From positions 53,245 to 117,244 of the forward strand of contig NMRA01000818.1 in NCBI GenBank assembly GCA_002633005.1: a stretch of DNA of 64,000 nt, given 5' to 3'. Source of the stretch: Phoronis australis. Lineage: Eukaryota > Animalia > Phoronida. Below the pieces are notes generated by a model. It had not been told where the DNA came from. It searched no databases and worked only from the letters and a program-made list of their open reading frames with translations. The translations under genes and the position numbers were made by a program. How positions within the stretch are numbered: the stretch's first letter is position 1; every line of letters starts with the position of its first letter. Shown piece by piece: positions 1-64,000 of the stretch.

Positions 1-236
1 TACTTCGACCAAGCTTAGATTTGTCCGTCTGAAACGGAAAACGGTAGAATGTTTCAATACACAGTGGTAATAACTGCATTACTTTTAGCATTTGAAGGTG
101 GCTAATAAATGGCCACAAAAGCTCCATTTCAAGAACAATAGGCGTTAGAACTACGTGTCATCTGCGTAACCTTTATGCACACTATTGTGATGAACCAAAT
201 AGGGTCTGGTCAAAAACGAAATTGCATTAACATGAT

Positions 237-674
237 TTATTGGGAAACTGCGACGGTGGTTACCTCCACTATGGAGCCGGGTCCTCCAATCTGCCGCTGA
301 TTCCTTACAAAGTGCTCCGTGCACACGTCCCTTATGAAATTATTCCAGTCAACAAGGGTCCTACTGCTCCGGATGGAAAGCTCGTCTCGTATTTGAGCCA
401 TGGTGAAGGTGTCCATGGCCCAAAAGTAGATAAACTGTATAAGTTTGTCGAGTCCCAAGTTTGACTCTGCGAAGAAACTTCCATCTCGGATGGCCAGCGA
501 AGTTTTACATGGGCTGCACCGCCATACGAAGCTGTCCTTTCGAGCAGGGGCTTCGCTCCATGTCATACCTTGATTGCACCGGTTACAGTTCTTATTTGCT
601 GACAGTAATTGATTGTTCTGAAGGAAAGTCACTGTGTCCTCCAAAGTGCGAAGTCTAAAGTCTTGTAATTTCAT
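237..674 (-). mobile_element. Merlin (IS1595/ISXO2-like) DNA transposase, N-terminal part
   Basis: ORF has a CxxC...WRC..C zinc ribbon, SLAIRDGSFFAESNL, TLVDWNNFIRDVC and IGGPGSIVE, the motif that precedes the first catalytic D in eukaryotic Merlin transposases. GAG|gtaacc after IVE looks like a splice donor. The 5' end is fused to recombinase-gene intron sequence at ~675. Confidence 0.85.
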
Positions 675-750
675 TATTTCTTAATTTATTTTTTGAGAGA
701 TATTTGTGACATGACTGAGAAAATGTTACTGTCAAATTAATGACTTGCGT

Positions 751-1746
751 CTGGAGTACAGTGTACTTCTCAACCTTCTTTCTGTAAGCAGATCGAAGGG
801 ATTCATACGAATCATCCCACACAATGGTTGGATCTATGACAAGAGCGTGGCGTTGGTGGTTAACGGCCACAATGTCTGGTACTAGCGTTGACTCCTGTCC
901 GTTGTCGTTCAGAACTGTGATGTGGGGTTCCACCTGGTAATGCATCACCTTAGATTTGAGGAATTGCACCACCCTCCATACAATTCTGTTCTTCCGACCT
1001 ATTCTGTTGGCTTTGACAGTGACACGCCCCAAGAATGTGACCCAGTGTCTCAACTGTCCTATGACAGCGTCGACACCAGGAATCCCAGTTCGGTCGGCCT
1101 CTGTTAATCGCCTCGCATGTCGGATACGTGTTAGATCTTGTTCTGAACGCACCGATAACTTCACCTTCACTGAAAAACGAATAGCCGCAAAGCCATTTGT
1201 TACTCTCCGGGCCGAAGAGGTCGGCCCCCTTGCTCTGACAGCCCAATGCTGTCCACTTCTTCAGTTCAGATGATCGCCAGTTCCTACCAAGCCTGTCATC
1301 GCCATTAGCATATTTACCTTCAAGATCCTTCACCTTCTCGGAAAGCTTAGTCCGAAGACAAACAGCCACCGATAACGGATCAGTTTCTTTCAGGAGCGCA
1401 CGGTATCTTCCGAGGATCAAAAGAGGGACCTGGTAGCCGAAGCACTATAAGCCGAGCCCTCCTCTCTTCTTTGAAATGTAGAAGAAGGAATTGTTGATGC
1501 TATCGCTCAACTTCAGCCATGTCCTAACCCAGAACTGTACTTCTTTGTCTAGCTCACTGAGGACACCAACCGCAGTATGACCCGTGCTAAGCTGGTGGAA
1601 TAACTTAAGGCAGACATAGTCTGTCAAGATGGTCACACGTTGAGTGGGCTTAAGTCCTCGAAATGAATGCAAGTTGTTACCATGACGCCGAAGGCACTCA
1701 ATAGGATTGCTCACCACAGTTCCTCTCCATGGATCGAATCTGCTCC
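751..1746 (-). mobile_element. R2 retrotransposon 3' fragment (thumb, CCHC knuckle, RLE endonuclease), frameshifted
   Basis: Split ORFs encode GGLGL, CRRCHRTVETLGHILGAC, PDIVAV...VIDPTIVWD and KKVEKY. It closely matches ~17583-18582. Confidence 0.92.
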
Positions 1747-4330
1747 GTTTTTGTGCGACACAAAAACGTAGCTACCCTCGCTATTTAAGTGTCGTGTACA
1801 GTCTATAAAATTCAACTGCTCTTCATGAACCTCAACAGGAACAAAGATTGTTGATTTCAGACCTGCGGCTGCCGTTTTATGATGGGATAACTGGAAAAAA
1901 GAATACTATTGAGTTCATTTTGCGCATTTTGCTAAAGTCATACATTCACTGAAATCAGAGTAAAAATATTATATGTTATTGAGTTTAAGTTTCACAACCA
2001 CTAATGTTATGCATTCTCTGAAGGTAGAGTAAAATTATTGCAACAGGTTTCTTCTCAAATACAACTGATAGCATGATTAGCATGGATTTAGGCCTCTTGT
2101 ACTGGCCCTCATTTCGTCGACTACGAGAAAAAACACGTGGTACTTGTATTGATGGCCCACTATGTGACTTGTAGCATTTTGAACACTCTCTATCTCTAGG
2201 TTTGTAATATCGCCTGCTCTTTTGGCATTGGTGACTTGCAAGAAGAGACGGAGAGCATTCCTTCTGTGCACGAGGTTGTGGGAGTTGCGGTGGTCGGAAT
2301 GATAACGGCTATTGATGTACATCTTTACTTGCCATCGTTGGACACCTTGGGGCAGGGAGATTAGGTCGCTGAAAAAGTGATGACGTTTAGTACATGCATC
2401 ATCATTTCAGATGACTAAATTGCCATGCAAAGACCATTTTGTCACTGAGTAAGGTCTATGGCTGAACAGTCGGCATCTGGCCTTTTTGCGACTCTACAAA
2501 GCGTTCAAAGTAAATTTTTGATTCATAGCCTTCAAAAGCTTAGTTATTTAGCAAATGGAAAAAAATCAACTGTAAAATTTCATAGGAAACTATAATTTAT
2601 AGGACACTGTTTCATGTGAAACTGGTCTTACCTTTTCATTTTCTCGGTCTGTACATCCTTTGTTAGACTGACAGCGCAGTTTTTGATATAGCCATATATT
2701 CCTTTTATGTCGCCAACTCTTACATTGAGATGGCGCAGCCACCGGGGACTGTTCTAAGAAAATTCTAAGAACTTTTGGGTGTAGTGTAGATAAATCTTGA
2801 TGGTTTCTGAGCTAAAATACAAAAGGTTTATCAGGGTGTAAAATTCAAATTAGGATTCACTGTCTGAACCTTCATTACCTGTTGCAGTTTATTATGTCAC
2901 CAAATGTAAAATAAACAGAACTATTGTTCATCAAGACTAAAACATAGCTTAACTTATTTGTGACTTGACTGAGAAAATTGTTTGGTAAATTTGATGACTT
3001 ACGTCTTTCCATTCTCTTGCATTATCTCAATTGTGGCTCCTGGTTTACCTATGGCGTCGAGGGCCATCAAACCCTCCTTCGAAAACTGCCGCACAATGGC
3101 GTTTATCCCGCTCCGGTGGGCGGCCATTGTCTTTTCTCCCCGTCTTTGCCCTAACGATCCACGGTTTTTTAAGTCGCCACTGAAAGAATCGACCAGTTTT
3201 TGATATCAAAGAAAGTACAACCTTTTGATCAACAGACTCAGTTATCAAATATTTTGAATGTTGTCATTGATGTTTGATATAAGGTTTAATCATTGGCTGT
3301 CTGGATGGTTAAACATAAGCCGTTAGGTTGTCAACTACTCACACGTAGTCCTCCAAGACTTTCGAAAAACTGTCCATTTCCATGGTCACGGGGGCCAGCA
3401 CAGCTCTCTTGAGCATGTTCGTATATTCCGGTGTCCCCTTTTTCAAGCCATGCTTGGCTTGAAGGTGCTGATCCACTCTGGTTGTTACCGTTGTGCAACC
3501 AGCAAAAGGACACACATGCCTTTTGGTGCTCGACTTTGGTAGCTTTTTTTGGTATACACTACCATGGACAGCTTCGACGTGGCGCTTTAGGTTCACGACC
3601 ATTGCGCCACACTCCTGGCACTGCCTTTGTTTTCTTTTTGTTTTTTTGTCAGGCACAGGTTCCTTTAAAAGAAATGAAATACATCGTGATTAAATTTCTT
3701 ACTCTGAAATTTTTGTGACCATTCACAAATTCTTGTCAATGTCTTAACATGCATGGCTTTCACTTAAAGGCGTCCTGAAATGTTATGTTTTAACAAATTT
3801 TTACTTTTTGTATGGCTTTAGTTTTAACTTACTGGTTCAGATTCAGACGATGGAAAGTCTGTTGGTTGTGAAGATAGCTGCAAACAGAAAAGCATTTAAT
3901 TTGGTGAGAGCCAGTTTAGTACAACTTCATATGTCGTGTTACATTTGTATGACATTTTAGTAACTTTAAACGTAACTTTTCGTAGTCTGAAATGTAACAT
4001 TTCAAGTATTATTGTATTGAAGGGAGGTAGCTTTTTCGTAAAGTGTTAATTTGATCCAGATGATATGTTTCACTAAATCCAAATGATTCTGAGAAAAGAC
4101 TGACTGCTTTACAAATATTTCCATCAATGGTTTCATTAATAAGGCTTTTTTTCAAGAATAGACATCAAAGATTAAAAAAAAGGATTAGGTTGAGATCAAT
4201 AAATTGTTTCTGTTTTTCGTTGTAATATCGGTGATATGTCTTTGAATTTTACTAATGAACCCCATCTCAACTTTTTCATTTCTTTCTTACCTCATTTGAG
4301 TCTGGGGTGTATTCATCGCCTGACGAGCAA
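1745..4330 (-). pseudogene. Intron-containing C2H2-ZF + tyrosine recombinase (Crypton-like) gene, copy A, truncated
   Basis: Phase-consistent GT-AG exons: 3877-3833, 3662-3343 (CQEC..HVEAVH; CPFAGC..HLQAKH), 3179-3003, 2811-2632 (one TAG), 2368-2137 (NAKRAGDITNL, catalytic-Arg-like box), 1890-1745 (HHKT, catalytic-Lys-like). Cut off by a junction to R2. Confidence 0.72.
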
Positions 4331-5827
4331 ATTTCGGGGCTTGATGGGCACCACTAGAATTTAAAGAGATGTGGTTCTTCAAAAATGTCTAAACCAACTT
4401 GCAATGTTTTTAGTTTGCACAATAAACACACTTACATAGATGTTATGTCTAATATTAAAACTTGCATTTAATTTGGAATGTGTCAACTATAATTGATGTC
4501 TGGTTTAGACATGGCCGTGGTATATGGGACTCAGAATCACAAATAAAAATTAGTTGTAAGGACTACATAAATTGTGTTTGATAATTTCGATGATATATCT
4601 GTGTGTTGAGTTACACTGAGACGGCATAATGAGATTCAACAAGCTGAAAACCATACATTTTGAATGACTGGTTTCAAAGCCAGAGGAGACAGGATACTTG
4701 GTCCAGCAGCAGGTGATGGCTCGTTGACTGGAGGGTCCTCACTGTGTGGCTATAATGAAAACACAATATATGTTAGACTGACTTCCTAGCAGCGCCCCCT
4801 TTCTGAAGACAAGCCAGCGTATGCTCGGTTCGCTTCCTCTCCACATCAGCCCTTGCTCTAGCTATTGTCCCCTCATTACGGAGAATAGGGTGCCTGTGCC
4901 GTTCATGTTGGCTAAGGCCAGTCCTAGAAGGACAAGAGAAGGGGTATGCGGAGCACTTGAATCGTCCTGGAATTGCTAGATTGTCAATCGGTCCTTTGCA
5001 CTTTGCGTAGAGACAAGGATAGTCAATTTTGCATTTGCCGCATTTACTCTGTGTTACTATGGCGTATCCTCAAATGTTTGTGTAGTGGCATGGGGCTCAA
5101 GAAAAATTCTAAGCACTGAGGGCAATCGAATCTATTGCCAGGATACATGGCTGTACTGCCGCCAGAAACCACCTGATTACCAAGAGGGTCCTCGACAAGA
5201 TCCACATCCTCCCCTCCATTTAGGGGCACTACGTTAAGAGGGCCCTCAGCGGGTGTTTCTTGGACTCTCCCTGCCAAATGACGGGAATCGGTGACGTGCT
5301 CTGCTGATGCTTCGGTTACACTTGATGTAGAGGGTACCACACTGGTATCACGCGTAGCTCGCACTTGAGAGGCCCCAGATGAGTTGGACCACTCATCGGT
5401 AATACAAAGTAGAGAGTTTGAACCTTATGGCACCAACTGTACTCTCATCAACAGTTAGTGTTGCACCACATGCAGAGTTACCACAGTCCCCATGGGAAGG
5501 ACATGAGGTTGCCAATGACCATGGATTTTGATGGCTTACGCCAGTTCCAAAACTGGAGTGCTCAGCTATACACTCCCACGGGTTTGCCAGTTCAGTCTGA
5601 GGTTCCTGAACATAGCCAGGGAGTTCTCGGCTATTCTCCCTCACCCCACCTTGAGACGGCCCCCGATGTGTAACAAGGGTCGTCAGGCGCCTGGGTTCCC
5701 CATTGTTTATGTTAATATTCTTGTCCATGGCAGTCGGTTGTAGGTTAAGTTAACGTCTAAACCTAAGGAAAGACGGCCCCTTGTCTAAGACATTCCGTTA
5801 TTGGATATGCCGTCGACAAGCAGCGTT

Positions 5828-5996
5828 GTGGTTTGGCTCCTTAGCAAAGTATCACGTCCACTATATTCCTGTCGGGCAGATCAATAACTATAACCGACTA
5901 TCTAAAGTAGTCAGTTATAACAGAATATACAGTACACGGGTCACCTACCCAACTCTTGCCACAAGGAGGCGACCAAATACCACCATTAAGAGAGTC
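5828..5996 (-). ncRNA. HDV-like self-cleaving ribozyme of R2 5' end (P4 type A)
   Basis: Minus strand: P1 GACUCUC..AAGAGUU; P2 UUUGGU..GCCAAA; P3/L3 GCC-UCCUUGU-GGC; P1.1 GG; long P4; J4/2 CUAA. This is the same order as known R2 ribozymes. Confidence 0.82.
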
Positions 5997-6005
5997 ATAG
6001 ATACT
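5986..6005 (-). other. 20-bp 28S rDNA remnant at R2 5' junction (also 13035-13054, 14446-14465, 21396-21415, 28405-28424)
   Basis: AGTATCTATGACTCTCTTAA matches 19/20 to the conserved 28S sequence AGTAACTATGACTCTCTTAA(GG) immediately upstream of the canonical R2 insertion site. Confidence 0.85.
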
Positions 6006-6019
6006 ATTGCTCTCCGGTG

Positions 6020-7410
6020 ACTACTCCTTCACATCATTCTAATGGGCAAGTCTTCCAACAGTATCTTTGGCATCAATGCTACAGAATATAGAGGCACCCT
6101 GAGTTTTCTCCATGGAAATGGGGGCTAAGACAGCCGTCTGTGCTTGGTTGTCTCTTCGTTAGGAAATGTTGGTTTCAACCTTTGGTCAAACAGCAAATGG
6201 ACTTGTGCGCCATTTGTTATTACTTTTTGGTGTCTCTCTGGTGTGTGGACAATAGTACAGCCACACATCGACAGGTTCCTCATTGTTATGTTTCTTGGCA
6301 TTATTCATGACAGTAAAGGTTTAGGTTAAGTTAACGTCTAAGGCTGGTCTGTCTCAAGCTTCATTGCCTGTTTAAGTTAATGATGTCGCGGAATGTAAAA
6401 TAAATTGCATTATTTTTCCACCAAGACTAAATTCTTTTTTAATTTATTTTTTGAGAGATATTTGTGTCTTGACTGAGAAAATGTTACTCTTAAATTAATG
6501 ACTTTCATCTCCATTTTCTTGAATCACGATACTATTCTTTCACCAAGAGCAAAATATTGCTTAATTTGTTTTTCATGGCATTTGTGACTCACGTGATTGA
6601 GAAAATGTCATGGCCAATTTTATAAACTGTCGCATGATCGTTTTAATACTACTGCAATGTGCAGCCATTGCCTGTTCACCGCATTTTTGTCTTGATGATT
6701 CATGTCCTCAAGGTCACCACTGAAAGTATGATGTACTTCTTGATATCAAAGAAAGAAGATCACATTTTGATCAATATTCTCTGGTCCCAAGTTTTGTGAA
6801 TGTTGTCATAGATGGCTTTTCTGATGAAAAATTTCGTTATTTGCTGTCTAAGTGGTGTTGAACCCATCTCCATGGAAACGGGTTAGCACTGCTCTCTTTA
6901 AGACATCAAAGTACTCAATTGTCCGTTTCTCTAGAGCATGCTTGGATTGTAGATGTTGGTCCATCCTCATAGGAACAGTGGTACAACTGGTAAAGCCTAA
7001 TCGTCATAGTCTTCTTCGGTTATGCTTAGTGTTAATTGTTAGCTCAATCATGCTCTTCTCCTTTCAGATTTAGTCTTAGATGGCCTCTTTGGAATGTTGC
7101 ACAAGAATGGATATGGCATTGTCTTGTTCCATCAGGCTTAGGTCTTGGTTTTTAGCTCGGTCTTCACGGTCTTGTTCCATCAGGCTTAGTGATAATTTTC
7201 AGCTAATTCATTATTGTCTTTTCCAGTCACAATTAGTCTTGCAGTTTCATAGTGCTATTGCCTCCGTGCTCTTCTCATGATTTACTGTAGGAAAAGGTGT
7301 TTGCCTTAAGAAAAAACAACAAAAGCTTCGGGAGGGAATCTCCAAGTAACTGCGTGTGTATGCCAGCCATGCAGAATGATGTTGGCCTAAAAGAATTGGG
7401 CAGGGGTTCC
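6020..7410 (-). pseudogene. Degenerate paralogous fragments of the ZF-recombinase gene in the repeat spacer (repeated in each unit)
   Basis: Minus strand encodes CTTVPMRMDQHLQSKHALEKRTIEYFDVLKRAVL and AVLAPISMEK, homologous to CTTVTTRVDQHLQAKHGLKKGTPEYTNMLKRAVLAPVTMEM. The intron block gactgagaaaatg...atgactt is shared with copy A. Confidence 0.7.
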
Positions 7411-7413
7411 CAC

Positions 7414-7687
7414 TTAGTCTGTCAAGATGGTCACATGTTGAGTGGGCTTAAGCCCTCGAAATGAATGCAAGTTGTTACCATGACGCCGAAGGCACTCAAT
7501 AGGATTGCTCACCACAGTTCCTCTCCATGGATCGAATCTGCTCCCGAGATATTTCGCAGATTCACCCGGCACCACCCAAGGTATGTCCTCCCCATTCAGA
7601 ACGAACGGGGCGCACGAATCGTCAATGAAGGAACGCGGAGTTGATTTCAAAATGAAGCCAACACTCTTCCGCACATTCAACTTCATT
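7414..7687 (-). mobile_element. Isolated ~270-bp R2 RT fragment (also 16115-16392 and 23068-23345)
   Basis: MKLNVRKSVGF...KYLGSRFDPW...QHVTILTD. Endpoints are nearly the same in each unit. Confidence 0.9.
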
Positions 7688-8582
7688 CAAAATTTAGTCG
7701 TAAGGACTACATAAATTGTGTTTGATAGTTTCGATGATATACATCTGTGTGTTTAGTTATACTGAGACGGCATAATGAGATTCAACAAGCTGAAAATCAT
7801 GCATTTTGAACGACTGGTTTCCAAGCTAGAGGAGACAGGATACTTAGTCCAGCGGCAGGTGATGGCTCGTTGACTGGAGGGTCTTCACTGTGTGGCTAAA
7901 ATGAAAACACAATATATGCTAGCCATGTAATTACAGAGAACCTCACAACTCGGTGAAGCACAAAATAGTGACCGTTGGACACTTGATTTTGCTTTTATAA
8001 TTGTAGGCAAATTACTATAGCAACTAATCTTTCTTACTCAATTAGGAGAAAGGGAGTGATGTAACGTAGAAGTTCTAATCTATCCACATTACCTGGCTGG
8101 ACTCTTCAAAAGTGGTGTCCACTACTAGCAACCATTGGTCGGTGTCATAGCTGTCAATATGCGGCTGAAATGATTAAATGGTTTGCTAGTTATTAAATAG
8201 TGCGCTGGCAGGCTTGTCCAAATCATGTATTCTTAAACACCATCCTGTTGTTAATGAATGCCCCTTGATTTTGGATATAGTGATCTTAGAGCGAAACTTT
8301 TTTTGCTGAAAGCAATGTCAAAAATCTTAAATGTGCAACTTACCACATTTGTCAAGTCCTTGTCCAAATACTCTGTATCTTCCTCTCTGAATTCATAGAC
8401 ATCCACGTCTGCATTCTAAAATACGTTCTCACTTTTCAGTTACTCTAGAGTGAAACATTGTTTATTGTAATACCAAATGGAAATCTTAATATCCAGGTTT
8501 GGCCGTCATGTTTCCTCGATTATGTTACCTAAATTTGAAACAGATTTGGCCCGTTCAACTTGATGATCACAAAGTTAAGAAA

Positions 8583-8642
8583 CCAATTGAACTGCACTCA
8601 TTTAAACAGCCAATTGGACTGCACTCGTTTATTAAACCAGTT
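8583..8642. repeat. 27-bp tandem repeat CCAATTGGACTGCACTCATTTAAACAG (also ~17286-17372 and ~24234-24320, each with one extra unit)
   Basis: Direct inspection. It lies just beyond the truncated R2 3' end. Confidence 0.9.
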
Positions 8643-8708
8643 GACGAAGATTTTCTTACTCTCCCCTCTTTCCTGTGCTTTGTGGGATAAGGAGCCCCCC
8701 ATCGCTAG

Positions 8709-9017
8709 TTCTTCTCTGTTTCAGTTCTAAAAATAAAAAACAAAATGCATAGCAAACCTCACAGATACAGACAAAATGCAAATTCGAAAATACCAAATAC
8801 GAAAACACCATGAAAAATACCTCAATACTGCCGCTCCCTGGCTCTCCTCACTGACGCCAAATATGCACTGCCACAATGTAAGTAAATCGAGTCGGCGCAC
8901 AACACTTATACTGAAATGAGGGTCAGGTCATATGCAAATTACATTCAGTCCCATTCAGTCATGAATATACACGTGACCATGAGCCACCTGGAGCAAACAA
9001 ACGTGAAGAATCTTACA
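8709..9017 (-). mobile_element. 309-bp insertion, probable solo LTR, with 5-bp TSD GCTAG
   Basis: Absent from the equivalent sites at ~17435 and ~24382. GCTAG is duplicated at 8704-8708 and 9018-9022. The minus strand starts TGTAAGA; the other end lacks a clean CA. Confidence 0.6.
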
Positions 9018-12000
9018 GCTAGGTTGCACCAATACGGAACTTCAGCTCTAGGCATCTCTAGGTTTTGAAAAAGAGTGTCATTGTCTTCAAACCATGCTCC
9101 TCTGGCTTCAATCACCACTGGATATATCGCTACAGAGTCAACTCCCAGTCTCTCTTGCAGTATGGGCTGGAGTACAGTGTACTTCTCAACCTTCTTTCTG
9201 TAGGCAGATCGAAGGGATTCATACGAATCATCTCACACAATGGTTGGATCTATAACAAGAGCGTGGCGTTGGTGGTTAACGACCACAATGTCTGGTACTA
9301 GCGTTGACTCCTGTCCATTGTCCTTCAGAACTGTGATGTGGGGTTCCACCTGGTAACGCATCCCCTTAGATTTGAGGAATTGCACCACCCTCCATGCAAT
9401 TCTGTTGTGCCGAGCTATTCTATTGGCTTTCACAGAGTGACACGCCCCAAGAATATGACCCAGTGTCTCAAGTGTCCTATGACAGCGTCAGCACCGGGAA
9501 TCCCGGTTCGGTCGGCCTCTGTTAATCGCCTCGCGTGTCAGATACGTGTTAGTTCTCATTCTCAACGCACCGATAACTTCACCTTCACTGAAAAACGAAT
9601 AGCCGCAAAGCCATTTGTTACTCTCCGGGCCGAAGAGGTCGGCCCCCATACCCTGACAGCCCAATGCTGTCCACTTCTTCTGTTCAGATGATTGCCTGTT
9701 CTTACCAAGCCTGTCATCGCCATCAGCATATTTACCTTCAAGATGCTTCACCTTCTCGGAAAGCTTAGTCCGAAGACAAACGGCCATTGATAACGGATCA
9801 GTTTCTTTCAGGAGCGCACGGTATCTTCCGAGGAGCAAGAGAGGGACCTGTTAGCGGAAGCACAGTAAGCCGAGCCCTCCTTTCTTTGAAACATAGAAGA
9901 AGGAATTGTTGATGCTATCGCTCAACTTTAGCCATGTTCTAACCCAGAACCGTACCTCTTTGTCTAGCTCATTGAGGACACCACCGCAGTATGACCCATG
10001 CGAAGTTGATGAAATAACTTAGGACAGACATAGTCTGTCTAGATGGTCACACGTTGAGTCGGCTTAAGTCCTCGAAATGAATGTAAGTTGTTACCATGAC
10101 GCCAAAGGCGCTCAGGGGCATTGCTCACCACAGTTCCTCTCCAAGTATCAAATCTGCTCCCGAGATATTTCGCAGATTCACCCGGCACCACCCAAGGTAT
10201 GTCGTCCCATTCAGAATGAACAGGGCGCACGAATTGACAATGAAGGAACGTGCATTTCTTTTCAAATTGAAGCCATCGGTCTTCCGCACATTTAACTTCA
10301 TGCCTGTGTCTGCGCAGAACCGCTCAACGATCTTTAAATTCTGCTGCATACCTTTTCGATCATGGGAGATGACACCAGTATCGTCTGCATATGCTAAGGC
10401 GGCGACAGTGTGGCTGTTTGCAGAATACCCTTGCCCTTCTTTTTCCAAAGTACAGATCAGGGGATCCATACAGAGGAGAAAGAGTACCGGTGAAAGCGGA
10501 TCACCTTGTTTAACACCACGCTCCATGGGGATGATGTCGGTTTTCCCCTTTTGTAAACTGAAATATGTCCCACTATTGTGGTACATATCAGCTACAATTT
10601 TTATAAAGTGCGGGTGCACTTTAAGGTGTTCGAGGGCACTGATGAGATGTGCACGCTCGACAGTGTCCAACGCTTTCGCCAAATCCAAGAAGCCATACAA
10701 ATTTCCCCACCGTCAGACTTGACCAGGCGCAGGAGCTGTTCAACCAAGGAAGTGTTTATGGCACAACCCGGTTTACGTATAAAGCCCTTTTGCCGGTCGC
10801 AAAGTGGCACCGCACCCAGAAGTCTTCAAGCAAGAATCTTCGTGTATAGTCTCAATACAATACTCGATATCGTCAGCGGCCTCCAGTTGCCAATGTCATC
10901 CAGGTTCTCGGTACCCTTAGGAAGAAGTATCGATCGCCCAGATTTCAAAGACTCCGGGATAACACCGCTAACGAACCAAGCATTAAGTATCGAAACCAGT
11001 AGTCCTTTCTTGGCAGCCAAGGCCCTCAGGTCGGACGCTTTGATTTTATCAGGTCCCGGCGCGGTAGACGTCCGGAATCCCATAATGGCCCGAGAGATCT
11101 CACGCTCGGTAATGGGAGACATCAATTGCCCATTATCCGCATACCCCATGGGGGGAGCGAAATTACTGAGGTCGACTTCTTTAACAGCGTCAGAGCTACC
11201 AAAACGCATTTTGTATGTGTCATACACTAACGTTGGGTCCAGCGGACAACGACAGTCCCCTTTACCATCAAGGATCTGTCCAGCTAAGGCCTTGCGGTTC
11301 GTATCAAAGAGAGTCTGAACTTTCCGGAAAGAAGCGGCCTTTCCTTTCACTCCAGCCCCCTTTCGCCAGTTTCCAAAGCTCGGTTGTGTTGGTTGCCTCG
11401 ACGTTACTGCTGATGCCAACACGGTGGCATGATCGGCTGCAGTAACTACGTCAGTGAAGCACTTGCAAAAGGTTTCGTATGCGGCAGCCGTAGGTTCCGA
11501 ATCATGAAGATCTTCGCCCAAAGCTACACACAAGTCCCGGATGTTGTCCCTCCAAGCGGCCTCGGAGTTGTCGGGGGGTAACTCAACGTGCAAGATGTCG
11601 GGTGTCCTTTCCTTGACTGTTGGCTCCTTGTCACTTATCACGCCTCTCCTTTTCAGATCGGAGATCTTACTAGAGAGCTGCGTAGATGTTTTTCCTGGCA
11701 AGAGGCCCTGCGCCACAAGAGCTTGACACCAATGTTTCTTGCCTTCTCGCATTGCACGCGAATAGAAGTCCGATAGAATATTGACCTCTTCAACTGACCA
11801 GACTGACTTCCTAGCAGCGCCCCCTTTCTGAAGACGAACCAGCGTACGCTCGGTTCGCTTCCTCTCCACATCAGCCCTTGCTCTAGCTATTCTCCCCTCG
11901 TTACGGAGAACAGGGTGCCTGTGCCGTTCGTGTTGGCTAAGGCCAGTCCTAGAAGGTCAAGAGAAGGGGCATGCGGAGCACTTGAATCGCCCTGGAATTG

Positions 12001-12878
12001 CTAGATTGTCAATCGGTCCTTTGCACTTCGCGTAATGGTGGGCAATGGAGAGACAAGGATAGTCAATTTGGCATTTGCCGCATTTGAGACGATACTCGGT
12101 GTTGCAATGGCGTATCCTCAAATGTTTGTGGAGTGGCATGGGTCTTAAGAAAAACTCTAAGCACTGAGGGCAATCGAATCTGTTGGCAGGATACATGGCT
12201 GTACTGCCGCCAGAAACCACCTGATTACCCACAGGGTCCTCGACAAGATCCACATCCTCCCCTTCGATAAGGGGCACCACGTTGAGGGGGCCCTCATCGG
12301 GTGTGTCTTGGACTCCTCCAGCCAAATGACAGGAATCGGTGACGCGCTCTGCTGATACTTCGGGTACACTTGATGTAGAGGGTACCACACTTGTGTCATG
12401 CGTAGCTCGCACTTGAGAGGCCCCAGATGGGCTGGACCTCTCATCGGTAGTTCGAAATAGAGAGTTTGAACCTCTGGCACCAACTGTACTCTCATCAACA
12501 GTTAGTGTTGCACCGCATGTAATATTACCACAGTCCCCATGGGAAGGACATGTGGTTGCTGACGACCGTGCATTTTGACGGCTTACGCCAGTTCCGAAAC
12601 CGGAGTGCTCAGCTGCACACTCCCACGGGTTCGCCGGTTCAGGTTGAGGTGCCTGAACATAGCCAGAGAGTTCTCGGCTATTCTCCCTCGCCCCACGTTG
12701 AGACGGCCCCCGATTTGTAACAAGGGTCGCCAGGCGCCTGGGTTCCCCATTGATCAATTCTTTATCGGATTCCTCCATGATATACAGGTTATAGGTTTAG
12801 TTAACGTCTAAACCTTAGGAAAGACGGCCCCTTGCCTAGGACATTCCGTTATTGGAGATGCCGTCGACAAGCAGCGTT

Positions 12879-13045
12879 GTGCCTTGGCTCCTTAGCAAAG
12901 TATCACATTCACTATACTCCTGATTGCCAAATCATTATCTAGAACCATCTGTCTACAGTAAATAGATCTAAGGACATACAATACAAGTGTCACCTTTCCA
13001 ACTCTGGACACAAGGAGGCGACCAAATACCACCATTAAGAGAGTC
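12879..13045 (-). ncRNA. HDV-like ribozyme, P4 type B (P3 mismatch)
   Basis: Same topology as 5828-5996. P3/L3 reads GCC-UCCUUGU-GUC, followed by CAGAGUU-GG; J4/2 CUAA. Confidence 0.7.
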
Positions 13046-14038
13046 ATAGATACTATTGCTCTCCGGTGACTACTCCTTCACATCATTCTCATGGGCAAGT
13101 CTGCCAACAGTATCTTTGGCGTCAATGCTACAGAATATAGAGGCACCCTGAGTTTTCTCCATGGAAATGGGGGCTAAGACAGCTGTCTGTGCTTGGTTGT
13201 CTCTTCGTTAACAAATGTTGGTTTCAAACATTGGTCAAACAGCAAATGGACTTATGTGCCATTTGTTATTACTTTTTGGTGTTTCTCTGGTATATCGACA
13301 ATAGTACAGCCACACATTGACAGGTTCCCCTTTGTTCTGGTTCCTGGCATTATTCATTACAGTAAAGGTTTAGGTTAAGTTAACGTCAAAGACTGGACTG
13401 TCCCAAACTTCATCACCTGTTTAAGTTAATGATGTCACCGAATGTAAAATAAATTGAATTATTTTTTCACCAAGACTAAATTATTTAATTTATTGTTTGA
13501 GATATATTTGTGACTTGACTGAGAAAATGTTACTCTCAAATTAATGATTTGCGTCTTTCCATTTTCTTGCATCACGATACTATTTTTTCACCAAGAGCAA
13601 AATATTGCTTAATTTGTTTTTTATGGCATTTGTGACTTAAGTGATTGAGAAAATGTCATGGCCAATTTTATAAACTGTCGCATGATCGTTTTAATACCGC
13701 TGTAATGTGCAGCCAATGGCTGTTCACCGCATTTTTGTACTGATGACTCATGTCCTCAATGTCACCACTGAAAGTAATGATGTACTTCTTGATATCAAAG
13801 AAAGAAGATCACATTTTGATCAATGTTCTCTGGTCTCAAATTTTGTGAATGTTGTCATAGATGACTTTTCTGATATAAAATTTCGTTATTTGCTGTCTAT
13901 GTGGTGTTGAACCCATCTCCATGGAAACTGGTTAGCACTGCTCTCTTTAAGACATCAAATTACTCAATTATCCGTTTCTCTAGAGGATGCTTGGATTGTA
14001 GATGTTGGTCCATCCTCATAGGAACAGTGGTACAACTN

Positions 14039-14465
14039 GGTTCGCCGGTTCAGGTTGAGGTGCCTGAACATAGCCAGGGAGTTCTCGGCTATTCTCCCTC
14101 GCCCCACGTTGAGAAGGCCCCCGATTTGTAACAAGGGTCGCCAGGCGCTTGGGTTCCCCATTGTTCAACTCTTTATCATATTCCTCCATGATGTACAGGT
14201 TACAGGTTTAGTTAACGTCTAAACCTTAGGAAAGACAACCCCTTGCCTAGGACATTCCGTTATTGGAGATGCCGTCGACAAGCAGCGTTGTGCCGTGGCT
14301 CCTTAGCAAAGTATCACATCCACTATACCCCTGATTGCCAAATCATTATCTAGAACCATCTGTCTACAGTAAGTAGATCTAAGGACATACAATACAAGTG
14401 TCACCTTTCCAACTCTGGACACAAGGAGGCGACCAAATACCACCATTAAGAGAGTCATAGATACT
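14039..14465 (-). mobile_element. R2 5' end (ribozyme 14290-14456), duplicated across the N join at 14038
   Basis: 14039-15447 repeats ~12628-14037 with scattered substitutions and starts exactly at a single N. Confidence 0.8.
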
Positions 14466-17385
14466 ATTGCTCTCCAGTGACTACTCCTTCACATCATTCT
14501 CGTGGGCAAGTCTTCCAACAGTATCTTTGGCATCAATGCTACAGAATAAAGAGGCACCCTGAGTTTTCTGCATGGAAATGGGGGCTAAGACAGCTGTCTG
14601 TTCTTGGTTGTCTCTTCATTAACAAATGTTGGTTTCAAACATTGGTCAAACAGCAAATGGACTTATGTGCCATTTGTTATTACTTTTTGGTGTCTCTCTG
14701 GTATATCGACAATAGTACAGCCACACATTGACAGGTTCCCCTTTGTTCTGGTTCCTGGCATTATTCATTACAGTAAAGGTTTAGGTTAAGTTAACGTCAA
14801 AGACTGGACTGTCCCAAACTTCATCACCTGTTTAAGTTAATGATGTCACCGAATGTAAAATAAATTGAATTATTTTTTCACCAACACTAAATTATTTAAT
14901 TTATTGTTTGAGATATATTTGTGACTTGACTGAGAAAATGTTACTCTCAAATTAATGATTTGCGTCTTTCCATTTTCTTGCATCACGATACTATTTTTTC
15001 ACCAAGAGCAAAATATTGCTTAATTTGTTTTTGACGGCGTTTGTGACTTACGTGATTGAGAAAATGTCATGGCCAATTTTATAAACTGTCGCATGATCGT
15101 TTAAATACCGCTGTAATGTGCAGCCAATGGCTAATCACCGCATTTTTGTCCTGATGACTCATGTCCTCAAAGTCACCACTGAAAGTAATGATGTACTTCT
15201 TGATATTAAAGAAAGAAGATCACATTTTGATCAATGTTCTCTGATCTCAAATTTTGTGAATGTTGTCTTAGATGACTTTTCTGATGTAAAATTTCGTTAT
15301 TTGCTGTCTATGTGGTGTTGAACCCATCTCCATGGAAACTGGTTAGCACTGCTCTCTTTAAGACATCAAAGTACTCAATTATCCGTTTCTCTAGAGGATG
15401 CTTGGATTGTAGATGTTGGTCCATCCTCATAGGAACAGTGGTACAACTGGTAAAACCTAATCGTCATAGTCTTCTTCGATCAGGCTTAGTGTTAATTGTT
15501 AGCTCAATCATGCTCTTCTCCGTTCAGGCTTAGTCTTAAGATGGCCTCTTTGGAATGTTGCACAAGAATGGATATGGCATTGTCTTGTTCCATCAGGGTT
15601 AGGTCTTGGTTTTTAGCTCGGTCTTCACGGTCTTGTTCCATCAGGCTTAGTGATAATTTTCAGCTCATTCATTACTGTCTTCCCCAGCCACAATTAGTCT
15701 TGCAGTTTCATAGTGCTTAGTGTTAATTGTTAGCTCAATCATGCTGTTCTCTGTTCAGACTTAGTCTTAAGATGTCCTCTTTGGAATGTTGCACATTCCA
15801 AGAATGGATATGGCATTGTCTTCTTCGATCAGGCTTAGGTCTTGCTTTTTAGCTCTGTCTTCATGGTCTTGTTCCATCGGGCTTAGTGATAACTTTCAGC
15901 TCATTCATTATTGTCCTCTCCAGCCACAATTAGTCTTGCAATTTCATAGTGCTATTGCTCTTCGGTGCTCTTGTCATGATTTACTGTAAGAAAAGGTGTT
16001 TGCCTTCAGAAAAACAACAAAAGCTTGGTGAAGGAGTTCACATTTCTCCAAGTAACTGCGGGTGTATGCCAGCCACGCAGTATGATGTTGGCCTAAAAGA
16101 ATTGGGCAGAGGTTCCCACATAGTCTGTCAAGATGGTCACACGTTGAGTCGACTTAAGTCCTCGAATTGAATGCAAGTTATTACTATGACGCCGAAGGCG
16201 CTCAGTGGGATTGCTCACCATAGTTCCTCTCCATGGATCGAATCTGCTCCTGGGATTTTTAGCAGATTCACCCGGCGCCACCCAAGGTATGTCCTCCCCA
16301 TTCAGAACGAACGGGGCGCACAAATTGCCATAGAAGGAACGTGGAGTTGATTTCAAATTGAAGCCAACGCTCTTCCGCACATTCAACTTCATTCAAAATT
16401 TAGTCGTAAGGACTACATAAATTGTGTTTGATAATTTCGATGATACATCTGTGTGCTTAGTTACACTGAGATGGCATAATGAGATTCAACAAGTTGAAAA
16501 TCATACATTTTGAACGACTGGTCTCCAAGCCAGAGGAGACAGGATACTTGGTCCAGCGGCAGGTGATTGCTCGTTGACTGGAGTTTCTTCACTCTGTGGC
16601 TAAAATGAAAACACAATTTCTGTTAGCCATTTCATTTAAGAGAACCTCACAACTCAATAAATGCACAAAATAGTGACCGTTGGACACTTGATTTTGCTCT
16701 TTTAATTGTAGGCAAATTAGTATAGCAACTAATGTTTCTTACTGAATTAGGAGAAAAGAAGTGAAGTAACATAGGAGTTCCTAATCTATCCACAGAACCT
16801 GGCTGATCTCTTCAGGCGGCTCAAAACTGGTGTCCACTCCCAGCATTATCATAGCTGTCAATATGTGGCTGAAATGATTAAATGGTTTGCTAGTTATTAA
16901 ATAGTGCGGTGGCAGGCTTGTCCAAATCATGTATTCCTAAACACCATCCTGTTGTTAATGAATGCCCCTTGATTTTGGATATAGTAATCTCAGAGCGAAA
17001 CTTTTCTGACAGCAATGTCAAAAATCTTTAAAAATGTGCAACTTACCACAGTTGTCAAGTCCTTGTCCAAATACTCTGTATCTTCCTCTCTGAATTCATA
17101 GACATCCACGTCTGCCTTCTAAAATACGTTCTCACTTTTCAGTTACTCTAGAGTGAAACATTGTTTATTGTAATACCAAATGGAAATCTTAATATCCAGG
17201 TTTGGCCGTCATGTTTCCTCGATTATGTTACCTAAATTTGAAACAGATTTGGCCCGTTCAACTTGATGATCACAAAGTTAAGAAACCAATTGAACTGCAC
17301 TCATTTAAACAGCCAATTGGACTGCACTCATTTAATCAGCCAATTGGACTGCACTCATTTATTAAACCAATTGACAAAGAATTTC

Positions 17386-20295
17386 TTACTCTCCCCCCTT
17401 TCCTGTGCTTTGTGGGATAAGGAGCCCCCCCATCGCTAGGTTGCACCAGTACGGAACTTCAGCTGTAGGCATCTCCAGGTTTTGAAGAAGATTGTCACTG
17501 TCTTCAAACCATGCTCCTCTGGCTCCAATCACCACTGGATAAATCGCTACAGAGTCAACTCCCAGTCTCTCTTGCAGTATGGGCTGGAGTACAGTGTACT
17601 TCTCAACCTTCTTTCTGTGGGCAGATCGAAGGGATTCATAAGAATCATCCCACACAATGGTTGGATCTATGACAAGAGCGTGGCGTTGGTGGTTAACGGC
17701 CACAATGTCTGGTACTAGCGTTGACTCCTGTCCGTTGTCGTTCAGAACTGTGATGTGGGGTTCCACCTGGTAACGCATCCCCTTAGACTTGAGGAATTGC
17801 ACCACCCTCCATACAATTCTGTTGTTCCGAGCTATTCTATTGGCTTTCACAGAGTGACACGCCCCAAGAATGTGACTCAGTGTCTCAACTGTCCTATGAC
17901 AGCGTCGGCACCGAGAATCCCGGTTCAGTCGGCCTCTGTTAATCGCCTCGCGTGTCTGATACCTGTTAGTTCTCATTCTCAACGCACCGATAACTTCACC
18001 TTCACTGAAGAACGAATAGCCGCAAAGCCATTTGTTACTTTCCGGGCCGAAGAGATCGGCCCCCTTACCCTGACAGCCCAATGCTGTCCACTTCTTCAGT
18101 TCAGATGATCGCCAGTTCTTACAGAGCCTGTCATCGCCGTAAGCATATTTACCTTCAAGATCCTTCACCTTCTCGGAGAGCTTAGTCCGAAGACAAATGG
18201 CCCCCAATAACGGATCAGTTTCTTTCAGGTGCGCACGGTATCTTCCGAGCAGCAAGAGAGGGACCTTGTAGCGGAAACACGGTAAGCCGAGCCCTCCTTT
18301 CTTCTTTGAAACATAGAAGAAGGAATTGTTGATGCTATCACTCAACTTTAGCCATGTTCTAACCCAGAACCGTACTTCTTTGTCTAGCTCATTGAGGACA
18401 CCAACCGCAGTATGACCCGTGCTAAGTTGATGAAATAACTTGGGGCAGACATAGTCTGTCAAAATGGTCACACGTTGAGTCGGCTTAAGTCCTCGAAATG
18501 AATGTAAGTTGTTACTATGACGCCGAAGGCACTCAGTGGGATTGCTCACCATAGTTCCTCTCCATGGATCGAATCTGCTCCCGGGATTTTTAGCAGATTC
18601 ACCCGGCACTACCCAAGGTATGTCCTCCCCATTCAGAACGAACGGGGCGCACGAATTGTCAGTGAAGGAACGTGGAGTTGATTTCAAATTGAAGCCAACG
18701 CTCTTCCGCACATTCAACTTCATGCCCGTGTCTGCGCAGAACCGCTCAACGATCTTTAAGTTCTGCTGCATACCTTTTCGATCACGGGAGATGACACCAG
18801 TATCGTCTGCATATGCTAAGGCGGCGACAGTGTGGCTGTTTGCAGAATACCCTTGCCCTTCTTTTTCCAAAGTACAGATCAGGGGATCCATACATAGGAG
18901 AAAGAGTACCGGTGAAAGCGGATCACCTTGTTTAACACCACGCTCCATGGGGATGATGTCAGTTTTCCTCTTTTGTAAACTGAAATATGTCCCACTATTG
19001 TGGTACATATCAGCTACAATTTTAATAAAGTGCGGGTGCACTTTAAGGCGTTCGAGGGCACTGATGAGATGTGCACGCTCGACGGTGTCAAACGCTTTCG
19101 CCAAATCCAAGAAGGCCATACAAATTTCCCCACCATCAGACTTGACCAGGCGCAGGAGCTGTTCAACCAAGGAAGTGTTTATGGCACAACCCGGTTTACG
19201 TATGAAGCCCTTTTGCCGGTCGCAAAGTGGCACCGCACCCAGAAGTCTTCTAGCAAGAATCTTCGTATATAGTCTCAATACTATACTCGATATCGTAAGC
19301 GGCCTCCAGTTGCCAATGTCCTCCAGGTTCTCGGTACCCTTAGGAAGGAGTATCGATCGCCCAGATTTCAAAGACTCCGGGATAACACCACTAACGAACC
19401 AAGCATTAAGTATCGAAACCAGTAATCCTTTCTTGGCAGCCAAGGCCCTCAGGTCGGACGCTTTGATGTTATCAGGTCCTGGGGCGGTAGACGTCCGGAA
19501 TCCCATAATGGCCCGAGAGATCTCACGCTCGGTAATGGGAGACATCAATTGCCCATTATCCGCATACCCCATGGGGGGAGCGAAATTACTGAGGTCGACT
19601 TCTTTAACAGCGTCAGAGCTACCAAAACGCATTTTGTATGTGTCATACACTAACGTTGGGTCCAGCGGACAACGACAGTCCCCTTTACCATCAAGGATCT
19701 GTCCAGCTAAGGCCTTGCGGTTCGTATCAAAGAGAGTCTGAACTTTCCGGAAAGAAGCGGCCTTCTTTCCTTTCACTCCAGCCCCCTTTCGCCGGTTCCC
19801 AAAGCTCGGTTGTGTTGGTTGCCTCGAGGTTACTGCTGATGCCAACACGGTGGCATGATCGGCTGCAGTAACTACGTCAGTGAAGCACTTGCAAAAGGTT
19901 TCGTATGCGGCAGCCGTAGGTTCCGAATCATGGAGATCTTCGCCCACAGCTACACACAAGTCCCGGATGTTGTCCCTCCAAGCGGCCTCGGAGTTGTCGG
20001 GGGGTAACTCAACGTGCAAGATGTCGGGTGTCCTTTCCTTGACTGTTGGCTCCTTGTCACTTATCACGCCTCTCCTTTTCAGATCGGAGATCTTACTAGA
20101 GAGCTGCGTAGATGTTTTTCCTGGCAAGAGGCCCTGCGCCACAAGAGCTTGACACCAATGTTTCTTGCCTTCTCGCATTGCACGCAAATAGAAGTCCGAT
20201 AGAATATTGACCTCTTCAACTGACCAGACTGACTTCCTAGCAGCGCCCCCTTTCTGAAGACGAACCAGCGTACGCTCGGTTCGCTTCCTCTCCAC
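17386..20295 (-). CDS. R2 ORF, open part: Myb-like, RT, CCHC, RLE endonuclease (969 aa from GTG)
   Basis: Motifs: WSVEE (Myb), APGPD, NWRPLTI, QKGF, LDLAKAFD, GVKQGDPLSPVLF, AYADD, GGLGL, CRRC..ETLSHILGAC, PD..D, KVEKY, IGARGAW. Not shown to be expressed. Confidence 0.85.
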   Translation of the reverse strand: MERKRTERTLVRLQKGGAARKSVWSVEEVNILSDFYLRAMREGKKHWCQALVAQGLLPGKTSTQLSSKISDLKRRGVISDKEPTVKERTPDILHVELPPDNSEAAWRDNIRDLCVAVGEDLHDSEPTAAAYETFCKCFTDVVTAADHATVLASAVTSRQPTQPSFGNRRKGAGVKGKKAASFRKVQTLFDTNRKALAGQILDGKGDCRCPLDPTLVYDTYKMRFGSSDAVKEVDLSNFAPPMGYADNGQLMSPITEREISRAIMGFRTSTAPGPDNIKASDLRALAAKKGLLVSILNAWFVSGVIPESLKSGRSILLPKGTENLEDIGNWRPLTISSIVLRLYTKILARRLLGAVPLCDRQKGFIRKPGCAINTSLVEQLLRLVKSDGGEICMAFLDLAKAFDTVERAHLISALERLKVHPHFIKIVADMYHNSGTYFSLQKRKTDIIPMERGVKQGDPLSPVLFLLCMDPLICTLEKEGQGYSANSHTVAALAYADDTGVISRDRKGMQQNLKIVERFCADTGMKLNVRKSVGFNLKSTPRSFTDNSCAPFVLNGEDIPWVVPGESAKNPGSRFDPWRGTMVSNPTECLRRHSNNLHSFRGLKPTQRVTILTDYVCPKLFHQLSTGHTAVGVLNELDKEVRFWVRTWLKLSDSINNSFFYVSKKKGGLGLPCFRYKVPLLLLGRYRAHLKETDPLLGAICLRTKLSEKVKDLEGKYAYGDDRLCKNWRSSELKKWTALGCQGKGADLFGPESNKWLCGYSFFSEGEVIGALRMRTNRYQTREAINRGRLNRDSRCRRCHRTVETLSHILGACHSVKANRIARNNRIVWRVVQFLKSKGMRYQVEPHITVLNDNGQESTLVPDIVAVNHQRHALVIDPTIVWDDSYESLRSAHRKKVEKYTVLQPILQERLGVDSVAIYPVVIGARGAWFEDSDNLLQNLEMPTAEVPYWCNLAMGGLLIPQSTGKGGE

Positions 20296-21415
20296 ATCAG
20301 CCCTTGCTCTAGCTATTCTCCCCTTGTTACGGAGAACAGGGTGCCTGTGCCGTTCGTGTTGGCTAAGGCCAGTCCTAGAAGGTCAAGAGAAGGGGCATGC
20401 GGAGCACTTGAATCGCCCTGGAATTGCTAGATTGTCAATCGGTCCTTTGCACTTCGCGTAATGGTGGGCAATGGAGAGACAAGGATAGTCAATTTGGCAT
20501 TTGCCGCATTTGAGACGATACTCGGTGTTGCAATGGCGTATCCTCAAATGTTTGTGGAGTGGCATGGGTCTTAAGAAAAATTCTAAGCACTGAGGGCAAT
20601 CGAATCTGTTGGCAGGATACATGGCTGTACTGCCGCCAGAAACCACCCGATTACCCACAGGGTCCTCGACAAGATTCACATCCTCCCCTTCGTTAAGGGG
20701 CACCACGTTGAGGGGGCCCTCATCGGGTACACTTGATGTAGAGGGTACCACACTGGTATCACGCGTAGCTCGCACTTGAGAGGCCCCAGATGGGCTGGAC
20801 CTCTCATCGGTAATACGAAGTAGAGAGTTTGAACCTCTGGCACCAACTGTACTCTCATCAACAGTTAGTGTTGCACCGCATGTAGAGTTAGCACAGTCCG
20901 CATGGGAAGGACATGTGGTCGCTAACGGCTGTGCATTTTGATGGGTTACGCCAGTTCCGAAACCGGAGTTCTCAGCTGCACACTTTCACGGGTTCGCCGG
21001 TTCAGGTTGAAATGCCTGAACATAGCCAGGGAGTTCTCGACTATTCTCTCTCGCCCCACGTTGAGACGGCCCCCGATGTGTAACAAGGGTTGCCAGGCGC
21101 CTGGGTTCCCCATTGTTCGTGTTAATTTCCTTGTTCATGGCAGTCGGTTGTAGGTTAAGTTAACGTCTAAACCTTAGGAAAGACGGCCCCTTGTCTGAGA
21201 CATTCAGATATTGGAGATGCCGTCGACAAGCAGCATTGTGGATTGGCTCCTTAGCAAAGTATCACGTCCACTATATTCCTGTTGGGCAGATCAATTACTA
21301 TAACCGACTATCTAAAGTAGCCAGTTGCAACAGAATATACAATACAAGTGTCACCTTCCCAACTCTCGACACAAGGAGGCGACCAAATACCACCATTAAG
21401 AGAGTCATAGATACT
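17415..21415 (-). mobile_element. Near-full-length R2 copy (array unit 2)
   Basis: 28S remnant, ribozyme, ZF region with two TGA stops and a ~63-bp deletion, then an open Myb-RT-RLE frame. Confidence 0.95.
21238..21406 (-). ncRNA. HDV-like ribozyme, P4 type A
   Basis: Perfect P1 GACUCUC/GAGAGUU with a G.U pair at the cleavage site; P3 has one mismatch; J4/2 CUAA. Confidence 0.78.
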
Positions 21416-24302
21416 ATTGCTCTCCGGTGACTACTCCTTCACATCATTCTCGTGGGCAAGTCTGCCAACAGTATCTTTGGCATCAATGCTACAGAATAAA
21501 GAGGCACCCTGAGTTTTCTCCATGGAAATAGGGGCTAAGACAGCTGTCTGTGCTTGGTTGTCTCTTCGTTAGCAAATGTTGGTGTCAACCTATGGTCAGA
21601 CAGCAAATGGACTTATGCGCCATTTGTTATTACTTTTTGGTGTCTCTCTGGTATATCGACAATAGTACAGCCACACATTGATAGGTTCCCCATTGTTCTG
21701 TTTCTTGGCATTATTCATGACAGTAAAGGTTTAGGTTAAGTTAACGTCTAAGGCTGGTCTGTCTCAAGCTGCATTGCCTGTTTAAGTTAACGATGTCACG
21801 TAATGTAAAATAAATTGCATTATTTTTTTACCAAGACTAAATTATTTCTTAATTTATTTTTTGAGAGATATTTGTGACTTGACTGAGAAAATGTTACTGT
21901 CAAATTAATGACTTGCGTCTTTCCATTTTCTTGCATCACGATACTATTTTTTCACCAAGAGCAAGATATTGCTTAATTTGGTTTTCATGGCATTTGTGAC
22001 TAACGTGATTGAGAAAATGTCATGGCCAATTTTATAAACTGTCGCATGATCATTTTAATACCGCTGCAATGTGCAGCCATTGCCTGTTCACTGCATTTTT
22101 GTCCTGACAACTCATGTCCTCAAAGTCACCATTGAAAGTAATGATGTATTTCTTGATATCAAAGAAAGAAGATCACATTTTGATCAATGTTCTCTGTTCT
22201 CAAATTTTGTGAATGTTGTCATAGATGGCTTTTCTGATGTAAAATTTCGTTATTTGCTGTCTATGTGGTGTTGAACCAATCTCCATGGAAACTGGTTAGC
22301 ACTGCTCTCTTTAAGACATCAAAGTACTCAATTGTCCGTTTCTCTAGAGCATGCTTGGATTGTAGATGTTGGTCCATCCTCATAGGAACAGTGGTACAAC
22401 TGGTAAAGCCTAATCGTCATAGTCTTCTTCGGTTATGCTTAGTGTTAATTGTTAGCTCAATCATGCTCTTCTCCGCTCAGACTTAGTCTTAAGATGGCCT
22501 CTTTGGAATGTTGCACAAGAATGGATATAGCATTGTCTTGTTCCATCAGGCTTAGGTCTTGGTTTTTAGCTCGGTCTTCATGGTCTTGTTCCATCAGGCT
22601 TAGTGATAATTTTCAACTCATTCATTACTGTCTTCCCCAGCCACAATTAGTCTTGCAGTTTCATAGTGCTTAGTGTGAATTGTTAGCTCAATCGTGCTCT
22701 TCTCCGTTCAGACTTAGTCTTAAGATGTCCTCTTTGGAATGTTGCACATTCCAAGAATGTATATGGCATTGTCTTCTTCTATCAGGCTTAGGTCTTGCTT
22801 TTTAGCTCGGTCTTCATGGTCTTGTTCCATCAGGCTTAGTGATAATTTTCAGCTTATTCATTATTGTCCTCTCCAGCCACAATTAGTCTTGCAATTTCAT
22901 AGTGCTATTGCTCTTCGGTGCTCTTGTCATGATTTATTGTAAGAAAAGGTGTGTACCTTCAGAAAAACAACAAAAGCTTGGTGAAGGAGTTCACATATCT
23001 CCAAGTAACTGCGGGTCTATGCCAGCCACGCAGTATGATGTTGGCCTAAAACAATTGGGCAGAGGTTCCCACATAGTCTGTCAAGATGGTCACACGTTGA
23101 GTCGACTTAAGCCCTCGAAATGAATGCAAGTTGTTACAATGACGCCGAAGGCGCTCAATGGGATTGCTCAGCACAATTCCTCTCCAAGGATCGAATCTGC
23201 TCCCAAGATTTTTAGCAGATTCACCCGGCGCCACCCAAGGTATGTCCTCCCCATTCAGAACGAACGGGGCGCACGAATTGACATAGAAGGAACGTGGAGT
23301 TGATTTCAGATTGAAGCCAACGCTCTTCCGCACATTCAACTTCATTCAAAAATTAGTCGTAAGGACTACATAAATTGTGTTTGATAATTTCGATGATACA
23401 TCTGTGTGTTTAATTACACTGAGACGGCATAATGGGATTCAACAAGCTGAAAATCATACATTTTGAACGACTGGTTTCCAAGCCAGAGGAGACAGGATAC
23501 TTGGTCCAGCGGCAGGTGATGGCTCGTTGACTGGAGGGTCCTCACTGTGTGGCTAAAATGAAAACACAATATATGTTAGCCATATCATTACAATGCACCT
23601 CACAACTCAGTGAAGCACAAAATAGTGACCGTTGGACACTTGATTTGGCTCTTTTAATTGTAGGCAAATAAGTATAGCAACTAATGTTTCTTACTGAATT
23701 AGGAGAAAAGAGTGATGTAACATAGGAGTTCCTAATCTATCCACATTACCTGGCTGAACTCTTCAAAAGTGTTGTCCACTCCTAGCAACCGTTGGTCAGT
23801 GTCATAGCTGTCAATATGTGGCTGAAATGATTAAATGGTTTGCTAGTTATTAAATAGTGCGGTGGCAGGCTTGTCCAAATTATGTATTCTTAAACCGAAT
23901 CATGTTGTTAATGAATGCCCCTTGATTTTGGATATAGTGATCTCAAAGCGAAACTTTTTTTCTGACAGCAATGTCAAAAATCTTAAATGTGCAACTTACC
24001 ACATTTGTCCTTGTCCAAATACTCTGTATCTTCCTCTCTGAATTCATAGACATCCACGTCTGCCTTCTAAAATACGTTCTCACTTTTCAGTTACTCTAGA
24101 GTGAAACATTGTTTATTGTAATACCAAATGGAAATCTTTATATCCAGGTTTGGCCGTCATGTTTCCTCGATTATGTTACCTAAATTTGAAACAGATTTGG
24201 CCCGTTCAACTTGATGATCACAAAGTTAAGAATCCAATTGAACTGCACTCATTTAAACAGCCAATTGGACTGCACTCATTTAATCAGCCAATTGGACTGC
24301 AC

Positions 24303-27242
24303 TCATTTATTAAACCAATTGACAAAGAATTTCTTACTCTCCCCCCTTTCCTGTGCTTTGTGGGATAAGGAGCCCCCCATCGCTAGGTTGCACCAGTACG
24401 GAACTTCAGCTGTAGGCATCTCCAGGTTTTGAAGAAGATTGTCACTGTCTTCAAACCATGCTCCTCTGGCTCCAATCACCACTGGATAAATCGCTACAGA
24501 GTCAACTCCCAGTCTCTCTTGCAGTATGGGCTGGAGTACAGTGTACTTCTCAACCTTCTTTCTGTGGGCAGATCGAAGGGATTCATAAGAATCATCCCAC
24601 ACAATGGTTGGATCTATGACAAGAGCGTGGCGTTGGTGGTTAACGGCCACAATGTCTGGTACTAGCGTTGACTCCTGTCCGTTGTCGTTCAGAACTGTGA
24701 TGTGGGGTTCCACCTGGTAACGCATCCCCTTAGACTTGAGGAATTGCACCACCCTCCATACAATTCTGTTGTTCCGAGCTATTCTATTGGCTTTCACAGA
24801 GTGACACGCCCCAAGAATGTGACTCAGTGTCTCAACTGTCCTATGACAGCGTCGGCACCGAGAATCCCGGTTCAGTCGGCCTCTGTTAATCGCCTCGCGT
24901 GTCTGATACCTGTTAGTTCTCATTCTCAACGCACCGATAACTTCACCTTCACTGAAGAACGAATAGCCGCAAAGCCATTTGTTACTTTCCGGGCCGAAGA
25001 GATCGGCCCCCTTACCCTGACAGCCCAATGCTGTCCACTTCTTCAGTTCAGATGATCGCCAGTTCTTACAGAGCCTGTCATCGCCGTAAGCATATTTACC
25101 TTCAAGATCCTTCACCTTCTCGGAGAGCTTAGTCCGAAGACAAATGGCCCCCAATAACGGATCAGTTTCTTTCAGGTGCGCACGGTATCTTCCGAGCAGC
25201 AAGAGAGGGACCTTGTAGCGGAAACACGGTAAGCCGAGCCCTCCTTTCTTCTTTGAAACATAGAAGAAGGAATTGTTGATGCTATCACTCAACTTTAGCC
25301 ATGTTCTAACCCAGAACCGTACTTCTTTGTCTAGCTCATTGAGGACACCAACCGCAGTATGACCCGTGCTAAGTTGATGAAATAACTTGGGGCAGACATA
25401 GTCTGTCAAAATGGTCACACGTTGAGTCGGCTTAAGTCCTCGAAATGAATGTAAGTTGTTACTATGACGCCGAAGACACTCAGTGGGATTGCTCACCATA
25501 GTTCCTCTCCATGGATCGAATCTGCTCCCGGGATTTTTAGCAGATTCACCCGGCACTACCCAAGGTATGTCCTCCCCATTCAGAACGAACGGGGCGCACG
25601 AATTGTCAGTGAAGGAACGTGGAGTTGATTTCAAATTGAAGCCAACGCTCTTCCGCACATTCAACTTCATGCCCGTGTCTGCGCAGAACCGCTCAACGAT
25701 CTTTAAGTTCTGCTGCATACCTTTTCGATCACGGGAGATGACACCAGTATCGTCTGCATATGCTAAGGCGGCGACAGTGTGGCTGTTTGCAGAATACCCT
25801 TGCCCTTCTTTTTCCAAAGTACAGATCAGGGGATCCATACATAGGAGAAAGAGTACCGGTGAAAGCGGATCACCTTGTTTAACACCACGCTCCATGGGGA
25901 TGATGTCAGTTTTCCTCTTTTGTAAACTGAAATATGTCCCACTATTGTGGTACATATCAGCTACAATTTTAATAAAGTGCGGGTGCACTTTAAGGCGTTC
26001 GAGGGCACTGATGAGATGTGCACGCTCGACGGTGTCAAACGCTTTCGCCAAATCCAAGAAGGCCATACAAATTTCCCCACCATCAGACTTGACCAGGCGC
26101 AGGAGCTGTTCAACCAAGGAAGTGTTTATGGCACAACCCGGTTTACGTATGAAGCCCTTTTGCCGGTCGCAAAGTGGCACCGCACCCAGAAGTCTTCTAG
26201 CAAGAATCTTCGTATATAGTCTCAATACTATACTCGATATCGTAAGCGGCCTCCAGTTGCCAATGTCCTCCAGGTTCTCGGTACCCTTAGGAAGGAGTAT
26301 CGATCGCCCAGATTTCAAAGACTCCGGGATAACACCACTAACGAACCAAGCATTAAGTATCGAAACCAGTAATCCTTTCTTGGCAGCCAAGGCCCTCAGG
26401 TCGGACGCTTTGATGTTATCAGGTCCTGGGGCGGTAGACGTCCGGAATCCCATAATGGCCCGAGAGATCTCACGCTCGGTAATGGGAGACATCAATTGCC
26501 CATTATCCGCATACCCCATGGGGGGAGCGAAATTACTGAGGTCGACTTCTTTAACAGCGTCAGAGCTACCAAAACGCATTTTGTATGTGTCATACACTAA
26601 CGTTGGGTCCAGCGGACAACGACAGTCCCCTTTACCATCAAGGATCTGTCCAGCTAAGGCCTTGCGGTTCGTATCAAAGAGAGTCTGAACTTTCCGGAAA
26701 GAAGCGGCCTTCTTTCCTTTCACTCCAGCCCCCTTTCGCCGGTTCCCAAAGCTCGGTTGTGTTGGTTGCCTCGAGGTTACTGCTGATGCCAACACGGTGG
26801 CATGATCGGCTGCAGTAACTACGTCAGTGAAGCACTTGCAAAAGGTTTCGTATGCGGCAGCCGTAGGTTCCGAATCATGAAGATCTTCGCCCACAGCTAC
26901 ACACAAGTCCCGGATGTTGTCCCTCCAAGCGGCCTCGGAGTTGTCGGGGGGTAACTCAACGTGCAAGATGTCGGGTGTCCTTTCCTTGACTGTTGGCTCC
27001 TTGTCACTTATCACGCCTCTCCTTTTCAGATCGGAGATCTTACTAGAGAGCTGCGTAGATGTTTTTCCTGGCAAGAGGCCCTGCGCCACAAGAGCTTGAC
27101 ACCAATGTTTCTTGCCTTCTCGCATTGCACGCGAATAGAAGTCCGATAGAATATTGACCTCTTCAACTGACCAGACTGACTTCCTAGCAGCGCCCCCTTT
27201 CTGAAGACGAACCAGCGTACGCTCGGTTCGCTTCCTCTCCAC
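24303..27242 (-). CDS. R2 ORF, open part: Myb-like, RT, CCHC, RLE endonuclease (979 aa from GTG)
   Basis: Same motifs as 17386-20295. The C-terminus after NLAMGG differs between the two copies by a G-run frameshift and reads into flanking DNA. Confidence 0.85.
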   Translation of the reverse strand: MERKRTERTLVRLQKGGAARKSVWSVEEVNILSDFYSRAMREGKKHWCQALVAQGLLPGKTSTQLSSKISDLKRRGVISDKEPTVKERTPDILHVELPPDNSEAAWRDNIRDLCVAVGEDLHDSEPTAAAYETFCKCFTDVVTAADHATVLASAVTSRQPTQPSFGNRRKGAGVKGKKAASFRKVQTLFDTNRKALAGQILDGKGDCRCPLDPTLVYDTYKMRFGSSDAVKEVDLSNFAPPMGYADNGQLMSPITEREISRAIMGFRTSTAPGPDNIKASDLRALAAKKGLLVSILNAWFVSGVIPESLKSGRSILLPKGTENLEDIGNWRPLTISSIVLRLYTKILARRLLGAVPLCDRQKGFIRKPGCAINTSLVEQLLRLVKSDGGEICMAFLDLAKAFDTVERAHLISALERLKVHPHFIKIVADMYHNSGTYFSLQKRKTDIIPMERGVKQGDPLSPVLFLLCMDPLICTLEKEGQGYSANSHTVAALAYADDTGVISRDRKGMQQNLKIVERFCADTGMKLNVRKSVGFNLKSTPRSFTDNSCAPFVLNGEDIPWVVPGESAKNPGSRFDPWRGTMVSNPTECLRRHSNNLHSFRGLKPTQRVTILTDYVCPKLFHQLSTGHTAVGVLNELDKEVRFWVRTWLKLSDSINNSFFYVSKKKGGLGLPCFRYKVPLLLLGRYRAHLKETDPLLGAICLRTKLSEKVKDLEGKYAYGDDRLCKNWRSSELKKWTALGCQGKGADLFGPESNKWLCGYSFFSEGEVIGALRMRTNRYQTREAINRGRLNRDSRCRRCHRTVETLSHILGACHSVKANRIARNNRIVWRVVQFLKSKGMRYQVEPHITVLNDNGQESTLVPDIVAVNHQRHALVIDPTIVWDDSYESLRSAHRKKVEKYTVLQPILQERLGVDSVAIYPVVIGARGAWFEDSDNLLQNLEMPTAEVPYWCNLAMGGSLSHKAQERGESKKFFVNWFNK

Positions 27243-28424
27243 ATCAGCCCTTGCTCTAGCTATTCTCCCCTCGTTACGGAGAATAGGGTGCCTGTGCCGT
27301 TCGTGTTGGCTAAGGCCAGTCCTAGAAGGTCAAGAGAAGGGGCATGCGGAGCACTTGAATCGCCCTGGAATTGCTAGATTGTCAATCGGTCCTTTGCACT
27401 TCGCGTAATGGTGGGCAATGGAGAGACAAGGATAGTCAATTTGGCATTTGCCGCATTTGAGACGATACTCGGTGTTGCAATGGCGTATCCTCAAATGTTT
27501 GTGGAGTGGCATGGGTCTTAAGAAAAATTCTAAGCACTGAGGGCAATCGAATCTGTTGGCAGGATACATGGCTGTACTGCCGCCAGAAACCACCTGATTA
27601 CCCACAGGGTCCTCGACAAGATCCACATCCTCCCCTTCGTTAAGGGGCACCACGTTGAGGGGGCCCTCATCGGGTGTGTCTTGGACTCCTCCAGCCAAAT
27701 GACAGGAATCGGTGACGCGCTCTGCTGATACTTCGGGTACACTTGATGTGGAGGGTACCACACTGGTATCACGCGTAGCTCGCACTTGAGAGGCCCCAGA
27801 TGGGCTGGACCTCTCATCGGTAGTTCGAAGTAGAGAGTTTGAACCTCTGGCACCAACTGTACTCTCATCAACAGTTAGTGTTGCACCGCATGCAGAATTA
27901 CCACAGTCCCCATGGGAAGGACATGTGGTTGGTGACGACCGTGCATTTTGATGGCTGACGCCAGTTCCGAAACCGGAGTGCTCAGCTGCACACTTTCACG
28001 GGTTCGCCGGTTCAGGTTGAGGTGCCTGAACATAGCCAGGGAGTTCTCGGCTATTCTCCCTCGCCCCACGTTGAGACGGCCCCCGATTTGTAACAAAGGT
28101 CGCCAGGCACCTGGGTTCCCCATTGTTCGTCTTATTGGTACGTTCCATATCCGATAGGTTGTAGGGTAAGTTAACGTCTAAACCTTAGGAAAGACGGCCC
28201 CTTTCCTAAGACATTCCGTTATTGGAGATGCCGTCGACAAGCAGCGTTGTGCCTTGGCTCCTTAGCAAAGTATCACATCCACTATACTCCTTATTGCCAA
28301 ATCATTATCTAGAACCATCTGTCTACAGTAAATAGTTCTAAGGACATACAATACAAGTGTCACCTTCCCAACTCTGGCCACAAGGAGGCGACCAAATACC
28401 ACCATTAAGAGAGTCATAGATACT
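24362..28424 (-). mobile_element. Near-full-length R2 copy (array unit 3)
   Basis: Same organisation as unit 2. The RT-RLE region is almost identical to unit 2. Confidence 0.95.
28249..28415 (-). ncRNA. HDV-like ribozyme, P4 type B
   Basis: GACUCUC / UUUGGUC / GCC-UCCUUGU-GGC / CAGAGUU / GG / P4 AAGGUGACAC..GUGAUACUUU / CUAA / GAGCCAA. Confidence 0.82.
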
Positions 28425-30179
28425 ATTGCTCTCCGGTGACTACTCCTTCACATCATTCTCATGGGCAAGTCTGCCAACAGTATCTTTGGCATCAATGCTG
28501 CAGAATGTAGAGGCACCCTGAGTTTTCTCCATGGAAATAGGGGCTGCGACAGCTGTCTGCTTGGTTGTCTCTTTGTTAGCAAATGTTGGTGTCAACCTAT
28601 GGTCAGACAGCAAATGGACTTATGTGCCATTTCTGATTACTTTTTGGTTTCTCTCTGGTATGTCGACAATAGTACAGCCGCACATTGACAGGTTCCCCAT
28701 TGTTATGTTTCTTGGCGTTATTCATGACAGTAAAGGTTTAGGTTAAGTTAACGTCTAAGGCTGGTCTGTCTCAAGCTGCATTGCCTGTTTAAGTNGCAAA
28801 TGTTGGTGTCAACCTATGGTCAGACAGCAAATGGACTTATGCGCCATTTGTTATTACTTTTTGGTGTCTCTGGTATATCGACAATAGTACAGCCACACAT
28901 TGACAGGTTCCTCATTGTTATGTTTCTTGGCATTATTCATGACAGTAAAGGTTTAGCTTAAGTTAACGTCTAAGGCTGGTCTGTCTCAAGCTTCATTGCC
29001 TGTTTAAGTTAATGATGTCTCGGAATGTAAAATAAATTGCATTATTTTTTTACCAAGACTAAATTATTTCTTAATTTATTTTTTGAGAGATATTTGTGAC
29101 TTGACTGAGAAAATGTTACTGTCAAATTAATGACTTGCGTCTTTCCATTTTCTTGCATCACGATACTATTTTTTCACCAAGAGCAAAATATTGCTTATTT
29201 TGTTTTTTATGGCATTTGTGACTTACGTGATTGAGAAAATGTCATAGCCAATTTTATAAACTGTCGCATGATCGTTTTAATACCACTGCAATGTGCAGCC
29301 ATAGCCTGTTCACCGCATTTTTGTCCTGTTGACTCATGTTCTCAAAGTCACCACTGAAAGTTATGATGTACTTCTTGATATGAAAGAAAGAAGATCACAT
29401 TTTGATCAATGTTCTCTGGTCTCAAATTTTGTGAATGTTGTCATAGATGTTTCTTGCCTTCTCGCATTGCACACAAATAGAATTCTGATAGTATATTGTC
29501 TTCATCTGACCAGACTGACTTCCTAGCAGTGGATATGGCATTGTCTTGTTCCATTAGGCTTAGGTCTTGGTTTTTAGCTCGGTCTTCACGGTCTTGTTCC
29601 ATCAGGCTTAGTGATAATTTTCAGGTCATTCATTACTGTCTTTCCCAGCCACAATTAGTCTTGCAGTTTCATAGTGCTCAGTGTTAATTGTTAGCTCAAT
29701 AATGCTTTTCTCCGTTCAGGCTTAGTCTTAAGATGGCCTCTTTGGAATGTTGCACATTCCAAGAATGAATATGGCATTGTCTTCTTCGATCGGGCTTAGG
29801 TCTTGGTTTTTAGCTCGGTCTTCATGGTCTTGTTCCATCAGGCTTAGTGATAATTTTCAGCTCATTCATTATTGTCTTCCCCAGCCACAATTAGTCTTGC
29901 ACTTTCATAGTGCTATAGCCCCCGTTGTGTAACAAGGGTCGCCATACTCTGACAAGTCACTCAGATTCATCTCAACGTGAAGACTGCCTGATCTGTACAG
30001 TTTCAACAAATTTTACTTTTGCCACTTCATGAATTTAACCGATGGATTCTGATGACGAAATTTTCCGTGACTGTAAAAAGCTACAAGCTGAAATTCAAAA
30101 CTTTTCATTAGGGTTAGGGTGATTAGCGTGCTCCTCAGTGTTGGATCAGGTTGTTAGACCTTGATTGGTATTAATGTAG

Positions 30180-31260
30180 ATTTTAGCCCCGCCCCTGGAG
30201 TTTCATAATACAATTGGTTCCAGCGTTGGGCCTCATTTCATTTTTGGCCCAGGAGTGGGATGGCAACAGAGCGAGCACTCTCTGGCAGCTGAGTGAGCAC
30301 TCTCTATCTCCAAGTTTGATATCGCCTGCTTGCTTGACATTGGCAACTTGCAAGAAGAGGCTGAGTACATTTCTTCGGTACACGAGATGTTTGGTGGTCT
30401 GTGTGATATGATAAGGTACAACTGAACCCACTTGAGAGAGAGAGAGATTGCAATGTTGAAAAAGTGAAACATGTTAGTAATTGTATAATTGTTTCACATG
30501 AGTTATTTCCTTCTATTCTTTCACCAAGTCTAAAAAATATTGCTTAATTTATGTTCTTTAAAGTTATTCTTGGAAAATGTCGCGCTCCATTTGATGACTT
30601 TCATCTTTCCATTGTCCTGCATCATTTCTGTAGCTCCTCAGTTTCCCTATGCAATGAAGAGCAAAACAACCTGCTTTACTAAACTGTCACAATCGTCTCG
30701 TCTTCTTGTTGCTGTGTTGTTGCCAGTATGTTATGACCGGCTAGTGGCAACAATGATAATGATACTGTTATAATAATAATATATTGAAGAAATAAAAATT
30801 ATGTAAGCAACAGTTACAATATAGCTAGCAAGACATGACACGTCTTACGTTCTTGGAATGAAACCAACTACTAACAAAGAGTTCTGGCATGGTCCCCACG
30901 TGACCCACGACACGTACTCCGATTAGATAGGTGGAACTGCTGCAATGAAGTTGTCCAATACTCACACAGTCATGTAGGACTTCTGTGGAGCTATCCGTCT
31001 TCATGGGAACGGTCTGCACTGCTCTCTTTTAAGAAATCAGATTACTCAATTTTCCCTTTTTTTGAGAGAATGCTTGGATTGCAGATGTTGGTCCACCACC
31101 AAGAAAACAACACGTGCATTTTCTCTTACGTTTTGGTGTCTTCTGGTACACACCGCCATGAATGATTTCAAAGAGTCACTTTAGATTGACAACCATTATG
31201 CCGCATTCGTGGCCCTGCCTCTGACTTCTTTCCGTAATTTTTCAGGCACAGGTTTCTGTA
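30180..31260 (-). pseudogene. ZF-recombinase gene, older degenerate copy D
   Basis: HLVYRRNVLSLFLQVANVKQAGDI matches the Arg-box exon. A ZF-exon remnant (VVDQHLQSKHSLKKG) lies at ~31020-31260. Confidence 0.65.
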
Positions 31261-31879
31261 AAAGAAATGAAAAGTTATTTTTGTTACTATTAATTATTGA
31301 TTTCAATTGTTACATTGCATGAATGAGAAAAGCCAAGTTTTTAGCCAAGATTTACTTATGATGCAAAAAAAATGGCTTGCTGTCTGACAAGCCGTGTGCG
31401 ATTTCATGTGGTTGTCGAACATCAAAATTGGCAAAAAAGTTATCACTTTGCTTCTTGGGAATGAATTCCTCCATTTTTTTCTAAGAAAAAGCAATTTAGT
31501 CAGTTATGGTGAGGGTTGGCAGGCCAAGTCTCTACTGCTTTGAGGATGCATTATCACTTTGACGGAAGTGAAAAGTACCACAGATTCACTTCAACTTTTA
31601 ATATAGTGTCTTGGACCACAATGCAATATTGACACCGATGCATGGTGAAGCAATTTACAAATTCCAATTAACCATCGTTTTCAGTGAGTGGGGAGTTCTG
31701 TGGAATTTATTTTAATAGTCACAATTAATTAAAATCCATAACTGTGGTCCCTGGCATTTGTAGAAGCTGTGTTTTCTGAACTGTGAATTCACTCATTAAC
31801 AAACAGCCTTGTGTCTTTCTTTGAAATAATATGTCGCCTTTTTGTGTTTCTGTGTCGCTTTACATCTGGCGTGGTAGTT

Positions 31880-32500
31880 TGCACTCATGTCCTTAAGTTC
31901 AACTGGTTGAGAAACAGATTGTCCCTGCCTGATCGAGATGCATCTGTCTCTCAGGAAAGATTAGAGTCTGGCCATTTTGTCTGGTAGATCCATATTGGAG
32001 AGTTTGTATCTCATGCCATCATGCCATACAGAGTCAAAACATTATGGCACTCGTGCAAAAGTGGTTGCCTAATGCAACTCTGCCGTCTGATGTCAGTCTA
32101 TGGATGTGTTCGGTTCCTTCACAATTTTTCATATAGGCTCTCTGCCAGCAATTATAGAGGCCTTTGGAATCCAGTTCTGTGTTGATTCTATTCGTGAGGA
32201 TTCATTTGAACATTTTGCCTATGTATGATAGCAGACTGATTGGGCAGTAGTTGGCTGGGTTAGAGTGGTCTTTGGTTTGGGTATCATGACACCCAGTGCG
32301 CTTTTCTCCCATGAAGAGATAGCAGACATTTTGTCAGAACGTCGTAGGAGTTGGAATCGCTTCCTGTGCTGCTGTTTTTCTTACACTTAAAAATGGCCGA
32401 GCCTAGTTTGGGTTTTAGTGTTGCTGAGTTGAGTGTGTTTACTTTGAAGTCTTAACCTGAAAATTCTGGCAACATTGGGTGACAAAGGTGATCCTATAGC
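31880..32500 (-). mobile_element. Decayed APE-type LINE reverse transcriptase fragment (I/Jockey-like)
   Basis: Minus strand gives MIPKP..DHSNPANYCPISLLSYIGKMF, FDSVWHDG and SFLRDRCISIR, with stops and frameshifts. Confidence 0.75.
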
Positions 32501-32821
32501 TGCTCCCTTGTCAGCGGGTAAAGTTCGCTGTGGAATCTGAAGGCTGTCAATATGAGGCAGAACATAATTAATTCAGAAAACTGTAACAGCATCACATGCT
32601 ATTCTGGTCAAACTTGTAACCTTAATGCAGTGCCAGTTCTGCCTCAGCAGACATGCAGAGTTGCAGACTTGGAAGAGTTACAGGCTCCTTTGGGCGTCCT
32701 ACACAAGAAATGGCTAAATGACTTCACATGACACATTTCACAGTTCACTGATTACTTGTAACAGAAGAAAATAGCTGGAAACTGTCTCTTCTGTGGCTCG
32801 TGTGTTTTTCCAGCATTGTAA

Positions 32822-33153
32822 CGTAGAAAATAAATCTGAAACTAAATAAGGCGATCCAGATCCTCCCAAGGATACTATTGTTTCATGAAATGAAGAATAT
32901 AAATCGGTAAATAAAACAACAAGAATGGATCAACTGAAATTTGAAATTTTCGGATGTAACAACTTCCTTTATCAACAAAAACAGAAATCAAGTAAAATCA
33001 AACACAAAATGACAATTCCATATGTTATATGTCAATTGTCATTTTGTGTTTGATTTTACTTGATTTCTGTTTTTGTTGATAAAGGAAGTTGTTACATCCG
33101 AAAATTTCAAATTTCAGTTGATCCATTCTTGTTGTTTTATTTACCGATTTATA
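32822..33153. mobile_element. 332-bp insertion containing a 121-bp-arm palindrome, 13-bp TSD
   Basis: Arms 32897-33017 and 33034-33154 are reverse complements. TCCAGCATTGTAA is duplicated at 32809-32821 and 33154-33166. The empty site is at ~36715-36726. Confidence 0.85.
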
Positions 33154-33605
33154 TCCAGCATTGTAAAAATTATCCAATTAAGAACTGTGAATAATTATTT
33201 TGTTTAAGCTTAGGCGAGACCTTGTCTTAAATTCTAGACATAGCCAGTATTGGCAGTTCCAAAGTCACGAAACACTGGGAAGACCGGACTTACCCTCTCA
33301 ACTATTTGATAATATGTCCGAAATACCAGAATCATGAAAATTTATTTTTATTGGAGTTTTGGTCTCCCAATTTCTAGACTCTGATGAAATTGGAGAATTT
33401 TTTCTAGGCATAGCTATTCCGTCTGCAAGTTTTTCTTTCCACTTTTCACGCACACTTTGCAAACCTTTTGGTCATGCGTAACCACATCCACTGTTTTGTA
33501 ATAGCAGAGCACCATGAGAATGCTGTATCCATTCCCATCATATTTCATGTAAAAATATGATGTGTAATCGGGCATTGCTGCTGTTTTTTAAGACCTGTTT
33601 CTCAT

Positions 33606-34356
33606 AAGGCCCTTTCATATTGACTTAACTCCGGTCTGGGAGCGTCGACGTAAACAGCGCAGTTAACTGGACTGTTCATACTGGCTTCGGTAGTTAATGA
33701 CCATCGAAGTTATTGCAAGGTAGCGCTGCACGCTAAGATTTTTTCAGTGTGACAATGTGGGAACATTTAAATGTGCTAAATCACATTAAACTCATTTTTA
33801 AATCGATTGGTTATCATTAGAGCAAAAAATAAGTTATTAGTGACGGCACTACTCTGTAACTGTTGACGATAACAGTGGCACCTGGCGATAACTTCTATTA
33901 GACCGGAGTTAAGCGTAGAATCTTGCCCAGCTTTTTATAGGCTAAGGAGCAACCTACTGGATGGCACTGTTACATGCCTACAACATATAGTGCATGGCAA
34001 CAAATGGAAACGTCTGTCCGTTTTCCTAAAGGAGACTTGCAGACTTGAAAACTTTCTTCACGAGGACCCATAATTGGGGTCTCGTGCCTTTGCTCAGGTG
34101 TTTTGTGCAATGGACCCAACCAAGAGGCCTGCGCACGTCTGATGCACCGCAAATGACATCAGACCACCTGCACTGTTTTTTTTTTTTTTTTTGGAGTTAA
34201 GCGTTCATACTGCACCGCAGCATCGACGCTGCGGTCTTAAATCCACGTATTAACTGCGATGTTAACTGGAGCTGTTAACTTCGATCCAGGACCGGAGTTA
34301 AGCGTTCATAGTGACCGCAACTCCCCAAATCATCGACGTTAGTATGAAGGGCCCTT
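33606..34356. mobile_element. MITE with imperfect TIRs AAGGCCCTTTCATA / TATGAAGGGCCCTT (Harbinger-like); second copy 37167-37632
   Basis: Terminal inverted repeats plus internal repeats of GGACCGGAGTTAAGCGTTCATA and its reverse complement. Confidence 0.7.
33917..34192. mobile_element. 276-bp insertion ending in T17, with 12-bp TSD GGAGTTAAGCGT
   Basis: TSD at 33905-33916 and 34193-34204. Absent from the paralogous MITE at ~37470. Confidence 0.75.
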
Positions 34357-37300
34357 GTAGAGAATTCATCACTTATTGCTTGTAACACATGGAATGTGTA
34401 CAATTGAAGATTTTGTATTTGCTGTTTATTTTTCTTCTATTTTTGAAACATTTTTGTGGCAAATTAATGATACATTATTGATATGGTGATACACTTGTCA
34501 AACAATAAAGGTGCTGTATTCTGAAGTCAAGTGTGTGTTGCTTGTGGCTGGGATGGTATGCATGGAAAAGTATAAAGAATTTGGTGGTCAGTATATAGTA
34601 TGGCAAACTTGACCTTTTTTATTCAGAATTTGCTTGCCATGTGGCTTGTGAGATTTATATTGCACAATGCAGATGAAAGTGAATGAGAAGGCAGATCACA
34701 GCATGTTAAGTTGATACACAGCAGTCTCACAGACAGTCTGCTTCTGTCATCTCTCTATTATGCAAAACTTAGTTATGTTCAGATCTTGTGAATGGTGGAA
34801 CAGAGCTTACCCAGAGTGTACTGGAGTATATGAAGATAGAGCAGACATCGACACTTTACTTGTTTTCAGGCAGTCATATGTGTCTTCTGATGTAAATTAT
34901 AAGTAAGTGTTCTTTGTGATCTTTTTACCTGATTCTGTCTGTGCTGCATGATTTGTCAGTGATTTGTCAATTTGCTTTGCACATTCAATTTATTATGCTA
35001 GAAACCAATCAGAAACTTACAGCATGGCTTACCACATTGCAATGCTATGTCTTCTTTTCCATTTTGACTTGTGTTAGTCGTTATATTTAGCTTTTGGGTT
35101 ATTGGTATGTAGTCAAATATGAGACTAGGTTGAAATGCAAACTAGAATTTCATTGATCTCCGGAAACATTCTTAAGATTCATTGATTTTTTACGACATCT
35201 GAAATCAAATGCAATTTGTTTTGCTATGTCTTTTAGTCATCACTTGTAGTATTGCATGCAATCGGTTGAAATGTTGTTAAGTATTCCCTTGAAATACTAT
35301 TATTGTGTTTGTGACTAGTTAATAAACTGTAAATCTAACTTTAGTTTTTCTGAATTTTAAGTTAGCATAGTGTTAAGTGAATGCTTCTAATACTACAGTG
35401 ACAGTGTGCTGAAGGCCACTGTGCACAGGCACATTGGTGAAACTTGACCCTTCAGTTCAACCAACCACTTGTTGACACTAGTAGGCTTTAGGCTATAAGG
35501 CTTTTATTGATAACTCTTAGGTGGGTAGTACATACCACTATCAGTGACCCTTTGACCTAGTGTACTGTTCACATATAACTAAGCAATACATGCAACTTGG
35601 TCTGAATAGTGTAAACAGTTAAAGACTGCTGTGAGGAATGCACAACTGTGCTTCTTATTGAAGACATCCAGGTGTTGAACAGTTGTGTAAAGCACAGGAA
35701 AAGGGGCAAGTCCTGGGTCTAATCAAGTGGGGGGTGGGCTGGTCCCTTCACATTTGAAGCCAAGAATACTCGGTAAAATTCCATTCTCGAAGCCACATTG
35801 TGGTCAAAATTAAAGCAAGTTTTCCCCGGTTGTTTATTTTCTTTGAAAAGGTTTCTGTGCCCCACTCAGGACTACATCACTGGTAGTGCCAATGAGANTA
35901 GATGGCTTTTCTGATGTAAAATTTCGTTATTTGCTGTCTATGTGGTGTTGAACCAATCTCCATGGAAACTGGTTAGCACTGCTCTCTTTAAGACATCAAA
36001 GTACTCAATTGTCCGTTTCTCTAGAGCATGCTTGGATTGTAGATGTTGGCCCATCCTCATAGGAACAGTGGTACAACTGGTAAAGCCTAATCGTCATAGT
36101 CTTCTTCGGTTATGCTTAGTGTTAATTGTTAGCTCAATCATGCTCTTCTCCGTTCAGATTTAGTCTTAGATGACCTCTTTGGAATGTTGCACAAGAATGG
36201 ATATGGCATTGTCTTGTTCCATCAGGCTTAGTGATAATTTTCAGCTCATTCATTACTGTCTTCCCCAGCCACAATTAGTCTTGCACTTTCATAGTGCTTA
36301 GTGTTAATTGTTAGCTCAATCGTGCTTTTCTCCATTCAGGCTTTGTCTTGAGATGGCCTCTTTGGAATGTTGTACATTCCAAGAATGGATATGGCATTGT
36401 CTTCTTCGATCAGGCTTAGGTCTTGGTTTTTAGTTCGGTCTTCATGGTCTTGTTCCATCAGGCTTAGTGATAATTTTCAGCTCATTCATTACTGTCTTCC
36501 CCAGCCACAATTAGTCTTGCAGTTTCGTTGTGCTATTGCCGCCGTTGTGTAACAAGGGTCGCCAGGTGCCTGGCTTGGAATAGTTACAGACGCCTTTGGG
36601 CGTCCTACACAAGAAATGGCTAAATGACTTCACATGACACATTTCACAGTTCACTGATTACTTGTAACAGAAGAAAATAGCTGGAAACTGTCTCTTCTGT
36701 GGCTCGTGTGTTTTTCCAGCTTTGTAAAAATTATCCAATTAAGAACTGTGAATAATTATTTTATTTAAGCTTAGGCGAGAGCTTGTCTTAAATTCTAGAC
36801 ATAGCCAGTATTGGCAGTTCCAAAGTCACGACACACTGGGAAGACCAGAATTACCCTCTCTACTATTTGATAATATGTCCGAAATACCAGAATCGTGAAA
36901 ATTCTATTTTTATTGGAGTGTTGGTGTCCCAATTTCTAGAGTCTGATGAAATTGGAGAATTTTTTTAGCCATAGCTATTCCGTCTGCAAGTTTTTCTTTC
37001 CACTTTCCACGCACACTTTGCAAACCTTTTTGTCATGCGTAACCACATCCACTGTTTTGTAATAGCAGAGCACCATGAGAATGCTGTATTCATTCCCATC
37101 ACATTTCATGTAAAAATGCGATGTGTAATCGGGCATTGCTGCTGTTTTTTAAGACCTGTTTCTCATAAGGCCCTTTCATATTAACTTAACTCCGGTCTGG
37201 GAGCGTCGACATAAACAGCGCAGTTAACTGGACTGTTCATACTGGCTTCGGTAGTTAATGAACATCGAAGTTATCGCAAGGTAGCGCTGCACGCTAAGAT

Positions 37301-39704
37301 TTTTTCAATGTGACAATGTGGGAACATTTAAATGTGCTAAATCACATTAAACTCATTTTTAAATCGATTGGTTATCATTTGAGCAAAAAATAAGTAGTTA
37401 TTAGTGACGGCACTACTCTGTAACTGTTGACGATAACAGTGGCACCTGGCGATAACTTCTATTGGACCGGAGTTAAGCGTTCATACTGCACCGCAGCGTC
37501 GACGCTGCGGTCTTAAATCCACGTATTAACTGCGATGTTAACTGGAGCTGTTAACTGCGATCCAGGACCAGAGTTAAGCGTTCATACTGACCGCAACTCC
37601 CCGAATCATCGACGTTAGTATGAAGGGCCCTTGTAGAGAATTCATCACTTATTGCTTGTAACACATGGAATGTGTACAATTGAAGATTGTGTATTTGCAG
37701 TTTATTTTTCTTCTATTTTTGAAACATTTTTGTGGCAAATTAATGATACATTATTGATATGGTGATACACTTGTCAAACAATAAAGGTGCTGTGTTCTGA
37801 AATCAAGTGTGTGTTGCATGTGGCTGGAAGGGTATGCATGAGAAAGTATAAAGAATTTGGTAATCAGTATATAGTGTGGCAAACTTGACCTTTTTTATTC
37901 AGAATTTGCTTGCCATGTGGCTTGTGAGATTTATACTGCACAATGCAGATGAAAGTGAATGAGAAGGCAGATCACAGCATGTTAAGTTGATACACTGAGC
38001 AGTCTCACAGACAGTCTTCTTCTGTCATCTCTCTATTATGCAAAACTTAGTTATGTTCAGATCTTGTGAAGGGTGAAACAGAGCTTAACCAGAATGCACT
38101 GGGGTTTATGAAGACAGAGCAGACATCGACACTTTACTTGTTTTCAGGCAGTCATATGTGTCTTCTGATGTAAATTATAAATAAGTGTTCTTTTTGATCT
38201 TTTTACTTGATTCTGTCTGTGCTGCATGATTTGTCAGTGATTTGTCAATTTGCTTTGCACATTCAATTTTTTTATGCTAGAAACCAATCAGAAACTTACA
38301 GCATGGCTTACCCATTGCAATGCTATGTGTACTTTTCCATTTTGACTTGTGTTAGTCTTTTGGGTTATTGGTATGTAGTCAAATATGAGACTAGGTTTAG
38401 ATGCAAACTAGAATTTCATTGATCTCCGGAAACATTCTTAAGATTCACTGATTTTTTACGACATCTGAAATCAAATGCAATTTGTTTTGCTATGCCTTTT
38501 AGTCATCACTTGTAGTATTGCATGCAATCGGTTGAAATACTATTATTGTGTTTGTGACTAGTTAATAAACTGTAAATCTAACTTTAGTTTTTCTGAATTT
38601 TAAGTTAGCATAGTGTTAAGTGAATGCTTCTAATACTGCAGTGACAGTGTGCTGAAGGCCACTGTGCACAGGCACATTGGTGAAACTTGACCCTTCAGTT
38701 CAGTCAACCACTTGTTGACACTAGTAGGCTTTAGGCTATAAGGCTTTTATTGATAATGCAGAGCAACTCTTAGATGGGTAGTACATACCACTATCAGTGA
38801 CCCTTTGACCTAGTGTACTGTTCACATATAACTAAGCAATACATGCAACTTGGTCTGAATAGTGTAAACAGTTATGACTGCTGTGAGGAATGCACTGCTG
38901 TGCTTCTTATTGAAGACATTCAGGTGTTGAACAGTTGTGTAAAGCACAGGAAAAGGGGCAAGTCCTGGGTCTAATCAAGTGGGGGGTGGGCTGGTCCCTT
39001 CACATTTGAAGCCAAGAATACTCGGTAAAATTCCATTCTCGAAGCCACATTGTGGTCAAAATTAAAGCAAGTTTTCCCCGGTTGTTTATTTTCTTTGAAA
39101 AGGTTTCTGTGCCCCACTCAGGACTACATCACTGGTAGTGCCAATGAGACTCTGCCATTCAAGGTTAATTGATACAAAACTGCACATATTTTCAATGTTC
39201 CCAGTTGCAAGCTCTGTTTGTGTGACGTGAAGCTTTTATACTTTTCCATAAGGTTACAATTAAGTGACTGGTGGAGTGAATCTGGAAAATGGTGATATTT
39301 GGATTGTTGTACATAGCTACAACATCAAAACCAATAGTACGTGTTCCTGTCAATAAGTGACAGACAAAGCACTATTTTTTACATCTTGAAATGTAAAGTT
39401 CATGAGATGGAGGCAGGTGAATACAAAATTCATTTGTCTGTTTTTTATGTTTTTATGTTAACATAATCCTAAATTCTTGTTGAAAAAATAAAATTATTCC
39501 AAAAAATCCAAAGTTGTTTTTTTTTAATTTTATTTCATCAATCTTCAGAAAGTCTTATGGCCAGACTGCTCACCAGCTCAGTGAGTGATAAATGGGGCAG
39601 AGCTTATAGGTCTAGCTCTAATCTAATCCTGTCAACATCCAGCAGTGAGGTTGTTGTGCCAGCTGATTTAGCTGTTGTCGTGAGACTTGAAATAAAATAA
39701 CCAG

Positions 39705-40242
39705 AAGTGTGTTCAACAGAGTGAGCGCCCGCTAGGCTAGCGTGTACTCGCGAACACAAGGAACAGCTCCTGAACAGCTGTGAGCACTCACTGTGCGATC
39801 CAGTATGGCGACTTTGAAGCAGATTGTGTTGAACGTCTTAGCCGATGAGCTTAGCACTAACAGTCCTTCCTATGGCGTACTGAGCGATAAATATGATTAA
39901 TGTTTGCCAATAATTATTAATATCGGCAGCCCCAAGACAACAACCGTGAAGGCTTTGGCCCGACAAGAATCGAAAATTACGTCGAGGAAACTGTACCTCG
40001 CTACAGCGACCCGCAATTTAAGTCGCAGTTTCGTATGAGTCGGTCAACTTTTGAGGTTAGTTTTCGTGTTACAGAACCATAATGGGTTCATATTTTGCAG
40101 ACGTGAAGCCTTCGCAGGACGCCATCTTGGAAATCTAAGCAAACATGCTCTCGAGGTTGTTCGCGAGCGCTAACGTGAACACAGCTTTTCAGGACGAGGG
40201 CGCTCAAATCGTTCGCGGGCGCTCACTCTATTGAACACGCTT
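39705..40242 (+). mobile_element. Non-autonomous PIF/Harbinger element
   Basis: ~28-bp TIRs (AAGTGTGTTCAACAGAGTGAGCGCCCGC / GCGGGCGCTCACTCTATTGAACACGCTT) and 3-bp TSD CAG. Internal ENYVEETVPRYSDPQFKSQFRMSRSTFE|gt is typical of a Harbinger transposase N-terminus. Confidence 0.88.
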
Positions 40243-41149
40243 CAGGTTTATGACAATGTGGAAGTTGGTGGCAAACTGGTGAATTCCTGTTCAGAGCTGG
40301 AGCCTGTTTGTTCGTCTGCAAAAAAATCGAGTTGAGTACGCCAAGTCCTACCAAAGTCATCGCTGGAAACGTAGAAATCTTTGTTGGCAAGTGAATATGG
40401 AACAGGTTGAGGAGTCCGTTCAGAAATAATGCGTGTGCAAGAGAAGTCAGAAAAGTGTGGTCTCGTGAGAGGACACATAGCGTCGACGTGGGTAGTGTTG
40501 CATTATGCGATGAGTGCATGCACGCGCTGTCAAGACACTGAGTGCGCGCACGTTAGGACATGAACAACTACATGCAGTCAGAGTAGAAAGTTTTTCGAGG
40601 TGAACCATGTTTCTGTGCTAGGAATGCGCAGCATTGGCTACAGGAGTAACTAGGCTGCCAAATTCGACGTAATGTTTAACCTGCTGCCAGCAAGAAACAA
40701 TTAGATAAATAACCAGTGTTTAACATTTCAAAATTTTCCAGTAACGCAGTGATTTGATACAACACGTATATTGTTTGATGAAGAGAAGGTAACTACAAAT
40801 AATATTGGAATACTAACACACTTAGTGGAGAGCTCAGATGAGTCACATAAACAATCAACACATGGTTTTAATGGTGTGTGCTTGGCAACAATGTATGGGT
40901 CAATGTTTATGAAATTGCAAATTTGAAATCCACTGATTGCAAATTAATTTGAAATCCACTGTATCTGAAGTAAAATCTCGTGCCAGGGTTTTCTGATACT
41001 TGGACTAGATTTGTACTTGGACAAAAAGTGACCAAATGACAGAAGGTGGCGTGCTTGCCACAACTCACATGCAAAATGCGATGAATACTTAGTCATCCAG
41101 GTGAGTAAATAATATGTAGAAAGTAAAATCAATTAATGGACTTACAGAT

Positions 41150-41401
41150 TGAGTTGGTTACGTTGCGTCCTCCTTTCGAGGACTTCGGCAGGCCACTGAG
41201 GTGTCACGTGACTCATCATGTGATCGACAGCACAGTTTGCGGGGGATACTCGTGTAGTGCCCTATCCCACGTCCTTGGCAACAGAAACCTCAGGCCCCCT
41301 TGTCTGTTTAGGCTAGGATTCTCAACTCTTTCGTAAATTGCTTCCTTGACCCCTCTCCTGAACCAATTCTCTTTATCCAGATGCCACAAAATCGAGATCA
41401 T
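41150..41401 (-). mobile_element. Penelope-like element 3' fragment (GIY-YIG C-terminus + degenerate hammerhead)
   Basis: LDKENWFRRGVKEAIYERVENPSLNRQGGLRFLL is the typical Penelope endonuclease tail. It is followed by CUGcCGA-A-GUCCUC-loop-GAGGAC-GcAAC. Confidence 0.85.
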
Positions 41402-44400
41402 AATGATTTTGTACCCGCTGGGTATATTTGGTATGGATTAGTAGAATATTGCGTAAGAAAACTCTTGATAATAATGCCAGTGCGTTTTGAAAAAACATCA
41501 ATGTAAAATTGGATTTATTGAAAATTGGAAAAATACGATATTTTTAAAAAATGAACTACAATAAGAACTTTTTCCGATTTTTGTCACTTTCAGAGTTATG
41601 TCCAACTATTTAAAACCCCCTTTTTAATTTAGATAGAAACCTGGAGATTGACCACTGTATACACCCCCTTAAGGATTTTTTATTAAGTACCAGTTGATTC
41701 ATTTTTAATAGATCTCAAATGTACGACATAAAGATGCGCCGCTATACCAGGTAAGCACTCTCTATCTTTGTAAGACTGACTATGAACCAGTGTGGCAATT
41801 ATTTTTAGCTAATCAAACGACAAGCAAATTAGTTGCATACTTGTAATTTCTATGATTAGTTTGATATATTTATAGGGACATTGTCACCTTCTTATAATCC
41901 AATATGCATCTTTTTGACACTGTGTGGTACTATTCAAACCTGTCATTTTGATTGCTGTCGTTTCATGTTGAGGCTGTACTAGACTACTGTTGCTTTGGGG
42001 ACATGATTCAAAGTTGTGCCAATTACAGAACAACCTTCTAAAAGACTGCAGCCCTCCTAATGCTTAATATTTCACTCAGTAATGGAGGTACGTGTTTCTT
42101 CTTTCTCCTTCTTTTTTCTCAAATGTCTACTTTTTGTTGAGATTTGTCAATGAATAAATTCTTAAATATAGTCATCTAGTTAGAACTAAAATACAATGCA
42201 GTAGTCATGCTAACTGTACCAGGTTGATTTTTCAGATTGAACAATAGCTCCACCAATTGCACCAAGAAATGTGCTATTCAAGAAATGTAATGTGCTATTC
42301 AAGAAAGGTTAGCTTGAAATGAAGGTAAGTAGTAACCGCTTCATTGATCCCTTTCATAAACCAAGCTGTGAGTTAGTAGGCATATGTTGCATATATGAGG
42401 CTCCCCTGGTACATAAGATGTTGACCATGAAATTGGGTCACTTATGAGCCCAGGAACAAAACACTTAACACTTAAGTTACGGGAATTCAATTCTGTAGTG
42501 TATGTGAAATTGTGATAACAAGCTCCTTATTTATTGAACTCTAGATCCTGGGTTTATATTCATTGTATCACTCAATAACAAATAGTTTTACTGTCTGATT
42601 GTGTGTATCAAGACTTAATACTGCAAGGAAAAAATTTTGATTATCTAGTTATCTTCTGTAGACTGTAAATGACATGAACTGTTACAGTAGTTCTTGACCT
42701 ATTACGCACAAAATTAATTGTCAAAATTGTCAGTTATGAAATTTTCTAATGCTTCTTACTTATGGGTTATGCAAGACCCTATTGAGGAACGTTAATTCTA
42801 TGTCAATTGCCAGAAAAACTAGGCTGTGTCAACCAGCAAATGTATACATTTTCTGATAGAAGAAAAATCAGGAATTATAAAATTACATTTTATAGTTCTT
42901 GTGTTATTAATTCTAACGTGGCCTCCTTTTCAAGTCAAATTTTCATTTTTAACAAAGGAACATTCATAACACAAATACCCTTCACTTGATTTTAACAAAA
43001 TCGTGTTTGAGTGAAAATTCTGAAAATGCTGTAAGGAATTTGCAGTTACCCATTTAGTTGGGTATGTATGCCAAATTGACTTGCAAAATGTAAGGCATGT
43101 TTTTAAGAAAAATAGCAGTCTTGCTCATCTTTGGCACAGTACAGTAAAACAAGAAGTTAATCTTTACAGCGTTTTTGAGATAAATAAGTCTTCAAACTGG
43201 AAAGTTTCAATGAATTCCACCGAGCCATTTTCAAAAACTCATGTTCTTAAGTTCAGATCAAGTTGATTTAGCGTAGCCGAGAAAAGCAGAAAATTTCGCG
43301 AGTTTAGAAAATCCAACGCTTTTCGCTTCATTACTTGGTGAAAACTTGTCAGTAAAACTTATACATGTCTTAACCACCCTCGCAATGTCAACTGGATTAA
43401 ACGCAGCTTAATTATAATTAAAGCATTTTAATTTTTTATGTGTGGTTTTATGTTCCGAGAGTCAAACTAGGTCAAAAGGCAGAGTCGGTAGGTCGACAGT
43501 GTGATGCCACACACCTGGGAGACTGATTTCAACAAATAAACTATGAAAATTTATTCTGGTTAAAGCGCGCTGCGAGCACGAATTCGAAATGGTGAAACAT
43601 CGAATTACTGACAACATTAATCAATTTGGGTGAGGATTTATCTTTTTTCACAACTTGCTGTGTTCTTTATCGCAGTCACAGACCGGTGCATTTGTTCTCA
43701 TTGGTTGTAAGCATGCACGCAGATAGCCAATACTCAGCTGTAAACAGAGCTGAAGTTCCACAGGAAAGCTTTTCACCACTTGGTGAAAAAGATATCAACC
43801 AAAAGAATGGGAGGAAAATTTTTGTTAGTACTAATAGAAAACTGCAAACCTTCTTACCTATTATTTTTCGCCTCTTTTTACCTTCCCCTAACAACAACAA
43901 ATCAAATCGTTTCATCTTGTGAGCATAGTTTTTTTACCTAATGACGTCATATAATGAGCCGAATGCCAGCCAATGAGCTCTGTGAATGCTTTAGTCTATG
44001 AGTTCACCGGAAGGTTAAAACTTGCAAATGACGGAGTGTCAAGCGAAAAGTGAAAAGTTGATTCTTCAAATGAATTAAGTTATTTCGAAGAGCTTGATTT
44101 CCGTGGAGTTGATATTCACCATATTATTTCACGTAACCGCAAGTTCGATATGTGTGATTTAATGTTTGATGTGCAATTCGACTGCGATCAAGGAGTTGGT
44201 TAGTTACCGACTAGCACGCAGATGCTTAACTCCGTCAAGATCAAAACAACGTTTTGTCTTCTTTTTCTACAGCATCTTTCTGTGCCATGCACACCTTTGA
44301 TTCAATATCATGGCAACTCTCTGAATGAAAAGGCTGGGTACATATAGAAGCCCTCTATGCCAGGCCTCAGATTCCATTCGAGTGACAGCTCTGTGACCTG

Positions 44401-44749
44401 TGAACTTCAATAAGTAAACAAATTCCCACACAGTTGAGGTGGGTCTGCTCTCGTCTACCATAAACAGGCATGATAAAAGATTCATCCACACAGATATTCA
44501 ATATTACAAAATACTTAAAAGTTTTAGAAGTGTAAGGTCCTACATATCATTACGGTATTTATTAGAAACTCTTCTAAATGTTTTCTGACATCTGCACACT
44601 ACAAATTAAGCTGTCAACAGGCCGAAATTTTCTCAGTGTTTATTTTTGATCATAATTTTGACAAAATCTAGTGTGTGAAATAAGTGAAACTATTCCATGC
44701 TTTCGAGGTTGTTTGTCATGTCATCGTTAGTGATGTTGTTTTTTGTCTT

Positions 44750-44936
44750 TGTTAGTGTTATTTGTCATCCGCTTGTAGTGTTGTTATTTGTCATGGCTTG
44801 TAGTGTTGTTATTTGTCATGGCTTGTAGTGTTGTTATTTGTCATGGCTTGTAGTGTTGTTATTTGTCATCGCTTGTAGTGTTGTTATTTGTCATCGCTTG
44901 TAGTGTTGTTATTTGTCATCGCTTGTAGTGTTGTTG
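44750..44936. repeat. 25-bp minisatellite GCTTGTAGTGTTGTTATTTGTCATS, ~7 copies
   Basis: Direct inspection. Confidence 0.95.
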
Positions 44937-45244
44937 TTAGTGATGGTGTTGTGGCAATGACAATAGTGAAAACCAACTTTTAAATCACCACAAGAGATAA
45001 AAACAAAATGATCCTAGCCAGGGTAAGATAGCGTTAAAAATTGCTGTAGAGGTCACTACATTTGCATGTTGTGCAAAAGATACAAGAAATAGCAACCTTC
45101 TACCTATTTCTAGTATCCAATGAGGAAAGCGAAATACTGTGGATGGTGAAGTTGTGTAAAGAACACTGGTGAATACTTAGCTTATCTGTTACAGACCATT
45201 TTCCCAGGTGAGACCACGCATCTGACAGACTGGGGCCATATTTT

Positions 45245-45265
45245 CAGCAGCAGCAGCAGCAGCAG
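45245..45265. repeat. (CAG)7 microsatellite
   Basis: Direct inspection. Confidence 0.9.
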
Positions 45266-45961
45266 CCCAGTGTAGAAATATCTAAAAGTGGAACTACTTT
45301 TACTGTTGAGTTTGACAAAGACACTCAATCACAGGTACATGAAACTATAAGATGTGTCGTTGCTACACTGGGGCACGTTAAAAGAGAACTGACAACCATA
45401 CTAAGACAAATTTTAAATTTCATTCGAAAGATAAAACTTTAATTCATGTCAAGTCCGTTTCAGGAGATATGTGGAAGTTTCAAAAGTGCAATGGTGGATC
45501 AGCTGTATAGATGAAATTTCCAAATTGTGTTGATGTGGTTCCTTACAGAATGTATACAGTTGGCAGACTTGCCGACCTGGTGAATGAGTAGTCGCCGGAG
45601 TATGAAACTCCAACACCAAGCCTGAATGACTAGTCGCTGTAGTATGAAACTCCAACACCAAGCCTGGCCAGAGAAGACGATAATGAGTGAGCTCAAAATT
45701 ACCACGTTGAACTCATCCATTCCATCACTTGTGTTACGTGCATACACTGCTGTATTGGCACTCCACGTCAGGCTCTGTATGCAAGGACGGATATCCACCA
45801 AGGAAAAGAGCTCCATTGTAATTATCATGGAGGTCAAAGGTCGCTCTGGTGGTGAAAGCAAAAGGTGTGACTTAAAAGAACTTTGATTAAATTTGTTACT
45901 TTAAAATGTTCACCACACTTTCTGTTTTGAAATTGCGTAAGCACAAAACTGCAGTTTTTAA

Positions 45962-47823
45962 AGGAGAATGCCACCCGAAAAACAACCTATTTTGTATCAA
46001 TTTAGATCGAGTAGTTCTACTCGATAACGGCACGTTCGGTTGCATTACCTGACACCTGACGGCAGACGGAGGTGTTGAAATTATCCAGTGACGTAATTGG
46101 TTTCACACACAGTCCGTTCAGCAGTTCACAAGACGGGTTAGTGGTGTCAGCTTATCGCTTGAATTCATCGCTTAACACCAATAAATCATCAAACTTCAAT
46201 GTAAAACCCTTAAAAATACACCGAGTTCTTATAAAAACGCATTGTTTTATTTCGCTGTTACGGATTTACTCGTATTTGGACACACCGTAGCAGGCCAATT
46301 TACTAAGGTCCGTAGCAGGAGTTTGGGGTCTGTTCGGAGATAAATTCGAAGTAAAAAAGTTCTTCTGTGAAATACAGACAGGAGAACCTAGATCTGTATT
46401 GTTTATACTTGTGATTTTTTTAGTTCTAAACACACAAAACGCTTGTTATCCCGGCCAGTGTCTCGGAACCCGGTCACTGAGGCCCGTTGCGGCCGGACTG
46501 ATTCGTTATCTCGGCCAGTGGCTTGGAACCCGATCAGGCCCGTCGCGGCCGCTGGGACAGCTGGCACGAACATAAACGAGGTTGAATTTGAAACTAAACC
46601 TCCAGTCACGAAAAGACTAATAATGAGCCAAAGAAATAATGTGCACGTAATTATTTATGTGAATTTGCCACGAAACTGAAAATCTACTTACTTGTCGGGG
46701 GCCCGCTAAGTTCCCCTTCCACAAACCATCAGGGCAAAGGTTGTACTATAATAATGTAGTTGTATTTCTAAATAAAGATTCCCCCAACATGTGACCATAG
46801 CATATAAAATCGAGTAATTGTTTCTCAACAGCTTTCTGTCAGCAAACACTGAATTAGCATGGGTTCACACAGCCTCGGTGCCTGGTCAATTACCCTTGTT
46901 GCCGGCATCAATAGCCGGTAATGTAGTGGTTTATTCATAAGTGGCTTCTCAAAACATTAGCACTCACAAGTACTCCAATGCATTACAAATTGTATCTAAT
47001 GAGACAGACTTTGTTTCAGTTTCATATAAGCATTGGTTAGGATGAGAATATAAATCGGTAAATAAAACAACAAGAATGGACCAACTGAAATTTGAAATTT
47101 TCGGATGTAATAACTTCCTTTGTCAACAGAAACAGAAATAAAGATTATTTTCATTGAACTATTAGTTTTCCCTAACCTTGTACTAGAAGCATAAACGAAG
47201 TTCAAGACAAAATACTGTTTTACAGAAACAGAGCGCAGAATATTAAACGTCTACATGGCAACTCGCCCGGCGCCAATCCCGACTTAGTCAAGAGCTCATC
47301 TGACTACTTCACGGGTCGGATCGTTAGGTTTCACAGGCTATCAGTTCGAACCGGAATACACTGATCAAGAAATACTAGAGAGGCGCCGTAAACATGCACA
47401 AGCAACGGAACGTATGGATAGTTCTTTGGTAATCTGGAATTCGTCAGAGAAATCACTGTCGACGAACTGCTGGCCACAGACACGGAGATGTTTCACAGCC
47501 TCATACTTGCTATTAACAGCATACCTTTCATTCTTCACCTCCGCGAGCCATTTCCTAAGCATTTCGGGCTCGAGGAAGTCGAAAAAACGATATACCCGCT
47601 TTCTTCGCAGCTTCATAATTCGGACAAGCAGGAACCGATGCACCGCAATATAGCAGCATTCACTCTGCAGACGAACCACTGACGTCGCTGCATCACTTCT
47701 CACCTTCCACACAGGTTAACTTGACACCTCTCGGCAAGGTGAGGTCGACCGTATAAGAGGCGATGTGAATATAGACCCATTAAGACGGTAAAAAGGACTA
47801 ATTAAATCGGGTGGCATTCTCCT
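45962..47823 (-). mobile_element. Kolobok-like DNA transposon derivative with THAP remnant
   Basis: TTAA TSD on both sides and perfect 17-bp TIRs AGGAGAATGCCACCCGA (RR terminus, not piggyBac CCC). Minus ORF 47365-47712 has YRFF...RKWLAEV...LRVCGQQFVDSDF, a degenerate THAP domain. Confidence 0.8.
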
Positions 47824-48374
47824 TTAAGATGACAGTAAAACAGTATTTTGTCTCAGTTTATGCTTCTAGTACAATGTTAGGGAAAACTAATAGTTCAATG
47901 AAAATAATCTTTGTTATTTGTTTTAAGAACTGAGCTGCAATTCATAACTCTAATCTAAATAGGCTTGGTTAACAAGTCAAAAATACTCGGGACTTGGAAT
48001 TTTCCTCCTCTAAGAGGGTTTCCTTGTTTTTGGTTTCAATTGCATCTTCTTTAATTTCCAGTTTCCTCTTTTTTCCTTTCTTTTTCATTATTTTGACTTC
48101 ACTGATTCAAAAGCATTTATTTCAGTTATTTATTTGTGGAACGGTAATTCCAAGATCTGAACATTATTGAGTATTTCAGATTAATACACGACTTGGAAAT
48201 CCTGGAGATTTGCAAAACAATAAAAGTGTAGCATATTTCAAAACAATAAAAGTGCAGCATATTTAAGTCTGACTTGTACTCTTGCCAAGCCTCAGGTGCT
48301 GTGGCATCATTTCATGTTACAACAGTTCTGAACAAAACTGATTCTTCCCACTGTAACATCTTGCAAGCCATTTA

Positions 48375-51300
48375 ATCATTTCAGCCGAACGTCGACAGCT
48401 TTGATAGCCATGATTGACAGGAGGGAACGACACTTATGAGTTGCCTGAAATATGAAGGACACTATGGCTGGGGCTTCTGAACGCTGTATACATCCTTGTG
48501 GATCACTTGGATCAATGGTGATGAACTTATGTTGACAGTTCCCTAACTGTTATTTCAAGTTCTCCGGCAATTGCAACACGTTTACAATGCTTCGTGTAAA
48601 GTTCCAGAATATCTTCTAGAGACGGATGCTCTTCCTCTGTGGCTCAAAGGTCGACCCAACTACCCACAATTCGTGGGAAAGGTGACAGGTAATAAGCCAA
48701 ACATAGTGGTGCAACAGTCTCTCACATCCTTCACCAGACAACCAGAAATGCCGACCAGCTCCACAGGCTGTCGATTGATTGATTGACACTAGTCTAAATT
48801 CTGATTTTTTCATTTGGGTCAAATGTGAAAACTGATTCAGGAATACTTGTTCGCGGGTAGGTCTGTTGTGTTTCCCCAAGGTTTAAAGTTTTTGTTGATG
48901 AGTTTTGTTTGTTGTTTTAAGTTAATAAGTTTATTTCCTTGTTAGTGTAGTTTTATAAAGTTTAACTACTAGACCTGTTACGTACTTTTTTCTTACTTTA
49001 TTTTTTCACCACATATTGGCTCATTTTTTTCCAGCTTTTTTAGTACTGTGCTAAAAATTCCCGAATTTAGCACAGCGAAAAAATAATTATTTTGAACCTG
49101 TCCAAAGTTCACAATTTAAGTGAGGCAGAGCCTATATTGTTCTAGCTGCAAAACACCGCCACGTCGGCTACAAGGGCGTTGGCTTTTTCGACGCTAATAA
49201 TGCTTTAGTATAAAAGCGTTTCATCCCAATAAACTCTACCCTTGCATTTCTGGTACTGCTGTTGTACTTTTTTCTGTCCTCGGCCTGATAGTAGTGCTGT
49301 CCGCCATTGGTACCATTTTATTTTTATGCATGTATGCAGTTTGACATCAATCTCTGCTGCGAGCCCAGGTTCATTTTGCAAATCACAAATAGAATGTTAA
49401 TAGGGAGACATAAAGGTATATTTACAACGTGAGCATTTTTAGTTTAGTTTACCGGCCATCCTAGGTTTTTTCTTTCTTTGATTATTAGACTTATTGTACA
49501 AACTTGTCTCATTTGATGGGACTATTCGTCTATTAACCCTTGTTAAGGTAGAGAGGGAGAAATAGTTATAGTTCCAAGTTTTTCAGTCAATACTTAGGAG
49601 CAGTTCAGTTTTTCACATTCACTCCTCACTAGTTCTTTTCCAATGAGTTTGTTCTGTCTTTTTTATTTAGTGAGGTGAGTGTTGTGAACGCAGGTAGGTG
49701 TTTGCTATCTCATCTCGATGTCGTCTGTCCTTGTTCATCTGAGTGTTTTTGGTGGACCGGATATAGGATTTAGATAGTATCATGTGAATAGGGAACTCTG
49801 GGAACTGCTGGAAGAGACTTGACGTGGCTGTCTGGCATTTATATTGAAGTTACAAGAATGTAAAGGAATAAATATTTATATTAGCACTGTAAAACTTTGC
49901 TCGTTGCTGACTACAACAGTTTTGACCAAAGCTGATTCTTCCCATTCAATCATTTCAGCCGCTCATCGACACCTTTGACAGCCATGTTTGCCAGGAGTGT
50001 ACGCTACTTTTGAGATGCCTGAAGAACCCAGCCAGGTACTATAGATGGATGAATGAGGAACTTAACTTTTGATCTTTTTCTCCTAGAGAGTAAAAGTAGG
50101 GTTGGTTAATTTTTCAATCTAAAATATCACGCCCATGTCGTCCACAGCAGTGTATAACAAAAAGTCACCAAAGTGTAATAACAAAACGCATGTTTGTCCC
50201 TTTGCTGGTTGTGCCACTGTGACCACCCGGGTGGATCAACATTACAAACAAAACAAGGACGGCCGAGTACACTGAGCCTTTTTGGAGGGCTGTGATCCCA
50301 ATAGAGAAGGACAGCTTGTCAAAAGTCTTTGATGACTGAGCATTTGACTGCTTAACTGTTTACTTTAAACCATCAAGACAGCAAATGATATTTTATACCA
50401 GAAAAGGCATGGTGACAACATTCACAATATTTGATATGAGGGACCGTTCATCAAAAAGTAATCAACAAGTCATGAGGACAAAAACGCAGCGAAAAGACGA
50501 TGGCTGCACATCACAGCGGTAATGAGGCGTTTGTGTGACAGTTCACCAAAGAAGGTTGGCGTTCTCTCAAGGGCATAAGGAAACTGAGAATTTGGGAATT
50601 GTCACAAAAAGTTTTCAGAGTAAGAAACCTTATGAAGTTTAATCACGATGTATTTCATTTCTGTTAAAGGAACCTGTGCCTGAAGAAGTCACCAAAAGGA
50701 TACAAAGGCAGTGCCAGGAATGGTACAATGGTCGTGTGTGAGTAGTTGACAACCTAACGGCTTATGTTTATTATGTTTAACCATCCAGACAGCCAATGAT
50801 TAAATTTTATAGCAAACATCAATGACAACACTCAAAATATTTGATAACTGAGTCTGTCGAACAAAAGGTTGTACTTTCTTTGATATCAGAAACTGGTCAA
50901 TTCTTTCAGTGGTGACTTAAAAGACTGGGTCATCGGGACAGAGACGCGGCGAAAAAACAATGGCCGCCCATCACAGTGGCATAAAGGCGATTGTGTGCCA
51001 ATTTTCAAAGGAAGATTTGGTTGCTCTCAAGGGCATAGCGAAATCGAGTGGCGCTATTGAGCTTATGCAGGAAAATGGAAAGACGCAAGTCATCAAATTA
51101 ACCACAACATTTTCTCAGTCAAGTCACAAATATCTTTTAAAGAATAAGTTGAGCAATATTTTCAGTCCTGATAACAAAAGTTCTGTTTATTTTACGTTCA
51201 TTTTGGTGACATAATAAACTGCAATGGCTAATGAAGGTTCAGACAGTGGAGTTGTAATTTGAATATTACACCCTGATAACAATGACTAAACCTTTTGTAT

Positions 51301-52229
51301 TTTAGTTCAGAAACCATCAAGAGTTACTTGCATTATACTCAAAAGCTCTTGGAATTTCCGGGTAACAGTCCCCGCTGGTTACGGCGTTTAAACATGCGAG
51401 TGACGGACATGAAAAGGCTCTATGCCTATGTTAAAAAGTGCGCTATGAGTCTGACCAAGAATGTTTAGGCCGAGAAGATGAAAAGGTAAGACCAGTTTCA
51501 CATGGAACAGTGTCCTATAAATTATAGTTTCCTGTGAAATTTTACAGTTGATTTTTTCCATTTGTTTATAAGCTTTTGAAGCCTATGAATCAAAAATTCA
51601 CTTTGAACTCTTTGCAAAAAAGGCCAGATGCGTACTGTTCAGCCATAGACCTTACTCAGTGACAATTAAGTCATCTGAAATAATGATGCATGTACTTAAT
51701 GTCATCACTTTTTCAGTGACCTAGTCTCCCTGCCCCAAGGGATCCAGCGGTGGCAGGTGAAGCTATACCTGAATAGTGCTTATCATGCAGACCACAGGAA
51801 GTTCAAGAACCTGGTGCGCAGAAGAAATGCTCTCTGCCTATTCCTCCAACTAACCAATGCTCAGAGAGCGGGTGACATCACCAACTTGGAGATGGAGAGC
51901 ATTCGCACTGCTGCAGAACCATTAGTGGGCCATCAGTATGAGTACCACGTATGTTTTTTTCGATGAAATGAAGGTCAGTACAAGAGGCCTGAATCAATGC
52001 TCATCTATCAGTTGTATTTGAGAGGAAATCTGTTGCAATATTTTTACTCTACCTTCAGCGAATGCATAACATAAGTGGTTGTGAGACTTAAAACTCAATA
52101 ACATAAAATTTTTTCTCTGATTTCAGTGAATGTATGACTTTAGCAAAAGGCGGGAAATGAACTCAATAGTACTCTTTTTTTCCAGTTATCCCATCATAAA
52201 ACGGCAGGTCTGAAATCAACAATCTTTGT
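48375..52229 (+). pseudogene. ZF-recombinase gene, copy C and upstream exon remnants (inverted relative to the left array)
   Basis: Exon homologues at ~48385, ~49958, 50187-50340 (HVCPFAGCATVTTRVDQH), 50910-51084, 51306-51485 (SETIKSYLHYTQK..), 51717-51948 (NAQRAGDITNL) and 52186-52229 (LSHHKT). Confidence 0.7.
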
Positions 52230-53244
52230 GAGAACTCCCTGTCTATCTTCAGGAACCTCAACCTGAACCGGCAAACCCGTGGGAGTGTATAGCTGAGCAC
52301 TCCAGTTTCGGAACTGGCGTAAGCCATCAAAATCCACGGTCATTGGCAACCACATATCCTTAACATGGGAACTGTGGTAACTCTGCATGTGGTGCAACAA
52401 TATCTGTTTATGAGAGTACAGTTGGTGCCACAGGTTCAAACTCTCTACTTCGAACTACCGATGAGAGGTCCAGCCCATCTGGGGCCTGTCAAGTGCGAGC
52501 TACGCGTGATACCAGTGTGGTACCCTCAACATCAAGTGTACCCGAAGTATAAGCAGAGCGCGTCACCGATTTCCATCATTTGGCAAGGCGAGTCCAAGAC
52601 ACACCCGCTGAGTGCCCCCTCAATGTGGTGCCCCTTAATGCAGGGGAGGATGTGGAACTTGTCGAGGATCCTGTGGGTAATCGGGTGGTTTCTGGCGGCA
52701 GTACAGTCATGTATCCTGCCAACAGATTCGATTACCCTCAGTGCTTAGAATTCTTCTAGAGCCCCATGCCACTCTACAAACATTTGAGGATACGTCATTA
52801 TAACACCGAGTATCGTCTCAAATGTGGCAAATGCCAAATCGACTATCCTTGTCTCTCCATTGCCCACCATTACGCAAAGTGCAAAGGACCGATTGACAAT
52901 CTAGCAATTCCAGGACGATTCAAGTGCTCCACATACCCCTTCTCTTGTCCTTCTAGGACAGGCTTTAGCCAACACGAACGACATAGGCACCCTATTCTAA
53001 GTAACGAGGGGAGAATAGCGAGAGCAAGGGTTGATGTGGAGAGAAAACGAACCGAGCGAACGCTGGCTCTTCTGGAGAAAGGGGGCACTGCTAGGAAGTC
53101 AGTGTGTTGACTTCTTCAATTGACCAGACTATCAGACTTCTATTTGCGTGCAATGCGAGAAGGCAAGAAACATTGGTGTCAAGCTCTGGTGGCGCAGGGC
53201 CTCTTGCCAGGAAAAACATCTACGCAGCTCTCTAGTAAGATCTC
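52230..53244 (+). mobile_element. R2 N-terminal fragment (ZF1-3 + Myb) embedded between recombinase copies C and B
   Basis: Encodes HLRIRH, CGKC..HYAKC, PFSCPSRTGFSQHERHRHP and ..GKTSTQLSSKIS. It has a 28-bp micro-inversion at ~53102-53129. Confidence 0.92.
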
Positions 53245-55999
53245 AAATGAGGTAAGAAAGAAATGAAAAAGTTGAGATGGGGTTCATTAGAAAAATTCAA
53301 ATACATAACACCAATATTACAACGAACAACAAACAATTTATTGATCTCAACCTAATCCTTTTTTTAAACTTCGATGTCTATTCTTGAAAAAAAGCTTTAT
53401 TAATGAAACCATTGATGGAAATATTTGTAAAGCAGTCAGTCTTTTCTCAGAATCATTTGGATTTAGTGAAACGTATCATCTGGATCAAATTAACATCTTA
53501 CGAAAAAGCTACCTCCCTTCGATACAATAATACTTGAAATGTTACATTTCAGACTACGAAAAGTTACCTTTAAAGTTACTAAAATGTCATACAAAATGTA
53601 ACACGACACATGAAGTTGTACTAAACTGGCTCTCACCAAATTAAATGCTTTTCTGTTTGCAGCTATCTTCACAACTACCAGACTTTCCGTCGTCTGAATC
53701 TGAATCAGTAAGTTAAAACTAAAGCCATACCAAAAGTAAAAATTTGTTAAAACATAACATTTCAGGACGCCTTTAAGTGAATGCCATGCATGTTAAGACA
53801 TTGACATCAATTTGTGAATGGTCACAAAAATTTCAGAGTAAGAAATTTAATCACGATGTATTTCATTTCTTTTAAAGGAACCTGTGCCAGATAAAAAAAA
53901 CAAAAAGAAAGCAAAGGCAGTGCCAGGAATGTGGCACAATGTTCATGAACTTAAAGCGACACGTAGAAACCATCCATGGTAGCGTATACCTAAAAAAGCT
54001 ACCAAAGTCCAGCAGCAAAAGGCATGTGTGTCCTTTTGCTGGTTGCACAACGGTAACAACCAGAGTGGACCAGCACCTTCAAACCAAACACGCCTTGAAG
54101 AAGGGGACACCGGAGTATACCAACATGCTCAAGAGAGCTGTGCTGGCCCCCGTGACCATGGAAATCGACAGTTTTTCAAAAGTCCTGGAGGACTACGTGT
54201 GAGTAGTTGACAACCTAACAATCCAGACAGCCAATGATTAAACCTTATATCAAACATCAATGACAACATTCAAAATATTTGATAACTGAGTCTGTTGATC
54301 AAAAGGTTGTACTTTCTTTGATATCAAAAACTGGTCGATTCTTTCAGTGGTGACTTAAAAGACCGTGGCTCGTCTGGGCAAAGACGCGGCGAAAAGACAA
54401 TGGCCGCCCACCGGAGCGGGATAAAGGCCATTGTGCGACAGTTTTCAGAGAAGGGTTTGATGGCCCTCGAGGGCATAGGTGAACCAGGAGGCACAATTAA
54501 GATAATGCAACAGAATGGAAAGACGTAAGTCATCAAATTTACCAAAAAATTCAAGTCACAAATATCTTTTAAAAAATAAGTTAAACTATGTTTTAGTCTT
54601 GATGAAAAATAGTTCTGTATTATTTTACATTTGGTGACATCAAAATAAACTGCAACAGGTAATGAAGGTTCAGACAGTGAATCCTAATTTGAATATTACA
54701 CCCTGATAACAATGACTAAACCTTTTGTATTTTAGCTCAAAAACAATCAAGATTTACCTTCATTATACTGCGCCATCTAAATGTGAGAGTAGGCGACATG
54801 AAAAGACTGTACGTGTATATTAAAAATTGTGCTGTTAGTCTCACAAAGGATGTCCAGGCTGAGAAAATGAAAAGGTAAGACCAGTTTCACGTGGAACACT
54901 GTCCTATAAACTATAGTTTCCTATGAAATTTTACAGTTGATTTTTTCCATTTGCTAAATAAATAAGCTTTTGAAGGCTATGAATAAAAAATTTACTTCGA
55001 ACGCTTTGTAGAGTCGCAAAAAGGCCAGATGCCGACTGTTCAGCCATAGACCTTACTCAGTGACAAAATGGCCTTTGCATGGCAATTTAGTCATCTGAAA
55101 TGATGGTGCATGTACTAAATGTCATCACTATTTCAGCGACCTAATCTCCCAGCCCCAAGGTGTCCAACGATGGCAAGTAAAGATGTACCTCAATAGCCGT
55201 TATCATTCCGACCACCGCAACTCCCACAACCTCGTGCACAGAAGGAATGCTCTCTGTCTCTTCTTGCAAGTCAACAATGCCAAAAGAGCAGGCGACATTA
55301 CCAACCTAGAGATAGAGAGTATTCACAATGCTACAAGTCCTATAGTGGGCCATCAGTACAAGTACCACGTATGTTTTTTCTAGTTGAAGAAATGAGGGCC
55401 AGTACAAGAAGCCTGAATCCATGCTCATCACGCTATTAGTTGTATTTGAGAAGAAATCTGTTGCAATAATTTTACTCTACCCTCAGAGAATGCATAACAT
55501 TAGTGGTTGAGAAACTTAAACTCAATAAAATGTAATATTTTTACTCTGATGTTAGTGAATGTATGACTTTAGCAAAATGCGCAAAATGAACTCAACAGTA
55601 CTCTTTTTTTCCAGTTATCCCATCATAAAACGGCAGCCGCATGTCTGAAATCAACAATCTTTGTTCCCACCGAGGTTCATGAACAGCTATTGAACTTCAT
55701 AGAATGCACAAGAAACTTAAATAACGAGGGTCGCTATGTATTTATGTCGCACAAAAACGGAGGCAAGATCGACTCCTCGGTAAGTTTTCCAGTTTTCTAT
55801 GTGTTTGTTTGTTTTGTTCTCATTTTCCTCACCTGTTCTCTCCATTTTCCACGCTTCCAATTGATAAAATCAATGCCTTACAATTATATCGGTTACCTAT
55901 TACAGAATTACAGCAAAATACAACACGCCGAGTGGGACGGCTTTGGAAAAACACTGACTGATGAGGAACGCCAATTCAAGCTATGTCCAAAGCTCACAG
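53245..55999 (+). pseudogene. ZF-recombinase (Crypton-like) gene, copy B, most complete in window
   Basis: Exons 53663-53707, 53878-54198 (+1 A), 54348-54524, 54736-54874 (deletion), 55137-55368 (NAKRAGDITNL), 55615-55779 (HHKT..YVFMSHKNGGKIDSS) and 55906-55999. It is the inverted homologue of 1745-4296. C-terminal HxxR/H/Y exons were not seen. Confidence 0.72.
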
Positions 56000-56321
56000 G
56001 TGAGATTTGGCACTCTGTTGCACCAAAGTGGGCAAATACCAATCTTAAAAATGGAAAATGTGTTTTCAAGTAACGATAGCAGAATATGCTAAGATGCCAT
56101 AACTTAGAAAATTGTACAGACATCTTTTCAGACTGTACAGTCATGAGCCTGCTCCGTGCCATTTGATCAATTGACCTTACGTCAGAAAATGAATGACAGG
56201 TGTGATTGACCAATCAGAATGCTGCATTCCGCACACTCCAGACTAGTTCAAGTCGCCATCTTGTCTGACAAACATTAGCGGCTGTTGGACAAAACACGTT
56301 CAACTACAATGTACTTTTGAA

Positions 56322-56453
56322 ATGGCCAAGAGGTGTTGTTGCGGTGTGTGTAATTCAGACAGTCGTTATACTGACAGAAATGAAAGTCCTGTCAATTTTT
56401 TACCTATTCCAAAGCCTAAAATTGACGCAATGAGCAAACGGTGGATTAATTAA
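56322..56453 (+). mobile_element. THAP-domain start of an ISL2EU/Harbinger-type transposase, truncated
   Basis: MAKRCCCGVCNSDSRYTDRNESPVNFLPIPKPK..KRWIN* matches the C-x4-C-NSDSRY..F.PFPKP..RWI THAP pattern. Confidence 0.7.
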
Positions 56454-59400
56454 ACTGCCGTGTGTACTCCTGCACGAGCAGCCTAACCTGTCAACATAGT
56501 TTGACCACTCGAGAGCTTTACACAAGTATGCGATCACTTTCTGGTTCATATACATGACAACCATTTCCATTACTCTGAAGAAAACTAGTTGAAATATAGT
56601 CAAAATGCATTGCAAGCCTACCTACTGACCTATTAGAGGCTCTTACATCTATACTGACCTTCGTAACTCCTCAGTCCTGTCCCTGCCAAGCAAGGCTCGT
56701 GATGTGTTATTATCTCGACAAAGATTGCCAGTCAAAGCCAAAGCGAAGGATTGAAAACATTATTATGAACATGGAAGAAAATGTACATTAATTACTGAAA
56801 ACACGTAGCATTTTTGTGCTACTCCGTGGCACTACAGAAACGGCAAGCACAAACTGAGCAAATATGCAGTGCCTGTATTAGTGGTTGACATGTACGTAGT
56901 ATATAACTCGGATACAAAACAACAGATAGGCAACATTCCGCAGTCTGCAAGTGTGCTTTGTTTAGTCTGTCGTCGGAGGTCATAATCACAGTCACCACTC
57001 AAGTACTGACCGGGTTAGGCTGGTGTTCATCAAAATCACTACCTTTGAAATGTTAATTTGAATGGTTACAGTAACTCCAAATTTCGACTTGTTACGTGTG
57101 TCTGTCACGGCATGGGCTCGACCATCGGCGATGACTGGACACGAAATTCTCGGCTAAACTGTTACAGTTACAGCTCAGTTGGTTTCTTGATCCCCTAAAT
57201 ATGTTAGTAAAATGTTCATTTTGCTTTGAGGGAAGAATTGTTATTCATTATGGATTTTTACTATTACTTTTAACTGCATTCGTGCAGTGACTTTAACTCT
57301 ATGGGCCTCGTCGGATTTGCGTTGACTTCTGAAATATCCGCGGGCGGTTTACATGTACGCCAGGTGTTCTCGACGTAAATCTTCACCCCGTTCCTGTAGT
57401 GAGATTCATAGGGAAGATAATTACCAAAGTATGCGTGAATATCAGTTAGCACACCGGTCTTGCTTGACGAAGCCGTTCTCTGATGTCGGACTTTCGCATC
57501 ACATCATAGGCAGAGCGATCTGCTGGCGTAAGGTCAATTGTTACACTGAAGTGACACAAGCTCGCATGCCATTTTCTTCACCTGCATATGCCAAGTGAAA
57601 TGTTTCTATGGACATTTCAAGATTTCCCACTTTGCATGTTGAATGTCACTTTCCAGTTGATTCCACAAAGAGCAACGCTGGAAAGATTAGGCACTTTTAT
57701 GATGCATAAAACATTAAATTTATCTATTTCCCTGTGATAGTTGATGAAGCTCGCTATATTTTTATTTGTGTGGTCATTAGTGTTGGTTTTTATTTTCAGT
57801 GGCAAAAGCTGGACTGATTTTTTGATTTCAGGATAGCAGTAGCAATGAAGATAAGACGACTGAAGCAATCCTAGAAAGTGATGCACAGACTAAAAAAAAA
57901 ACAAAGAAGGGAAAGACCACTGACACATACTATGACAAGAAATCGCAAAAACGACATGGGGAGCTGGTTGCAAGAAAAACTTGTGACAGTAACTGCAATC
58001 TTTATTTGCTGCAGACAGGCTAGTGGTTGTGTTTGTGTTTGATAGGTAGTTGAAAGATCCTTTCAAATTTTATTTGCAAAATGTTTTACATTTTATTTGC
58101 TTTCAGTTGTAAAAACCAAATCAACAAAACAGTATTCATTCAAGTGAAATAATTTCATCAAAAATCAACTTTTAAGGTTTTTTAAAACTCTTCGACTCGT
58201 AAGAAGGAAAACCTGAAGAACGTTCCTTAGTAGAAAGGAATTAATCAAGAAATATGCTTTATGTATAAATATACACAAATGTATGTACATATATGGACAA
58301 CAAGACACAAATGGGCAACTTCTTTTTCCTCAGTGATAAATCCTAAGTGTTTTTGCCTTACTGTCTTGCATTGATGTGTTATATATTTTTATAGTTGGAA
58401 ACTTTTTTGCATTTCAGGATGGTAGTGATGAAGGATTGCAAAAAAAGTCGAAACATAGGGAAGTAAAAATGATGGATAAGCGATTGGAGATAGGATTGAG
58501 CACCAGACTTAAGAGATTCTCATAAGGATTGACCGAGTTGAAAAACAAGTTGATTTTCATGAAATCATGTAGCATTTCAGTAACCTTTCGAACGGCTAAC
58601 TCATGCTAACTCAAACACCGCTAGAGTGCTGCATGCAAACGGCATTTTGGTATTATTTAAATATCGTCCTGTTACAATATTAGGCAGAAAACAAAATATG
58701 GCAAGAATGTTCACTTTATGTCACAATACACAGTATGAACACTCTAGCATAATTACTGTCTATGTGATTCAACATTCCTATTAAGTGGCATCTCACCATT
58801 AAGGGCCTGTGTATGAATAGCCTTAAAAGTTTGGCTCAGTTGTTGTCGTTTTTATGCTGCAATCTAGTGTTGTTTTTGTTTTCCACTTGTTCTAATTTTG
58901 GCCCTAAACTAGAATTATGTGTTTGTTCCTGTGTTTAAAACAGCAGCTTTGTTGCTGACTTGGCATATGCAGACAACTTGAGTCGTTTCACCATCAAGAT
59001 ATATAATGGACCTTAAGTATGAGTGAAAAACCATTGTCTTCAATCTGAAGGGACAACACGTTCCTTAATCATCAGTTTGTGCGCTCCGTTCGTCCTGAAT
59101 GGGAGAATATGCAAAATATCTGAATCAAATTCAATTTACGGAGGGGAATAGTGGTTATCAATCCTAAGAGCTCAATTTAATTCAAAGCTTTAACGTTATT
59201 ATCTCGAACCTTATTTAGTGGCCTCCATTCTAACTCGTATATCAAAAAACTAAGCTTTGTCAACTATTAAAGGTTTTTTATTTTCTGAAAGAAAAAGATC
59301 CAGAAATTTACAGATACTTATTGTATTTATGTACCATTATTATTTTTACGTAAAAATCTTTATTAAGTCAAAATTTCAATTTTAAGAAAGGTACATTCAT

Positions 59401-62400
59401 AGCAAAATAACCCCTCGTTCGATTTTAATGAAACCTTTGTTAAATGAAAATTTCACCAGTTACCTCAAAACCTGTTAGGTATTTTCGATTAGTCTTTTCG
59501 TTTGGTTGAAAATCAACTCGCAAAACATATTAGGTATTTTTGTAAAAAATGGAAGTCGTGTTTGTCACATTATGCAAAAACCAGGCCTTTGTATCGAAAA
59601 CCCTGATAGTGTTTTTGAGATTGGTGACTAAATATTAAGTTTGGAAAGTTTCAGTGAAATCCACTGATTTGCCAAAGCCGATTAAACTCGGACGAGTGAT
59701 GGTCTCAAGTCTTCGGTTCGTTATGTTAGCTATTTTAACATTCATTCGCAATGTCAACTGATTTTGCTGTGTTCAATTAAAATTAAGTCTGGTATTGAAA
59801 CTACTGTTTGGTTTGAGTATTCACATTGTTTTATTAAACCATATAAAAATATTCAAAAATTAGGTTACTCTTGCGATGTTAAATGAAAAAGCGAAATATA
59901 AAATACAAATTGCACACAGATAACTAAATAGCAAATTTCACCAAAAGCGGACTTTATGGGCAAAATGCACAAATGAACATGAGTTTAGCTGTAAAGCAAC
60001 TTCATCTTACACATTTTTAAACGAATTCTTTAATATGAATATTGCAGGTTTTGTACAATTTAGTGAATAGCCAGAAACACCTGACAAAGTACAAAACACC
60101 AGCAGCATTATATTTTCTATAAACTGCTGCATTGGTTTCCACATCGGGCTTATAAAAACAACTTCAGTTATGCAAGCCTCGAACTCGGCGGACAGCCACC
60201 ATGGAGTCGGTCTTTACCTCTTGTGCAAGTCATTTTAGCCACTCGGTGTTCAAATGCCATTAGATTCGATTTGATAAATTTATTAGACATATATAGTACA
60301 TAAAGAAATCTATACAAAAGTATTTGCAGCGCTCGAGTTATTCCACAAATGCCGGCTGTAAGGTGTACTTCTTGAGAATTGTATACAGGCGTAAGCACGC
60401 TGTGTTTTTGGAAACACAAAAGTCAGCCTGAGGCGAAGCTGTGAACAAAAAGCATGAGTTCAAGCTCAAGTTTTGTAAGGGGTAATTATTTGAGAGGTGG
60501 ACGTTTATGTGGGTGAAAATTTGCACAAAGTAGTTTTAAAACCCAACCAGGGGGCGACTAAACTGAAAAATTTAAGTCTGGGATGGGCGATTACCTGGCA
60601 TGGGCGTTAACCCGCGAGTTTACAGTAATACAATAAATATAATAACAAAAATACGAGACAAATCAAATTAATATGTAAATGTACGAAAGAAGGATATGAT
60701 CAGGATCAGAATTCAAAGTCGACCAAAACAAACACATTTAAGAACAATGATGTATCAATTCTTCATAAGAAACCACATCTAGGCTTTGCAGAAAACGGCC
60801 CCGACAGCACTGCAAATCGTAGATGGCACAAAGAAGGTCTGTACTTGTAAATTTAGAGAATCGCACAAATCCTATGAATGCATTGTGACACACATGAAAT
60901 ACAAAATTTATTAAATGTGGAAGATTGATACCTCCACCATAAATGGTCCCTATACATAGGTGTACACCAATAAGATGAACAGCTTAACTTTTACAGGAGA
61001 GCTAAATAAGAAACTTACAAGTGAAACATGAACAATGCATCACCATATGACTCCATGTGAACACTGTGTAAGATGTGTAGAGCACTCGTACATGTGAACA
61101 TGTAAAATTATGTAAAAAGCATTCCAGTAGCAAAATATTAATGCTGCCATTGTACACTACAAAAATATTCATCTGAATATACCTCTAGACGGAATAAGTG
61201 GATTGTCTTGAGTAATCTGAATATAGGTACAAATCCATCACTACATCCCAGCTGATAAATGTCAGTCACATGATCACAGTTAAAATCTCGCAAATTTGAA
61301 CAAAAACAATTACCAGAATTGCGGGCTTTCTACACATTTCTGAATACCCACAATGCCCAAAATATTGCTTCCAAATAATTAGGGTAAGCATACACAGATG
61401 CAAATGCACGTGTTAATAAACATTTCTAAAAATACAAGATTAAAAAAATATTCTCACTACATCACAACCACACAGAAAACATGTCAAAATAACTTGGTCT
61501 TTTCTTTTGATTCATGGCTGAGTTTTCAACAACACAAAAATGACAAGGGTGCCTGCACACACAGAAGACAGGCTGGTGGTGGCTGAAAATATCAACCTTG
61601 GAATGAGTTTGTGGACAGTCAAGAATCCTTAAGAACATTTGATCCTGAGGTAGAATTCAAATCGAAGTAGCTAATAAAGTCATGTAATAAAACAGGAAAT
61701 ATGCCCATACGTGTGCGACATTGCCATCTATTGGGAATATGAAGAATAGCAAAGTGGGATAGTGGGAGTTCTAAATTTATCTTAGGACTGTGCAGTCCCT
61801 TCCAGTCTTGCGTTTTTAGTAGGCGCCCTTAAAGACCCTGCTCAAATCAGCTCAGCTGCAGCCACAAGTTATGAATGAACTTTCCCAAGTTGCAACATAA
61901 GAAGCAACTGGCAATATAGTAACTCTTTGGCCATTTGAAAACCCCTAGACATATGTTAGTGAAGCACTATCTCATTAATTCTGAATAATCCTTACAGGTA
62001 AGGCACTAAGGCTAATCAAGCTCAGCATGCAGTTTTAATCAAACAAGGTCAATATTATTATAGCTTTTTGGACTTGTTGGAAGTTCCACACTAACCTCAC
62101 GTAAGCTTAATAACAGTGTGGCAGATTTTTCTATTTTCATCCACTTTAGATTTCCACATGAGCTATGTTGTGACAGGTGGGATTTTCTTATTTTTCGTCA
62201 CCAGTTTGAAAACTAGTTTTGCTTGTTGGTGGAATTTACTAAAGATGATCAGCTAAAATTTTGTAAGAGATCAGTAGTCTTCAAGCTTATCCAACTATAA
62301 TTATTAAGCAAGCATAGAGCTTCAAGCTTGGAAAAGAATTCTAAATAAATAGACATGCTGATAAGCTTGATCAACCTTGGTCAAATTAAGCTAAGTACTT

Positions 62401-62615
62401 TTACAAGATTTCCAATTTTAATTACGGTAATATTATTAAGATGCAACGTTTCAATTTGAGTAGTTGATACAATTACAGCTGGTTATGCAATTTCTGAACC
62501 AGATAGTGATAATATAACACTAAAATGGAGATGCCCTTTGAAATGCTGGTGTTAGAAAAGGTGGACTGACTGTCTGTCTTGAGGAAAGTCACTAGATTGG
62601 GTGTAATGCTCATCA

Positions 62616-62690
62616 TCACTTGAAGTTGGAGTAAGTTTGATAACTCTCAATAAAATTCAAGACTGCATCATAAATCATCTTGTACTGGAT
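62616..62690 (-). CDS. Receptor-type protein tyrosine phosphatase, last coding exon
   Basis: ttccag|IQYKMIYDAVLNFIESYQTYSNFK*: the QY..Y..V helix and YSNF tail typical of RPTP D2 C-termini. Confidence 0.88.
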   Translation of the reverse strand: MQYKMIYDAVLNFIESYQTYSNFK

Positions 62691-63529
62691 CTGGAATAAA
62701 GACAGATGCAACATGAATTGATATAAATGCTTTGCAGAGGGAAAAAGAACAAGACGCTTATTTTGTGTTTTTAAAAATCTGCTTGTTTTCTCCTGTTTAA
62801 CTTCCACGACTCATAAAACATCATGACATTCAGAGCATGACGGCGTTTTCTCGTTCAGTGACTTTACCAGACCTAGACGGTTGTGAGCGCATGATAACAT
62901 CTAGCTTCTTTGTTAACTGCAAAGCACAGTCTTTTGTCTGGTATGTCAACAGGCAGGCCAATTATCTACTAGGCTTAGTACAGACCACATGTGAACTCGG
63001 TCAAACCAAGAGCGAATTTGTACGTTCAGAAAGAATAGATTGTCGTAACTTTGGTTGCAGTTGGGCGATTTTGGCGATTTAAAAACTAAACATGGTCATG
63101 ACGAGGATTTCAAATATGTTATAACTTAACTTTTATATTTAACAGCACAGCCCAGTCATAGATGTAACACATGAGGTTGAAGACAAGCCTGTGATAATTG
63201 TTCACTATAACAATATACACTCTCTCAAGTTAACAGGAACCATTCTAGTGACGTCTTACACCTTTGTGGCAAATTTCATTAAAATCCAACATATTCAGCA
63301 GACAACAGAACGACGAGCAAAGACACAATAACAAGTGACCACGTGCGTGCGTGTGCATGACCTGTATATGTATTTGAGTGCTTAAAAATGTTGTAACACT
63401 AGTTCATGGTTTTTAGTCGCTAGTGAGGAGTCCATAATGGACCTGCCATCAATTTCAATTTTGTGTAGTCCATAAATACAAAAAAACTTTAACATTTGAT
63501 TGAAACACCCACAACTTGATGCTACTTAC

Positions 63530-63665
63530 AACTGAGCTGATGCATTGTGGTCGAAACTGTCGGATGTGTTTCACAGCTTGGAACACATCAACTTCCTGTT
63601 CCAGTTGAATTTTTTCACACGCTGTGACTAAAGCCAAATACAAACCGCTTCTTTCCGCACCATTT
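63530..63665 (-). CDS. Receptor-type protein tyrosine phosphatase, penultimate exon (D2 domain)
   Basis: 136-nt AG..GT exon encoding NGAERSGLYLALVTACEKIQLEQEVDVFQAVKHIRQFRPQCISSV, in phase with the last exon. Confidence 0.92.
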
Positions 63666-63852
63666 CTGAAACAATTATTATTAATGTACTTCTGCTAGTA
63701 TAGTACCAATGACAAACTACAGCACACAAACTACATCACATAAACTACATCACTCAAACAGACTGTTCTGAAACCCCCTCAATCCCCACACCCCTTGACC
63801 GTCTCAACCCACGATAAGTGAGTGCCTACCCTCAAAGGAGGGGTTAATAAAT

Positions 63853-64000
63853 AAGTGCTTACCAGCAACACTTACTCAAAGGGGGAGGGTAAACAAGTGC
63901 CTACCAGCAACACTTGCTCAAAGGGGGAGGGTAAATAAGTGCCTACCAGCATCACTTGCTCAAAGGGGGTAGGGTAAATAAATGCCTACCAGCAACACTT
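63853..64000. repeat. 42-bp intronic minisatellite AAGTGCCTACCAGCAACACTTGCTCAAAGGGGGAGGGTAAAT
   Basis: At least 3.5 copies, running off the window end. Confidence 0.93.

What the first reader, a model, noticed from the sequence alone, without database searches (positions are those of the whole stretch)
751..28424. rDNA-specific R2 retrotransposon amplified outside rDNA inside a tyrosine-recombinase-gene unit
Seen: three near-full R2 copies in ~7 kb tandem units. Each has the same 20-bp 28S remnant at the 5' end, no downstream 28S (TAGCCAAATG.. not found), the same 3' truncation after NLAMGG, and spacers built from exons/introns of a ZF-recombinase gene. Known: R2 normally inserts only at this 28S site, and tyrosine-recombinase elements such as Crypton are thought to move via DNA circles, which can give head-to-tail arrays. 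Inference: one R2 was captured by a recombinase element, and the composite was then amplified at the DNA level rather than by retrotransposition. This could be an R2 reservoir or a hitch-hiking route out of rDNA.
Basis: partly seen in the sequence, partly recalled or inferred. Interest (0 to 1): 0.85.

Follow-up and report, generated by a model that had tools for sequence, protein, structure and literature searches.

The report
Stray R2 array in recombinase-gene debris
Broken copies of an R2 retrotransposon sit outside their usual ribosomal-RNA-gene site, in a short tandem array interleaved with scraps of a likely recombinase gene, likely because R2 inserted off-target and ordinary duplication and recombination then multiplied it rather than a recombinase carrying it.

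Summary
Three near-full A-clade R2 copies lie head to tail in ~7-kb units. Five 5′ ends carry a 19/20 match to the 28S upstream target, and no downstream 28S is present. The interpretation needs changing. (1) The 28S remnant forms the P1 strand of a predicted HDV-like R2 ribozyme, so it is an ordinary R2 RNA leader, not DNA taken from rDNA. (2) An R2-free version of the host exon exists in the window and in reads, and it shares ACTATGA with 28S, which points to off-target insertion. (3) The repeated spacer holds only 5′ exons of the recombinase-like gene, none of its catalytic exons, and shows no element ends. (4) The copies are broken, and they are mosaics of two or more once-functional R2 variants (17 of 24 RT-core differences are synonymous). 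'One dead R2 amplified' is therefore incomplete. Best reading: ectopic insertion, then unequal exchange and deletion, with patches from active variants, some perhaps stitched in by the assembler. Extra-rDNA R2 arrays are known in Drosophila. An R2 lineage retargeted to this exon is not excluded (~15%).

The parts
24366..28424 (-). R2 copy c3: 5′ end complete, stop in ZF1, open frame of 986 codons to the truncation, natural 3′ end missing
17418..21415 (-). R2 copy c2: 7 substitutions from c3 over 3.3 kb, but 5′ 692 bp only 90% identical (ribozyme P4 type II)
9018..13054 (-). R2 copy c1: frameshifts and 5 further stops; RT core from a different functional variant than c3; 310-bp insertion near its 3′ end (8709-9017)
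14039..14465 (-). R2 5′ end cN beside the N at 14038; probably an allelic overlap of c1
4775..6005 (-). R2 5′ fragment c0 (P4 type II, no ZF1 stop), joined to a recombinase-gene intron
751..1746 (-). R2 internal 3′ fragment between a recombinase K-exon and exon 2 of another paralog
28405..28424 (-). 28S-like 20-mer (19/20); also ends at 21415, 14465, 13054 and 6005
   Evidence: against the L001 flank and 28S-derived sequences printed in PMC3774820
28254..28415 (-). Predicted HDV-like ribozyme whose P1 5′ strand is the 28S-derived GACUCUC (predicted cut at -13)
23346..24365 (-). Spacer part 1: 5′ exons and introns of the recombinase-like gene, spliced in RNA
23071..23345 (-). 275-bp internal R2 fragment in each spacer (also 16118-16392, 7412-7686)
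22436..22911 (-). Two 236-bp repeats that begin with the downstream half of the host exon into which R2 is inserted
21752..22435 (-). Degenerate ZF exon, exon 2 and intron of a diverged recombinase-like paralog (66-74% to YR-A/YR-B)
21684..21751 (-). ~70-bp old R2 5′ piece (77-83% to the R2 copies)
21416..21683 (-). Degenerate ZF-exon piece plus the upstream half of the host exon, up to the R2 5′ junction
1747..4545 (-). Recombinase-like gene copy YR-A′ (ZF, exon 2, R exon, K exon), cut off by an R2 junction
53245..56150 (+). Recombinase-like gene copy YR-A: ZF exon, KRAGDI, HHKT and a degenerate box II; frames broken
50778..52229 (+). Recombinase-like paralog YR-B (80% to YR-A), joined to R2 at 52229
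52230..53244 (+). R2 internal fragment of a third variant, between YR-B and YR-A, in a block inverted relative to the array
29447..29944 (-). Further small R2/recombinase-gene chimeras (86-bp R2 piece; ORF-start piece joined to the 236-bp repeat; repeated near 36540)
30293..31272 (-). Older recombinase-like paralog fragments (YR-D, 72-77% to YR-A)
45554..45705 (+). Diverged R2-free paralog of the host exon (both halves contiguous)

Best explanation
An A-clade R2 retrotransposon likely inserted off-target into an exon of a multi-copy, intron-containing gene that is likely a tyrosine recombinase, carrying its normal 28S-derived ribozyme leader, and the locus was then likely multiplied and scrambled by unequal exchange and short-homology deletions. 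Shown: the tandem units; the shared stop and truncation; the ribozyme-compatible pairing; an R2-free host exon; about 14 co-oriented R2/host junctions; mosaic copies. Inferred: the insertion route; the host gene's identity; repeated patching of the stray copies from functional R2 variants located elsewhere (probably in 28S) by gene conversion or cDNA recombination. Part of the mosaic may have been made by the assembler.
For: The 28S 7-mer pairs as P1 with the R2 strand. P1.1, P2, P3 and a long P4 can all be drawn, with 91.5% of cells paired versus 37-45% for slid controls (structure drawn from these same sequences). Leaders of 9-36 nt, including a cut at -13, are normal for R2 (PMC3774820). 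The R2-free host exon is seen in the window (45554-45705) and as a joint in runs X3, X5 and X6, and it contains ACTATGA, as 28S does. No R2 piece in the window has the natural 3′ end, and all pieces are co-oriented with host-gene pieces, with 0-4 nt of junction homology read by eye. This fits deletions in a head-to-tail array, not separate TPRT events. Catalytic exons are absent from the unit. A functional-type R2 is expressed in the species: 8 of 8 RNA reads at 24773 keep the His that is invariant in 20 homologs, and 3 X6 reads carry the intact C-terminus. Sense R2 reads fall to zero in the bins upstream of the 5′ junction. The nearest relative with a readable flank, L001, sits in 28S on both sides. 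Precedent: extra-rDNA R2 copies in five Drosophila species and an R1/R2 tandem array outside rDNA (PMC2718515).
Against: Several imports of functional R2 sequence are required. c1 versus c3, RT core: 17 synonymous, 6 nonsynonymous, 1 stop, P 1e-5 (window chosen after viewing; the Pfam RT span gives 12/7/1, P 0.002). The 52-kb fragment: 18/18/2, P 0.007. Two P4 types, 16-19% apart, share the same non-rDNA junction while their flanks differ by only 4.5-10%. Repeated ectopic conversion is not a commonly shown route (own knowledge). A parental copy in 28S was not seen; the read tool drops human-like reads, so rDNA junctions may be invisible to it. The R2-free host exons seen are only ~75% identical, so they are not the direct pre-insertion allele.
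Confidence: 0.6

Rival explanations
1. This R2 lineage has been retargeted from 28S to the host exon of the recombinase-like repeat family. It inserted there repeatedly as several active variants, and the array is the debris.
For: Two ribozyme P4 types, with 3 double-sided pair changes, share one non-rDNA 5′ junction. At least three functional variants are joined to at least three host paralogs. The occupied flank matches 28S at 19 of 20 positions, of which only the last 11 would be RNA-borne if the cut is at -13.
Against: No R2 3′ end joined to the host's downstream half was seen in the window or among the joints listed. All five occupied flanks share one derived chimeric history. The pair-change control is weak: 81 of 500 shuffles reach 3 pairs. 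The nearest flank-readable relative is in 28S.
Confidence: 0.15
2. The array is real but short, and most of the mosaicism and c2/c3 near-identity come from short-read assembly stitching together unitigs of different genomic R2 copies.
For: Three single-N joins have duplicated flanks 2.7-4.7% apart. c2 and c3 differ at 7 sites in 3.3 kb while their spacers differ by 4.5% or more. Several c2/c3 letters in the 3′ part are absent from all RNA reads and from X3 contigs. No contig spans a unit.
Against: Units differ by 4.5-10% in their flanks, more than the allelic overlaps do. c2 and c3 lie in one N-free stretch. Spacer and chimeric junctions occur in independent runs. The first P4 type-II site lies ~80 nt from the junction, within read range.
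Confidence: 0.13
3. One reading: a Crypton-like recombinase element captured one R2 and amplified the composite through DNA circles.
For: The host is plausibly a YR-clan, multi-copy coding family: Atlas leads for two exons point to DUF3504, DUF3435 and Phage_integrase, and third-position changes dominate between paralogs (15/8/29). One R2/host block is inverted 21 kb away.
Against: The unit lacks the catalytic exons. No ends or terminal direct repeats could be defined. More than one R2 variant is present. R2-core depth in X3 is only ~5-6 times that of single-junction contigs (266 versus 44-53; the tool warns that this is no copy number).
Confidence: 0.07
4. Unit-length RNAs cut out by successive ribozymes are reverse-transcribed back into the array, making a self-propagating retro-satellite.
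For: Each unit begins with a predicted ribozyme, and sense transcripts with spliced spacer exons exist.
Against: Units retain introns that are spliced in RNA. They lack the R2 3′ UTR and share a ZF1 stop. Only 1 of 5 copies has a full P1 and 2 of 5 have a full P3. No sense reads cover 21700-22954.
Confidence: 0.03

Closest known systems
A-clade R2 non-LTR retrotransposons (PDB 9NL2, 9NL3, 9DOU)
   Same: Three ZFs, Myb, RT and RLE. HDV-like 5′ ribozyme using upstream 28S as P1. 5′ junction ending ...CTCTTAA, as in L001.
   Different: Here outside 28S, in an exon of another gene; 3′-truncated, with a ZF1 stop.
Extra-rDNA R1/R2 copies and the R1-R2 fusion array of Drosophila simulans (Stage and Eickbush 2009, PMC2718515)
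   Same: R-element copies outside rDNA, often incomplete. Full-length R1 copies carry 7-28 bp of upstream 28S and frequently lie in repeats. A tandem array outside rDNA is reported.
   Different: Those R2 copies were 1-2% from rDNA copies. Here several variants, 5-20% apart at silent sites, are interwoven with one host gene family.
R1 satellite of D. melanogaster (McGurk and Barbash 2018, PMC5932611)
   Same: Head-to-tail R-element array expanded by unequal exchange and full of internal deletions.
   Different: R1 units are separated by a 33-nt rDNA duplication. Here they are separated by a 2.95-kb non-rDNA spacer, and the copy number appears low.
Non-specific R2 families R2NS-1_SMed and R2NS-1_CSi (Kojima 2016, PMC5035012); sponge R2-homologous elements (PMC13188248)
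   Same: R2-like elements outside 28S.
   Different: Those have many unrelated flanks. Here all five 5′ ends share one flank and a 28S-derived leader.
Crypton tyrosine-recombinase transposons (Kojima and Jurka 2011, PMC3212892)
   Same: Host gene has YR-like motifs and Atlas leads to DUF3504; multi-copy.
   Different: N-terminal ZF exon, no complete frame, no defined ends; the amplified unit lacks the catalytic half.

Membership tests
R2 (A clade) | Three N-terminal ZFs plus Myb | tested here: met
   Read in the translations; ZF1/Myb align to 9NL2; ZF1 is interrupted by a stop in c1-c3
R2 (A clade) | RT followed by CCHC knuckle and restriction-like endonuclease | tested here: met
   Pfam RVT_1 E 2e-32, zf-RVT below cut-off; alignment to PDB R2 proteins to the C-terminus
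R2 (A clade) | Groups with R2 proteins | tested here: met
   Sister to P0001/P0002 (0.998) in a clade that includes 28S-flanked L001 (0.877); rough BLAST-anchored FastTree, 77 taxa
R2 (A clade) | HDV-like 5′ ribozyme | tested here: met
   Pairing of P1, P1.1, P2, P3 and P4; Rfam gave no ribozyme hit; activity untested
R2 (A clade) | These copies inserted in the 28S site with both flanks | tested here: not met
   Only 20 nt upstream, none downstream
R2 (A clade) | Active members of this family reside in 28S | not testable with these tools
   No genome held; the read tool leaves out human-like reads
Crypton / tyrosine-recombinase element | Tyrosine-recombinase domain with R-K-H-R-H-Y residues | tested here: inconclusive
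   Motifs KRAGDI and HHKT plus a degenerate box II, recognised from memory. Atlas named hits 0.75-0.87 to DUF3504, DUF3435, Phage_integrase and NDC10_II. Pfam, PHROGs and HMM searches blank. Fold low-confidence.
Crypton / tyrosine-recombinase element | The amplified unit encodes the recombinase | tested here: not met
   R and K exons hit only YR-A, A′, B and (R only) D, never the spacers
Crypton / tyrosine-recombinase element | Defined ends (4-6-bp direct repeats in some groups) shared by dispersed copies | not testable with these tools
   No genome; the ends delimited by self-alignment are R2 junctions
Crypton / tyrosine-recombinase element | Circular DNA intermediate | not testable with these tools
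   Needs outward PCR or eccDNA data
R1-type double-insertion satellite | Units separated only by an rDNA target duplication | tested here: not met
   2.95-kb host-gene spacer
Non-specific R2 (R2NS) | Copies with intact 3′ ends in unrelated flanks | tested here: inconclusive
   No intact 3′ end in the window; only 30 letters of the loose end are shown

The most novel reading that the evidence does not exclude
An A-clade R2 lineage has switched its target from 28S to a 28S-like site in an exon of a tyrosine-recombinase repeat family. It keeps a ribozyme that depends on the 28S-like strand and uses the host's tandem copies as a substitute rDNA array: natural R2 retargeting to another mobile element.
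Probability: 0.15. Interest if true: 0.75.

Novelty: new variant of a known kind. Interest (0 to 1): 0.38.

Why it matters
As best explained, the locus is a natural record of an R2 off-target site and of how a stray retrotransposon becomes a satellite-like mosaic. That is modestly useful, because A-clade R2 proteins are being used for gene insertion and their off-target rules matter. It would matter more if the lineage were truly retargeted. Only R8, R9 and a few non-specific families are reported to have left the canonical site (PMC5035012, passages), and a switch to a site in another mobile element would give a natural test of how ZF/Myb recognition changes.

Tried and rejected
No whole genome is held, so dispersal and element ends could not be tested. 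No single-copy depth baseline was obtained, so copy number is only relative. Rfam: no hits in the window, no ribozyme hit at the c2 5′ end, and no LSU hit in L001 1-700. The 28S identity therefore rests on sequences printed in PMC3774820 and on L001's flanks. Recombinase exons: no significant hit in Pfam (6 pieces), PHROGs (6 pieces), two word-index protein searches or viral contigs. The 1.84-billion-protein HMM search returned only 3 repeat-like hits on short stretches. The AlphaFold model of the R exon had pLDDT 54, and its fold search gave best Z 5.1 with no recombinase: uninformative. The run search listed no RNA holder. Earlier-findings look-ups returned nothing. The thumb/RLE part of c1 versus c3 shows no synonymous excess (24/49/4, P 0.27), nor do codons 1-299, and c0 is borderline (P 0.07). 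One search used hand-entered counts that were wrong (19 of 27); one search replaces it. A 16-bp direct repeat flanking R2 plus 1.45 kb was considered as a target duplication with 3′ transduction. It was left open, because the same site is also joined to other upstream sequences. Literature searches found no report of R2 inside Crypton/YR elements; the library omits most subscription papers, and supplements were not read.
Full report
Scope. No genome is held for this window. The evidence comes from the window, from one read lay over 21700-29200 on four runs of the same species label (runs), from homologs and from papers.

The R2. Self-alignment shows three near-full copies on the minus strand (c1 9018-13054, c2 17418-21415, c3 24366-28424) and many fragments. 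The protein has three ZFs, Myb, RT (Pfam E 2e-32) and an RLE. It matches solved R2 proteins best (9NL2 E 6e-138). In a rough tree it groups with R2s that include L001, which has 28S on both sides. c1-c3 share a stop in ZF1. They end at 24366 or its equivalent, nine codons short of the natural stop seen as a loose end in X3 (1 contig) and X6 (3 reads). c3 also has changes at positions invariant in 20 of 20 homologs (e.g. P809, H853), and c2 is nearly identical there. These copies are unlikely to encode a working protein (inference).

The 28S remnant. A 20-mer from L001's flank matches at 19/20 in five places and nowhere else better than 15/20; no downstream 28S is present. Seven of those bases pair with the R2 strand as P1 of an HDV-like fold, with P1.1, P2, P3, a long P4 and GCUAA before P2. 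91.5% of 259 cells pair, against 37-45% for slid partners. The structure was drawn from these sequences, so this control is favourable to it, and Rfam did not detect it. Eickbush et al. 2013 (PMC3774820; parts 1-4 of 7 read) show that many R2 ribozymes cut 9-36 nt upstream in 28S, including at -13, and that some 5′ ends carry 21-26-bp 28S duplicates with substitutions. The remnant is thus what an R2 RNA normally brings with it and is not evidence of DNA capture from rDNA.

The insertion site. The sequence upstream of R2 and the start of the 236-bp repeat are two halves of one exon-like stretch. They are contiguous, without R2, in a ~75%-identical paralog at 45554-45705 and in a joint seen in X3 (depth 106), X5 (2 reads) and X6 (2 reads). 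The empty site contains ACTATGA, as 28S does at this point. Off-target insertion guided by this likeness is inferred.

The host gene. Copies YR-A (53245-56150), A′ (1747-4545), B (50778-52229) and fragments C-E are 66-90% alike. Third-position changes dominate between A and B (15/8/29), as for a once-coding multi-copy family. The recombinase call rests on recalled motifs (KRAGDI, HHKT, degenerate box II) and on Atlas leads. The R exon is nearest to unnamed, mostly mollusc clusters (0.94-0.97), with DUF3435 and DUF3504 at 0.85-0.86. The K exon's named hits are DUF3504, DUF3435, Phage_integrase and NDC10_II at 0.75-0.87. Profile and fold searches were blank. The 2.95-kb spacer holds 5′ exons (spliced at GT..AG in X1, X5 and X6), ZF-exon and exon-2 pieces, and two R2 scraps, but neither catalytic exon. 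The amplified unit therefore cannot encode the recombinase.

How the array formed. I count about 14 distinct R2/non-R2 junctions in the window and three more in contigs. All R2 pieces are co-oriented with the neighbouring host-gene pieces, even in the inverted block at 50-56 kb. None keeps the natural 3′ end, introns are retained, and junction homology is 0-4 nt by eye. This fits deletions and unequal exchange in a head-to-tail array (inference). Unit flanks differ by 4.5-10%, except c1/cN at 2.5%. The single Ns at 14038, 28795 and 35898 have duplicated flanks 2.7-4.7% apart and are probably allelic contig overlaps, so cN is likely not a separate copy. In X3 the R2 core has depth 266 and single-junction contigs 44-53, which hints at few copies; the tool warns that this is no copy number, and no single-copy baseline was obtained.

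Evidence that complicates a single capture. c1 and c3 differ in the RT core by 17 synonymous, 6 nonsynonymous and 1 stop change, against a neutral synonymous share of ~0.275 (estimated from spacer substitutions; P 1e-5, or 0.002 for the Pfam span). The 52-kb and 751 fragments also show synonymous excess (P 0.007 and 0.005), whereas the c1/c3 3′ part does not (P 0.27). Two ribozyme P4 types differ by 16-19%, with 3 double-sided pair changes (81 of 500 shuffles reach this; 2 of 500 for cells), yet they share the same junction. The flank and P4 groupings also disagree. Sequence from at least two or three functional R2 variants therefore entered this locus. The routes are conversion from active copies elsewhere, repeated insertion at the same site, or assembler stitching; c2 and c3 differ at only 7 sites in 3.3 kb.

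RNA. Depth is low (a few reads deep in ~1.7 billion letters per run). Two spliced reads set the strand convention. On that basis R2 is read in sense, the bins upstream of its 5′ junction are not, and the spacer is read mostly antisense. RNA reads keep His853 (8 of 8) and include the intact C-terminus, which suggests a functional parent elsewhere. A 28S junction could not be checked because human-like reads are dropped.

Comparison with known cases. Stage and Eickbush 2009 (PMC2718515, passages) report non-28S R2 copies in five Drosophila species, an R1-R2 fusion tandem array outside rDNA, and ectopic R1s carrying 7-28 bp of upstream 28S, often in repeats. McGurk and Barbash 2018 (PMC5932611, passages) describe an R1 satellite expanded by unequal exchange with many deletions. 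Non-specific R2 families are described in PMC5035012 (passages), PMC13188248 (passages and section 5) and PMC7650587 (abstract). Crypton circles are a proposal by analogy (PMC3212892, passages). PMC10257491 and PMC11331408 (passages) added little. No supplements were read. My searches found no report of R2 within YR elements.

Verdict. This is a real feature and a new variant of a known kind: an ectopic, decaying R2 array whose repeated, multi-variant interweaving with one recombinase-like family is unusual. Recombinase-driven hitch-hiking is unlikely (~7%). Natural retargeting remains open (~15%). Interest 0.38.

Noticed in passing
window 237-680 (-): 147-codon frame with a CxxC...CxxC N-terminus that resembles a Merlin/IS1595-type transposase (recalled); no Pfam hit.
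   Followed up: partly
window 8709-9017: 310-bp insertion near the 3′ end of R2 copy c1, flanked by a 5-bp direct repeat; single copy in the window.
   Followed up: partly
window 32889-33162 and 47045-47143: Near-perfect 129-bp palindrome (98%), with a related half-copy at 47 kb.
   Followed up: no
window 47137-47915: MITE-like element with 60-bp inverted ends, 97% complementary.
   Followed up: no
window 39699-40248: 34-bp inverted repeats around a stretch resembling the start of a PIF/Harbinger nuclease (recalled).
   Followed up: no
window 59034-59103 (+): Isolated old R2 fragment, 76% identical, outside the array.
   Followed up: no
window 21700-24200: Spacer reads in two RNA runs are almost all antisense to the R2/host-gene strand; this could be a piRNA-source-like transcript.
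   Followed up: partly
window 33154-35897 and 36715-39149: A ~2.5-kb duplicated block across the N at 35898, 94-96% identical; probably an allelic overlap.
   Followed up: partly
L002 1852 and 5111; L006 2320 and 6572; L009 114-140: Other R2 loci carry internal or duplicated copies of 28S target pieces, showing that such duplicates are common at R2 ends.
   Followed up: no
P0014, P0077, P0093: R2-like proteins annotated on large Nucella lapillus contigs (0.7-7 Mb), one fused to PF13843; possibly other extra-rDNA R2 copies.
   Followed up: no
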